From Mytilus edulis (taxonomy: Eukaryota), in the NCBI RefSeq assembly GCF_963676685.1, contig NC_092351.1, forward strand, positions 25,296,001 to 25,360,000: a stretch of 64,000 nt of DNA, written 5' to 3'. The translations under genes were made by a program, and so were the position numbers. Positions within the stretch are counted from its first letter, which is position 1. Each line of letters begins with the position of its first letter. A model generated the notes under the pieces. The model saw only the letters and a program-made list of their open reading frames with translations, was not told the origin of the DNA and did not search any database. Positions 1 through 64,000 of this stretch are shown here, piece after piece.

Positions 1-831
1 AGACAAGTCGAAAACAATTTTTTTCTTTCAATTTTAGAATTACATATAGTGGTAGCTGAGGGTGAAACAAACAATTTTTTTTTCTCAGAATCAAAAACAA
101 ATAATTTTTTTCTCCAAAAACTGGAAACAAACTTTTTTTTCCAAAAAAAACCATAGCCCCCCCCCCCCCCCCCCCCCCCCAGAAAATCAAATGGTTGCTG
201 CCTAAGAAAATACCACTTGACCAAATCTTTTGTTCACACACATACATGTTCACTGCACAGGTTTAACTTTTGGAACATGTCGTTGCTTAGACGCACACTT
301 TTTAGCATTGTGTTATTATCAGTAACTGGTTGCCTGTTTAGACATGTTAGACATAAAAGTAGAAATATCAGTTCAAAAACACAAAGTTATGATTATCTCC
401 ATTAGATATAGATATTTTTAAATACAGAAATGTTTGTCATTTCATTAAATGAAATAATCACTGTAAATTCAGAAATTATTGTCAGGTTAGTATTATTGTG
501 AAAATTGCAACAGAGTTGTAAACTCAACAATTTAAACTCGCATTTTGAAATATTTTTTTATATGAGTTAAACAGGATTTTTCTCAAAATCGTACAAAAAT
601 AAAATCACATTTATAATTCTAAAATGAGAAAAATCGCAACAATTTCTCAATTAACAGTATTCTATTTCTGAACAACATGTTACCATTTCTCATATTTCTG
701 TGTTTATACATCCATTCTTGGTCCTCTGACACATATAAATGTATATACTACATGACTACATGTACTATGACATCAAAAGCATAATTAAATCTGTTGAATA
801 AATGTACATGTATGATTCTTTTTATTCCTAG

Positions 832-3800
832 CTTGGTTTCAACATTCGTGGAGGACAAGAACATCATTGTGGGATATTTGTATCCAAGGTAAAAATATTA
901 TATGTACTGGGATACATGTATATGCTCATTTCTCTAATTATTAGACAGTTTATGTTAGGTTTATCTCAGTTCTTCATCTGTCAAAATTCAGTTATGACGT
1001 CAAATTTTCTTGCTTTCTTACAACTTTGCTACATGTACATGTGTATTGTGGCATTGAATGAAAAAAACGTGCATGATAGAGTTTATCTATCATTAAAAGA
1101 GAAATAGAATAATTTTATGTACATACATTTTTTTTTAGATCTTTTAACATGTTGAATAAAGAGATTCCACCATCATTCTTATGACTCATTTATCTTGAAT
1201 GGAGAAATATCACATTACATTCAATGCTCTTGTAGAATTAAGATATAAATGTATATAGTTGTATAGCTTTATGTTACCAAGAGTAGTGTGCCCTGAGGGG
1301 CCTCACATTGATATCATTATACCTGTATATTCTAATGTTCTTAGAAGATGTCTCTCCAGCATATGTTATTTGCATATTTTCTGCTATTAAATTGTTAATG
1401 TGACTAAATATTACTCTAAATAATTTTGACACAGTGTAATAGTTTGCTTCAGTTTCTATTAATTATGAATATATATATTATAGGTGATGCCAAACAGTGA
1501 AGCAGAACTTTTAGGATTGAGGGAAGGTGATCAGGTATGCACTCATTTATAACAAAGGATACTTTATATAATGGTATTTTGATAGGATAGAAAAAATAAT
1601 ATGATTAACAGATTGACCAAAAATTCAGCAAATTATTGATTTATGCTTCAATATTTTATAAACCTTTAGGTAACAAAAGATTTAACATCATTATAGTTCA
1701 TTGTAGTTCAGAACATATAAACCAAAATATAGGTATACTGCAGATAGACCATGATAAAAAAAAAACCAGCAAAGAAATGCACTAAATTTAAGATGTTGTT
1801 ATTTACCCTTGATTAATTTCTGTATCTAGATTTGTAACACTGGGTCCGAACACATTGTATAGCTGATCAATACCATAGTCAACAGAATATACCATTTAAA
1901 AAGATAAGAGATTTTAAGTTACTCAACTACAGCTGTATAATATATAGAGTTGTAACCAATTGAACGCCAAATGTTTAATATCAAAATAGAATTTTTTATT
2001 ATTGAATATTTATATCAATGATTATATATAATTATAGTTTCACAATACTAAAACTTTCCAGTCCAAAACTAGAAAAGTTGATAGACAAAATCAAGCAAAC
2101 CAAGACTGAATACAGCATGTCAAAAATTGTTCAGAATTAAAAACCACAAAGTTACTCAACTACAGCTGTATAATATATAGAGTTGCAACCAATTGAATGC
2201 CAAATGTTTAATATCAAAATAGAATTTTATTATTGAATATATGATATATATATATAATTATAGTTTCACAATAATAAAACTTGCCAGTCCACAACTAGAA
2301 AAGTTGATAGACAAAATCAAGCAAACCAAGACTGAATACAGCATGTCAAAAATTGTTCAGAATTAAAAACCACAAAGTTACTCAACTACAGCTGTATAAT
2401 ATATAGAGTTGCAACCAATTGAATGCCAAATGTTTAATATCAAAATAGAATTTTATTATTGAATATATATATCAATGATTATTAGGTACATCAAACTATA
2501 TATTTTATTTTTCAGATCTTAGCTGTGAACCATATAAATTTTGAAAACATTAATCACTCAGAAGTAAGTATACTTATGCTTTGATAAATATTATTTGTCC
2601 ACTGCTGCAGTTCAGAGGGAGTAGATATTGTAAAGATGGACATTCTTTTCTTCATTATGTTTGAATCAGTCTCATTATGTAAGTAATTAAAGATCTTATT
2701 AACACTTTCTGTTCCTCCTATCTAAGGCACTCTTTCCAAAAGTTCTATTGAACTGCAACAGCACTGAGAAAGAAGTTTAAAACTACACCTTAATTTAAGG
2801 ATATATTCATAAATGCTTGCCTACATTTAGTGTATAGAAACACAATCTTAAATAAAGTACATTCAATTAGATTCTTGTCAATCCTGCAACATTTTGTAGA
2901 GAAAGCAAGACATGGTGATTATACATTTTAATGTCAACATTTACGTTCAATTTTTGGTAAAAGTTTTTTTTAGACATCAATAACTACATCAATTTTTGAG
3001 AAACAAAATCTGTTTTTTAATGATAAATGGACGTAATTCATGTAATTAGTTAATTTCGGTTTTACATTACATTTCACACTGACCATGCTGACAGCAGCAA
3101 TCACAGTGAAACCCTTAACAAACTTTTAACATTTAGATTTTCATTTGAAGTCTGAATATACATTGATCTATGCTGAGGCAAAATGGTATAATAAAAAATA
3201 ATGCACATTTAGTAGCATATCTCTAATAAATGATTATTTGATATTTCAGGCTGTTGGTGTACTGAAGTCTAATACCTCCATTGATATGATTGTTAGTGAT
3301 TTTCCATATGGTAAGTTCTGTCATTGTTTGAACCTAATTATATATATATATATATATATAAAGATCACTATAATAATCTATATATATATATATATATATG
3401 TCTAGTTCAAGACATACCATGAAGACCTTTTAAAATTCAAAGCATGTTGGAAAATGTTCTCTACTGTTATACAAATGTATGTAGAAAACAGAAAAAAAGC
3501 AATGGATCAAGCAAGTCTGTTCCCGATTTAAATGCATTGGGAGCTTGGGAGGCACATTTGTAAGACCTAGACGGTGACCGCCCATCAAATAAAATTTTGA
3601 TTTTACTTATGATCATGAAAGTTCTTAGAAATTTTAAGAAAACTGCAACCACAATTTTGATTAATTTGAGTGCCTTCTATCTTATTACTAAATGATTTTG
3701 GAAAAATAGGTGCTTAAATAGACTGTTGTAGTGCTTTTGTTTTGTATATTTTTTTCCAAGATATACATAAACTATACAGTATATTGTTGTGTGAGACACA

Positions 3801-4342
3801 GAAACAATCTAATTGATATTGACAAAAACAAAACAATGCATGTTAATTGGGCATAATTTTTTGTAAATTTGATTCCAGGAGTTATTTCAGTGTATGTCCT
3901 ATGTAGATTAAGCTTGGTTAAAATATGAGCAATTGAATAGTTTATGTATTTTGGCTGCAATTTTCAAAATTGTGATGTCAAATATTTTTTTACACCGGGT
4001 ATCAATTTGGAACTCTTACTAAATGTCCAAACATTTCTACATATTTTATATCATGCGCTCCTAATATTTTGAGATGATGATATTTCATACTATGTTAGAA
4101 TCATTAGAAGATGATTTATACTTTATGCATATGATCAAAAATTTTGTTTTATCTAATCACTTCAAATTTCATATCAATTTGAAATGGCATATATATTTCA
4201 ATTTTAATTATAATGTAAAAACAAAAAGATGTAAAACTGGCCCAAACCCTTCATTCATGTCTTTATATTTGTAGGTTATGACAGAACATATGATAAGACA
4301 AAATCATTAGCATCAAGTCATCAGCAGTCCCCAAGAAGATAG
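832..4342 (+). CDS. PDZD11: PDZ domain-containing protein 11-like, 3' part (5' exons upstream of window)
   Basis: Exons 832-888, 1484-1534, 2516-2563, 3250-3310 and 4275-4342 have AG/GT splice sites and join in frame: LGFNIRGGQEHHCGIFVSK-VMPNSEAELLGLREGDQ-ILAVNHINFENINHSE-AVGVLKSNTSIDMIVSDFPY-GYDRTYDKTKSLASSHQQSPRR*. Single C-terminal PDZ with the LGFNIRGG...EGDQ(I/V)LAVN...FPY pattern of PDZD11. Confidence 0.85.
1916..2483. repeat. Intronic tandem repeat, ~230-bp unit, about 2.5 copies
   Basis: aagttactcaactacagctgtataatatatagagttg... recurs at ~1916, ~2149 and ~2375 with near-identical continuation. Confidence 0.9.
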
Positions 4343-5333
4343 CATTTTACTGCGTTGGAGATGTGTGGATGAAGACATGTAGAACATTAGTGATGTAGTC
4401 ATAATGGTTGTGAATATAGGAAATGAACTTACATAAAGAGAACTGCCATTAAAAATTTGCATTCATTTCATATATTTCCAAAAGTAGGCATTGCAAACTC
4501 TTTAAACTGGTTTTAATTGCCTTTTTAAAATCATCAAGATATTAGCATCACATGGCCGACTTTTTTTTTTTATTAGAAAATTTTCTTTTCGGAAATCATT
4601 GAGTTGGTGGTATTTATCCTTGGCCTTAAATTTACATATAAGTCATTACAATACACAGAAACAAATCATTAATATCAACCATCATAAAAGCAGTAATTCA
4701 TCTATATTTTGGTAGGTTATCACACTTTCATTCTTTTGTTATTTATTAGCAAATGAGTTTAAAAACTAAATAAAGTAACAATTTGACATAATTTTTTATC
4801 CCTGATCATAAACATATATGTAAAGAAGCACAAACTAGCCAGTACATGATGAATATTTGAATGCTGCATTTATGTACTAAATATATTGCCATTTTATATA
4901 CAATTTTATATAGTATGTTTTCTTCAGTTACAGCCCTCATATAGATAAATATAATTCATATTGTATCTTGCATTGATAGTTATCTTTGACATTTGAAGAT
5001 TCATTTGTTATAGTTGTATAAATTTATCCTTTTGTTAAAAATGTTTTAATGATTCTTTATAAACTAAACAATAGCAACCAATGTAGGCCATTAAAAACTT
5101 ATTTTGTTAACTGGTAATTGTAACTATATGAAACATCATGTATTTGTATGAGACAAAGACATTTTATTATAAGATAATACATTTTTACTTTTTTTGTATT
5201 TGTATACAGTTGGTACAGTAGTTATATTTACATTATTTTATTATATATCAATTTATTTACACAAAATATATAATTAAACAGATTAGCATTTTTTATGGCC
5301 ATGAGATAATAATTTCCATTGGTCACAGTTGTA

Positions 5334-6566
5334 AATAAAATTGAGAATGTAAATGGGGAATGTGTCAAAGAGACAACAACCCATACCTGTCAACTGACCC
5401 GGATTCTGCGGGTGTGACCCGAGATTTTCACAATTCTGAGTGATCACCCGGATCACCCACCGGGTCATTGAAATAACCCGGAAATTCCGAAAATGACCCG
5501 ATTTCACCCGTATTTCTTAGCCTTGAGATTGATTTTCATAAGTAATATTCCTTTGAAATACCGGCAAATTCGTAATTCTTCCATGAACATGCAGTTCATC
5601 TAGCTATGTAAACTGTCAAATTAAGTGACCCATTAAGTGCATGGCTTCACTTGACAGCTTTGGTGTCAAACACACTGTTGATTAACACCAATTACCTTAG
5701 CTTTAGTCGTAAATAAATTGCCCTGTTGTTTTACAAAGATATTTCAATTAAGAGTTACTTCCCCTTATTTGTCACCATTCAAAATTATTCCTTATATTTA
5801 CGTTTTATGGGTGAAAAAGATTAAATCATAATAATATAAAATTCAAATACATATTGGAAAATAACTTTTCATTATTTTTATACCTTTATACAATTTTAAA
5901 AAAAAAGTTGAAAATTATTTTTTACATTTATACTTCCTTTAACTGTATTACTATATTTTATCATAGTCTAATTTCCTTCTCATGTGAGAATGAATGTTCA
6001 TACATGTAATACCTCTACCTGGTATGTTTAAAGGCTACATAGCCAGTAGTCTCATTTTAAAATAACATTTGAAAAATAAATTTTAGATGATGACAAAAAG
6101 TAAAGGACACAAGACTGTGGTACACAAGTTTATAAAAATCTTTAAAAGTGTAATGAAATAATAATAAATAAGATTTTAAATGACTTAACCAAGTGAACGT
6201 GCATTGATGTTTTGGTATCTTTGATATACATTATAAGAAAATGTACCATAAATACTGAAATTCAGCTCGAAAAAGTTCGTACGCGTTATGACCTGAGATT
6301 TGATTCTTCAATGCAGGTCATGACCTGCATTTTCATCGTCACAGGTTGACAGGTATGCAACAACCCGACCATAGAACAGACAACAGCAGAAGGTCACCAA
6401 TAGGTCTTCAATGCAGTGAGAAACTCCACACCCGGAGGCGTCCTTTAAATGGCCCCTAAACAAATATGTATACTAGTTCAGTGATAATGGACGTCATACT
6501 AAACTTCGAATTGTACACAAGAAACTAAAATTAAAAATCATACAAGACTAACAAAGGCCAGAGGCT
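5334..6566 (+). repeat. Interspersed repeat (aataaaattgagaatggaaatggggaatgtgtc family), split by a hAT-like insertion
   Basis: Same sequence occurs uninterrupted at 55686-55830 (+), 55075-55176 (-) and, degenerate, at ~12040-12172 (-). Confidence 0.8.
5382..6357. mobile_element. Non-autonomous hAT-like DNA transposon
   Basis: 13-bp TIRs catacctgtcaac / gttgacaggtatg; 8-bp TSD caacaacc at 5374-5381 and 6358-6365; no transposase ORF. Confidence 0.85.
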
Positions 6567-7228
6567 AACTGTCTGCATCCAATGAAAAATCGCCTTTAAA
6601 AGAGGGGCAAAAGATACCAGAGGGACATTCAAACTCTTAAATCAAAATTAAACGGACACTATGGCATAAAAAGAAAAAGTTAAACCAACAAACAATAGGC
6701 AATATAGGAAAGGTGAACAGACATAAGAGGTCTCTAAACACTTTGGATCCAAATGGTCTATACACATAATTAACAGTGCCTGGTGATGTTTCATGGCCTG
6801 ACCTGTTTTGGTCCAAAAGGGACCTTCATTAGAGGCAGAATGGTGGATTAATGTTTGCACCTTATTTATATAGATACTGTTACCACAGTAACCAGCAGTA
6901 CAGTTAACCCGCAAACAGACGAACAATAGTACACAAAAATTTATCTCATGTAAATATAGAAAATGACCACATGCCGATTCTGCAACAAGTCTTCACCTGA
7001 AAGACATGAAGCTAACCACCAGTGTTATTGGTCCATCATTACACATAGATTAGTTGTCCATTCATCTGTTAGGATTTCAAGGTGGCTGAGGTGTCTTCCT
7101 CAATCTTGGATTTTGAAAAAAGCAGATAATAATCGGTCTAGATCTTTAATGACATGTCCAAATTTTGAGAGTAGTATATATTTCATGGAAGACTTTTCGT
7201 GTTATAGAACATTGTGTGTTTTATCATA

Positions 7229-9993
7229 CACATGGAAAAAAGTATTGCAACACCTTGATTTTTTAAAATTTGAAAAATCAGTCTCTTTTTTTGGATGAAA
7301 TATAATAAAATATTTGTATAATATTATTGAAACATAGTTTATGATAACATTGGCATTGAAACGAACAAAAAATGTTTGAAAAAAAAAAGATTTATATAAC
7401 CACAATTTTAATAACAAAATGAAGTGTTTTTTGTACAAAAAAATGCATTTTACAACTTTTACTGTAGTCGAACTTTACAATGTCAGACATTTCAAAATAA
7501 TCTTCAAATGACTGTTCACATCATGGTTGATCGTTATACGCCAAAGAATTAGTACTTTGTGCGCAGCCTCCATTCAAACGGATAACCGCATCTAAACGTC
7601 TTCTGATTCCTGCCAAAAAATCGACTAATTTGTTGCTAAGGTAGCAGCAACCATTCCTGATGAAGGGCATTGTTTATTTCATGATGTGTTTGAACTAGGG
7701 TGTCCTTTCGCGCACGTTCCGCCCAATAGTGTCCCATATAGGCTCGATATGGTTCAAATCCGGGCTACGATCCGTCCAAGGAAGATGAACCGAATTCCAT
7801 TGGAACACTGAATATTCCTCCACGATGCTAATTTTCAACTTTAGCGAGCTCTGCACTGCATTGGATAATAATAATAATAATAATAATAATAAATTCTTTA
7901 TTTAAAGAGGGTAAACTCAGTTAGTTACAATAAACTAATCTTCCCTGAGGCCCTCACATACAAATTACAATACAATCAAAACAGATATTTACACATAGTT
8001 AATTTACACTCATGTAGTTCAATGTATTGTTATTAACATAAGATATAATGCTGTTTAAGATGTATACATGTAGTCAAAAAATGAAAATAAAAAATAAAAA
8101 AATATACAAATACATTGTAGCAAACATTTCTTAATAATAATAATGAAAATTTATAGAGCGCCCTATATAAAAAATAAAAATTACTCTAAGGCGCTGTACA
8201 TTAAGCATAATAATAAAAACAAATCAAAGACAAAAACATAAAACATATACTGTGTTAGATTCAAGTACTAAAATAAAAAATAAAATAAAAATGCCTACCA
8301 TAATATAAAAGGTCCATTCAAAAGAAACATTGGAAAACAACAAATTAAAAAATAAATAGCAATCTTATCAGGGTTGTGTTAGGTACTTCTTGATACTTTG
8401 CTTAAAAGTAAAAGTGTTTTGAGCTTTACCCATTGTGTGTGGTAGTCCATTCCATAATACTGATCCAGAATAAGCAAAGGATTTCTTAAATAGTTCAGCT
8501 TTTGGCTTAGGAACTATCAGATTACCTTGAGTGACACCTCTTAAGGAGTAAGGATTATTGTCTGATTTCAGTTTAAACTTTTGAACTAGGTACATTGGTG
8601 CTTCCATACGCATACATTTATATAGAAGTAAATATTTGTGGTATTTTATTCTATGTCAACTGTCATCCACCCAAGTTTTTTAAATAAGGGGGCTGAGGGG
8701 GATAAAGGATCTGCATCTAGGATTAATCTTGCTGCCCTTTTTTGAAGTTTTAAAATTCTTGTTATTCCTTCTTTTTTACATTCACCCCAAATAATACAGC
8801 AGTAGTCAATTAAGGGAAGAATATACCCATTGTAATCTGTTTTCCTTGCATTTATATCTAAAAATTTCTTTATTTTAGAAAGAAGGTATATTCTGGATGA
8901 TATATTAGCACAAACTTGGTCAATTTGATTTTTCCAGTTAAGTGTGTTGTCAATTTTAACACCTAAAAATTTTTCACATGAAGAATTTTGTAATACTTTT
9001 GAATTTATTATCAAGTTTGGTTGACAGGTCTGAATTGATAGTTTCTGTTTTGTTCCAGTAACCAAACATTTTGTTTTATTTGCATTAATGAACATGTTGT
9101 TCATTTTACACCACTCTTCAACCCTGTATAAATCTTCTTGAACCTCATCATGTAATATTTTCTATGTTTTTCCCAGATTTATGAAGAGTGGTGTCATCAG
9201 CATATAGGTCTGTTTCACAATTTTCAATGCATAAGGGAAGGTCATTTATAAATAGTACAAACAATAGGGGACCAAGTATAGAACCTTGGGGGACACCAAA
9301 TTTTACATGTTGTTGTTCAGAATAAACATTACAAATGATACGGAAAACTGTGTGTCTGTTCGTCAGCAAAGGTCTCCGAAATGGTCTTATCGCACGATAA
9401 CCGAGTAGCGATGAGTCGATCTCGAACAGTTCTTGTTAAAAGGCTCCTGTATGCCCACCACTCTCTTTTTAGGATTGTATTGTATGCAATGGGTTTCCTT
9501 CTGACCAACCTTCATTATGCTTGATTTTCCCTTGCAAATGGTATAGGGGATCTTCTTTATCTCGGAAGGTCTTTAACATCGTTTAGTGCCTTATTTTTAT
9601 TCTCAAAACGACTTATAGTGGAATGGTGATGACCAAAAATACGTGCAGTTGTTTTAGCGACATCCCTGCTTCTCTCATGCTGATAATCTGCCATCTTGCT
9701 GCAGTTTAGAGTTGTCGAGGACCCATTACAAGGTGTCAATCACATAACTTTAAAAACTTGGTTATTTAAAGTGTTGAAAACAATGAGGATGAAAACATCT
9801 GTTTTGCTGTTTACGGGTACAGTAGCTGCATGTGCAGATGAAAACTTATCGAGTCGATATTTATTGATTAAACTCAGGTGATACTTAAATCATGTTTAAT
9901 TAGTTCTATTTTACCAAATTATATCACAAAAAAATAAAAAGTGTTTTTTTAATTTCAATTTCAATTGGGTGTTGCAATACTTTTTTCCATGTG
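7229..9993 (-). mobile_element. Decayed Tc1/mariner transposon
   Basis: Perfect 26-bp TIRs cacatggaaaaaagtattgcaacacc flanked by TA. Minus-strand transposase remnants: HTH ...ARIFGHHHSTISRF...VKDLPR (9557-9739), RPLLTNRH (~9360) and PWTDRSPDLNHIEPIWD (~7730-7785), with stops and an internal deletion. Confidence 0.9.
7865..9336 (-). mobile_element. 5'-truncated non-LTR retrotransposon (CR1/L2-group RT), nested in the Tc1
   Basis: RT motifs [13 protein letters not shown] and YADDT (9148-9369), KFLGVKID / LQKRAARLI (8646-9104), KSFAYSGSVLWNGLP (8368-8613); frameshifted; 3' (ATT)n tail at 7865-7890. Confidence 0.9.
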
Positions 9994-10624
9994 TATATTT
10001 ACTGCTGTATATTACCAAAAAAAAACAATCAATTTTTTGTGTGATTGAATTGTTTTCAACTTTGCCAAATAAGGGGGATACAATTCAGATTTAAGGAGAG
10101 ATAAATCACATAACGTAATTTTTATAAAAGAATGTGGTGTTAATTTATCTTATTTAGTGTGTAGCAAAATAAAACGACCTATTTTTTTTTAATTTTCTTA
10201 TCTGAAAGCATTTTATTAGAGCTATTTTCTCATATTTATATTTCAATTTTATGGTGTTGTTTTCTTTTAGCACACAAAATTGGATTTTCCATGCATAATC
10301 TATACAAAATCTTACAATTTTGCACAACCAGTAGCATAAAAATAGCCCGGTGAACCATACTTTTTATTGTATCTTTGAAAATCATACAGAAGTCATCTCA
10401 TTACAATTAGTCTAGTTCTTATCAAAATATGCGTAACATTCACCTTGCAAGTGTTTGTATTTTAAAATGTTATAAACATTAAATTTCTGACCAACCATCT
10501 GATGTGGAAACTTGATATTTATTAATTAGTATTTATTTTATCATGGGATATATCAAAAGAGAACTATAGACAAGGATCTTAATCTGGGACCAGCTCTTGA
10601 ACATTGGTAGAGATTGTAAATATA

Positions 10625-10852
10625 AAAAAGAAGATGTGGTATGATTGCCAATGAGACAACTATCCACAAAATACCAAAATGACACGGACATTAACAACTA
10701 TAGGTCAACCGTATGGCCTTCAATAATGAGCAAAGCCCATACCGCGTAGAACGAAAAACAAATATGTAACACATAAACAAACGACAACCACTGAATTACA
10801 GGATCCTGACTTGGGACAGGCACATACATAAATAATGTGGCGGTGTTAAACC
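10625..10852 (+). repeat. Interspersed repeat (gaagatgtggtatgattgccaatgagacaactc family)
   Basis: Related copies at 13620-14465 (-), 30530-30625 (-), 34775-35055 (+), 41160-41246 (-), 50400-50505 (+), 52360-52435 (+) and 56780-56870 (-). Confidence 0.75.
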
Positions 10853-13088
10853 TTGTCTTGGATATCCTTGAGCCTCCACAGTTAGATAAAAAGTCAGTAT
10901 AGCGGATAAAAGATACTAGTATATCTGTAACATAGGGTTTTTTCTTCTATAAATTGACATAACAGGTTTGCAGGTTTCTAGATTAAAAGTAGATAGTGGG
11001 TATAAAACACTTTTTTTTTAAATTCAGTTTATTGACTCACTTTGACTTAATGGAAAAGGCTAGTCTTCAGCTTGCTGATTCCAGCACCTTCGGTGTTGAT
11101 GACATAAAAATGTGTTATAGTTTATGAAAAGGTCAGTTTTAAAGTAATTGCTTGTGGTAGGTCAATGATATTTAGCATGAAGTTGTATTAACACTGGCAA
11201 GTCTCATCTCCGCGAAAATCATTTGGCTCCACCGCGTCATTCTTGATCTATTGACTTTGTAACTTTTGCTTGGTTTACATGTAACAGTTATAAGTTCAGT
11301 TTAAGGGGAACCCCTATCGGTAGGTCATAAGATAATTGATAGCGCCACGTAATTAGCGTTGTCAAATATCATTTCCAGGGAAATTGGTTTGTCCTGCCTC
11401 CTCAGTCATGGTCTATTGGCGTTGAAACTTATGCTTTGGTTTCAAGTTAGAATTTGTGATTGGGTCTGTTTATGATGAACCACTTATGGAAAATAAATTA
11501 TCATTTGGTGTGCAGTTGCATCAAAATTTGCTCATCTCAATTCCATGGAGATCATATGGACCTACCTCCTCCATCATAATAGTTCAATGACTTATCACAT
11601 GCACGTGGTCTCGGAAATCAACCCCCCCTCCCCCCTTATATAACTTAATATATGTATATTGGGAAAGTTTGTTCTGAGAAAAACGCCTGTGTGACTTATG
11701 CATAGTTTGCATGTTGTGATTAAGTTAGTTTAAGGGGAACACCTTCTGAAAAGTCATTGGTATTTGGCATGGATATCTTATTTCTAGGGAGATGATTTAC
11801 TAGTTACGCATTACCTTCAGTTCTTTCAGTTTTGACTTGGAATATGTTGCATAGATATTAGGTTTATATATAAATAAATATTGCCATTTTATTTCAATTT
11901 CAGAATTTGTAATTTACAATCAAAATTACATAGCGGCGAGACATAACATTTATGAATAACATGGCCTTATCTTTAAGCTTCTTAAATTAACCTCCATACC
12001 ATAAAGCACATGATTAATCAACATAACATTCGTTTTTGTTTAGGGGCCAACTAATGCCGACTTCGTGGGTGTGAGATTATCTTGCTGCTTTGAAAACCTA
12101 ATGGTGACCTTGTGCTGTTTGGTCGTTTGGTGGCTCTTTCATACATTCCCCGTTGCCGTTTTCAATTTTATTGAATTAATGCAGTACACCTTTATGAACT
12201 TTAAGGTCTATCATTATCCTTGTATTTAATATAACCTCACTAGATAGATAAAATGAGCAATGTTATACCAAAGTATTTCACATTTGATATCCTCTTTATT
12301 AAATTGTCTTTTGTCTGCTTTGTATACAAAAGCAAAACCATAAGTTCAGAATGTAGTAGTCAACTGAAAAAACAAATATCCGACAACGGCCAACCGGACA
12401 CATTTTCTGACAAATAGACGACTAGTGTTTACTCTGTCCAAAAAATGACCAACGATGCCCGCGCTAGATGAAAACACAACGCAATAACCGAGGTAAACTT
12501 AGCGATGGCGATAACATCTAAAAGTACAACTTGGACGATGAAAGCTTATTTCAAATCTGTAGAAGGAGTTTTGTGGGGTATGCGTCTTTCTCCGTTTTAT
12601 TTTTGAAGGATAGTTTATAACAACTTAATTTTTATTCTGGTATGATCTGGACACCGCATTAGGATTTCCAAATGCATGCCGTCAGTTCGTCATCTTATTA
12701 CAGTGAACAGATTCAAAACCAATTAAGACACTACATAAGAATAATTTTGGAGAATTGGATTGAAAGGTTTTCCGTAATAATAACCCTCGTCACAATTTAT
12801 ACGTATTTCAAAATACTTATTATCACAAGATTATCATTGAACGTGACTGAGTTTTAACTACCTTGACCGTTTTAAGATTTTTTTAAATCGTTTACCCTCT
12901 ATGTTGCTTATATCAAGACAACTTGACTTAGATACACATTAATGTCATAACAAAATAAACCAATTTCGCAATAATCGAATCTTGTGACTGAAGATAAGAT
13001 TTTAATATAAATACTAGTATGCTGCAACTTTTAAATAAAGATTGATAGACAATTTGAAGTAGTTCTACGTTTAAGAAGCAAGACAAAT

Positions 13089-16000
13089 ATGACGAGTCTG
13101 TTGAGCATACTGGGTTTGATAGCACTGGTTCCATTGGTAGCGTCAAACTGTTGTTTACCATCTCAATGGGAAGGTGCTGAGGGTTTTCATGTTGGAACAG
13201 TTATGAACGGAACAGTCAGAGTATCACAGGTATAGAATATGGAAATCATTGAAAGTAACTGACCAGTCAAAACTGAAAGTTTTTCGAATACGTATTATTT
13301 TTACCAAGTAAATTATTTTATAGATATTAACGAAAACTTAAACCTGTTTTATATGCATGAACACATTATTGAATTCATCATTGCTTGATTTCTCGTAATG
13401 GAATTATGTTAAAAATGAAGATAACATATTTGTTTTACTGTATTTACCTGCAGGAATGGTTTGAGCCGAATCTTTGAACGTCAAATTGCAAGGATGAATA
13501 AGAACGACTATATATATATATATTACCAAAAAGGACATTTATATAAACATAACTTAGTTGGCTAACAAAATACATATAAGTCAACAAGCGATTCTATAAC
13601 TGATATTTTATAACTGTGTCTTTCTATGTTGTGATGTTACACTATTGTTTCAGATAAAGGTGAAGGTTTGGTACCATTAAAACGTTTAAACCCGCTGCAA
13701 TTGTTTGCACCTGTCCTAAGTCAGGAATCTAATGTCCAGTAATTGTCGTTTGTTGATGTGGTTCATAAGTGGTTCTCGTTTCTCGTGACCGTTGTTTTCC
13801 CCGTTTGAATGGCTTTACACTAGTTGTTTTTTGTGGGCCCTTTGTAGCTTGCTGTTCGGTGTGAACAAAGTCTCCGTGTTGAAGACCGTAGCTTGACCTA
13901 TAATGGTTTACTTTTATAAATTGTGACTTGTGGCGAGTTGTCTCATTGACCCTCATACAACATCTTCCTATATCTTTCGGTGTGAGCCAAGGCTTCGTGT
14001 TGAAGACCGTACCTTGACCTATAATGGTTTACTTTTATAAATTGTGACTTGGTGGCGAGTTGTCTCATTGACACTCATACAACACCTTTCTATATCTTTC
14101 GGTGTGACCCAAGGCTTCGTATTGAAGACCGTACCTTGACCTATAATGGTTTACTTTTATAAATTGTGACTTGGTGGCGAGTTGTCTCGTTGACACTCAT
14201 ACAACATCTTCCTATATCTTTCGGTGTGAGCCAAGGCTTCGTGTTGAAGACCGTACCTTGACCTATAATGGTTTACTTTTATAAATTGTGACTTGGTGGC
14301 GAGTTGTCTCATTGACACTCATACAACACCTTCATATATCTTTCGGTGTGAGCCAAGACTTCGTGTTGAAGACCGTACCTTCACCTATAATGGTTTACTT
14401 TCATAAATTGTGACTTGGCGGAGAGTTGTCTCATTGGCACTCATACCAAATCTCCCTATATCTATTTGCCTTCGGGTGTTGAAACCTTATATTTTCTCAA
14501 TAATTTCTAAATCTATAGACGGATATTTAAAGAAAGGTTTGCTACAAATTATGACAGTACCGAAGTAAAACAAATGGTAGACAAAACTATGAGATTACTG
14601 CTACCCGGTGATCAATGAGCTACCGAAGGTTTTGTCATCATAACAAGTGGATTTTCCATATTTTTTGTTACTTAATCTTGTCATCATACTTTCCTGCAAT
14701 AAATATTCAAATTACAGAATTCTTATCCTCCTTATAAAACTTCGAGAGAAAAAAGAAAACCGGCAAGAAGTGTTATCAACGCCAAGTACTTGAGGTGTTT
14801 TTTTTTTTCAGAACCATATTATTTTGAGTCAAATCTATCCTTCTCCCATTGACTCTATTTATGACCACTTTGGGATCATAGTACATCTTTCAGTCAAAAA
14901 GAGCCTCATTTTGACTCTTTATATATTTTAACATCTTTGTTGTAGGGTTTTATGAATATATCTGCCGATACAACTGGTGAGAAGATTGCACTGAATATGA
15001 CTGTAACCACTGGAATTGTAGGAGCTAGAAAACATACATCAGAGATGTTTGTGTTACAAGACTATGGCCGTGTAAGTTATATATTCCGGCATTTGTTTTT
15101 ACTGTCATGCAATCTAAGTTGTCTAAGCAATATGTGTCATTTTAATGATTAAACAAAATTGTGCTAGAATTAATTACAAAATTGAATGCAAATATACTAG
15201 TCCGGAAATTTTACAAGGAGTATATGTTCATTTCAAACTTTAAATAAGTAAGTACACAATGTAAGCTTCAAAGTAAATTTTATTTTAAGTCGGCTTATCA
15301 ATACAATTGTCCCGGTAACAGATAAAACATGAACTCTTGTGATCTATTTAACCGACTATCATATAAAAACCATACAGCTTCATGCAAGGAATAATTGATA
15401 AAAGATTAAAAAGAACATGCAAATATGACGAAAGAAAATGAATCAAATAGTTTCCATGAAGTAAAAATTATAGATATGTCATTTATTTTGAAAACGGTAA
15501 TTTTACTTTTTTCAGAAGATGCAGTACGTTGTTGAGAAAGGCGTGTGTACAAAATCAGCAATGCAAGATCCATTTACATTCAACTGCGTTCCTAGTACGT
15601 ATTTAGATAAGATATACTGCATGCGTTTATATGTAGATTTGGTGGCCGTTTTAAGTAATGCGTAGAATATCTTTACTAAGTTATTACGATTTATATAAAT
15701 ACCAACTATTCTCTAGGTAAGAGACTTAAATTGATACTTAAGATTTCAGTATTCTTTCAGGTAATGCAACTGTTGTTATGAAGACGACGGTTGGGTCAGA
15801 TCATACACCAGGGACCATCTTTAAGATACCTTTTGGCAGTATTGGAGATGGTTATTTAACTATTACAGATAGTGGCTGTATCCCTGTTTTATATCAGGTC
15901 ACTGCTAATATCAATGGAAGTAAGTATGTGTATGTAAATCGGACCTCTGACAAACCCCTTGTTGGCCTCGAAGTGGCTGTATTAATGCACAAGATTTTGT

Positions 16001-17530
16001 ATGAAGTATGAATAAGTAACATAGTTTTGTGTATTAGGTTGTGAATTACACCAAAATAATGTTAAAAATCATTAAAGCATCATGTCGCTTGCACTCCATT
16101 TATGTGAAATAATTTAAGTCTGCTTATTTTGAAATTTTATCATTAAGTCAACATTGCAATAATGACTGGATAAACAAAATCAATGGAAAGGGGTTTTAAG
16201 ACTTCAAATTTGAAACTGACACAAAGAAACATTTCACAAAGCTATAAGAATAGATGATATTTATTAGAAAATATATGTGTTTGATATATTCCTAGAGGAA
16301 TCCATAATAAACTACCTTTTTATTGTTCTCTACACGCCACTTGATCCTTTGTATGAGGGTCTAAATTTAGGGGGACTTCATTTCTTTTTTTTCTTCTCTT
16401 TTTTTTAATCTTTGTAATTTTTGCCAATTATTCTCTGTTGCTTACATTTTAGCGACCAAATATTTGTATTCTTTATTTTTTGTCCATTTTTTTTCTATAT
16501 TCTTTATCCCACCATTATACTGTACCTTTGACCATTATTCTCTATTCTGTAAACCACACCAAACCCTTATGTACACCTGACCAGTAGATAATTTACAAAT
16601 TTGCTATGTAATATACTAATTTATCAATAAAATGACACCAATGATTTTAATTGTAAAACACTATAAATGTTCTAGATTGCACAAAGTTAAAACTATATAT
16701 GCATATATACAAAATCGCCAATGATAAGAGATTTTGGAAGACAAGACGTTAAGAACAAACAAACATCATTTTAACCCTTATGGTAAATTACAAAGCGCCG
16801 GATTGCCTAAAATCTTGAAGAAATGTAGTAACAATAACAGAAAACAGAGAACAACAAGAAGGTAATAACAATTACGGTACCAATTTGTCTGCACCAGATG
16901 CGCATTTCGACAATACATGTCTCTTCAGTGATGCTCGTGGCCAAAATATTGGAAATCCAAAGCTTATATAAAAGATGAAGAGCTATAATCCAAAAGTTCC
17001 AAAAAGTATAGCCAAATCCGTGAAAGGAATCAGAGCTTTGTATGAGGGTGTAACGTGTAAAACTAAGACAAATTTTGTTCATTACAGTGCAGACAATGGA
17101 ATCAGTAGGCATATATGATGTCAAACAAGGAATAAAAGACATGTCAGTGTTCACTGTTCCAGACATTTGTCGTACCCCAGGAACGGTTATTAACGTAAGT
17201 ATAGAAAAAACATATACACGAAGCGTTGACAGCTTTTTATTATTTCCAATTAATAAACCGTGGCAACGTTTTTTTTATGTTATTTTTACAGATATTGTTG
17301 AAATATTGAAAATTGAGTTCAGGGGAAAATAAAAAAAAAACTTTTATGTAGACATTCCTGTTCAGCATTCATTTCAAACTCAAAACTCAAATTAAATATA
17401 TGCAAAAACAAGGGTTCTTCATAATGAGACTGGAAGCTAAAAAAGTTTACTTTTGAATTAAATATTATTTTCACAGACTGCCAGACGTACTAGTGTGGTA
17501 TCAATGCACAACTACGAGAACTATGTATGA
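13089..17530 (+). CDS. Ependymin-related secreted protein (EPDR family), 221 aa, 6 exons
   Basis: Exons 13089-13229, 14946-15071, 15516-15594, 15761-15919, 17088-17194 and 17477-17530 (666 nt, in frame). Signal peptide MTSLLSILGLIALVPLVAS, then CCLPSQWEG, QDYG-RKMQY..GVCTK, NCVPSNAT, GCIPV and GIKDMSVFTVPDIC, the ependymin cysteine pattern. Several N-glycosylation sequons. Confidence 0.9.
13855..14463 (-). repeat. Five tandem ~122-bp copies of the end of an interspersed repeat (EPDR intron 1)
   Basis: Unit ttcggtgtgagccaagg...catcttcctatatct starts at ~13855, 13976, 14098, 14220 and 14342. Confidence 0.9.
16891..16934 (-). ncRNA. Minimal type I hammerhead ribozyme
   Basis: Reverse complement reads gcatca CTGAAGA gaca-tgtat-tgtc GAAA t-gcgc-a TC tggtgc: 6-bp stem I, intact CUGANGA/GAAA core, stem II, short stem III with palindromic GCGC loop, AUC cleavage triplet. 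Confidence 0.8.
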
Positions 17531-19031
17531 CATGCATGATTATCTGCATTGCCGTAATGTTAAAACGATAACTAAATTTCAATGTCAATACCAGAAATCT
17601 GTAATCATATGACTCACTGAAAACACAGATGTTATGTTCACCTCATATGGTGAAAGTAAAGGTTTTGGCAAACTTTAAAACAGATGAGAAAAACCGCCTC
17701 AGTTTCATTTATAAAAATTAACACATTTGATAACGAAACTGTATGGGAAAATATATAAGCAGATTTCAAAAACAAAACCCAACATACATCTATAATTCCA
17801 AGATATACGGTTTATATGTATTTCCCTTTCTTCTGAATAATCCAGTCGTTATATTTCGTACACTACGATCACTAAATTAACTACTTGAAGGCGGAGTTAC
17901 TCGGAGACCACAAGGGCTTGATTTATTCGAGTTATATTTCACTTTGAAAAAAGCGAAATGATGGCTTCTTTCAATAAACAAAGTGGCTCTACCGTAGTTA
18001 TGATATCTTACAGTACACTGATTTAAAAAAAAAAATGCATAATTTCAGGTTAACAGACCACAGATTAAAGTTGGATTTTAGATGAATGGCCAATGTTGTA
18101 GCTAAAAAAGTATTAATGTTATAATGGTTTTATGAGTGACAATAAATACATGTACATATAAAGTGTATCTACATATATGTATTCTCTTTATTGATATTGC
18201 CTTAGAATTTTGTAATAACATATATATAAGCAATAGAAGAGGATAAACTTTTTCTGAAGCTAAGTCATTAGTAGTTGACCCATTGAACAAATCATGCGCC
18301 AATTTCAAGCCAAGAACCTCGTCAATGGTTGTCTTTTGTAATGTCTTAATGCGATTTTTTGGAGGATATTGGTGTGTTAATGCAAGTCTTGAGTGTGACC
18401 TTCCGAATTTAACTTATTACTGATTTTGTACTTACATGAGCAGCACAAAGGGTGCCACATGTGGAGCAGGATCTGCTTATCCTTCTGGAGTATTATTTTC
18501 AACTTATGAGTTTGAATGTCCCTCTGGTATCTTTCGCCTCTCTATATTAGTCTAATATTTTTTCGCACGTTTTATTAAATGAAATACATTTCAAATTTAA
18601 TATCAAAGATTCATCTTTCTTGAACCGATTGTAATGAATAGCGTTTGTCTACCTATAAATGTATTCAAAAGTAAGAAGACGTAATTAAAAACGAACTGAA
18701 CTTCAAGTTAATTGTAAAGAAAATGTCTAATTTGTATTCGAACAAAAAATATCTTCACGAATCATTATTGGTCTTGCACTGATTTAATTGGAACATCTTT
18801 ATTGGAATGTTTGGAGAATGAGTCAGGATATTACCATAATGTCTTCCTATCTTTTATTTCAGAGTTTTTTTTATCGAAAAATTCCAAGGTCAATGATTTA
18901 TGACTGAAGGCTACGGGCCAAAGAATATCAATGAAAATGTGACTTGCAAACCTTAATATTACATCATACCAAATATCATATGTGGTTCCTTATTTAAAAT
19001 TACATATTCATTAGCTTTAACATGTAATTAA

Positions 19032-19342
19032 GGATGTTTGCTTCTCATGTTTTTGAAATTAATGCCAGATTTTTTTTAATCCTCTGGTTTTATACTTTTA
19101 TTGACATTACAACATTTTGCCAACCAACCCCTACTTTTCTTTTCATAATTTTATTACATATGGTTTAAAAAATCGTATTAGAAAATCTTATAAGATCCTT
19201 TATTTTTTTCATAGGTTTTGCAATCATATAATTGGCCAATTTTAAAAGTAGGAAAATTAATTCTAGAGAGAATAATTTCCTGCCAAACTTTTAGTGGCTT
19301 ATATCAGGAAGACATGTACACGGACCCTTAAAGCAAACATCC
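19032..19342. mobile_element. MITE with short TIRs (Kolobok-like)
   Basis: TIRs ggatgtttgctt / aagcaaacatcc, flanked by ttaa / ttta. Confidence 0.5.
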
Positions 19343-19465
19343 TTTATTATGCAAAAGTTTTAAAGTAATGATCAATGACTGGGATACCATATTATTATAA
19401 CTCCGTGCTTATTAGATGTGACAAAGCCTTTCAAAATCTCTAGACCGTGACTGAGAAGGTGTTAA

Positions 19466-19952
19466 GCTGGGGTCACACATTCACGATTTTTACTGCCGTC
19501 CTTGACAGGATCATTCCCGATAAAAATTTATTAAAAGTCTGATCAAGATCCTATGAATCGTGGATGGAAATTCAAACTTTAATTAAAATTTGTAAAAAAA
19601 AAATTTAATCACGACAACAATCAGATATTGTTCAGGAAGCGTCGATATTCAACCGTTTCCAAGCGAATTTATCCCGATAATCCCGTTCTAAATCCTCTTC
19701 TAATCCGATTTGTATCTTTCGCCAGGTAAAATTCGACCGAGCCTGTCACGACTGCGTCCCGATTCTACCGAATGTAATCCGACAGAGATCAGATAGTGAC
19801 AAGACAGTGAACCGACGCTGACGGAAGTTATCCGTTCGAAAACTGTCGGCATACTCTGGATGATCAGGTACTGTCGGAACGTAATCCTTTTCGTGTCGTA
19901 TCGCTGTTTGATCTCAAACGGGAGCAATAATCGGCAATGTGTGAACCCCGCA
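19466..19952. mobile_element. PIF/Harbinger-like MITE
   Basis: Imperfect TIRs gctggggtcacacatt / aatgtgtgaaccccgc flanked by taa / tta; GC-richer than flanks. Confidence 0.6.
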
Positions 19953-20149
19953 TTACCGAATAGTCTTCATAGAAAGGAGTCGTGACCATGTTAATGCGAC
20001 TGCATACCAAATTTCATTGACTGACCAAAAACCAATCTGCTGAAACATAATACTTTAACTTCACTTTCTGCTATATACTATAGATGATCTCTCACTAAAA
20101 TTCCTAGTAATCCAGAGTTTGGTGACTGCGTTTAACGCTTCTATCGCAT

Positions 20150-20480
20150 CGATCTTGAAATACAGAATTCCGCACTCTGCATCATATTTTGACTTGCATC
20201 TTATTCTTGAAATTGAGGGTAGGTCGAAAACAAAATTTTGTGACACAAGGTATGAATTCACCTTCCAAAATGTGAACTTTCCATATCTATGTAGCAACAT
20301 ATCAGCAGCGCCTACATATGAAATGAATATCTCCCAGCTGGAGCTCGTGTTTCCTATCATGATTTCCTTGATAGATTGCTGCTAGCAAGGAATCTATTGA
20401 CGCAAGGGTTCCAAGTGGAAATGTTAAAGTCGTTCCTTGGAAAGTTTTACATCACGGGTGTTGGTTGACGGTTATGAAAC
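20150..20480 (+). mobile_element. Penelope-like element RT C-terminal remnant
   Basis: SASYFDLHL...EGRSKTKFCD...VNFPYLCSNISAAPTY..ISQL, a decayed form of the PLE RT C-terminal motif also seen at 63880-64000. Confidence 0.7.
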
Positions 20481-20814
20481 TCTATCTATATACGAACGAA
20501 TGTTTTTGTGTAACAAAATTATGCAATCACAAATGTTAAATGAAATAATTCAATAAAATAAATCTCAAATATCCATTTATCATAGTGATATCAATGTGCA
20601 GACAAAATTAGGAGGAAAATACATGTTTCTTTGGAGTGCTGATCATAAAATAATATATTATTTACATATATATGAGTAAAATCTACATTTAATTGCTAAA
20701 TAAACCTACAAAATTGAGTTGAAAGATAAAACTAGTGTCTATAATTCTGCAACTTCAATAAAAATAAAAAATGTTCTCAAATACTTTAAAAAGATTTCAA
20801 GCTAACTGCATCAG

Positions 20815-23800
20815 TTAGGTGTCAAACCCGCTCGAAAGATGCCATGCATTACTTATCCTATCATGTACATACAACTGATTTTGGTAAAGGGCATACTTTG
20901 ACTGTCCAGCTTGATATATTTCCGCCGACTTTGGATCAAAGGGTGTCGGAGTGTTCTCTTTTGATTCTACTGCTGCAGTTTTTGGTCTTTCGTGTTTATA
21001 ATCATATTCTGTGTGTTTTTCAGTAAATGCTGAATGTGGTCTATTGTGATTTCCATGTCGTCCATAACTGCTGTAGTTTTCCGTTGCTGGTTTGTTCGAA
21101 GGTGAATATTTGTTTGCAGATGGAGAAGTATCTATGTTACTCCTTGTATTTGAAGAATACGTCCGATATGGAGAATCCTGAAACATCTCGTTTACACGAT
21201 GATCATTTTTATTTAAACCTGGACGGTCTATTTCTTCGTCATGCCTTTTACGTCGGTCAGTGGTATCATGTTGCTTATGTTGGGTTTCCCTAAGTAGGTC
21301 ATTAAACCTTGTTTCTGTTTCTTTTAATTGATTATGCTCGTATAAGTCCTTTCGTTCAACCTCTTTATTGTGCAATAATCGTTGACGTCTTTCACTTTCG
21401 GACTCTTGACGACCCCTAACCTTCATTTTATCGGTCGAAATGTTTCGTTTTGTTTTAGAGACGGAAGTTGAATATGACCTTTGAATCGGTTGGACAACTC
21501 CTTTTGTAAGAACTGGTCCATCCTTTTCAATCAATAATGGCAGCCAAACAACGAAAGAAACTGCGTCGCCTTGTACGGTAAATTCTTTATAACTATCTTT
21601 GTCATATAGCTCTCCTATTTTTGGAGGTTCATCAAACTCGAGAGGAGGATTATGGGTATTCATCAACCAGCAAATTTCAATACATTTATTTGTATACTCT
21701 GGTAATCTTTCTGCGTACAATGGTTTACGACTGGAAGCCATGTAGGTCTACAACAACAACAAAAAATATCAACATTTAACTGTTTTCCTGTGTATAGTAA
21801 TTGAATGAAAAAAACCGTAAAGAACATAAGTATCACGCGATTGGTGTTCAAATATAATTATATCTGATCTTCGATAATATAGGAATAGGAGATTGAGTCG
21901 ATTTTCATGATTTACCAATCACCAGGAGTACTCAAATCCAAGAATGTATAAGTACTTATTTACTTATTTTTAAGTTTGTTCTTCTGTTGTGACGATTCAG
22001 TCAGATATATGATACAAATGTATGTGTTATTGCTTTTTGTTGAATGCCGTACTATGACATATAGCTTTTTTTTCATCCACATCATTTTGCCTCTGGATTT
22101 TGCCTCTGGATAACATTCCATGGCCATTTCATATATTCTGTTAATACTGGTGCATCGCTCAAGGCAAGGCAAATACATTCGTATGTATAAGATATTTTCT
22201 TATAAGCAATTAAAACAAATATGAAAAATACTCAGAACAAGGTTCGTATGTGTGAACTTAAAATGTTGTTTGTTACGACTGTTGCTACATAAAGCATTTT
22301 CGACGCTTACGAAAATTGGAAACAAATGATTTAAAAAGAACCGGAATGTTTATGTCAGAATTCAATTAGTAAGACATTCTGTTGAGAATAACATCCGGTG
22401 AAAATCTAATATGTATATATTACCCTGCTTATGATAATAGTCATTAAATTGACAAAGAATGACTGGTATTTATCTTACCTTTTGCAAATTAAGAATCACA
22501 CTCTTAGCTTTCAATTTGATACATGTTTCAAGCATTTGCGAAATTTGTTTGTCTTCTCCGCTCCTGGCACTATCTGTGGCATGTCCTATAGAAGATACCT
22601 GAGGACAATAGTAAAGATGTAAAATGAGCAGAACTTACTACAAAAAAAATCGTTGTAGAAAACATAAGTAAACAAGAATGTGTCCATAGTACACGGATGC
22701 CCCACTCACACTATCATTTTCTATGTTTAGTGGACCGTGAAATTGGGGTTAAGACTCTAATTTGGCATTTAATTCAGAAAGATAATATCTTAGACAACAT
22801 GTATACTTATTAGTTTTAAGTTGATTGGACTTCAACTTCATCAAAAACTACCTTGACCAAAAACTTTAGCCTGAAGGGGGACGAACGGACGAACGAACGA
22901 ACAGACGCACAGACCAGAAAACATAATGCTCCTCTACTATCGTAGGTGGGCATAACAAATAATTTGCTGAAGGCAGAAAATATTTTTTAAACGGAAGAAT
23001 GAAGAATGTTCAAAAAGTTCTGATGTGAAAACGTATACGATTGATCTTTGACGCAAAAATATAAAACCGACTGTATGCAAGAAACCGCATGGCTTATATT
23101 ATGTTGGCAACAAAATTATAATTTTTTCCACTGAAAGAACTGCATCGTGTATTATTTTTTATTTTTATTTATAAGGACAATTTTCATCTCTCGTCTGTTT
23201 AGTAGATACAACAAAAATCTTTACAAAGAACGATACATAGTTAGATGGATTATCTGAACTTTTGACCAAAGTAAACCCCTTTGTAACTTCTTACAAACAT
23301 TCTTTCTCTGGTTAAATATGATCTTTAACTGTGACGGTTTTATTCCTTAAGTGGCATCGATCAGATGTGCATTCTTTCAAATTCGAAAGTCTTTTCTAAT
23401 TTTGTAATAACAAGAATGTGTCCAAAGTACACGGATGCCCCACTCGCATTATCCTTTTCCATGTTCAATGGACCGTGAAATTGGGTAAAAAATCTAATTT
23501 GGCATTTCAATTAGAAAGATCATACCATAGGGAACATGTGTACTAAGTTTCAATTTGATTGGACTTCAATTTCATCAAAAACTATCTTGACCAAAAACTT
23601 TAACCTGAAACTGGCATTTTCATTTTCTATGTTCAGTGAACGGTGCAATTTTGGTCAAAAGTCTAATTTGGCTTTAAAATTGGAAAGATTATGTCATAAG
23701 GAACATGTGTAATAAGTTTCAAGTTGATTGGACTTCAACTTCATCAAAAACTACCTTGACCAAAAACTTTAACCTGAAGCGGGACAGACGGACGAATGAA

Positions 23801-26800
23801 CAGACGGATGAACGAACAGACGGTACGACGAACGAACGGACGCACAAACAAAACACATAATGACCCTCTACTATCGTAGGTGGTGCATAAAAATAAAGTT
23901 TAGATGATTCTACGCTCTTCACTTATGCTACTATCAATGCGCAATCGGAATAGTTTAAAATAGTGATTTTATCATTTCCCTCAAAAATAGGATCCGTAGA
24001 TACTAATCAAAATGATGGACTTTTTTATCGATAATATATTTGTGGACTTAAAGAGGTTTATTTTATATTTTTTCAGTCAGTATTCCAATGAGAACCACTT
24101 GTGTAACCCATTGCCCGACTTATTTTTGTACTCATATCACACAAAGTTCTTACTAAATCGGCTCAAATAAAAATAACACGTCTGTATAAGTAAATTATTT
24201 CCACTTTCAGATACTGATGATGTTCACTCGCTCAGTAACTCCCAATTTTGTAGGTGCTTACATCCAGTATGTATCAGTGAACCAAGTCAGGAACCTGTAA
24301 ATGAGTGGTTGTCGTTTGGTTCTGTATTGTCATGTTTGTTATTCGTTAAAGTTTTGACATTGTTACAATTCATCACTGTCAAGCCGCTGAACAAATGGGG
24401 TGTCAATATGTTGAATTGTTTTTGAGAAAAAAAAATGACTTGAATATATGTTGAACGAATGGACGAACGTGGAGATTATAAACAGACCAGGCCACTAAAG
24501 TTGGGTTATGTAAACTGACCAAAACAGGTCAATTGTGTGGATTTCCTAATAAGCAAGCCAATATATTTTTTTAATAAAAAATTCATATGTTAATTTAAAG
24601 GGTCCCACTTTAAAGCTCCTTTGCATACTTTTTCTTGTATGTTAAACTATTCCGATTGACAAATAAAGTACACTTACAGGATTACTTAAAATATTTTCCA
24701 GACTTTGCAATGATTCCATATACGCCCTTTTACAGAATGTACTTGCATGCTGAAAGACAAATATGTTATTTCATATCATGATTACCATTGAAGAGTAATG
24801 CGATACAAAACATAAAGATAATAATTATTTTCACTTCTAGAATTATAATTATTATAAAGAAGCTCTAGCTTGGTCAAATATTACTGATGTCCTTATTAAA
24901 TATACATGGATATACACAGCTAATTTTGCATAGGTACTTTTTCTGTACCATAAATCTGTAGTACTGGAAATCTACTTTTAATATTGAGTACTATTTTGTT
25001 ACTTTAAAATTATTGTAATATTTAGGTATCTGTATTTTACAGTACTTGATTTATACTTGAAATTTAAGTACTACAGATTTTTGGTTTCACGGTTACATTT
25101 TCAGCATTTTGAAAGTTTGACAATTTCTTGATAGAGGGTTACTGCTCACAAGGAAGCTATTATACCAAGAGTTCCAAATGGTGAAGTTGAAATCATCCCT
25201 TCGTAAATTTTACGGACGCCATCACGAGTTGGTTGACCGTTATGGAATAACCGTTTCACAAATGATATCGGATATGTTCCTTACGTCGTAACTACAATCC
25301 CCTTCCCTCTCACGAATGTGACCTACCGAATTAGACTATTTACCGGATTTGTAATCACATAAGCAACACGACGGGTGCCACATGTGGAGCAGGATCTGCT
25401 TACCCTTCCGGAGCACCTGAGATCACCACTAGTTTTTGGTGGGGTTCGTGTTGTTTATTCTTTAGTTTTCTATGTTGTGTCATGTGTACTATTGTTTTTC
25501 TGTTTTTCTTTTTCATTTTTAGCCATGGCGTTGTCAGTTTGTTTTAGATTTATGAGTTTGACTGTCCCTTTGGTATCTTTCGTCCCTCGTTTTTCAAATA
25601 TCATAAAGCTATGATGTTCAAATATGGAATACAGTGATCATTGTTGGTATTATTTATGTACCAATATTTTAAGTACAAATCAAGTACTGGAAATAACAAG
25701 TACCTAAATATTACAATAATTCTAAATTAAAGAAATAGTACTAAATATCAAATATAAAGAAAATTTCAAGTACTACAGATTTTAAGTACAGAAATAGTAC
25801 CTATGCAAAAGAAGCTGTGTAGAAAAAAAAATGGGTTAAGACCTAGCATATATACTATGGTTCATAGTTTGGGCCATAATAATTATAATAACAAAGCTGA
25901 AATTTGGCTATTCTTGTCTTGTCCCTTTCACATTTGGCTCCTAGCATTTCAAAGTATTTACGCATCACTGGCTTTCAAATATTTAAGTTTGCGCGTTCTT
26001 GAAGGTTAATCTAAACAAAAAGCGATTCGGACGAACAAAACATATAAATAGTGTTTTTCATTCACGAATTTTAAATAGCTCTTTATCATCATAATGGAAC
26101 TAAATTATCTTTAAAAAAATTTAGTACTGACCTTTAACAATGTACCCTACTATGCAAATATTGAATTTAACATGTTGTTTGTGCAATAATTTATTTATCT
26201 TTGATTTCATCTCTGTTTTTAAATAGGAACTTTTAAATTACACTAAAGTAGAAATTTGTAAAAACCTTCATAATTTCCAATAAAAATCTGACACCAGCTT
26301 CTTCATCTACACGACCTTCAGTAGTGAGGCTCTCTAAAGCATCTGTCCAGTCATTGTCATACAAATTGTTGTACTTCTCTGCAAGCTTTGTAGATCTGTT
26401 AGGGTCACTAAGGTCAGCAATTCCTGCATTGTTTTCACTTAACTTGCCGCCCATTTCTTTGCTTAATCTGGTTAGATAGGAAACAGTTCGGTTAAATTTG
26501 TATTCATTCATTTATTCAGACTTTCACTTTTTATACTACTGTTGCCATTATTTAACATACGAATTAGAAGAGTAAGAAGCATAGTGATCATAGATCAATA
26601 TGAATGGTACTGCAATAGCAAGCAAACGACATAAAATTTAGAAGAACTATTATACTGTAGTTATGAATAAAAAAATGAATAAAAAAAATGGGGTTACCTT
26701 ACTCGTTTTCATTCTACATGTAAAATAGTTATCAAAGGTACCAGGATTATAGTTTAATAAGTCAGACGCGCGTTTCGTCTACATAAGACTCATCAGTGAC

Positions 26801-29800
26801 GCTCAGATCAAAATAGGTAAATAGCCAAACAAGTACAAAGTTAAATAGCATGAGGACTCAAAATTCCAAAAAATTGTGCCAAATACAGCTAAGATCATCT
26901 ATTCCTGGGATAAAAAAATCCTTAGTTTTTCGAAAAATTCATAGGTTTGAAAACCGAAATTTATAAAAATGACCATATAATTGATACAAACTTTGTATAA
27001 AAATATCATTCTTGTCCTCTTTCCTAATTAATCAAAGATGTAATATTTAAGAATCAATACAAACATTTTTTTTTACCTTATTCTGTATTTCAGTACTATT
27101 ATCATATTAAAGATGTTACATTATCTTTTTTGTTTTTGTATTTTAGCGAAAGTTATGCAAATTAATTGCATTTCTGCATTACCATTACTGTTTAAGTCTG
27201 TATCGTCAAGTTTGGGCCATTGGTGATATAATATTGAGGAATACTATACCATACTATCTGATTGAATACTAAATTTTTATCATATAAATGTAGTAAATAA
27301 ACATTCACGACTAACAGTTGTTCATTTCATCATCTTTTTCTTTTTTGTATATTAAGCTTTTTATAGACAGGAACACATCAACTTTAATTCTTTTGAACCT
27401 TTAGTTGTTTTTTTTTGCTTCAGTCAAACTTGTAAGATTCGATTTTTTCATGCATACACATCGTCTGCGTTTTATAGATTTACAGAGATATATTTTATAC
27501 AAAAGTTTATTAAATGAACATATCAACAGTGCAAAAGAACCTGCTTTTTGAACTAACAAATACAATTGTTTCACTTAACTTGTCGTCGCCCATTTCTTTG
27601 CTTAATCTATAAGAAACAGTTCGGTTGAATTATAATTCTTAACGATTAGAATTATTTTACTATCCAGACAAGTAAGAAGCATGGTGCGCATAGATCAATA
27701 TGACAGGTACTAAAATAGCAAGCCAACAACATAAAATTATGAAGATACGTTATACTTGGAATATCGTATTCCTAAAAGACACTTAGTTTATATCTTGTCA
27801 CGAGTACAAAAAAGTACGAAAATTAAAAAAAAAAAAGTCAAAGATTCAAATGGCCAACAAAATCACGAATGCTGGCATCTGTACATGGAAAATTAGAACT
27901 ATAATTCTGTAGTTATGAATAAAAATATGAAGAAGTTACCATACTCGTTTTCATTCTACATAGATTCTTAAGAATCAATACAACATTTTTTGACTCGATA
28001 AAAAATCATTATCATTATCATTATCATATTAACATATTATATTATCTTTTTTGTATTTCCATAAAAGTCGTGCGAATTAATTGTATTTCTACATCAAAAC
28101 TTGCTGTTTTGCCTGGATCGGTAATTTGAGGCCAGTGGTGATATAATACCGAGGAATACTATACTTCTATTTTATTGAATACTATATTTCTATCATATCT
28201 TGTAGAAAATAAACATTTCTGACTTACTGTCGTACATTTCATCATCTACTTGAATTCTTTTGAACCTTTATTTGGTTTTTTGCTTCGGTAAAACTTGTAA
28301 GATATGAATATTTTAAGCATACACATCGTCTGTGTTTTATAGATTTAAAGAGTTATATGTTCATACAAAAGTTTATTAAGTGAATTTGAACATATCAACA
28401 TTGAATATAGAACTTGCTTTTTCATTTGAAATGTTAACGAACTTATGAAAACTCGAAAACTGTAAGCTTTCTACACAGTTCCTCTAAAAATTACCTGGAT
28501 AATGCGGAATCCTTTTCAGACTTGATATTAGCTAATTCAGCATCTTTTTCCTTCAGACGCATTTTCAATTGTTTAATGGTTTCTTCAGATTCTGTTCTAG
28601 CTTTAAGTTTTGCGTCCTTTATTAACTGTTTTGCTTTAGTTATTATTTCATCTTTAGCATCTACTGCTTCTTGATATTTTTTCATGGATTCATCATTAAC
28701 TTCTTTAAGTGTATTGTATTCCTCAGTTTGTCTCTGCAACTCAGACTTCAGTTGTTCTGTTGATGTGTCCTGTTAATAAAAATTAACAGATCATCTTCTG
28801 TATACCTACTTTCTCCCTATTATTATTTTCAGAAAAGGAAACAGAGGAGGTTTACTATACGTCAATGATAGGACAATCTAATCATGATTACAAACAAGAG
28901 TTGATACATTAAAATATCTCGTTTTCTGTATTATTTGATATATTATAAAAAATCAGTAAAATCTCATGCAGGTGTAACAATATATAATTTGGCTCGTTTA
29001 ATTTTCCTAAAATTTTGGACAAAAATATAAAAAATTCTAAAAATTTGAACCAACCATTTTATCAGAAAAATTACACTGGTTATATAGCAGTTTGACAAAC
29101 ACTACTGTTGATCATTTAGAAGCTTCAACGTAATTACAACGCTTAGCTGATTTTACAGAGTTATCTCCCTGTAGGGTTAGGTACCATAAAAATATGGACA
29201 AATTCAAGTACACACACTACTTAAAATTTTATAACAAAAATCTCTGCATTAAAGTCTGTGGATTTTCTACAAAAAGCTTGGTTTATTTGCCACACAATCC
29301 TGTTTAACTATCAAATGCAATGAAACTATAAATAATAAATTTGAATATGTACAAAATGACCCATCTCTTTTATTTATTATCTTTGCTGTTTTTATACTAT
29401 TGCAGTTTGAAAATTTCGTAATTCAAAGGCTTCAGAAGGGGTCATAAACCTTAAGTAAAATTACCTTCAGAGATGATTCTATTGTATCAATATCAACTTT
29501 CTGTAAATCCTTAACCAACGAAATAAGTTGGTCCACGTTCGAGGATTCTCTTGATGATCTACGTTTCGTTCTGTCATTCTCGATTGTGACATTTGGTGAT
29601 GACTTCTTGTCAGAGGAAAGATAAACCTTTCTCGTCGATGTTATTCGGTCGTGTCTATCATGTTCGTTGGTTTCACCTTCACTAGAAATTGTTGGTGATG
29701 TTTGGTGGTCTCTGGAAAGAACTTCTCTTCTTGTAATAGATTTACTGTGCGTATCAAAACGACTTCTTTCATCATGTGGCGAAGTTGCCCGGTTGTATGA

Positions 29801-29893
29801 AGATTCAGAGCTAGGGCTGAGGAAATCGTATAAATTTGGAGCTCTTCCTGCACCCACGGTTCTGCTGTGTGAATCGTTCCTCTTGTAAGACAT
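20815..29893 (-). CDS. MIEAP (mitochondria-eating protein/SPATA18-type) C-terminal-domain protein, paralog 1, ~676 aa, 6 coding exons
   Basis: Exons 29893-29465, 28769-28495, 26467-26266, 24749-24678, 22598-22479 and 21747-20815, GT-AG, phases 0/2/0/0/0. Disordered N-terminus, coiled coil, then RLS..IADLSDPNRSTKLAEKY..LYDNDWTDALE and KCIEICWLMNTHNPP...VVWLPLL.EKDGPVLTKGVVQP, then a long disordered tail. Confidence 0.8.
22671..22955 (+). mobile_element. HINE/pearl-like non-autonomous element (one core repeat)
   Basis: 5' aacaagaatgtgtcc, core unit, (GACG/AACG)n microsatellite, 3' hairpin cctctactatcgtaggtggg. Confidence 0.65.
23409..23893 (+). mobile_element. HINE/pearl-like non-autonomous element (two core repeats)
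   Basis: Same ends as 22671-22955 with the core unit duplicated, plus microsatellite and 3' hairpin. Confidence 0.65.
24000..24270 (+). mobile_element. Highly decayed Penelope-like RT core fragment
   Basis: Remnants of IKMMDFFIDNIFV, (G)IPM.T.C...DLFLYS and FRY.DDV.SL motifs with frameshifts. Confidence 0.55.
24915..25819. mobile_element. Long-TIR MITE (CACAG termini, TA flanks) containing a Penelope-like 3' fragment
   Basis: ~150-bp imperfect inverted arms (cacagctaattttgcataggtact... / ...agtacctatgcaaaagaagctgtg) flanked by TA. Confidence 0.7.
25125..25594 (+). mobile_element. Penelope-like element 3' end (RT C-terminus plus 3' UTR)
   Basis: FLDRGLLLTRKLLYQEFQMVKLKSSLRKFYGRHHELVDRYGITVSQM*; the following sequence is repeated at ~18400-18545, ~41995-42160, 6598-6710 (-) and 54885-54960 (-). 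Confidence 0.7.
26430..28420. repeat. Diverged tandem duplication (~0.85-1.1 kb) of the paralog 1 intron 2 / exon 3 start
   Basis: Shared blocks: cccatttctttgcttaatct (26450, 27588), gtaagaagcat..atagatcaatatga (26572, 27672), gtggtgatataata (27220, 28135), catacacatcgtctg (27453, 28318). Confidence 0.85.
26761..26800 (-). ncRNA. Minimal type I hammerhead ribozyme in a PLE/retrozyme-type repeat (~26720-27045)
   Basis: Reverse complement reads gtca CTGATGA gtc-ttatgta-gac GAAA c-gcgc-g TC tgac: intact core, GUC triplet, 4-bp stem I, palindromic stem III loop. Confidence 0.75.
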
Positions 29894-30943
29894 TTTCTAT
29901 TGCAAAAAGACAAAATGTGTTCATTGAAGGGATGAATAATATACGTAAGTAATTAAAATATCATTCTAGTATATCATGACTGTCCCGTTTTGTGTTTTTA
30001 GTATTTCATTGGCAACCACGAATAGTAATACGTTTGTATGTCTAGCTGGTCATCATTTAACTGTTAAAATAACCTTAGCTGAACTAATTTTAACCATGAA
30101 CCAAATGCACGCTTCGACAGTTAAAGTTTCTTCAATAATGAAATACAAAGATTCCAAAAGGAAATAAAAAGTAAACCCAAAACCGGACAAGGAGTCAGAG
30201 TGATGATTAATGATCAGTTGTCGAAAAGTTATGTAATGTACCATGCACTCTGGTATGATCCTCTTTTCAATGTTTCACGCATTTTAATTTAGCAACATCG
30301 ACACATTGCCTTAAGATAACATGAATACTTTTCGATGAATAGTGGTAATGTTTTAAACTAAACTTAGTTATTTCTGTATTTTAGATATAAAGATGGAATT
30401 AATAAGTAATCCCTGAACTAGTATGGTAATTTGTCACAATGAGAGAAAAAAATAGAGACAAAACATTTTTACATTGTGTCGAATAATGTGTTTTTTATAA
30501 CTGACTATACGGCATGTGTTTTTTTTTTATGTTGAAGACCGTACGGTGACCTTTGATTGCGTACATCAACGTCATTCAGACTCAATTTAAGCGACTAGTT
30601 GTCTCATTGACAATCATACCACATATCCAATTTTTAAAAGACAAAACTTGAATATTACACAAACACCATGTTTTAAAAAAAAAATCCAAAATCAGGTTCT
30701 TCGTCAGTTTCCTAAACTTATTTGATGCCAAAATTAACATAGACAGATAATAGACGTATGCAAATTTGTCCACCATTACATAACATCACACAGGTTCCCG
30801 TAAACTTTGACTTCATAATTCAAAACATATGACGTCACAACTAAAAAGTGATTGTTGCTTGACGTCAAAAGGTTATTTGGAGGTGATGTAAGGTCATTTG
30901 GAGGCAAGATACAGCTAAATACCAAAAGTGTAAATACGTTTAT

Positions 30944-31278
30944 ATGGGGACGAAGTCCCCTATTACAGTAGAAAATTCAATAAAAAAAATAAAAAAAATC
31001 GGGAAAATTTCCCGAATTTTTCATTTTACTAAGAAAGGAACTAATACTAATTCATTTAAAAAAATGTTTGTTATTAAAAAAACGTTACCTGATGACAGCG
31101 TTTCTTTGTTAACATTGAATATGACGTCATAACTTAAATAACGTCACAACTAAAATTCCTAACAACAGAACCAAAATTGGAAACGTTACGGTATTTCTGT
31201 TTCTCTTTTTAACATTGTTGATTTAAAATAAAAAATCATAGACTTCGTCCCCATTCACAGGTAGTTCCTGCCTGATAT
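30944..31278 (+). mobile_element. HINE-like element with subterminal inverted repeats
   Basis: atggggacgaagtc(ccc) at the 5' end (itself a hairpin), its complement gacttcgtccccat at ~31241-31254, followed by hairpin caggtagttcctgcctg. Confidence 0.55.
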
Positions 31279-33306
31279 TAAGTCTAGTGAAGAAAGATGC
31301 CTTCAATTTGTAATGTCAACAAACAAAAATAGTTGATCAAATCGTTTTTTAAAAACATAAATTGATTATATATAACTCGATGCAATACTTTATTCATTGG
31401 TCGATTTTCGGTTAGAAAATAATAATTTTAAATGTGCACATCAGTTATGGTAACTGCATCAGGGTTGATGGATATGTGACGACTGAATTTGTTTCAGCTA
31501 CCTTGTTTACTAGTATATCATGTCGGTCGGTTGTTTTTGGTGGATGAAGCCGGAGTATCCAGAAGGAGCCATTGACCATCAACAGAAATTCTTGTCATCG
31601 AAGAACTTCAAGATGAGCACAACTCGCGACGAACGAGGTAATTCAAACTTACACCCACCGACTTGATAGAACCGAAGACAAACTACTTTGATTAGTCGAC
31701 AGACGTTGACGTTTAAAACTTTATACATGGACAATGTCACTCCATTAACGCCGAACGGTTTTAATAAATAATTAAGAGAATACAGTTTTCAACAACAACA
31801 AAAAAAGTAAAATTCCAAGAATATTGAACTCCGTGGGAAATTCAAAACGGAAAGTCGCTAGTCAAATGGCAAAATCAAAAACTCAAACACCTGAAACGAA
31901 AGGATAACAACTGTCATATTCCTTACTTGGTGCATGCATTTTCTTATGTTTTAAAATGTGGAGAAAGAGGAATTGGATACATTTATTGACTGGTGGAAGT
32001 TTGTTGACGTACAGCGGCAAATGTTCAGAATCAATTCGATTGGTGGATTCTGCAATGTTGGTCTTACGGCATGAAGGGTGGTAAATGTCATCTACCACAG
32101 GAAACAGTAGTTATAGTTCCAAAATAATCCTTCGAGAGTTTTTTTTTAAATCGAAACGAACGAGCCTATATGTTCTTATTTTCAAACGTATGTGTAAACA
32201 TGTTCCACAAGATAATTATGTAGATCAAATAAGATAACAATACACATAAACAAAAACATACCGTACAGTTTGGAAATTAATAATCCCAAGAGGAAGTTAT
32301 TCTTTAATATTATATTTTCTAAAATCACGCGATGCAATTGTTTTATAGTACATATTTCAGAAGACAATAGAAATAAAATAGATCCATATTTAGTGCGATT
32401 GAAAGATTGTTTTGTGGATATTTATATTTTATTTGAATAAGTTTAAAATTTCTTATGTCTCAAGAGTAATTAATGTATTCGTGTTTTCTATCTGTCAAAG
32501 GTCCAAATACCTGAAGCCACTCATTATCAATCAAATATTCATATCAAAATAACGTCCATTCCAAAACATTCAAACAGTATAAACAATGATAAACCTTTGA
32601 AGAATGTCAATAATTATTTTTCTTGTAAGAGTGTTTTTAAATCAAGAAAGATTTATTTAGATTGGAAATACAAATACAGATATGGGAAAGTGCAAGCGTG
32701 CAAGACTTTGTATCAAAATAAATATGAAGATTATGTATGTACTTTGAGAAGGCAGATTGCGAGCTTAAATGAACGGTGAAACCATATTTTTATTTCATTT
32801 TTCTATTGAGTATAGAATTAAGTTTATTTATAGAAAAAAATAGCGAAATCCTACATTTAAAAAAAAAATACCCACGAGCCACCTTAAGTAGTTTCTCGAT
32901 ATTTAATATATCTTCACTGGACTTATCTATGTATATCGAATACATGTGTGTTATTTTTTCCAATTTTAGTGATTTGTTTATGACTAATTATTTTAATTTT
33001 TATTTATTTATTACTTGATTTATTCATTTATCTGTCTCTCTAGTCTTTATAAGAATGTTTCTTACATTCTAGGGAAAGAATTTTTAAAGAGTTGCTTCAT
33101 AGTACAATATTTGTTTCAATAAAACGATGGAACTATTTTATTATTTGAAATAAGGACTCTCACTGCAAGTAATTTATGTCATTAAAGTCATAAGAAACGA
33201 CTCGAGTGACCGGTGAAAAATAATGTTCTTCCAATTCTTGAACAAATGCATACAAACATCATAAACGTAGTCTTCTGTGCACGAACTTATCATTTTTTTT
33301 TCGTGT

Positions 33307-33894
33307 AAAGGAATAGGTCCGGTAAGGACTCATTTTGGCCTCAAATTTCAATTTCATCTGACGAAAGATTTTGACCACTTTTTAAACACTTTTAAAAGTG
33401 TCTGTTTCACTTGATTCAGTTACTTTCTGAAAAATATTTTAACTGATTAAGTCACTAAAAACGATGCGATTGAAGCTCAAACATGAAAAATCTCTCAAAT
33501 ATGCCAAAAAAAGTCACTTTTTAGATGGTTTTTGTCATAAATTAATGTGGCCGCATCCGTGTTCATCCACAACCTTTATATATGTTATGTATTATCATAA
33601 AATACAACTTTCATTGCAATATTAAGGATGAACACGAATGCGGCCACTTTCGTTTTACACGGAAACCGTCTAAAATTTAACTAAAATGATCGAATTTTGA
33701 AGATTTCAGTAATTTTGCATGACTTAATGGTGCTACAACCTGATATATGTGCATTGTATTGTCAAAAACAGCCCCTATTTATGTAGCAGAAGCATTCAAC
33801 TGTCCAATAAATATCTAAAAGTTTACATTTTAACAATTTTGTAAAACTGTTATATTCTTGGGCCAAAAAGGGGCCTTACCGGACCTACTTCTTT
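33307..33894. mobile_element. MITE with ~21-bp TIRs and an internal hairpin
   Basis: aaaggaataggtccggtaagg / ccttaccggacctacttcttt; internal inverted arms gtggccgcatccgtgttcatcc / ggatgaacacgaatgcggccac. Confidence 0.75.
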
Positions 33895-35106
33895 CGTAAA
33901 AATCGTCATTTTTTTTCTCAATCGGTCAGGTTGTTGTGAAAATATGGCAGGTAATTAAAGTTCATGCTTTGAAGCCGAAGTTTCACGATTGTCACCTGTT
34001 TGTCAACAATCAACAAAAAATCAACAAAAAGCATGGACATTGAGCACGTGTTTAACATGTAAATTCAGATAATAGTTTTTTTTAAGGACATCCATGCGTA
34101 TTGTGATCACCGGATTTTTACAAGATGGGTCACACTGAGGTCACTTTGCATACGAAAAATATGTCGGGGGAATTGCTTCCTGGAAGGAAGCAATTAAAAT
34201 AAAGTAAACTTCTTCTAAATATGAATAAATTAAAGAACTTTTATTCAGAAAAATTATATGTACATAAGTTTTATAATGAAAACTATCCATTGAGTTATAC
34301 AAAAACATATGCATTATTTTTTTAAATTTAAGGTTTCTTATGACCTCTAAAAAATAATGTTATTTATGTATTTGTTTTTAGACTGGAGCCAATTCAGTGG
34401 TCACAGATAAATTTTTTGCTTGCATTAAAGGTTAACTATTTTGGAAAGATCTTTAATAATATTTAACAAAATTTCATTGTTATCGTAATTTACTTCCCCA
34501 AAACGATAGGAAATAATCATATTTTGAGATTTAAGATCGACAAGTTTAGATCGTATGTATATTTTTAGACGAGAAGTGAGACAAAGAAAGATGCCAGTGG
34601 ATAAAGCCATAACTTAAGATTTTATCAAATATATTTTCTGAGTAATATTCATGTTAAAACATGTTATTGCCTACGTTCATTGCTCTGGATTTGACCCTTT
34701 TGTACAATCAGTGTGCATTGACATGACAACACAACCTTATAACAGACTATCGGTTTTGTTCTTTTATGAAGTGGATATAAGAAGATGTGATGTGAGTGCC
34801 AATGAGACAACTCTCCATCTAAACAACAATTTATAGAAGTAAACCATTATAGGTCAATATACGTCCTTAAACACGGCACCTATGCTCACACCGAACAAAA
34901 ACTATAAAGTGCCCCAAATTTACTAGTGTAAAACCATTCAAACGGGAGAACCAACGGTCTAATCTTTACAAACGACAAACGAGAATCACGTATAAATTAC
35001 ATAAACAAACGACAACTACTGTAATCAGATTCCTGACTTAGGACAGGTACAAACATTGCATCATCGAATCAGCCTTTGTTTCTTTTATCAATTTCATTCA
35101 AAACTA

Positions 35107-38030
35107 CACTGTAAATAAAAGTGTTAAGAATCTGAACACTTTTTGAACACCCTTTTGTAACACTTCTGGAACGCGTAACAGTGTTCTAAATATTAACATT
35201 AGTGTTCCAGTTTTTAACAGTATGTGTGCATCTTTCGAAAGCTATGTGTGTTATTCTTGAACGGATAGTGTGTACTCCTTGAACGCCGAGTGTTTGGATC
35301 TGGAACGCGTAACAGTGTTCTAAATATTAACTTTGGTGTTCCAGTTTTTAACATCATGTGTGCATCCTTCGAACGCTATGTGTGTTATTCTTGATCGGAT
35401 AGTGTGTACTCCTTGAACGCCTAGTGTTTGAATCTGGAACATGAACTTGTGAGCAAAATTGTATGCCGTTACGCGTTCCAAGCCTTGTAACACTTCTGGA
35501 ACGCTCGGACTGTGTTTTAGAAGTATGTGTTAATATCCAGAACACATAGTGTATATTAGTGGAACACAATTTTACATGTTCCAGAAAAAAGTGTTCTATT
35601 CTTTGAAACATTATTGTGGTCTTGTAAAACAAATAATTTAATTGATTAAAAACATCTTTAATTGATTAAAAGAGGCAAAATTTAAAAAAAAGTACAATAC
35701 AATGTGAAATATTGAAGCAACTTTAAAATGACAATTTAGACAAGTTAAAAATATAACATTTGTAATTTGCAAAAATTAATGTGTCCAAATATTTAACCAC
35801 AAACAAAATGTTCGTCATATTTAAAATTGTTATGTAACAACAAAGTCTAGTGACTTATGAACACAGTTTAACTCATCGTTTGCAACTTCTCAAGTCAAGC
35901 ATTGTCCTGAATTACAAAATACTTATGTCAATGACTCGTTTATCACAAATATTTTCGATGATCCACAGCTTTCATAGCACTCAGATAGTCAATATCAAAC
36001 ATAAAATACCCTGTGTATATGCTGCTACTAGTCGAGTCGGTGTTCATGTAACACTGCTACCTTAGGTACTTTTTAACATGATTTGAGTCGTCTACTACTG
36101 ATTTTGAGCTTCCATTTTTTAGAACATTCGTCTTTTGAGCTTCCATTTTTTAGAACATTCGTCTCCTTGGGTTATAACTACTCTTTAACCTTGTTATCCA
36201 TCAACTGTGAGTTCTAAAATATAAAATATAAAGTGTATGAGCAGAGACATATAATACAATTGTATTATATGTCTCTGGTATGAGTAAACAAATTATGAAT
36301 CATGTCAATATTCCTTAAGAATTCGAATTAAACTCTTATTTCGTTTTTGTAATTTCATTATACTTGTCAGCATTATTAGATAAGATACATTTTTTAAAGA
36401 GTAGTATACATGCATTTTCAAGTATATGGGCTCTCGTGTTCTATAGCTTTTAAAAAAAGATGGTAGGAAGTGTCCAGCAAATGCTCATAGGTGTTTTAGG
36501 CAAAACTTTGTCGTTAGACTTGTCACTAAACTAACTGCTCACATTTCTAGAAACTAACTACCTTTTGACTCTTTTTTTTTTAAGATATGTAGTAATTTCA
36601 CTTATGATCTGTATACGGTAATTCCAATTTAAATTGATGTTATTATATCGAATTTAGCTCAAATAGTTTTCTGATTAATGTACACCAGTGAATGGTGCAC
36701 ATTTTATTGATAAATCTGCAATAACAAAACTTGTAAGAAGTCAATGGGCACTCCTAAAATTCTTAAACTTACATAAAGTACTTTTATGGTGCAGGATAAG
36801 TAGTCATCTCTTGAACTGCGAAATTTTCTCTTCATTCTCGGCGAGGTATGCACGAACAATTACCCCTCAGTACTGTAGTTGTGTTTGTACCCTATAAAAG
36901 TAACATATAAGAATACATAACAATACATGTATGAACGGTGGACATTTGCTAAAATTACTAAGATTTAAGTATTTAAGAATGAGAAAGCTATTAATATAAC
37001 ATATACATAAGAAATTTAAAATTAGTGTTGCAGTATGCCTTTTTACAAACTTCTGTCTTGACATTGGAACACATGGCGTTCAGAAAAACCGATTAGCTGG
37101 AACGTTTCATGTTCGAGACTAGAACACATTTACAATAGCAACGATATCATTAAACATTTACGTATAAATTTACATTGGTTATTTTTTTTTATAACATGAT
37201 CATCTAAATATATTCTCTCAACAAACCTCCTACTTTTTAAATCGAATTATGGCATAACAGCACCGTTATGTGTTGACACAAAATGTTCTACTTCCATTTA
37301 TACTTCAGTGTGTCCTGTCAAAGTAGAAATTTGTTGATTTAATACTAAAAAAAATGTGTGATAAATATAGATATAAATTAAACATACCTATTAAATCAAG
37401 TTTTGCTGTAATTTTCTTCAGTGAAGCTTCTTCAATCACGATCAAAAACCAAACTTCCGGTACATTAATACGTCACGCGCTGTTATGTACGCGGGCATGT
37501 TTGGAACACATGGCGTTCGGGGGGAAATGGTAAATTTGAACGCATCATGTTCGGCGCCAGAACACTTTTACAATAGCAACGTTTTCATTAGCATTTACAC
37601 ATTTACATTGTAAAAAAATATACCCAAAGAACTTAAGTCCTTTAGAAAGAAGATTTATATTAAAAATCAATCATTTGCACGCTTATATAAATACGCTCTT
37701 TCATTTTTTTTTTACCAAACTATAATTTGCTTATGTTGATACAGCTAAACTACATTCATCGTCAAATTATAGTGCGAATCACCCTTATTCATCGTCTGTT
37801 TGACTCTGAAGTGATGAAATATTGTTTCACTCCCCATTACAATATTAGAACATTTCTAGTGTTCAATTTAGAACACTTGTCTTGAACATGTGCGTTCAAA
37901 GACTGAACACAATGTGTTATATTTTTTAACGCTGGCGTTCAATGTGGAACACGAATGTTAATAACTGAACATATTGTGTTTAAAATTGGAACGCGTCCAG
38001 ACGCGTCAGGCGTCCGCAATATTTGCAGTG
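35107..38030. mobile_element. Non-autonomous CACTG (CMC/EnSpm-like) DNA transposon
   Basis: TIRs cactgtaaata / tatttgcagtg with TA duplication; many subterminal gaacac/gtgttc motifs at both ends; inserted in the aaaacTAgag 5' end of a HINE-like element. Confidence 0.7.
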
Positions 38031-39030
38031 TAGAGACTCTTAAAAGCCTGTCGCCAACCTTGGTCTATGCGTTTACTTAACAAATGCCATTCTCCAACAT
38101 TGTAGATGAGAATAAAATTGAATGACAAAAATCTCTGTTTTGTTGATCTTGTACTACTTTAGTTTCTACTCAAAACACAAAAGAGGATTAACAAATCTTC
38201 TTTTAAGGGCAATTACTCTTATACACAGAGAGTGACAGTCTTCTTACTATTGTAACTATATCGGCCAAATTTGACATGCTATTAGATCTTGCCGTTCTTA
38301 CCATTCTTGTGATTTAAACGGTCCATCTGTTTATCAATTTTTTTATCATATAAGGCATAACGCAAAAAGTACGCAATTAACGGGGGAAAAAACCTCAAAG
38401 TATAAGTTGTATACGATTTTCTGCAAATTTTTAATTGTCTTAATTGAAGACCTTTTCCTACTGATCATTTTTTTTTTTTTTTTTAAGATATTTCTATTAT
38501 AATTTGTGAAAACTAACGCGAAAACGCAAAAAAAATGGTAAAAATCTTCATAACTGTAATTGGGAGTCGACCGACCGACGATTTCGACAGTGCAGACTTT
38601 TTTTGTAGAACTTGTCTTGCTGGTCGCATTTAGCATGCAAAAACATTCTCTCTATCTATCATCCGTTTTCAAGATAAAAGGCAAAAATAACACAAGATAA
38701 AATTTGTCATCCTAGAAAACTCCTGTAAAAAGTTGTCTGACAGTTTTGACATGTATAAACAATTGGAAGAGCTCAAAAGTCGGAACGAATAAGCTCTGCA
38801 GATTATCTCTATTTATAACGGTTATAAAAGTAAAAAACGCAACTTGCATTTTACCTGTCTATTTTTAGAAATGTCAGCCTTCTTGGTTGACATGCGGGGT
38901 CATCGAACACATATTTTAAACTAGATACCCTCCTGATAATTGTGTCTAAGTTGGGTTAAATTTGGTTCAAAAGTTTCAGAGAAGACTTTTGTGAAGTTTA
39001 ACGACGAGATAAGTGATGAGAAGAGCTCAA
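38031..39030 (+). mobile_element. Decayed HINE-like element (same family as 45179-46362)
   Basis: Ends tagagactct...ccttggtctatg and ...aagtgatgagaagagctc match the copy at 45179-46362. Confidence 0.55.
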
Positions 39031-39541
39031 ATGTATTGTTGGTTTATTTTGCTTTCTTAAATATGTTGATTGAGATGGCACCTTGACGTATATCAATCTT
39101 TTCGTGTGTCATCTGGTTACTTCAAATATCTTTCAAATGACAGATTTATTAGCGTACCTGATGAAGGTGAATTGAAAAAATCGATTCAGACGCAAGAAAT
39201 TGTGTATCATCAAGTGTGTCTAAATATCTGTTACATGATATGTCATATGATATCATATAACCCACTTTCGTACTAATAAGCGTCTAAATATTTCTAGGAG
39301 TAACTATTTTAAATGGACACTTTTTTCATCGTTTTCCCTTTGAGGTATAAATTCTATAAAGCTATATATCAAAAGTTTCAATAATTATATACACAGATAA
39401 AATAAAGACAATATCAAACAAAAGGTCATATTTTAAACACTACTAAACTGAAATAACTTCTAACCAATAAATGTATGATATGAAACTGTTAAAAGAAGAC
39501 TGGCAATCCTTAATAAAAGAAGGTATGCTTTATATCCCAAA

Positions 39542-42500
39542 TCATCTTTGAACATAACACCATTTACCGTCTGGTAAATTTCGATAGACAAGGTTTCCTT
39601 TGTGCTCCTTATATTCTATATTGTCAATGTGAGGCGATTCTTGCTGGTTAGAGCTTTTCCAATGGTTTGAACCAGAAAAAGTGTTGTCCGTATGTGTGTT
39701 GCTTGTATCATATTTGAGATAGTTCTTTGCTTCGATGTCTGCGACATAGTTTGATATTCTGCTGGTTCCTGCAGACGTGCTCTTGCTCCATTGTGTATTT
39801 CTACTACCATATTGATCATTTGATATCCGACTTGTTTGACTACGATCTCTGTAAGATTTCATAAAGTCAGATGAAGGTATATTTTCTCTATCTTTTTGGT
39901 GTGCAGAAGTGTCTGTCCATTCAAACTGATGTCCATACAAGTTATCTTTAGTTCCTATAGTTGTTCCATCTGATGCTGCCATATGGACGCGGCCTCCTGT
40001 TTTATTTGATTCAAATAACCGCGAAACCACGTCTTCTTTATAATCTGATCTTCTCTTTGATGTTTCTTCCCCTTCCCCTGGTCTGTATCTCGTTTTGTCC
40101 TCTTGACTGTATCGTGAGCTATATGCTTTACTTTCTGGTTTGTACCAGTCATCTTTTAAGTCCTTTCTACTCCGTTCTTTAACACTTGACCGACTAAGTT
40201 TCGCTTCAGATGGTATTGGCTGTGCCACTCCTTTCGTCAAAACCGGTCCATTTTCTTGTATTAGTAAAGGAAACCAAACAACAAATGATACGATGTCTCC
40301 TTGTTTTGTGTACTCCTTGTAATAATCTTTATCCAGTTGCTCACCTGTTCTAGGGACATCTCCGAAAACTAAAGGTGGATTACACATGTTCATAAGCCAA
40401 CACAATTCCATAACTTTTTGCACGTATTCAGGAATTTGTTCTGCATACATTGCTTTTGATCGCATACTCAAATAACTCTGAAATAATAAAAAGATACGGA
40501 GTCACTACGAAAAAAAGCCTCTGACCTTTACATATAAAGCTTTGATACAGTTAATTTAGAATGTTAAAATTGACTAGTATAAAAAAATATATAAAGGACA
40601 AAGTTTACTTCTTCCTTTCTTCTACTACAAAGTGAGTGGGAATATTTTGAATTATTTTCAGCAACCTTTGATCTATCATAAATCATGAATACATAAGTGT
40701 TGTTATAGCAAGACCAATATGTCATCTAAGATCTTTAAGAAACATCTGATGTGAAAGGAAAATCATTTGCATATTCTTTCACATTTCCTTGGTGCTTCGC
40801 ATTTGATGCTCTCTTAAATCTACTTCTTATATCAAATATATAATAGTTTATAAGGACATTTACTTTCATAACTTTAATTGGTTCAAGCGTTGCACGAACG
40901 ATTCATGGTACAACTGAGTTAAGACTGTTGGTCTTATAAGACTTTACAAATGTTATTTCAGGAATGATCTTAAACATGGAGTACTAACAGATAAAGGATT
41001 CGACTGTCTGTCTTTCTGTCTGACTAATTGATTGAAATAAAACATTGTCTCTGTTATCTTGGGGTTTTTCCATCAATTTTTTGTTTTGTAGAAAATTTAC
41101 GACCAAATTTCCTATTCTTATTATTATTTAAAATATTATTCAAAATAAAACACTTGTGACATGTTGAAGGCCGTACATTGACCTATAATGGTTTACTTTT
41201 TTTAAAATTGTTATTTGGATGGAAAGTTGTCTCATTGGTACTCACACCACATCTTCCTGTATCTATGATTGGGTTTTACAAATGGTTTACATGCCACGTT
41301 CTATAGAAATATAAAAACAAGTTGTTACAGATTTTTTTTCTGTAATTGCATATCAATAAAAATATCTTTGTTCGATTAATGCCCTGTTATTCTAATGTAG
41401 ACATTTACCTTTTGCAGACTTGGTATCATATCTTTTGCACCTAATTTGATACATTCCATCAATAAAGAACGGATCTGCTTTTGACTGCTCTTGGTTGACG
41501 GGTTTTCTTCTGACCAAGCTTCGCGTTTTGACATCTAAAATTATAAAGGGTTTATTTCAAGATAAAAAATTCTTAAAACCATTGTCGGTTGCAAAAACTA
41601 TATAAACCAGCACGTTTCGTTTTTATTGTCTGTTCCGTGCGATTTAATTCTTATTTTATATCTATAAAATTGTATTCTGTAAGGCGAATCCTACAGTCCC
41701 TAGTATTTAATCTAGTAAACACACTTTACAGACATTCTTTGAGGGGTTTATTTCCTTTTGACTGAGATTCCAAATTTCTAGATAACACATAAAGCAATCC
41801 CTCAACAATCAAATTAAATTTTCAGCAATGCATTCCCGACGACAAACACTTGCTATTTCTAATTATCTTTTAAAATGTTTCCGTTCTAAATAAGCACGAA
41901 TATTTGTTTAACGTTTATCCAACAACACTGAATCAATGATATATCGATAATATTCGATACTCATATGTCCCCCTCCCCCCCCCCCCCCCCCCCCCGTTTT
42001 TTATGGGGTTCGTGAAGCTTAGTTTTTATTTTTCTAAAGCTGTGTTGTGTTTTGTGTACTATTGTTTGTCTGTTTGTCTTTTTTTCTTTTTTATACATGG
42101 CGTTGTCAGTTTATTTTCGATTTAAGGGTTTGAATATTGCGCTGGCATACTTGGCCCATCTTTTATTTACAAACGCGCACAAGATGTCCTGATGTGACTA
42201 AAATACACCACATGTATGATGATCTGATGACTGTTATCGACATGACAAAGGACATACAAAATCGTATTCACATCGATTGCCTTTTTGTTTCAGGGCACTA
42301 TTACATTTTTGCAAAAATCTGATATATATCTGACCGGCATCATTTCCCCCTTCTGACTTGAAAATTTCAAAGTCATCAATCTCAAACTGGATACATTCCT
42401 AAATAAAATCAAGTTTAGATTTATAACATTGATTCCTGGTCAGTTTCAGAAATGTTATAAGCTTACAGAGCTTTGGTGTTATCATACCAGTTCCAAATAT

Positions 42501-45500
42501 CAATTGGAAAATATCTTAATTATGCAATTTTCAATTTTCATTTTTCTGATATTTGATGGATAATATACGATTGATGTTGTATGGCATCTTTTTGCCTTAA
42601 GGGGCAAATAATTCTGTTATTAAATCTCCACGTTCAAAGAACTTCTTATAAAAGAATAAATATAAAGGAGGTTTACAAATCTCCTGTCTTGCTTTTTCAA
42701 ATTTCGTCCTAGCCACAATAAAAATCATATTGTAGCTCCTCAAAACAAAACATACAGTATTTTCGATTTTTTTAATCTTTGTGTTTTTTTTCTCTTGTCG
42801 ATTGTTGTCTCGTTGGCATTTATACCAAATATATCGTGAATCTAAATTTTGACATATTACCTGAAAGGAATCAATCGTCCCACTTCTTTCTTTAATATTA
42901 ATACTAAGTTTTTCTAGTAATTGAATAACATACCAGAGATAGAAGTTAGGGCATGAAAGTATTTCATAAATAATGTATACATACCGGACGAAGTAAATGA
43001 TTTTCAAGTTGTTCCACATGCTCCTTTTTAGCACTGGAACAGAATTCGTATATGGTCTGAAAAGAACAAAGCAAATTGAAAGATGCTTGTTTTTACTAAA
43101 CAACATTCATATAAGTAACATAAAGTTTTCTGCTGGGGTCGCGGCATACTAGTCGGAGTCAAAGACCATAACCCGTATTTATGACACGTTATATTTGTTT
43201 AGACACTGACAATTCATAATTTGTATAAAGGGACAATATAAAAATTAGAAGAGAAGGGAATTTTGGCTTTGATTTCCCCCTTATTTTACACAGTGCAAAC
43301 TATTTATTCATTTCTTTTCTGTAGATGAGTAGGACCAATTTCTCCTGTAAGTGAACATGCATGGTCAAAATCAGACGACTTTGTGTGTTCCCGATGAAGG
43401 TAAATCCAGAAAAGCGCTTTGAACGCATGAAAGTCATTAAGTGTTGATTTTATATTAGTTTTGTAAAAACCTACAGAAATTTTGAAATATATTATACAAA
43501 GATGCAACAGTTTTATAGATACCATATTGTCAACACTATATTTTGAGCTACTTATCTGCTGTTGCAGATAATATTGCATTTTTCACGTTTTGTTTGTAAA
43601 ACAAATTTGACATTAAAGGAGATTTTGCATCAAAATGAATCTATACAGAGAATTGCTATTTAATAAACAAAATTGTTTTGTTCACATATTTGTAAAACGA
43701 TAATATTTAGTAGGTTAGTGTCTCAAACTACCTTCATAATTTCTAATAAAGAGATGACAGCATTTTCCTCATCGAGTCGTGTTGATTGCAGGGTTTCTAA
43801 AGCATCAGTCCATTCATTGTCGTAAATTGAGTTGTACATTTCAGCTATTTTCGTTGATCGATTTGGGTCACTCAAGTCTGCTATGGCTGGATTGTCTTGG
43901 CTAAGTTTGTCTCCCATCTCTTTACTTAGTCTTGAAGTATATAAAGAAACATTTATTGTTGAATCAAACTTTAAAAAAATACTTGTATTACACAAAGCGA
44001 GAGAGATGATGACTAATAATTGATGGAGGTTAAAATTATACCACTGTTGGTGTAATGGTAATCATGGTAATAGTGTCTGGTTTTTTATTTTGCCGGTTTT
44101 TTTTTTTAGAGTTATCAATAATGACAATTCCATTAATTTAAAACAAGATGAAACTGATTCTTTTACATCTGTACATATTTGTTGTTAGAGAGCTGTTTAT
44201 TGCTGAAGAACATATCAAGTTACCCTATTAATGTGTTTGTTTTTTGTGTCGTATGTTTAACATATAAGGGATTGTTTCAGCATTAAATTGACACAAAACA
44301 AGGTAAGACAAGCTATTATAAGCGGTGATATAGAATAGATTTAATACTCAGTGCAAACAATGAGAAAAAAAAAGCAACTCAACAAATTTTTCATCCATGC
44401 ACCAGTCAACTATATAAACGGCGGAATGCAAATGCACATGAGAAGCAATAATCATATAATATAGGTCACAACAGAATAGATAATAGCAGAGAGAATCTGA
44501 GTATAGTTCTTTTGTATAAAAGCTATGTCATGTATGTGCTAATCTTTAGGAGAAAATAATTATAAAACATATGATCAATGTATCTAACAAGAGAGAAAAC
44601 TTTTAAAGTTACCTGGAAAGAGCAGATTCTTTATCCTTGGCCATGTGCTTTAGATCTCTGTCCTTATCCACAACCACTCTTTCAAGATGCTCAACCTCTT
44701 TTTCTTTAATTCGCAATTCGTCTTTTATTCTTATAAACTTTTCCTCATATTCACTTTTATCCTCAACTGCCTGCATACATTTCTTTTCAAAATTCTTACA
44801 CGTCTCTTCCAGCACCCCATAAGCTTCTTTCAATTTGATGACCTCTTCTTTGGAATTTCCATCCTCATGTCCGCTCTGTTACAGACGTAAGAAACAATAC
44901 AAATTATGAAAAAAATCAAAGCAATAAATGCTTAGATTATTCTTGTTAATGAAATCGTAATGGGTCTAGTATTCAGTCTTTCGTTTATATACATGATGTC
45001 CAAATTCATTTCGTTTTACTGTGTAACATTAGCGTAAGGTTATGTCCGCCAGCATGTAACTTATTTGTTCATTTTTTTTTCTGTATGTTTTATTCGTATG
45101 ATTGAATTTAAACTAACATTACTAATGACATATTTTTTAGTTGAAAATAGTGATCCTCGAGTAACGATAAAAACAATAAACTAGAGGCTCGTGTCGCTCA
45201 CCTTGGTCTATGTGAATATAAAACAAAGGAAGCAGATGGATTCATGACAAAATTGTGTTTTGAGTGATGGTGATGTGTTTATATATCTTACTTTACTGAA
45301 CATTCTTGCTGCTTACTATTATTTCTATCTATAATGAACTTGGTCCAGTAATTTCAGTGGAAAATGTTAGTAAAAATTTGCAAATTTTATGAAAATTGTT
45401 AAAAATTGACTATAAAGGACAATAACTCCTTAGGGGGTCAATTGACCATTTCAGTCATGTTGACTTATTTGTAAATCTTACTTTGCTGAACATTTTTGCT

Positions 45501-48104
45501 GTTTGCATTTTATCTCTATCTATAATAATATTCAAGATAATAACCAAAAACTGCAAAATTTCCTTAAAATTACCAATTCAGGGGCAGCAACCCAACAACG
45601 GGTTGTCCGATTCATCTGAAAATTTCAGGGCAGATTTTACCCCTATGTTCTAATTTTAGCCGTGGTGGCCATCTCGGTTGAATGTCAGGGTCACTGGACA
45701 CATATTTAAAACTAGATACCCCAAAGATGATTGTGGCAAAGTTTGGATTAATTTGGCCCAGTAGTTTCAGAGAAGAAGATTTTTGTAAAAGATTACTAAG
45801 ATTTACGAAAAATGGTTAAAAATTTACTAAAAAGGGCAATAACTCCTAAAGGGGTCAACTGACCATTTTGGTCATGTTGTCTTATTTGTAAATCTTACTT
45901 TTCTGAACATTAATGCACTGTTTATGATCGTTTATCTCTATCTATAATAATATTCAAGATAATAACCAAAAACAGTAAAATTTACTTAAAATTACCAATT
46001 CAGGGGCAGCAACCCAACAACGGGTTGTTGGATTCATCTGAAAATTTCAGGGTAGATAGATCTTGATAATCAATTTAACCCGTGTCAGATTTGCTCTAAA
46101 TGCTTCGGTTTTTGAGTAATAATCCAAAAACTGCATTTACCCCTATGTTCTATTTTAGCCCTGACGGCCATCTTGGTTGGTTGACCGGATCACCGGACAC
46201 ATTTTTCAAACTAGATACCCCAATGATGATTGTGGCCAAGTTTGGTAAAATTTGGCCCAGTAGTTTCAGAGGAGAAGATTTTTGTAAAAGTTAACGACGG
46301 ACGACAAAGGACGCCAAGTGATGAGAAAAGCTCATTTGGCCCTTTTGGCCAGGTGAGCTAAATAAATCTACAAAATGATTGAAATATTTATCAAAACGAG
46401 TTGTTATACTTCAATGACAAATATGCTATGTTATATATATAGCACGGCTCTTACGAATTAAGATTTTAATGCATCGAAAACGCGTAGCGTTTGAGTGCAT
46501 TACAAATTTTAATGAGTAAGGCGTGGTTATATATGATTTGTAATATGACCAATGAAAATGCTATATTATACAGACATTAAATATGATAATTATCAAGGCG
46601 TGGCCAAAATGACGTTATTCCCGCTAAAATTCTGCACGAGCTCTTGCCAGTCTGTCTAGAAGCTAAAAATGTCGGGATTTTTTAAGCGACGATGAAGAAA
46701 ACTTTGTCTTCACTCAAATTTCCGAACAAGATGCTACTGGAAGATTTTTAAGATTCATTGGTCGAAACAACAAGACGTTCAAAGTTGGTTTAGGCGATTT
46801 ACGGCTGAATAATAAAGATATCAAACACTATGCAAGAGGTAAGTATACGTATTTAATTTTTTTAATAAAACATGTTTTTAAAACGGCAATTAGCATATCA
46901 CGTTTTATGTATTTTTGAAACAAAAAGAATGACAAAGCCGTGACAAATTTGTTTCAGGCCGCTAAATCGTATAAACTTGTAGAAATCTGAAGACTACCAT
47001 ATTAAAAGCACGTGGTTGTCTTTTATTTTCGCTTTCTCCGTCCGTCCGTTTGTTTGTTTGTCGTACCGTCCCTCAAAAGCTAGTTATTGTGGGCGCTTCA
47101 TCTGAAGAGACAGGACGGGGTTGCTGACTGGTCTATATCATTTTCTGAATCTTCAGCTGTTTCCCATAAAATATTTAAAATTTTGCCGGTGGGAGACCCT
47201 TTCTAACTAATCAGTTGAGTTTTCTAGTTTTTATATTAATTTTAAACTTGTTGATAAATACCACTTGTTATTTCTTTCTGTTTCTATACATGCAACATGA
47301 GTTTAGTGGAGGAAAATACATTTTAAAGTTCATAATTCTTCTTTTGCAGGTCCAAGATGCATAGCTGACTTCTATGAAACATACTTGAAGGCAATTGGAT
47401 CTGGCGTATTTTATCGTAAACCACTTATTTCTGATGTCCAAGATGAGCATCCCTACGGAAAGTCCGCATTACATTATTTGAGTATATTATACGTGTTTTT
47501 TATTATACGTATGCCAATGTCACATACATGTAGTAGTGATTTCAATGAATGATAATATTATGGAAATTATCTGTTTTGGCAATCTTATTTTTTTTGGTCA
47601 TAATTACTTGTTCTGTCAGGAAATAAAATAATTATTATGATTGTCCTACAATGTCCTAATATCGTTTACTATAAATTTGTAAAATGTGTAAAAAATAAAT
47701 TTCTACGTTATTATTTCATGTAATGTTTTTCTTTTTTTCATAAATGACTAAATTACCTGAAAACTTTCGAATGACTTTTGCACTGCATCTAGATCAATGG
47801 CTTGTAGCTTTCTTGCGATTTCCACAAATTGTGCAACGTCTTTATTCTTCGACAAAGGAGGGGGAGTGTAGGTTGAATTCATGTAATCATTACTTGTTGA
47901 ATACCGACCAGTTGATGAAATTCGTTGTCTCAAATTATCTAACGGATTTGGCGAGGTCGATCCTGTACCGTATGGTGACGTCGATCTTGAACCGTATGGC
48001 GACGACTCCGTGTCAACATTAAGATAACTTGGTGTACCAGAAACAGTCCCATACTTTCGACTGGTTCCATACGTAAATGTGTGTGTGAATGGTTTGGAAG
48101 CCAT
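39542..48104 (-). CDS. MIEAP-type C-terminal-domain protein, paralog 2, ~647 aa, 6 coding exons
   Basis: Exons 48104-47757, 44875-44613, 43930-43732, 43056-42985, 41534-41409 and 40477-39542; same intron phases as paralog 1 and an identical 72-nt exon 4 length. Motifs SALSRLSKEMG..DNPAIADLSDPNRSTKIAEMY..IYDNEWTDALE and ELCWLMNMCNPP...VVWFPLLIQENGPVLTKGVAQP. Confidence 0.8.
43385..43426 (+). ncRNA. Variant or decayed minimal hammerhead ribozyme
   Basis: gtgttc CCGATGA aggtaaatcca GAAA a-gcgc-t TT gaacgc: stems I and III pair, but the core has a U4->C change. Confidence 0.5.
45179..46362 (+). mobile_element. HINE/pearl-like element with duplicated ~420-bp core
   Basis: 5' aactagaggctc; internal repeat (caataactcct..ggggtcaa at ~45420 and ~45838; ggggcagcaacccaacaacggg at ~45581 and ~46003); gacg microsatellite; 3' hairpin agctca..tggcc..ggcca..tgagct. 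Confidence 0.65.
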
Positions 48105-51100
48105 CCTAAATATTGAACAATATCATCTTTATGGAATGCAACAACATATAAAACTCCGTATTTTATTCAATCTCGAAAAAACAGCTCGAAATCCCGATGT
48201 GGTTTAGTTGAAACATGTTACATGTATATTACAATTTTGTCCTAACAGAGAAAAATTCTGAATTTCTACATGTGAACACAAAGAGTGCATTTCTTTCTGA
48301 CCAAAACTTTGTAAACGTTATGTGGCATTAGTTGTTGTTTTCTAAACGCTAAAAAAGTAGAATCAAATACATCGTTCAATGAGTGTTTACTGACCCTGTT
48401 TTAACTTCAATAATGCATGCACAAGTTGTTTGAAAGATACTTTTTACAAACGTAGAAACGAATATATCGTTTGATGAGGGTGAAGTTAGAAACAACTGTA
48501 GCGTTTGTTCTAACAAACGATGAACAACAAACTCTAGACGCAATGTTTAGCGAGTGCATACGTTGTCAAAGTTTATGTAAACTTTGCAATCGTATGTTAG
48601 AAACAAAATTTCAATACAAGTGCGCGCTTAGCCGTTTGCATCCGGTTTGTAATAGAAAGAAATTCACCCAAAATCTTCATATGTTACAGTTGCACATGAC
48701 ATTGAAACATTTTGTCCACTAATTAGGGTCTGTTGAAGTTTCCAAAACTTACTTGGTAAAAAAACAAAATATCAGAGAACAAATTATTGGCTAAAGAAAA
48801 ATAGTAGATATTTTTTTTTCCTTTTTCACTTCAAAATAATTAAAATCTGTTAAAGTCATATATAATTCGTTTAGCTCTGTAACTGATTCGATTTATTCGA
48901 CCTCGATTTAAGATAAAAATTCATACAGAATAAAAAATACTAGTAATAAAAAGTGAAAATTGTACTAATCCTTGTCAATTAAGATAATTGCAGACGAGCA
49001 CAACTCGCCACGATGGGCCAGGGATCAACACCATAACCTCAAAGTTAGCAGGCTATATGTTATTCTTGATGGCCTACATGCACTTGGATGTCTTCAACTA
49101 TTCTGTTATCGTATGATATTTCATCGACTTTAAGATTAAAGAAAGAGGATTTAGATAAATTCGTTGACTGATAGTTGTTTTCTTAATGTACAGAGCCAAA
49201 TATTTATGCACCATAGGACGAGGGGAAAAAAATCACAATAAATTCGATGGTTAGAATCTGCAATGTTAAACTGTCTTTTGTAGATCTACCAACATAAAGG
49301 ATGGTTAATTTAGACACGGAAACCAGTAGTAAACATAAGAGACTGACTTAGGTGGAAAGTGGGAGGGAGAGTGTCACCCACCGCCCTCTTGAGCAAACAT
49401 TTGGTTGATCATATAGGGAATAACTGAAGCATGAATGAAGCGACCCCCTATAAGGCAGTCAGTGCCCCCTTTTAAGAACATTACTGGATCCGCCAGTGAA
49501 AAAAATCCAAGATAATCCTGCAAGTTTATTGTTACATCGAAACGAAAGTCATTGAAAGTACATGTGCCAAAATGCTGTACAAAATATTCAACAAAATTAA
49601 ATGTATACATGTACATGATGTAATGTGCTATACAGTTTTTTAGTAAACTTAAGAAACCAATATCCATAAACAAACAAACCTTAAAATTTTACATGTAATA
49701 ATCCCACGAGGAAGTTATTCTCAAATACATGTTCAATATTCTAAAATCACGTGATTCTCAGTATTAGTTTTTCTTATGAACTTGTGCTTAACGTTAATAT
49801 GACAATACAAAAATAATGCATGTATTAATAAATAAATATTAATTGTCTTCAAACATGTCAAATTAAAAGATAGTTTTCATGTATTTATCATGTTTATATG
49901 TGATCAAGTAAATATGTTTAAAATGTCCCTGGACTCAATAAGAAATATTTTTTCGTGTTTCTACATGTTATTATCAGTTAAATGCCTAGTCCACACCTGA
50001 ATTCGTTGTAAATATTCAATCAAATATCCATATCAATATCACACGCATTCCTTAAGACATTTAAACAGGTATTTTAAACCTCTTAAGTGAACAATATCGT
50101 TCTGTATTTTTCTTTTGCAATTTTTACAGATATTTTTAAGATATAAAATACAAATATAGAAACAGGAAAAGCAAGTCTTCAAATTATTATGAAAGACCTC
50201 TAGAGGTATTAATTGAATTGAATTTCTCTATATTCAAATAAGCTGCACTGGGCCTGTTGTTTTACATTATATTATTTTCAAAAAACCGGTCTGAATAATT
50301 GCACAAAATATTTATCATTATTATACATGTTATACATGTATAGCATATAACTTGAAGCCATTGTTATGGTTTTATTTTTTACTTTCCATATTGGTCCCTA
50401 GATATATAGGAAGATGTGATGTGAGTGCCAATGAGACATCTCTCCATCCAAATAACAATTTAAAAAAGTAAACCATTATAGATCAATGTACGGCCTTCAT
50501 CACGGACATTTCTACTCCTGTTTAGCATGTATAGTCTTGAAAACTATATTTATAATTGTATGAACTTTAACTTCATTTTTGATCATATTGATGACATTGA
50601 TCGATATGCTGTTGGTTCTTGGAAAAGAGGATGTTAGTTGGGCAGTAACACTTTGTAATACATCTATGATCAATAAACTAGTAGCCACGAATTACTTGTG
50701 ATCATCCTATGTGAATATATTAAGAACACGTTCAGCACTTCTGTACATTTGAAACGAATTTCTGCAAGATTGTGTAAAATAATTTGTTAATGATCCAATG
50801 AATATATTATTTAAACGTATAAAACTTATGGCATGATTTTTTAATATCAGTTTTTTTTCTAATGTTAATTTTGAATTATGTAAATATGTTATATATGTGT
50901 ATTCATATTATAACATATTACTATCTACCCCGTTGACCCTCAACTGTTGATAGGGGGCAACAAACCGATAAGAGTTTTTAAAAAGCTAGCAAAGTAAGAA
51001 ACTATTTTTAGTGTTCCAAAGTAAGTCATTATATAATAAGCTTCAGTTAACTCATTATCTTGCTTACCTTCAATGTTTAAGATCTATTTCTCCATGTAAA

Positions 51101-51180
51101 TTAGTAAGATGTATAAATGATCATATATTAGTTTTCAATACTTTCTTGTACACTTATGACTGTTGTGTATATTTACATTT

Positions 51181-51230
51181 AAAACCGAAAGTTAAATTCC
51201 AAATACGCATGCGCCGGGAAATGGACAGGT
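51181..51230 (+). promoter_or_regulatory. Candidate promoter / first non-coding exon of the HSPA12 gene
   Basis: IRF-like aaaccgaaagt, NRF1-like cgcatgcgc and a strong donor cag|gtgagg. The HSPA12 ATG exon begins after an acceptor (tttacag ~52952), implying an upstream UTR exon. Confidence 0.3.
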
Positions 51231-53022
51231 GAGGGGTATGTATTTATATATGTTTTTACTTATTTTGTTATAACGGTTGGGTCCAGTACAAAATAAAAGA
51301 ATATGTATGTACATTTCAATTAAATATGCAAATAGTACCTATTTAACCCACCTGGTGGTAGATTGTTGATTGTTACACCAGGAAGTGTTAATAATAGCTG
51401 ATGTACAGAATGGAAACATCCAAAATGGTATTTTGTACTTTCTTTTCAAAAGCAATTCCTCAACAGTATCTTAAAGACTACGTACAATTGTTTAAGTGAT
51501 GTCTGCATACTAAATTTGTAGATCATATTGTACAAATTAGCTATTTTAATTTGAAGAGATGTGACTAGACACGTTCCCCCTTTTTCGTATCACCACCAGA
51601 ATGGTTTCACATCAGTGGCGCATCGAGAGAGAGGGGATTTTCCGCCGTTGGACCCCCTTTTTTTTGACAATTAATGCTTTTGAATGTGGATATATGGTTG
51701 AATCGCACCCCCTTTATCCTGGGCTGGAACAATGTTTTCAGTAAAATGGGTCAGTGGATCTGCCCATGCACACCATTCGCAGTAATAAACAACGAATTTT
51801 TCAAAGTTCTCGGCCTTTTTTTAACTGAATAAAGAGGGGTAAAAAGAAACTGAAGAGTTTTGTTGATTAACATTAAAAAATAGTTCGTTATGATATTTAT
51901 TTAATAATTATAGATAACAGACAATGACAGATAACATTAATTATACCCCATCACTTCGTCCATCATCATTATCTTAAACAAAACCCATAGATCTAACGTT
52001 TGAAACACTGAAAAACGGCATATTTCAATGGAGTATTTAATTCAAGTTCATACTGTTATTATATTTGTTAAATTTTTTTTGTTGATGTGACAGTGACCCA
52101 TTATGATCTTTAGTGAAGGAAATTCCGATTATCGTTTATCGTTGAAACAATGTATGCTTTGTCTGAAACATAATTTCGGGGCAGTAAGACATTTTAATTT
52201 ATATGACTGTTATCTGTTCTACTTACGGTCTTCCTTTCAGGAGGTTATTATGTTAGTTGATCTGCTTTTACAAAAAGAAATTGTCTTTGACTTTATAAAT
52301 AGGTAAAGAGTCCCTTGTATGCCATTTGTATGATTTGTTGATTTTTTGAGTTTTGGGGGTGCCAATGAGACATCTCTCCATCCAAATAACAATTTAAAAA
52401 AGTAAACCATTATAGATCAATGTACGGCCTTCATCATTATTTTACACAATCTTGCAGAAATTCAAATGATTTCACATGTAAATATGTATAACTTTATTTC
52501 ATGATGCATGCAATTGTTTTAACAGACCTTTGGGTTGTTTTCATCAGATCAGCTTGATGTAGAGAATTAGAGCCAACTCTCTTCCCTGCTACGTCTCTGA
52601 AAGAAGTTTTCCTCTCTAAATGCAAGTCTTGATACCTGTTTTTATTTAATGTTTGCTGTCTTGATAACATAGAAATAGTTAAAAGGTGATTCTATGATCT
52701 ATAACATCATGTTTGTTTATAAGAGTGAATGCATCGGGTTTCAAAGGGTCCAAAAAGGGGACTGAGGGGACATCGCTATGTAGGACCGAGGCAGCAAACA
52801 ATAAATAATAAACATGTACAACGTCTATAAAGTACAGCCATAACAGGAGAGAGTCCATAGACCTTTGTTGGAGCTGTTAATAAGAAATATGCATTTTTAG
52901 CAATACTTTTGTAGCTTCTCATTCATAATTTTTATGATGTATCTATTTACAGAATGATTTCTGAAATACAAGTTCGATAAAAATAAAACCAATAAAGGGA
53001 AAAAAAAAAACTATACTTCAAA

Positions 53023-56000
53023 ATGAGTAAAAAGAGTAAAATCCTTGTGGCAGCAATTGACTTTGGAACAACGTTTTCTGGATATGCGTTTTCTTTCAAA
53101 ACTGATTATGAAAATGATCCAATGAAAATCTCCGTCAATCAACAATGGACAGCTGGTTCTAGAAGCTTGATATCACTGAAGGCACCAACTGTTGTTCTGT
53201 TAGACAAATCTAAAAAGTTCCTGGCTTTTGGGTACGATGCTGAAGACAAGTACTCGGAGGCTGCTTTAGACGAAGAACATCTAGATTTTTATTACTTTCG
53301 TAGATTTAAGATGTTACTTCATGAAACAAAGGTAATTATAAAAACGCATTTTCATTAATTTGAAAGATGTTTTATTTGATATATCAAGGAAGGTATATGC
53401 TGACATGCCCCTTAATGCCAATGACTGTAAATTGGGTATGTCTCAGCCTTTTGGTAAAATTTGGCATACAACTTTAGTACTTAGAACTATGACTAAAGAT
53501 AAAAAAAAAATAATGCATCCATCGCTTTTAGTATTTGAAATGTTATTGATTGAATGCTTTTAAAACAGACTGAACATGTTTATAGAAAGCTTATAAAACC
53601 GACGAAAAACGGCTTCCTAAAATCTGTCTTAAAACCGTTAAATATTAAATTTCAAATTCTAAAATCCAAAGATTTTTCTTTGAAACAGGTTGTTTCCTCT
53701 TATCCTCGTTAATTGCAACTTTTTTGTGCACGGTATTATGAACCAATGGATAGCCTATTGAGAAGTTGGACTACATATTATAAGATAAATGTATTTATTC
53801 ACAACTAGGAATGTCATTGCTGAATGTCGCAAGTTTGTTTTTTCTAAGATATCAATTTGCTGAACGTATAAGGGGGGTTGTCTCTGACAGATTTTCTCCA
53901 AATATTATCTTATCCATAGAAATGATCTTGACAGTTTATATAGTTATTTTTATGTTAATTTGCTCCTTTTACAATGTAATTAAAATACCGATCTTTTCCC
54001 TGGCAAGCTTTGTTTACACTGGAGGATCTGAAAAAGCTCCGTTCTATATATTTTTAGACCGTTCGGGATTCTTTCAGTCTGGTTTTGCCGCATCGATCCT
54101 TCAACAAATCTGAAAGCTATAATTGTATTGGCTGATGAAGTAATTACTCCCACAAAAATTTAAACGAAGTGTTGTGAGATCCTTGAAAGCAAAGATTGGA
54201 CTGAGAATCTGTATTTTTAACCTATCTTTAATTTGCTTTATATAATGTTTGAAAATTATATTGTGATTATTCTGCTCATGTTTGTCGCCGTGATTGGCTA
54301 ATAAATGTTTTGTATTTCAATCAGATTGTTTCGTTTAAAGCGATTATCAACTGTCAGATTATCCATTTCGTAAATTTGACGTGCGTTATTCATCAATTTA
54401 TTTTAAAGCATCTTACACGAAAAACGATGATCAAAGACGATAATGGTAAAGAAATGCCAGCTCTAGAAATATTCTCCATGGTTATAAGATATCTGAAGGG
54501 TCATTTGTTAGAAACCCTGGAAACACGAGGAACTGGACTAGATAATAACGACATTCATTGGGTGTTAACAGTCCCAGCTATTTGGACAGAGCCTGCTAAA
54601 CAGTTTATGAGAGAAGCCGCAGAAAAGGTGCAGTGAAATTGTAAACTGATGGGGTTTTGTTTACCAACTTATTTTTACTAATCAAGAGATCATCGTATTT
54701 GGGGCTATTTATTTTAATCAATGTATTTCATATTCATCCATGTGAAAACCCACTTCTGTAACTGCTATTGATTTGTTGACGGAAATGAACACAAAAAAAT
54801 GACAAAAAAAAAAATTTAGATATCCCAACTAGTAAATGGAAGTGCTCTTTTCAAACTTATTTAGCTGACTTAGCAAACGGTTCAAACGAGAGGCGAAAGA
54901 TACATGTACAAGAGGAGCATTCTAACTCATGAGTCAAAAATAAACTAACAACGCCATGGCTACACAAGAAAGTTGTCAATATTTGTATTGGCGCCTTTCT
55001 ACATATAAAATTATGGAGTACGATATGATCGTCAATGGGAAAACTACAAATAAGATTCAAAATAAAAGTGGAATTCATTTCTCGCTACATTGAAGACCTG
55101 TTGGTGACCTTCTGCTGTTTCTACGGTCGGGCTGTTGTCTCTTTGACACATTCCCCATTTCCATTCTCAATTTTATTCAAACTGACAAATATAAGCAGCA
55201 AAACGTTTTGATGATCATATGTGGACATTTCCCCACTTTTAAGTGAAAAACATTACCAGAACGTTTAAACTTTGATAATGATTGGTCATTTTCAAATGCC
55301 TTGTTCTTTGAAAATAAAAAGAATGAAAAGGCAACTTTTTAATTTAAACTAGCGACAACTTGAACATCCTCGTTTTATTTATAGATAGATCTAATACTAA
55401 TAGGATTTCTGGGATATACTTTTTATATCTTCTATACTATCATATCTCGCCAATTTAAATCTAACTTGACTGAAATTATGCTTGCTTTTTTTAATTTAAT
55501 TCAGGTCTTATAACTATTTGTTGCTAAGTAAGACATCAAAATTATCAAATTTCATGTCATTATTAATTTATGGTATATTTTTTTTTTTAAACTTTAATTG
55601 GAAGATAAGTATGAGATCTTAAGCATGTTTAAAAACAATCCCTCTCTTCCTTGTTGATGCATGGCGTCAATGATGGTACAATGTGAAATTGAGAATGGAA
55701 ATGGGGAATGTGTCAAAGAGACAACAAGCCGACCAAAGAAAAAACCCAACAGCAGAAGGTCACCAATAGGTCTTCGATGTAGCGAGAAATTCCCGCACCC
55801 GGAGACGTCCTTCAGCTGGCCCCTTAACAAAAATGTATATGTTTTCAAGGGTATATTTTGATTTTATCCTTGAATCAATGTGAATTAAAACTACTCGGGA
55901 TAAAATATGAGGGATCCTTTTGTCAACTCGTTATTAGCCATCGGTATTGTTACAAATGACAGCACGGCACCACCAGGGAGCTTGTAATGTAATCTGTGTT

Positions 56001-57966
56001 GGTTAAATGACTTCATTTCTTTAACTGGCAAAGAGTGCTTTAGTGTCCGAAGAAAACATATATACTGACGTTGGCGAAACAAGTTGACCTAAACGTTAAT
56101 AATAATTGATTATCTATTTTAAATATATTCTAAGAACGTGCATCAGATATTTGTCCAACACCAAACTAAATAATCTTTATTATTGCCATTTGTTAATTTA
56201 GGCTGGTATTAGTGGAGAACAGCTTAGCATATGTTTGGAACCCGAAGCAGCATCCTTATATTGTCAACATTTACCAATAGAAAAACTTAAAGATAAGGAC
56301 GGTATAGGCAATGAATTTACAGCATCCGGAAGAGGGGCTAAATACATGGTTCTTGACTTGGGAGGTATGTTAGATTAAAGTTAAACATACATGTTCTGTC
56401 TTCTTTATATTGGCTTTACTTTATGAACTATCAGAATCATTTTTTGAACGGGAACAATTTATTCAGACCTGTTCCCCCCCTCCCCCCCCCAAAAAAAAAA
56501 CCCACATAAAATAGCGAAGATAACAATTAACTATGGTACGTCAAACGAATTCTAGTAAAGTGTTTTAATATAATAAATCGTAATTTTTGTCGAAAAAACT
56601 GTATCTAGGCTAGTAATAATATTATGCTAATTATTCCGACGATATATAGAACATACAATATAACTCTTATTCAGAATCGAAATAATTGATGCAAACTATA
56701 CTTTATTGTAGTTTAAAGATGGGTGGGCAGTATACGGTATTTTATACGGTATTTTATAGCTTGCTATCTGTTATGAGCTTGAAGACTGTACGGTAACCTA
56801 CAGTTGCTAACCTCTTACGAAATTTAAAGGTGGAGAGATTTATTGACGATCATACCGCATCTCTCCTTATTTTTATATATACTTTATAAAACTGACATGT
56901 AGAAAATATGATTTCAGGTGGAACAGCTGATATAACATGTCATCAGAAGGATGCCGAGGGTAGCCTCCGAGAATTACAGAAACCAAGTGGGGGTTCGTGG
57001 GGTGGCACACGTGTAGATGAAGCTTTTAATCAGCTTCTTATTAAAATTGTTGGTGGACATCATTTTAGAATTTTTCAAGAGAAAAACAAAGCTGATGCAT
57101 TAGATATCTTGAGGGAGATGGAAACAAAGAAAAGAAACATTACAAACGAAACCGAAGGAAAAGTCACGTTAAAAGTCCCTGTTTCACTAATTCAATCATT
57201 TGAAAAAGAAACGGGAGAGGAAATCAAAGAAGTTATAAAACAGATGGCATACGCAGGCAAAATGACTTGGGTCGGAGACAAGTTACGAATGGAGGCCAAT
57301 CTTTTCCGTGCATTGTTCAATGATCCAAAGACCAATTTGGTAAACCACGTGAAGGCTTTAATGACTAAAGGCCCTTTAAAAGATGTAAGCACGATATTAA
57401 TGGTCGGAGGTTTTTCCGAGTCTCCCATAATGCAGTCGGCAATTAAAGATGCGTTTCCGGGCAAGAAAGTCGTCGTTCCAGATGAAGCTGGGTTAGCTGT
57501 GTTGAAAGGTGCCGTTATGTATGGGCATCAACCACAAACAATTTCCGTCAGAATATCGAGATATACATATGGAATAAACATTTCTCCGCCATTTAAATCC
57601 GGTGAACATTCACCAGAAAGGCGTGTTAGCATTGAAGGTACAGACAGAGTAAAAGACGTTTTCAAGAAATACATAGAAGCCGACCAAACACTAAAAGTTG
57701 GCGAAGCTGTTAGTGGCCGTCATGTCACAATAAAGAAACGCCAAAAAGAAATGCTTTTAAAGATATTTGCAACTGAAGATAGTAATCCTAAATATGTCAC
57801 AGATAAAGGATGCGAGTATTTGGGAAAGGTTGTCATTCAGCTACCGGAAGTGGACGAAAAACTCAAAGTTGACGTGAAAATGATTTTTGGAGAAACTGAA
57901 CTTATGGTTGAAGCTAAGGAATCGACCACTGGTTCTACATACAAATCATTCTTTGACTTTTTGTAG
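53023..57966 (+). CDS. HSPA12: Heat shock 70 kDa protein 12-like (atypical Hsp70), 579 aa, 4 exons
   Basis: Exons 53023-53331, 54409-54627, 56202-56364 and 56918-57966, in frame. Motifs VAAIDFGTTFSGYAFS, WVLTVPAIW..AKQFMREAA, LEPEAASLYC, VLDLGGGTADIT, SGGSWGGTRVD, MVGGFSESP, AVLKGAV and FGETEL; no EEVD or lid. Confidence 0.95.
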
Positions 57967-60888
57967 AGAAGCTGATCTTTTTAATATGCGTTTTACAATT
58001 ATTGTTTAAGGTGTTATATTGAGAAAGATGACGGATGTTGAACACATTGATTGTATTACCACTTAGACATTAAAATAACAAATTTAAGCCAACGTGTTCA
58101 GTAATGGAAAAATCTAGCATTTTTTTTTAAATTTGTAAAACAAAGCAACCATTTGACTTTTTGTACAGAGTATTTGGTATATTCCGGATATGCATGAAAT
58201 ATTTTCCACAGGGCACAACAAATTACAAGATAATTATTACAATGTTTCATAAAGGTCAAGTATGGGATTCGGAAACAAGTTTGGAAAAACTTTTATAAAT
58301 CCGTCTCCCTTAACAAAAAAACAACATCTATTTAACAAACAATACTACGTGCCAACAGTATATTCAGTTTACAGGACACAACAAATTGAAAATGATAAAC
58401 GGGAAATTATGTTAGGTTTTCTTCTATGAACTTGTCCACAGAACTTCTCCAAAACCGTTTGTCAGATTTACCCAGGGTTCCATAGTATGTCTGACCTCTT
58501 GTTGGACCGTCGTGGTTTTGTTTTTGCATTGGGGTATACGTATATGAAGAGGTATTTTTTTGGCGGGGGGGGGGGGGGGAAGAAAGGAAGGATTGACTAT
58601 AGAACCCTATGGCATTTTTTTTTTTAAATTTTCAAATGATGATAAATTCAGAACAGTTAGTGAAAGACAAAAGGGATCTTCAGCAATGACTACGGGAACA
58701 TAATTATGTCTACTTGAAGGTAATGGTCAATTATGGCCTTGACCTTCGACCTTGAACAGATTTTTTTTAATTTCTAGCGGTTTTTTAATTTAAAAAATGG
58801 AAATTCTATTGACTTGGATGAATTATAGAAAGAGTCCTTGTGGCGTCATACTTAAAAGAAATTCGTCTGTGAGACAACTTAACACCATCCTTGTACAATC
58901 ATTTGTTGTTTTTGTTTTCTTCTTCGGCATGTACAAATCAAAATCCTCCACGTACTGAAATTACCCGTACACCTATTTTTTATGAGAAATAAATGTGCAG
59001 AAACATTATAAACATAAATCCAATTCAGTTTATTGCCTGTTCAATCAGCCTATCATCTCTAGAATTCACAACTGCAATTCTATTCTATGACACGAGCTAG
59101 ATGACGATGAGAGTGTCGTATTTATTATTCTGAAAACTTTGTGTCCAGCATGTATACATGTACAAGACATGTGAACTCTTCTATTGACAAATTGCTGGTC
59201 ATTGACGCCAATCAAAATTTGATCTGTAAATTACGCCCTCAAAAGACTCATCACGTCAGCTCGAAATCAAAAACGTTAAATAGGCCCAAGAAAAGGGACG
59301 AAGTTGAAAAACATTAGTAGTTCAAAAATTCTAAAAGGGTTTTGCCAGCTAAATACAGATAAGAGAAGGCCATTCCTGTAGAAAAAATATTTAGAAAAAA
59401 GTTTATTCAACAGTTGGTCCAAGGACACGAATATAGTCCCTAGTGTGAACAGTGTATAACTTGGATTTTTAATTTAATACACTTTTCCAATTCATTTCTT
59501 GATATTTAATGCATGAAATATTAAGTAAGGGGATGAAATTGCATTTTTTTTTAAATCGGGTGCTGTATCTTTATGTTAAGTAGTGAATTGGTCCAGTTCA
59601 AAAAGGTCAAATATCACTACGTTTGTAGTTGTCAAACTGAATTTTAGCCCCCCTTAACACAAATTGTCAATATATTGAATTAAAGCTGGTAGACATTTAT
59701 ACAATTTTGATATTATTTGTCCCACTAGTAGTACACTACACTGTAAAAATCTTTTTGAAATAGAGCAGGTGCGATTTTTTGAATTTGAATTTATTGTCTA
59801 AAAGAAATGCTCCACGAAACAACTGTGTTCCCGGGCCAGTTAATATGTAAGTTTGACCCTATAAATGATAAAACATGTTAACACAAAAGTGCTGACTCTT
59901 TGGATGGTGATATCCTTTGAGAGAAAACCCTCTGCCAGACGTGGCATCGACATAAACTGGGTGAATGTTTGTTTCAAAAAAACCTCATCATTGATACCAA
60001 TTTGTGTACGTTAGACGCGCGTTTCTTCTACAAAACCTCAAATAAATAAAGTTTAAAAGGTAATAGAAAGTATTTTAAAAAAATCTTTAGAATGCCTAGC
60101 CTGCGTAGCGAATCTTTGAAATTTGACGTTCCCTGCTTTAGATTGCATGTTGTTGGATAGTAATATGTGTTGAGTTTCTACACATTTATAAATATTTTCG
60201 GACAATAAAAAAAAAATCTCTAACTTTGTTTAAAGCGACAATATTGTGTACATATTGAAATTTACACATGCGTTAAATACAATGAGTACGTTTTAGTCGA
60301 TTGACTGTATGTGTGAAACATTGGTTGCAGCATACCAAAGGTCCAGATTACAATCTAAACAAGGTACACTATAAAGACACAGTTATGTCGAATGTCTTTT
60401 GTTAATTTGTAGTTTGATATTAACAATACAAGAATTATTACAATAACATTCAATAATATTTAAATAATTTGACATTTTATTATGATTTGATGGTAGTGTT
60501 CCGTCATGGTTTGTTTCTCGTGAGTTTTTAAACTGGATATTTTTTTAGATAATTGTAATCTTCGCCAAAAACGGTGGAATTATTTGTGGTTATGGCACTT
60601 CGACATCAGGTTTGTGATTGAAATTAATATTATATGTGTAAAGGGGATATCTTATGAAACTTCAGAATTTTTAGGTAGTATTTGGAATTGAAAATTGTTT
60701 ACAGCAAAATGTTTACCTTTACAATGTGTCAGTTAGATGGGGACAGTAACAACTAGGATTGTTTTCACCATATTAATATAGAATGTGCAATGGCACTATC
60801 GTACAGTATTAAAGAAAAATTAATAATGTTTGTTATTGTCATAACTGTGTGTCACATTCATTAATGAACTTGTTCTCCTTGATTCCAG

Positions 60889-63844
60889 AAAAGTGCCAGT
60901 AGTGCATCTTCAAAATCAAAGCGGTCGGCAATCATTAGACTCTTGAGACAAGTCAAAGATGCATACACTATTGACAAGATCAAGCAGGCTAAAGGGGAGT
61001 ATGAAGGTCTACTGGCAGCGGATCAGCGCTTTCAAGTTTACCCTGGGAAAGTTAGTTGTATATATGTGATGTAATAAAATAATAGAATTAAACGTTCAGA
61101 TATATGCATTTATTGACTATAAATGTCGGATGAAATTCTGAAGAAATTTTGCTATAATAGTAATTACTCCCTCTTCAATGTTGTTTAAACAACACGCATT
61201 TGTTTAATCATTTGTATGCATCATAAGCAGGTGACAACAATGAGACAGCAACCCGTCAACCAAGATTATAAGAAATCAGCATATATATGTCTGCAAAAAT
61301 GCATATGAACATGTGTCTACCAAAATATTTTATCACATGTTATTCATATAAATTTAGTACTTAATATTTATTTTCATCTAGGAACTCCTAGCTGTAGAGA
61401 AGCAGGATGTGGACAGGATTGAAGCATTAGCTCCCTTGCAGAAACATGCCAATGTTCTATATGAAATGTTAACCACAGATAGAAACGGTGTTCCCGTACA
61501 GAAAGAAGCACAAGACGAGCTGTGTCGACTCCTGGTAGTAAAGGAAGCATTTGATCTTATTTCAGCAAAACAGGTTAACAATTCAATCAATTAAATTATG
61601 TTTGTTTACTTACAACTTCGTTGATCATTCTTGATGCCGAAATTTTCTCGTTTTCAGGTAGGGTCTCCTGTACATGCAATATAGTAGGAAGTGGGTTTTT
61701 CCCCTTTTGTTTGGGGTGTAGTTTTGCAGATGGGTTGGTCAGTTTGGAGAGGCTACCGAATGTATAATTGTGGCGTAGTAATAGTGTATTCCAGGCTATA
61801 AACTGAGTCCCAATAAACTAGAGATTGTCTTTTTATAGCTTGTATATGCTTGCTCTGGGTATCAATTTCGTTCCGTGTGTGCTATTCATTCACAATCCAA
61901 ATCTTCGGTTACCACTATTGAATTAGTTAATTAGTTAGCATAAAATGAAAACCCATACCCATAAGGTTAACACTGATTAACACTATTATTATCATGATGA
62001 TTAGAATATGTTTAGTTATTAAAACAAAGCAGATAATTGCACGATAAATCTGTTATAGCTAGACGAAAAGAAGCGGTCTCGCTTGTGTGAGTTACCAGAT
62101 ACTGTCACTATACCATTAGAAGACTATGAAGACATGAGGAGAAAAATGAGACTTCAAAAACTAGAGCTCGATGAATTAAATTCTAGGTAGTGTAACATTT
62201 CAAATTAACTCTATAAGTAATCACATGAAGAAAATTTATCTCATTGGCAATCAATTTAAATCTTTAAATTCGATTTTATTACATATAGTAGAATTTTGAA
62301 ATGTTAAGTATTTCGGGTCACAAATAAATATTTCAGTATAATTATGTAAAGGATATTTAATGAATGCATAACATATAACAAATAATCTTTAGTGCATAAA
62401 ACATTAGTTCTTATTAAATTGTGCTTTAAGATAACATTTATGTAACATAAATTGAATCACAGCATTATATTATTGGCTCATTCGAGTCTACCTAGTCATC
62501 AAATGTGACGTAACTATAAAGCTGTTTTATATTTACATATTAAGGTCGAGTAGAAGACAACACCACGGACAATACCTTGAACTTGGTACTAGTAACCCAA
62601 TACGACCTACAAGAATAGGAGATATGTATGATGGTTTGTTTGACATACAATGGCACGAAGCACTGCCAGTAGTAATGGGACTGTATCCAGAAGAATCAGA
62701 AGCATTTATATTTCTAAGAGACTTGCTATTGGTATGGTTTCCATTAAGAAATAACCCTGCGATTTCAAATACATTTTGGTTATTTGTATGATATTCGATT
62801 GTATATGTAAACAAAGGGAAGATAAAACCATAACTCTGTACACAAATAAAATTAAAACAAGTTTAATGGTGAGATGCTCAATACTGATGCCCGCTATATG
62901 TGTTAGGTTAAAATAAAATTTAATGAGTGATAAACGTGAACATGCACAAGGGCAGATACATTTTTAAAAGGGGGTTCTAACCTTATGTCCCCATTCAAAC
63001 GCATTGGTCGTCCAAAATAATGGGGTTGCAACCCGCGTACTCCTCTTGGATCCGCCACTGTTGCATACTGTGGTAAAGTATTACCACAAGAAGCTTACTT
63101 TCAAGTTTCAGGAATCTCTGAATTATAGTTCATTAGAAAAATGCGACAAAAAGTTTATTGGACAGAGGGATAAACATACGAAAGAAAAAAAAAGACCAAA
63201 AAAACTAATGATTTTATAAAACGGACGCCATCTAAACCAATGTAGATATGTGCATCAGAAGGGAAAGCAAATTAAGAACCACTAAAGACACCCGACCGTT
63301 TGATCGTGATCAGGATTAAAAATTCAGTGTTTGAAAAACCGATAAAGCTATGCACACTTACAAAATGTGGAAAGGAAATAACATTATTTTAACAAAAAGA
63401 ACCGAAAATCGGTAAGACCAGACTGAAAACAGATTAGACTTATAGCACGAGGAGGAAAGCAGACCAATAAATGTTACACCTTTCAAAACAAAGACATGAT
63501 GTGTCATTTGTTAACAAAAGAAAATAGAACATCTATTATATTCATTTTATGACACAGGTTATATAACATTGGTTAAATGACTGGTCATCAGTCTAGTAGT
63601 TATTCATTCTTTTTTCATATGAAACATGAAGTGAAAGTCACAAAAACACTTTTACTAAATTTAAACAGATACGCTTATACAAATCTTATATTTTCAATCT
63701 AGTAAGGAAAAGGTATCCATTTAATGTGTTTTCATTTAGAAAGCCTACGACTTTAGTTCAGACATTGCCAGAGACGAGCAGGAGAAATTGGTCAGTCATC
63801 TTAATAAATCTGTTTTAGAACCTACCTTACACATGGAAGGACAG
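60889..63844 (+). CDS. Divergent MIEAP-type paralog 3, partial (start exon uncertain; 3' exons beyond window)
   Basis: Exons 60889-61050, 61382-61573, 62059-62186, 62545-62731 and 63740-63844 splice in frame. LELDELNSR|SSRR..SNPIRPTRIGDMYDGLFDIQWHEAL..EESEAFIFLRDLLL|KAYDFSSD parallels SALSR|LSK..SDPNRSTKLAEKYNNLYDNDWTDAL..EEAGVRFLLEIMK|HASTFCK, with the same intron phases (2, 0). Confidence 0.7.
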
Positions 63845-63879
63845 GTAAGGGTCATTTACACATGACATAAATAATGAAT

Positions 63880-64000
63880 AGAAGGTCGGTTGAAAACAAA
63901 ACTTTACGACAAAAGACATGATTTTAGCTTCCCAATTGTGAACTTTCCATTTTTATGCAGCAACATTGCAGCATCACCTGCATACGGAGTATATGTATCT
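63880..64000 (+). mobile_element. Penelope-like RT C-terminal fragment (intronic)
   Basis: EGRLKTKLYDKRHDFSFPIVNFPFLCSNIAASPAYGVYVS. Confidence 0.75.

Follow-up and report, generated by a model that had tools for sequence, protein, structure and literature searches.

HSPA12 and MIEAP-domain genes of Mytilus edulis: a candidate chaperone/co-chaperone pair

GrpE (PF01025) is the exchange factor of DnaK and of mitochondrial Hsp70; it is a homodimer and forms a 2:1 complex with Hsp70. For the MIEAP domain (PF16026), to our knowledge, neither a fold nor a biochemical activity has ever been assigned. In the literature Mieap is proposed to bind lipids through the C-terminal region of the human protein and to form condensates, with no mention of Hsp70 (PMC10845071). 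A review of 2026 calls HSPA12 a derivative of Hsp70 whose function and partners are unknown and whose mechanism was never tested (PMC13580251). Both families are among the largest expansions in bivalves, and all that had connected them was the general notion that each deals with damage to the cell (PMC8382680); a physical link of Mieap to GrpE, HSPA12 or Hsp70 was not found in the literature searched. Here we analysed a window of 64,000 nucleotides on M. edulis chromosome C8 (25.296-25.360 Mb), with a single HSPA12 gene, for which a dnaK/grpE-like partnership had been proposed. The fold, the predicted complex, the genomic linkage and gene fusions speak for that proposal, but significant sequence likeness to GrpE and a GrpEL1-like pairing of contacts were not found. 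We tentatively favour, at a probability of roughly 0.45, an old chaperone/co-chaperone pair within a tandem MIEAP array, in which MIEAP would bind HSPA12 and likely control nucleotide exchange.

Gene arrangement and transcription

All four genes were located where the original prediction had placed them and in the same orientations, HSPA12 being head-to-head with MIEAP paralog 2 and paralog 1 lying behind paralog 2 (Table 1). Between the divergent ATGs of HSPA12 and paralog 2 lie 4,919 bp (4.9 kb in the prediction), the two peptide strings that had been quoted are present in the last exons, and the intergenic ORFs of at least 80 aa all lack a Pfam match, in agreement with the claim that no further protein-coding gene lies between them. 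Paralog 3 is indeed divergent and starts downstream, 3.4 kb past the HSPA12 stop, but the gene runs past the window edge: its last, C-terminal MIEAP exon lies at window-equivalent positions 65232-65498 (L001 5232-5498; 65247-65474 in a narrower delimitation). A MIEAP array of 22 genes (C8:25.317-25.697 Mb) has these three paralogs at its left end.

Table 1. Positions of genes, exons and inferred regions, numbered from the first nucleotide of the window
Feature	Position	Strand	Identification
MIEAP paralog 1	20815..29893	-	Pfam, family HMM, motif; middle exons not located
Paralog 1 pieces	exon 1 ORF 29432-29893; coiled-coil exon ~28494-28766; MIEAP N-part 26251-26481; last exon 20815-21741	-	
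MIEAP paralog 2, P0340 (XP_071125506/7, 647 aa)	39545..48104	-	tblastn, accession, Pfam, AlphaFold model
Paralog 2 exons (6)	48104-47757, 44878-44612, 43935-43726, 43086-42979, 41534-41391, 40486-39545	-	
Paralog 2 5' untranslated exon (probable, tentative)	49228..49700	-	RNA reads; 2 reads join ~49679 to 48081
Divergent promoter region common to paralog 2 and HSPA12 (inferred, ~1.5 kb)	49701..51137	.	outermost RNA-supported exons on each side
HSPA12 5' untranslated exon (probable, tentative)	51138..51235	+	joint 51235 to 53026, 4 RNA reads from two runs
HSPA12-type atypical Hsp70, P0325 (XP_071125508/9, 579 aa)	53023..57966	+	protein match, Pfam, RNA
HSPA12 coding exons	53023-53331, ~54364-54663, 56202-56366, 56911-57963 (57966 with stop)	+	
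MIEAP paralog 3, 5' part	61409..64000	+	ORF 61409-61594 (start approximate); MIEAP N-part 62591-62731, motif diverged

The HSPA12 exons match RefSeq P0325 at 99-100% in three cases, and the BLAST segment of exon 2 at 78%, because this segment overruns the splice sites. The protein matches Pfam HSP70 (PF00012; E 3.6e-12, 45.7 bits), aligns with the DnaK ATPase domain (hhalign probability 98.3%, E 1.2e-14) and retains the phosphate and catalytic motifs of Hsp70 (D13, G15-T17, E189, D228, G230-T233, D235); its bivalve orthologs, 50-99% identical, are named HSPA12A/B-like. It is a probably active Hsp70-type ATPase that lacks the canonical substrate-binding lid.

Per tblastn segment, paralog 2 is 75-100% identical to P0340, and four of its six exons reach 97-100%; P0340 scores above the Pfam MIEAP cut-off of 27 bits (52.2 bits, E 1e-13). 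In its AlphaFold model a disordered N-terminus is followed by a 93-residue helix (124-216) and the MIEAP domain (229-424); the tail behind the domain is disordered and closes with a small WW-like end (623-644). Paralogs 1 and 3 were examined one exon at a time, with the exons unjoined, and in each the last exon on its own clears the same cut-off, with 32.7 bits in paralog 1, where the MIEAP C-part (21484-21741) is followed by a low-complexity tail, and 34.5 bits in paralog 3 (C8:25361262-25361477). The family HMM matched paralog 1 with E values of 5.8e-32, 4.9e-31 and 0.01 and paralog 3 with 3.3e-6 and 2.4e-21; the motif ADLSDPNR...YDNDWTDA was found in paralog 1.

RNA reads showed transcription and splicing of both HSPA12 and paralog 2, in libraries that the two genes have in common. 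In a spliced HSPA12 RNA contig the exon ends at 53331 and exon 2 follows. A short repeat with very deep RNA coverage lies at 50404-50506, inside the inferred promoter region.

Linkage and fusion of the two families

Adjacency of the two families across the genome had been suggested as a check. On C8 it is about six-fold above chance and it recurs in distant bivalves, but most HSPA12 and MIEAP genes of the genome are not neighbours. Four independent HSPA12-MIEAP loci within 20 kb were found on C8 versus 0.6-0.7 expected (permutation p 0.001-0.015); two of the loci are divergent and two convergent. Neighbours make up only about 5 of the 40 HSPA12 genes and about 5 of the 72 MIEAP genes of C8. 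Synteny in other species was read from the order of accessions or locus tags, after calibration on the window, in which genes with successive XP numbers are indeed adjacent. By this measure, accessions of the two families are consecutive in M. trossulus and M. galloprovincialis, and in three other bivalve orders the best-matching members appear only 2-7 gene models apart: in the scallop Mizuhopecten (OWF51198/9 and OWF51205, single 476-kb scaffold), the freshwater mussel Sinanodonta (ACJMK2_031001 and 031003/4) and the ark clam Tegillarca (KUTeg_025021 and 025016). HSPA12-MIEAP proximity by accession was not seen in Ylistrum and Mya.

Furthermore, Mytilus carries genes in which an HSPA12-like ATPase domain is fused to a MIEAP domain (P0179, P0177, P0174 and also at C11:43.505-43.563 Mb); none of the approximately 250 MIEAP proteins sampled had such a fusion outside Mytilus. 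The catalytic motifs of the fused ATPase domains are degenerate, therefore the fusions argue for association and not for exchange.

The conserved linkage, together with start sites that diverge about 1.5 kb apart and expression of both genes in the same runs, could also mark an old pair of co-regulated neighbours that share a divergent promoter and act in stress or immune responses, with proteins that do not touch each other. We hold this to be distinctly unlikely, as orientation is not conserved over the four M. edulis loci, and both the fusions and the co-folding score described below (0.77 versus 0.00) favour physical association.

Fold of the MIEAP domain and its predicted complex with HSPA12

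The order of elements noticed originally, from a long helix through a helical bundle to a small beta head, is borne out by high-confidence models, and the structure search that had been called for returned GrpE as the closest solved structure with two aligners and two models. Searching 350,542 chains, Foldseek placed only GrpE or GrpEL1 at ranks 1-9 for the L002 domain model (best E 0.088) and at ranks 1-10 for the P0340 model (best E 0.016, probability 0.89). VIA-align, run without Foldseek, ranked GrpE 3-5 among 48,161 chains, and of the top matches only these GrpE structures covered the helices together with the beta head. With PF16026 excluded, the look-alikes of the domain in the ESM Atlas were only sub-threshold plant and bacterial clusters, and the MIEAP alignment, used as a profile against solved structures, gave only coiled-coil noise. 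The earlier by-eye sequence alignment to GrpE did not reach significance: hhalign of the MIEAP profile with 19 GrpE sequences yielded a probability of 1% (P 0.054), not significant in local, greedy or global mode and with the G..FD motif as the sole match. MIEAP proteins also lack a match to Pfam GrpE (PF01025) and are not GrpE members by sequence.

Co-folding of HSPA12 with the MIEAP domain of paralog 2 gave an ipSAE of 0.77 in three runs versus 0.00 for the best control, with 117-120 contacts, a partner pLDDT of 84 and at least 96% agreement of contacts between runs; in calibration, 51 of 78 solved complexes attained the binding mark, as did 2 of 108 mismatched pairs. Direct binding of the MIEAP domain to the HSPA12 ATPase domain is predicted by these models; GrpE-like complexes that the model remembers may account for part of the co-fold. 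On the MIEAP side the predicted interface involves the most conserved motifs of the family and its residues are more conserved than the rest (2.75 versus 1.68 bits, p 5e-9); in HSPA12, conservation at the interface does not exceed that of the remaining ATPase domain (p 0.89). The HSPA12 contacts fall on DnaK-equivalent residues 2-35, 130-135, 258-299 (IIB) and 369-378. In the predicted complex the beta head lies on IIB, as had been anticipated, and the binding mark was strongly passed, but the pairing of elements differs from GrpEL1-mortalin, in which the beta wing lies on IB and the short helices on IIB (PMC11685456).

This difference in pairing from GrpE-Hsp70 (PMC11685456) fits an alternative in which the proteins bind and MIEAP is not an exchange factor, acting instead as an adaptor that brings HSPA12 to MIEAP assemblies or condensates, as a Hip-like stabiliser of the nucleotide-bound state, or as a regulated partner or client of HSPA12. 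The co-fold speaks for binding only, the fused ATPase domains appear catalytically dead, the architectures of MIEAP proteins are adaptor-like (B-boxes, coiled coils, tails) and human Mieap drives condensates (PMC10845071). We nevertheless regard it as unlikely, given that the closest fold is that of an exchange factor and that the predicted contact surface extends across lobe I and IIB, as is typical of cleft-opening factors. Very improbable, finally, is that two very large families, both expanding in tandem on one chromosome, merely came to lie close together by chance, which would reduce the GrpE likeness to a common helix-plus-hairpin arrangement and the co-fold to a false positive. It conflicts with the permutation result, the close spacing in three other bivalve orders, the existence of fusion genes, the top position of GrpE in two aligners with two models, and a co-folding mark that only 2 of 126 unrelated eukaryotic pairs reached.

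A possible partnership compared with known systems

If MIEAP and HSPA12 do form a chaperone/co-chaperone pair, the invariant N-terminal motif of MIEAP (ADLSDPNR...YDNEWTDA) would sit against the lobe-I hairpin of HSPA12, with helix 1 and the beta head against subdomain IIB. With contacts on both lobe I and IIB, MIEAP would therefore span the nucleotide cleft. Most likely, it would then control nucleotide exchange, the favoured mode being acceleration as by GrpE, and the diverse N-terminal parts of the family (coiled coils, B-boxes, tails) may serve as adaptors, as in the BAG proteins of Hsp70.

A direct GrpE-like partnership would explain the joint expansion of the HSPA12 and MIEAP families, give these two unexplained families one shared, testable function, and supply the first co-chaperone for HSPA12. 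It would also hint at a connection between chaperones and human Mieap/SPATA18, a p53-inducible protein. A wider version is rather doubtful: MIEAP would be an ancient, highly diverged relative of GrpE or a single-chain analogue, and a dedicated family of HSPA12 exchange factors and adaptors across animals, including human Mieap/SPATA18 with HSPA12A/B, the bivalve co-expansion then being paired diversification.

Compared with GrpE and GrpEL1, the modelled MIEAP domain has the long helix, the bundle helices and the small C-terminal beta domain in the same order, a G..FD motif opens the beta domain in both, and MIEAP is predicted to lie across lobe I and IIB of an Hsp70-type ATPase domain. It is about 120 residues longer, its bundle has four or five helices of a single chain in the monomer model, whereas the four-helix bundle of GrpE presumably comes from two chains, and its predicted lobe-I contact is made by an invariant N-terminal motif that is not found in GrpE. 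Relative to GrpEL1-mortalin, the beta head is predicted on IIB rather than IB, with the N-terminal motif on lobe I (PMC11685456). The BAG-domain co-chaperones resemble the proposed system in working mode only, with a conserved C-terminal ATPase-binding module, varied task-directing N-terminal parts and many paralogs; the folds are unrelated (BAG is a three-helix bundle) and we claim no homology. Human Mieap/SPATA18 shares with the three paralogs of the window the same Pfam domain behind a coiled coil, whereas in bivalves the family runs to tens of copies in each genome, includes additional architectures (with a B-box, an ATPase fusion or tails) and here has HSPA12 as a conserved neighbour. The HSPA12 gene of the window, which retains the catalytic motifs, has clear orthologs in other bivalves under the name HSPA12A/B-like; no HSPA12 is known to have a dedicated co-chaperone (PMC13580251), and the locus described here proposes one.

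Gene arrangement and expression in the window

Six-frame ORFs and Pfam scans showed two minus-strand genes with pieces of the MIEAP domain (PF16026) and one plus-strand gene resembling Hsp70, and database proteins set the gene models of the latter, HSPA12, and of MIEAP paralog 2. Together these data bore out the predicted layout, with HSPA12 divergent to paralog 2, paralog 1 behind it and paralog 3 downstream; the two divergent ATGs, predicted to lie 4.9 kb apart, are separated by 4,919 bp. No Pfam match was found in any other ORF of at least 80 aa between these genes, in agreement with the claim that no other protein-coding gene lies among them. Searches of paralogs 1 and 3 were made on single exons, and analyses at full length on the database proteins of HSPA12 (P0325) and paralog 2 (P0340). 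The last MIEAP exon of paralog 3 lies outside the window, followed by a tandem repeat with overlapping ORFs on both strands and a unit of about 15 codons.

In M. edulis raw RNA-seq reads, exon 1 of paralog 2 and exon 1 of HSPA12 were covered in the same two runs and both were low in a third. RNA contigs stop exactly at splice sites 47757 and 53331, and the start sites of the two genes, judged from upstream untranslated exons, are about 1.5 kb apart. Two segments between the genes show very deep RNA coverage with reads mostly continuing into unlike sequence, and look like a dispersed, transcribed repeat.

Positions of the described features (window numbering unless a chromosome or locus is named; L001 is the stretch running on past the window)
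Feature	Position	Strand	Protein or remark
MIEAP paralog 1, domain exons	26251-26481, 21484-21741	-	same strand as paralog 2, behind it
MIEAP paralog 2	48104 to 39545, six exons	-	P0340 (XP_071125506/7, 647 aa)
Paralog 2, C-terminal motif	39545-39620	-	P0340 residues 623-644
Repeat-like segments	50404-50506, 52284-52474
HSPA12	53023-57966, four coding exons	+	P0325 (XP_071125508/9, 579 aa)
MIEAP paralog 3, diverged N-terminal motif	62591-62731		gene start ~3.4 kb past HSPA12 stop
Paralog 3, last MIEAP exon	65247-65474 (window-equivalent)
Tandem repeat	67259-67703 (window-equivalent; L001 7259-7703)
MIEAP array	C8:25.317-25.697 Mb		22 genes; window (C8:25296001-25360000) at left edge
Remaining HSPA12-MIEAP loci	C8:28.92, 88.38, 14.31 Mb
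Single-exon MIEAP gene	L002 2279-4612 (C2:4.59 Mb)	-	777 aa
Fusion cluster	L004 383-2410 (C11:43505882-43507909)	+
Fusion cluster, further loci	L006, L007 (C11:43.524-43.563 Mb)

Linkage and fusion of the two families

HSP70 and Mieap orthogroups rank among the largest expansions in bivalves (PMC8382680). The 1.37-Gb M. edulis genome holds at least 89 MIEAP matches, with 72 distinct genes on C8, and at least 115 scored HSPA12 matches from 211 candidates, including 40 on C8. In such large families a lone HSPA12 gene within a MIEAP array could be there by chance, hence permutation tests were performed. Four independent HSPA12-MIEAP loci within 20 kb were observed on C8 versus 0.58 expected when MIEAP positions were circularly shifted (p 0.003), and local shifts that kept regional co-localisation gave 0.6-0.7 expected loci (p 0.001-0.015). 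Thus the predicted enrichment of neighbours holds above chance on C8, but the majority of HSPA12 and of MIEAP genes have no neighbour from the other family. The orientation of the four loci is mixed (two divergent, two convergent).

Orthologs of the window HSPA12 in scallops, ark clam, unionids, Mya, Mercenaria and Dreissena are 50-65% identical to it, whereas its closest M. edulis paralog is only 45% identical, so the gene is older than the Mytilus lineage. Neighbourhood in other species was inferred from accession or locus-tag order, calibrated on the physical neighbours P0340 and P0325, which bear consecutive XP numbers. Proximity was seen in M. trossulus (MIEAP XP_063415308, HSPA12 XP_063415310/11), M. 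galloprovincialis (VDI15869, VDI15870), Mizuhopecten yessoensis (OWF51198/9, OWF51205, on one 476-kb scaffold), Sinanodonta woodiana (ACJMK2_031001, ACJMK2_031003/4/6/7) and Tegillarca granosa (KUTeg_025021, KUTeg_025016); by accession order, none was found in Ylistrum or Mya. With the 25,000-40,000 genes of a bivalve genome assumed, the chance probability is roughly estimated at near 0.002 for each of the three non-Mytilus cases. We regard chance proximity, for all the size of the families, as very unlikely.

Furthermore, among the single-exon MIEAP genes, a locus at C11:43.505 Mb has two ORFs in one frame and a single stop between them. The first shows homology to the N-terminus of HSPA12 (E 2e-19), and in the second an HSPA12 IIA segment (E 2e-7) precedes an entire MIEAP domain. 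The locus belongs to a small tandem array of such genes, with three or four copies, some with in-frame stops. Intact or annotated fusion proteins are P0179/P0323 (CAG2214437) and P0174 (XP_071140034) in M. edulis and P0177 in M. californianus; among ~250 MIEAP proteins, no fusions were found beyond Mytilus. Since P0179 shares only 26% identity with the best C11 copy and its own gene was not found in this M. edulis assembly, it may be a presence/absence variant. The phosphate-binding motifs of the fused ATPase domains are degenerate, so the fusions argue for physical association of both domains and not for catalysis. That HSPA12 and MIEAP genes are co-regulated neighbours only, a reading close to the shared RNA coverage of the window pair, therefore seems rather unlikely.

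MIEAP occurs in other architectures as well. The single-exon gene on C2 encodes a B-box zinc finger and a coiled coil ahead of a MIEAP domain at the C-terminus, a TRIM-like layout in which MIEAP replaces the target-binding domain and which is common to many Mytilus relatives. P0184, a 1017-aa protein on record for 'Candidatus Endonucleobacter bathymodioli', has at least three MIEAP domains. This bacterium parasitises the nuclei of deep-sea mussels, and the domain was possibly acquired from the host.

Fold of the MIEAP domain and predicted complex with HSPA12

The AlphaFold model of the C2 MIEAP domain (123-sequence alignment; pLDDT 88.5, pTM 0.86) is built of five helices and, after them, a beta head of six strands. 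In a Foldseek search of 350,542 PDB chains, ranks 1-9 went to GrpE or GrpEL1 of five species, with weak E values (0.088-0.8). In the P0340 model, a 93-residue helix (124-216) comes before the domain (229-424, pLDDT >90), and the chain closes with a disordered tail and a small beta motif at the C-terminus; the top ten Foldseek matches of this model were GrpE without exception (best E 0.016, probability 0.89). The C-terminal motif, three strands with pLDDT 85-89 after ~200 disordered residues, was paired by Foldseek with WW domains at probabilities of up to 0.72. The MIEAP profile compared with 19 GrpE sequences by hhalign gave a probability of 1% (P 0.054), and thus no sequence-profile support for homology; the sole local match was the G..FD...aromatic motif at the beta-domain start, a topologically equivalent place. 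Hence, for the conjectured GrpE-like fold, GrpE is reproducibly the best structural match with both models, but homology is not proven.

Three co-folding runs of P0325 with P0340 residues 196-425 gave ipSAE of 0.77, 0.77 and 0.76 versus 0.00 for the best control, with 117-120 contacts, of which at least 96% agree among runs, and a partner pLDDT of 84. Among solved complexes, 51 of 78 attain the co-fold mark, as do two of 108 mismatched pairs (39 of 65 and two of 126 for eukaryotes). The models thus support binding but do not show it, and the score may in part be a memory effect of GrpE-like complexes. The predicted MIEAP contacts are at 202-249 (the invariant motif and helix 1) and at beta-head residues 387-395 and 409-420. 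Over 123 family members, this interface is more conserved than the remaining domain (2.75 versus 1.68 bits, p 5e-9), and, at 19% of the residues, it accounts for ten of the top 25 positions by conservation; no excess conservation was found on the HSPA12 side. In DnaK numbering (hhalign, probability 98.3%), HSPA12 is contacted at 2-35, 130-135, 258-299 (subdomain IIB) and 369-378, and the beta head is predicted to dock on IIB as originally suggested. The DnaK loop 28-34 is reportedly required for GrpE binding (Buchberger et al. 1994).

A candidate exchange-factor partnership

Four independent kinds of evidence support a functional partnership of HSPA12 and MIEAP: linkage that is conserved between orders, fusion of the two domains, a strong co-fold on the conserved surface of the family, and GrpE as the closest fold. 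Our leading reading, with a probability of roughly 0.45, is that MIEAP is a GrpE-like binding module controlling nucleotide exchange. HSPA12 keeps the Hsp70 catalytic residues, which makes nucleotide turnover plausible from its sequence. That MIEAP binds HSPA12 without exchange activity would fit the degenerate fused ATPase domains; we consider this reading unlikely. In the literature, HSPA12 is described as a protein of unknown function with an untested mechanism (PMC13580251), and binding to cardiolipin-related lipids is proposed for the C-terminal region of Mieap, with chaperones unmentioned (PMC10845071); no physical link of MIEAP to GrpE or HSPA12 was found there. In the GrpEL1-mortalin structure, the beta wing contacts IB and the short helices IIB (PMC11685456), in contrast to the predicted MIEAP complex, where IIB is contacted by the beta head and lobe I by the N-terminal motif. 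Thus GrpEL1-mortalin and the predicted MIEAP-HSPA12 complex would have the bridging of two lobes in common, which does not imply the same geometry.
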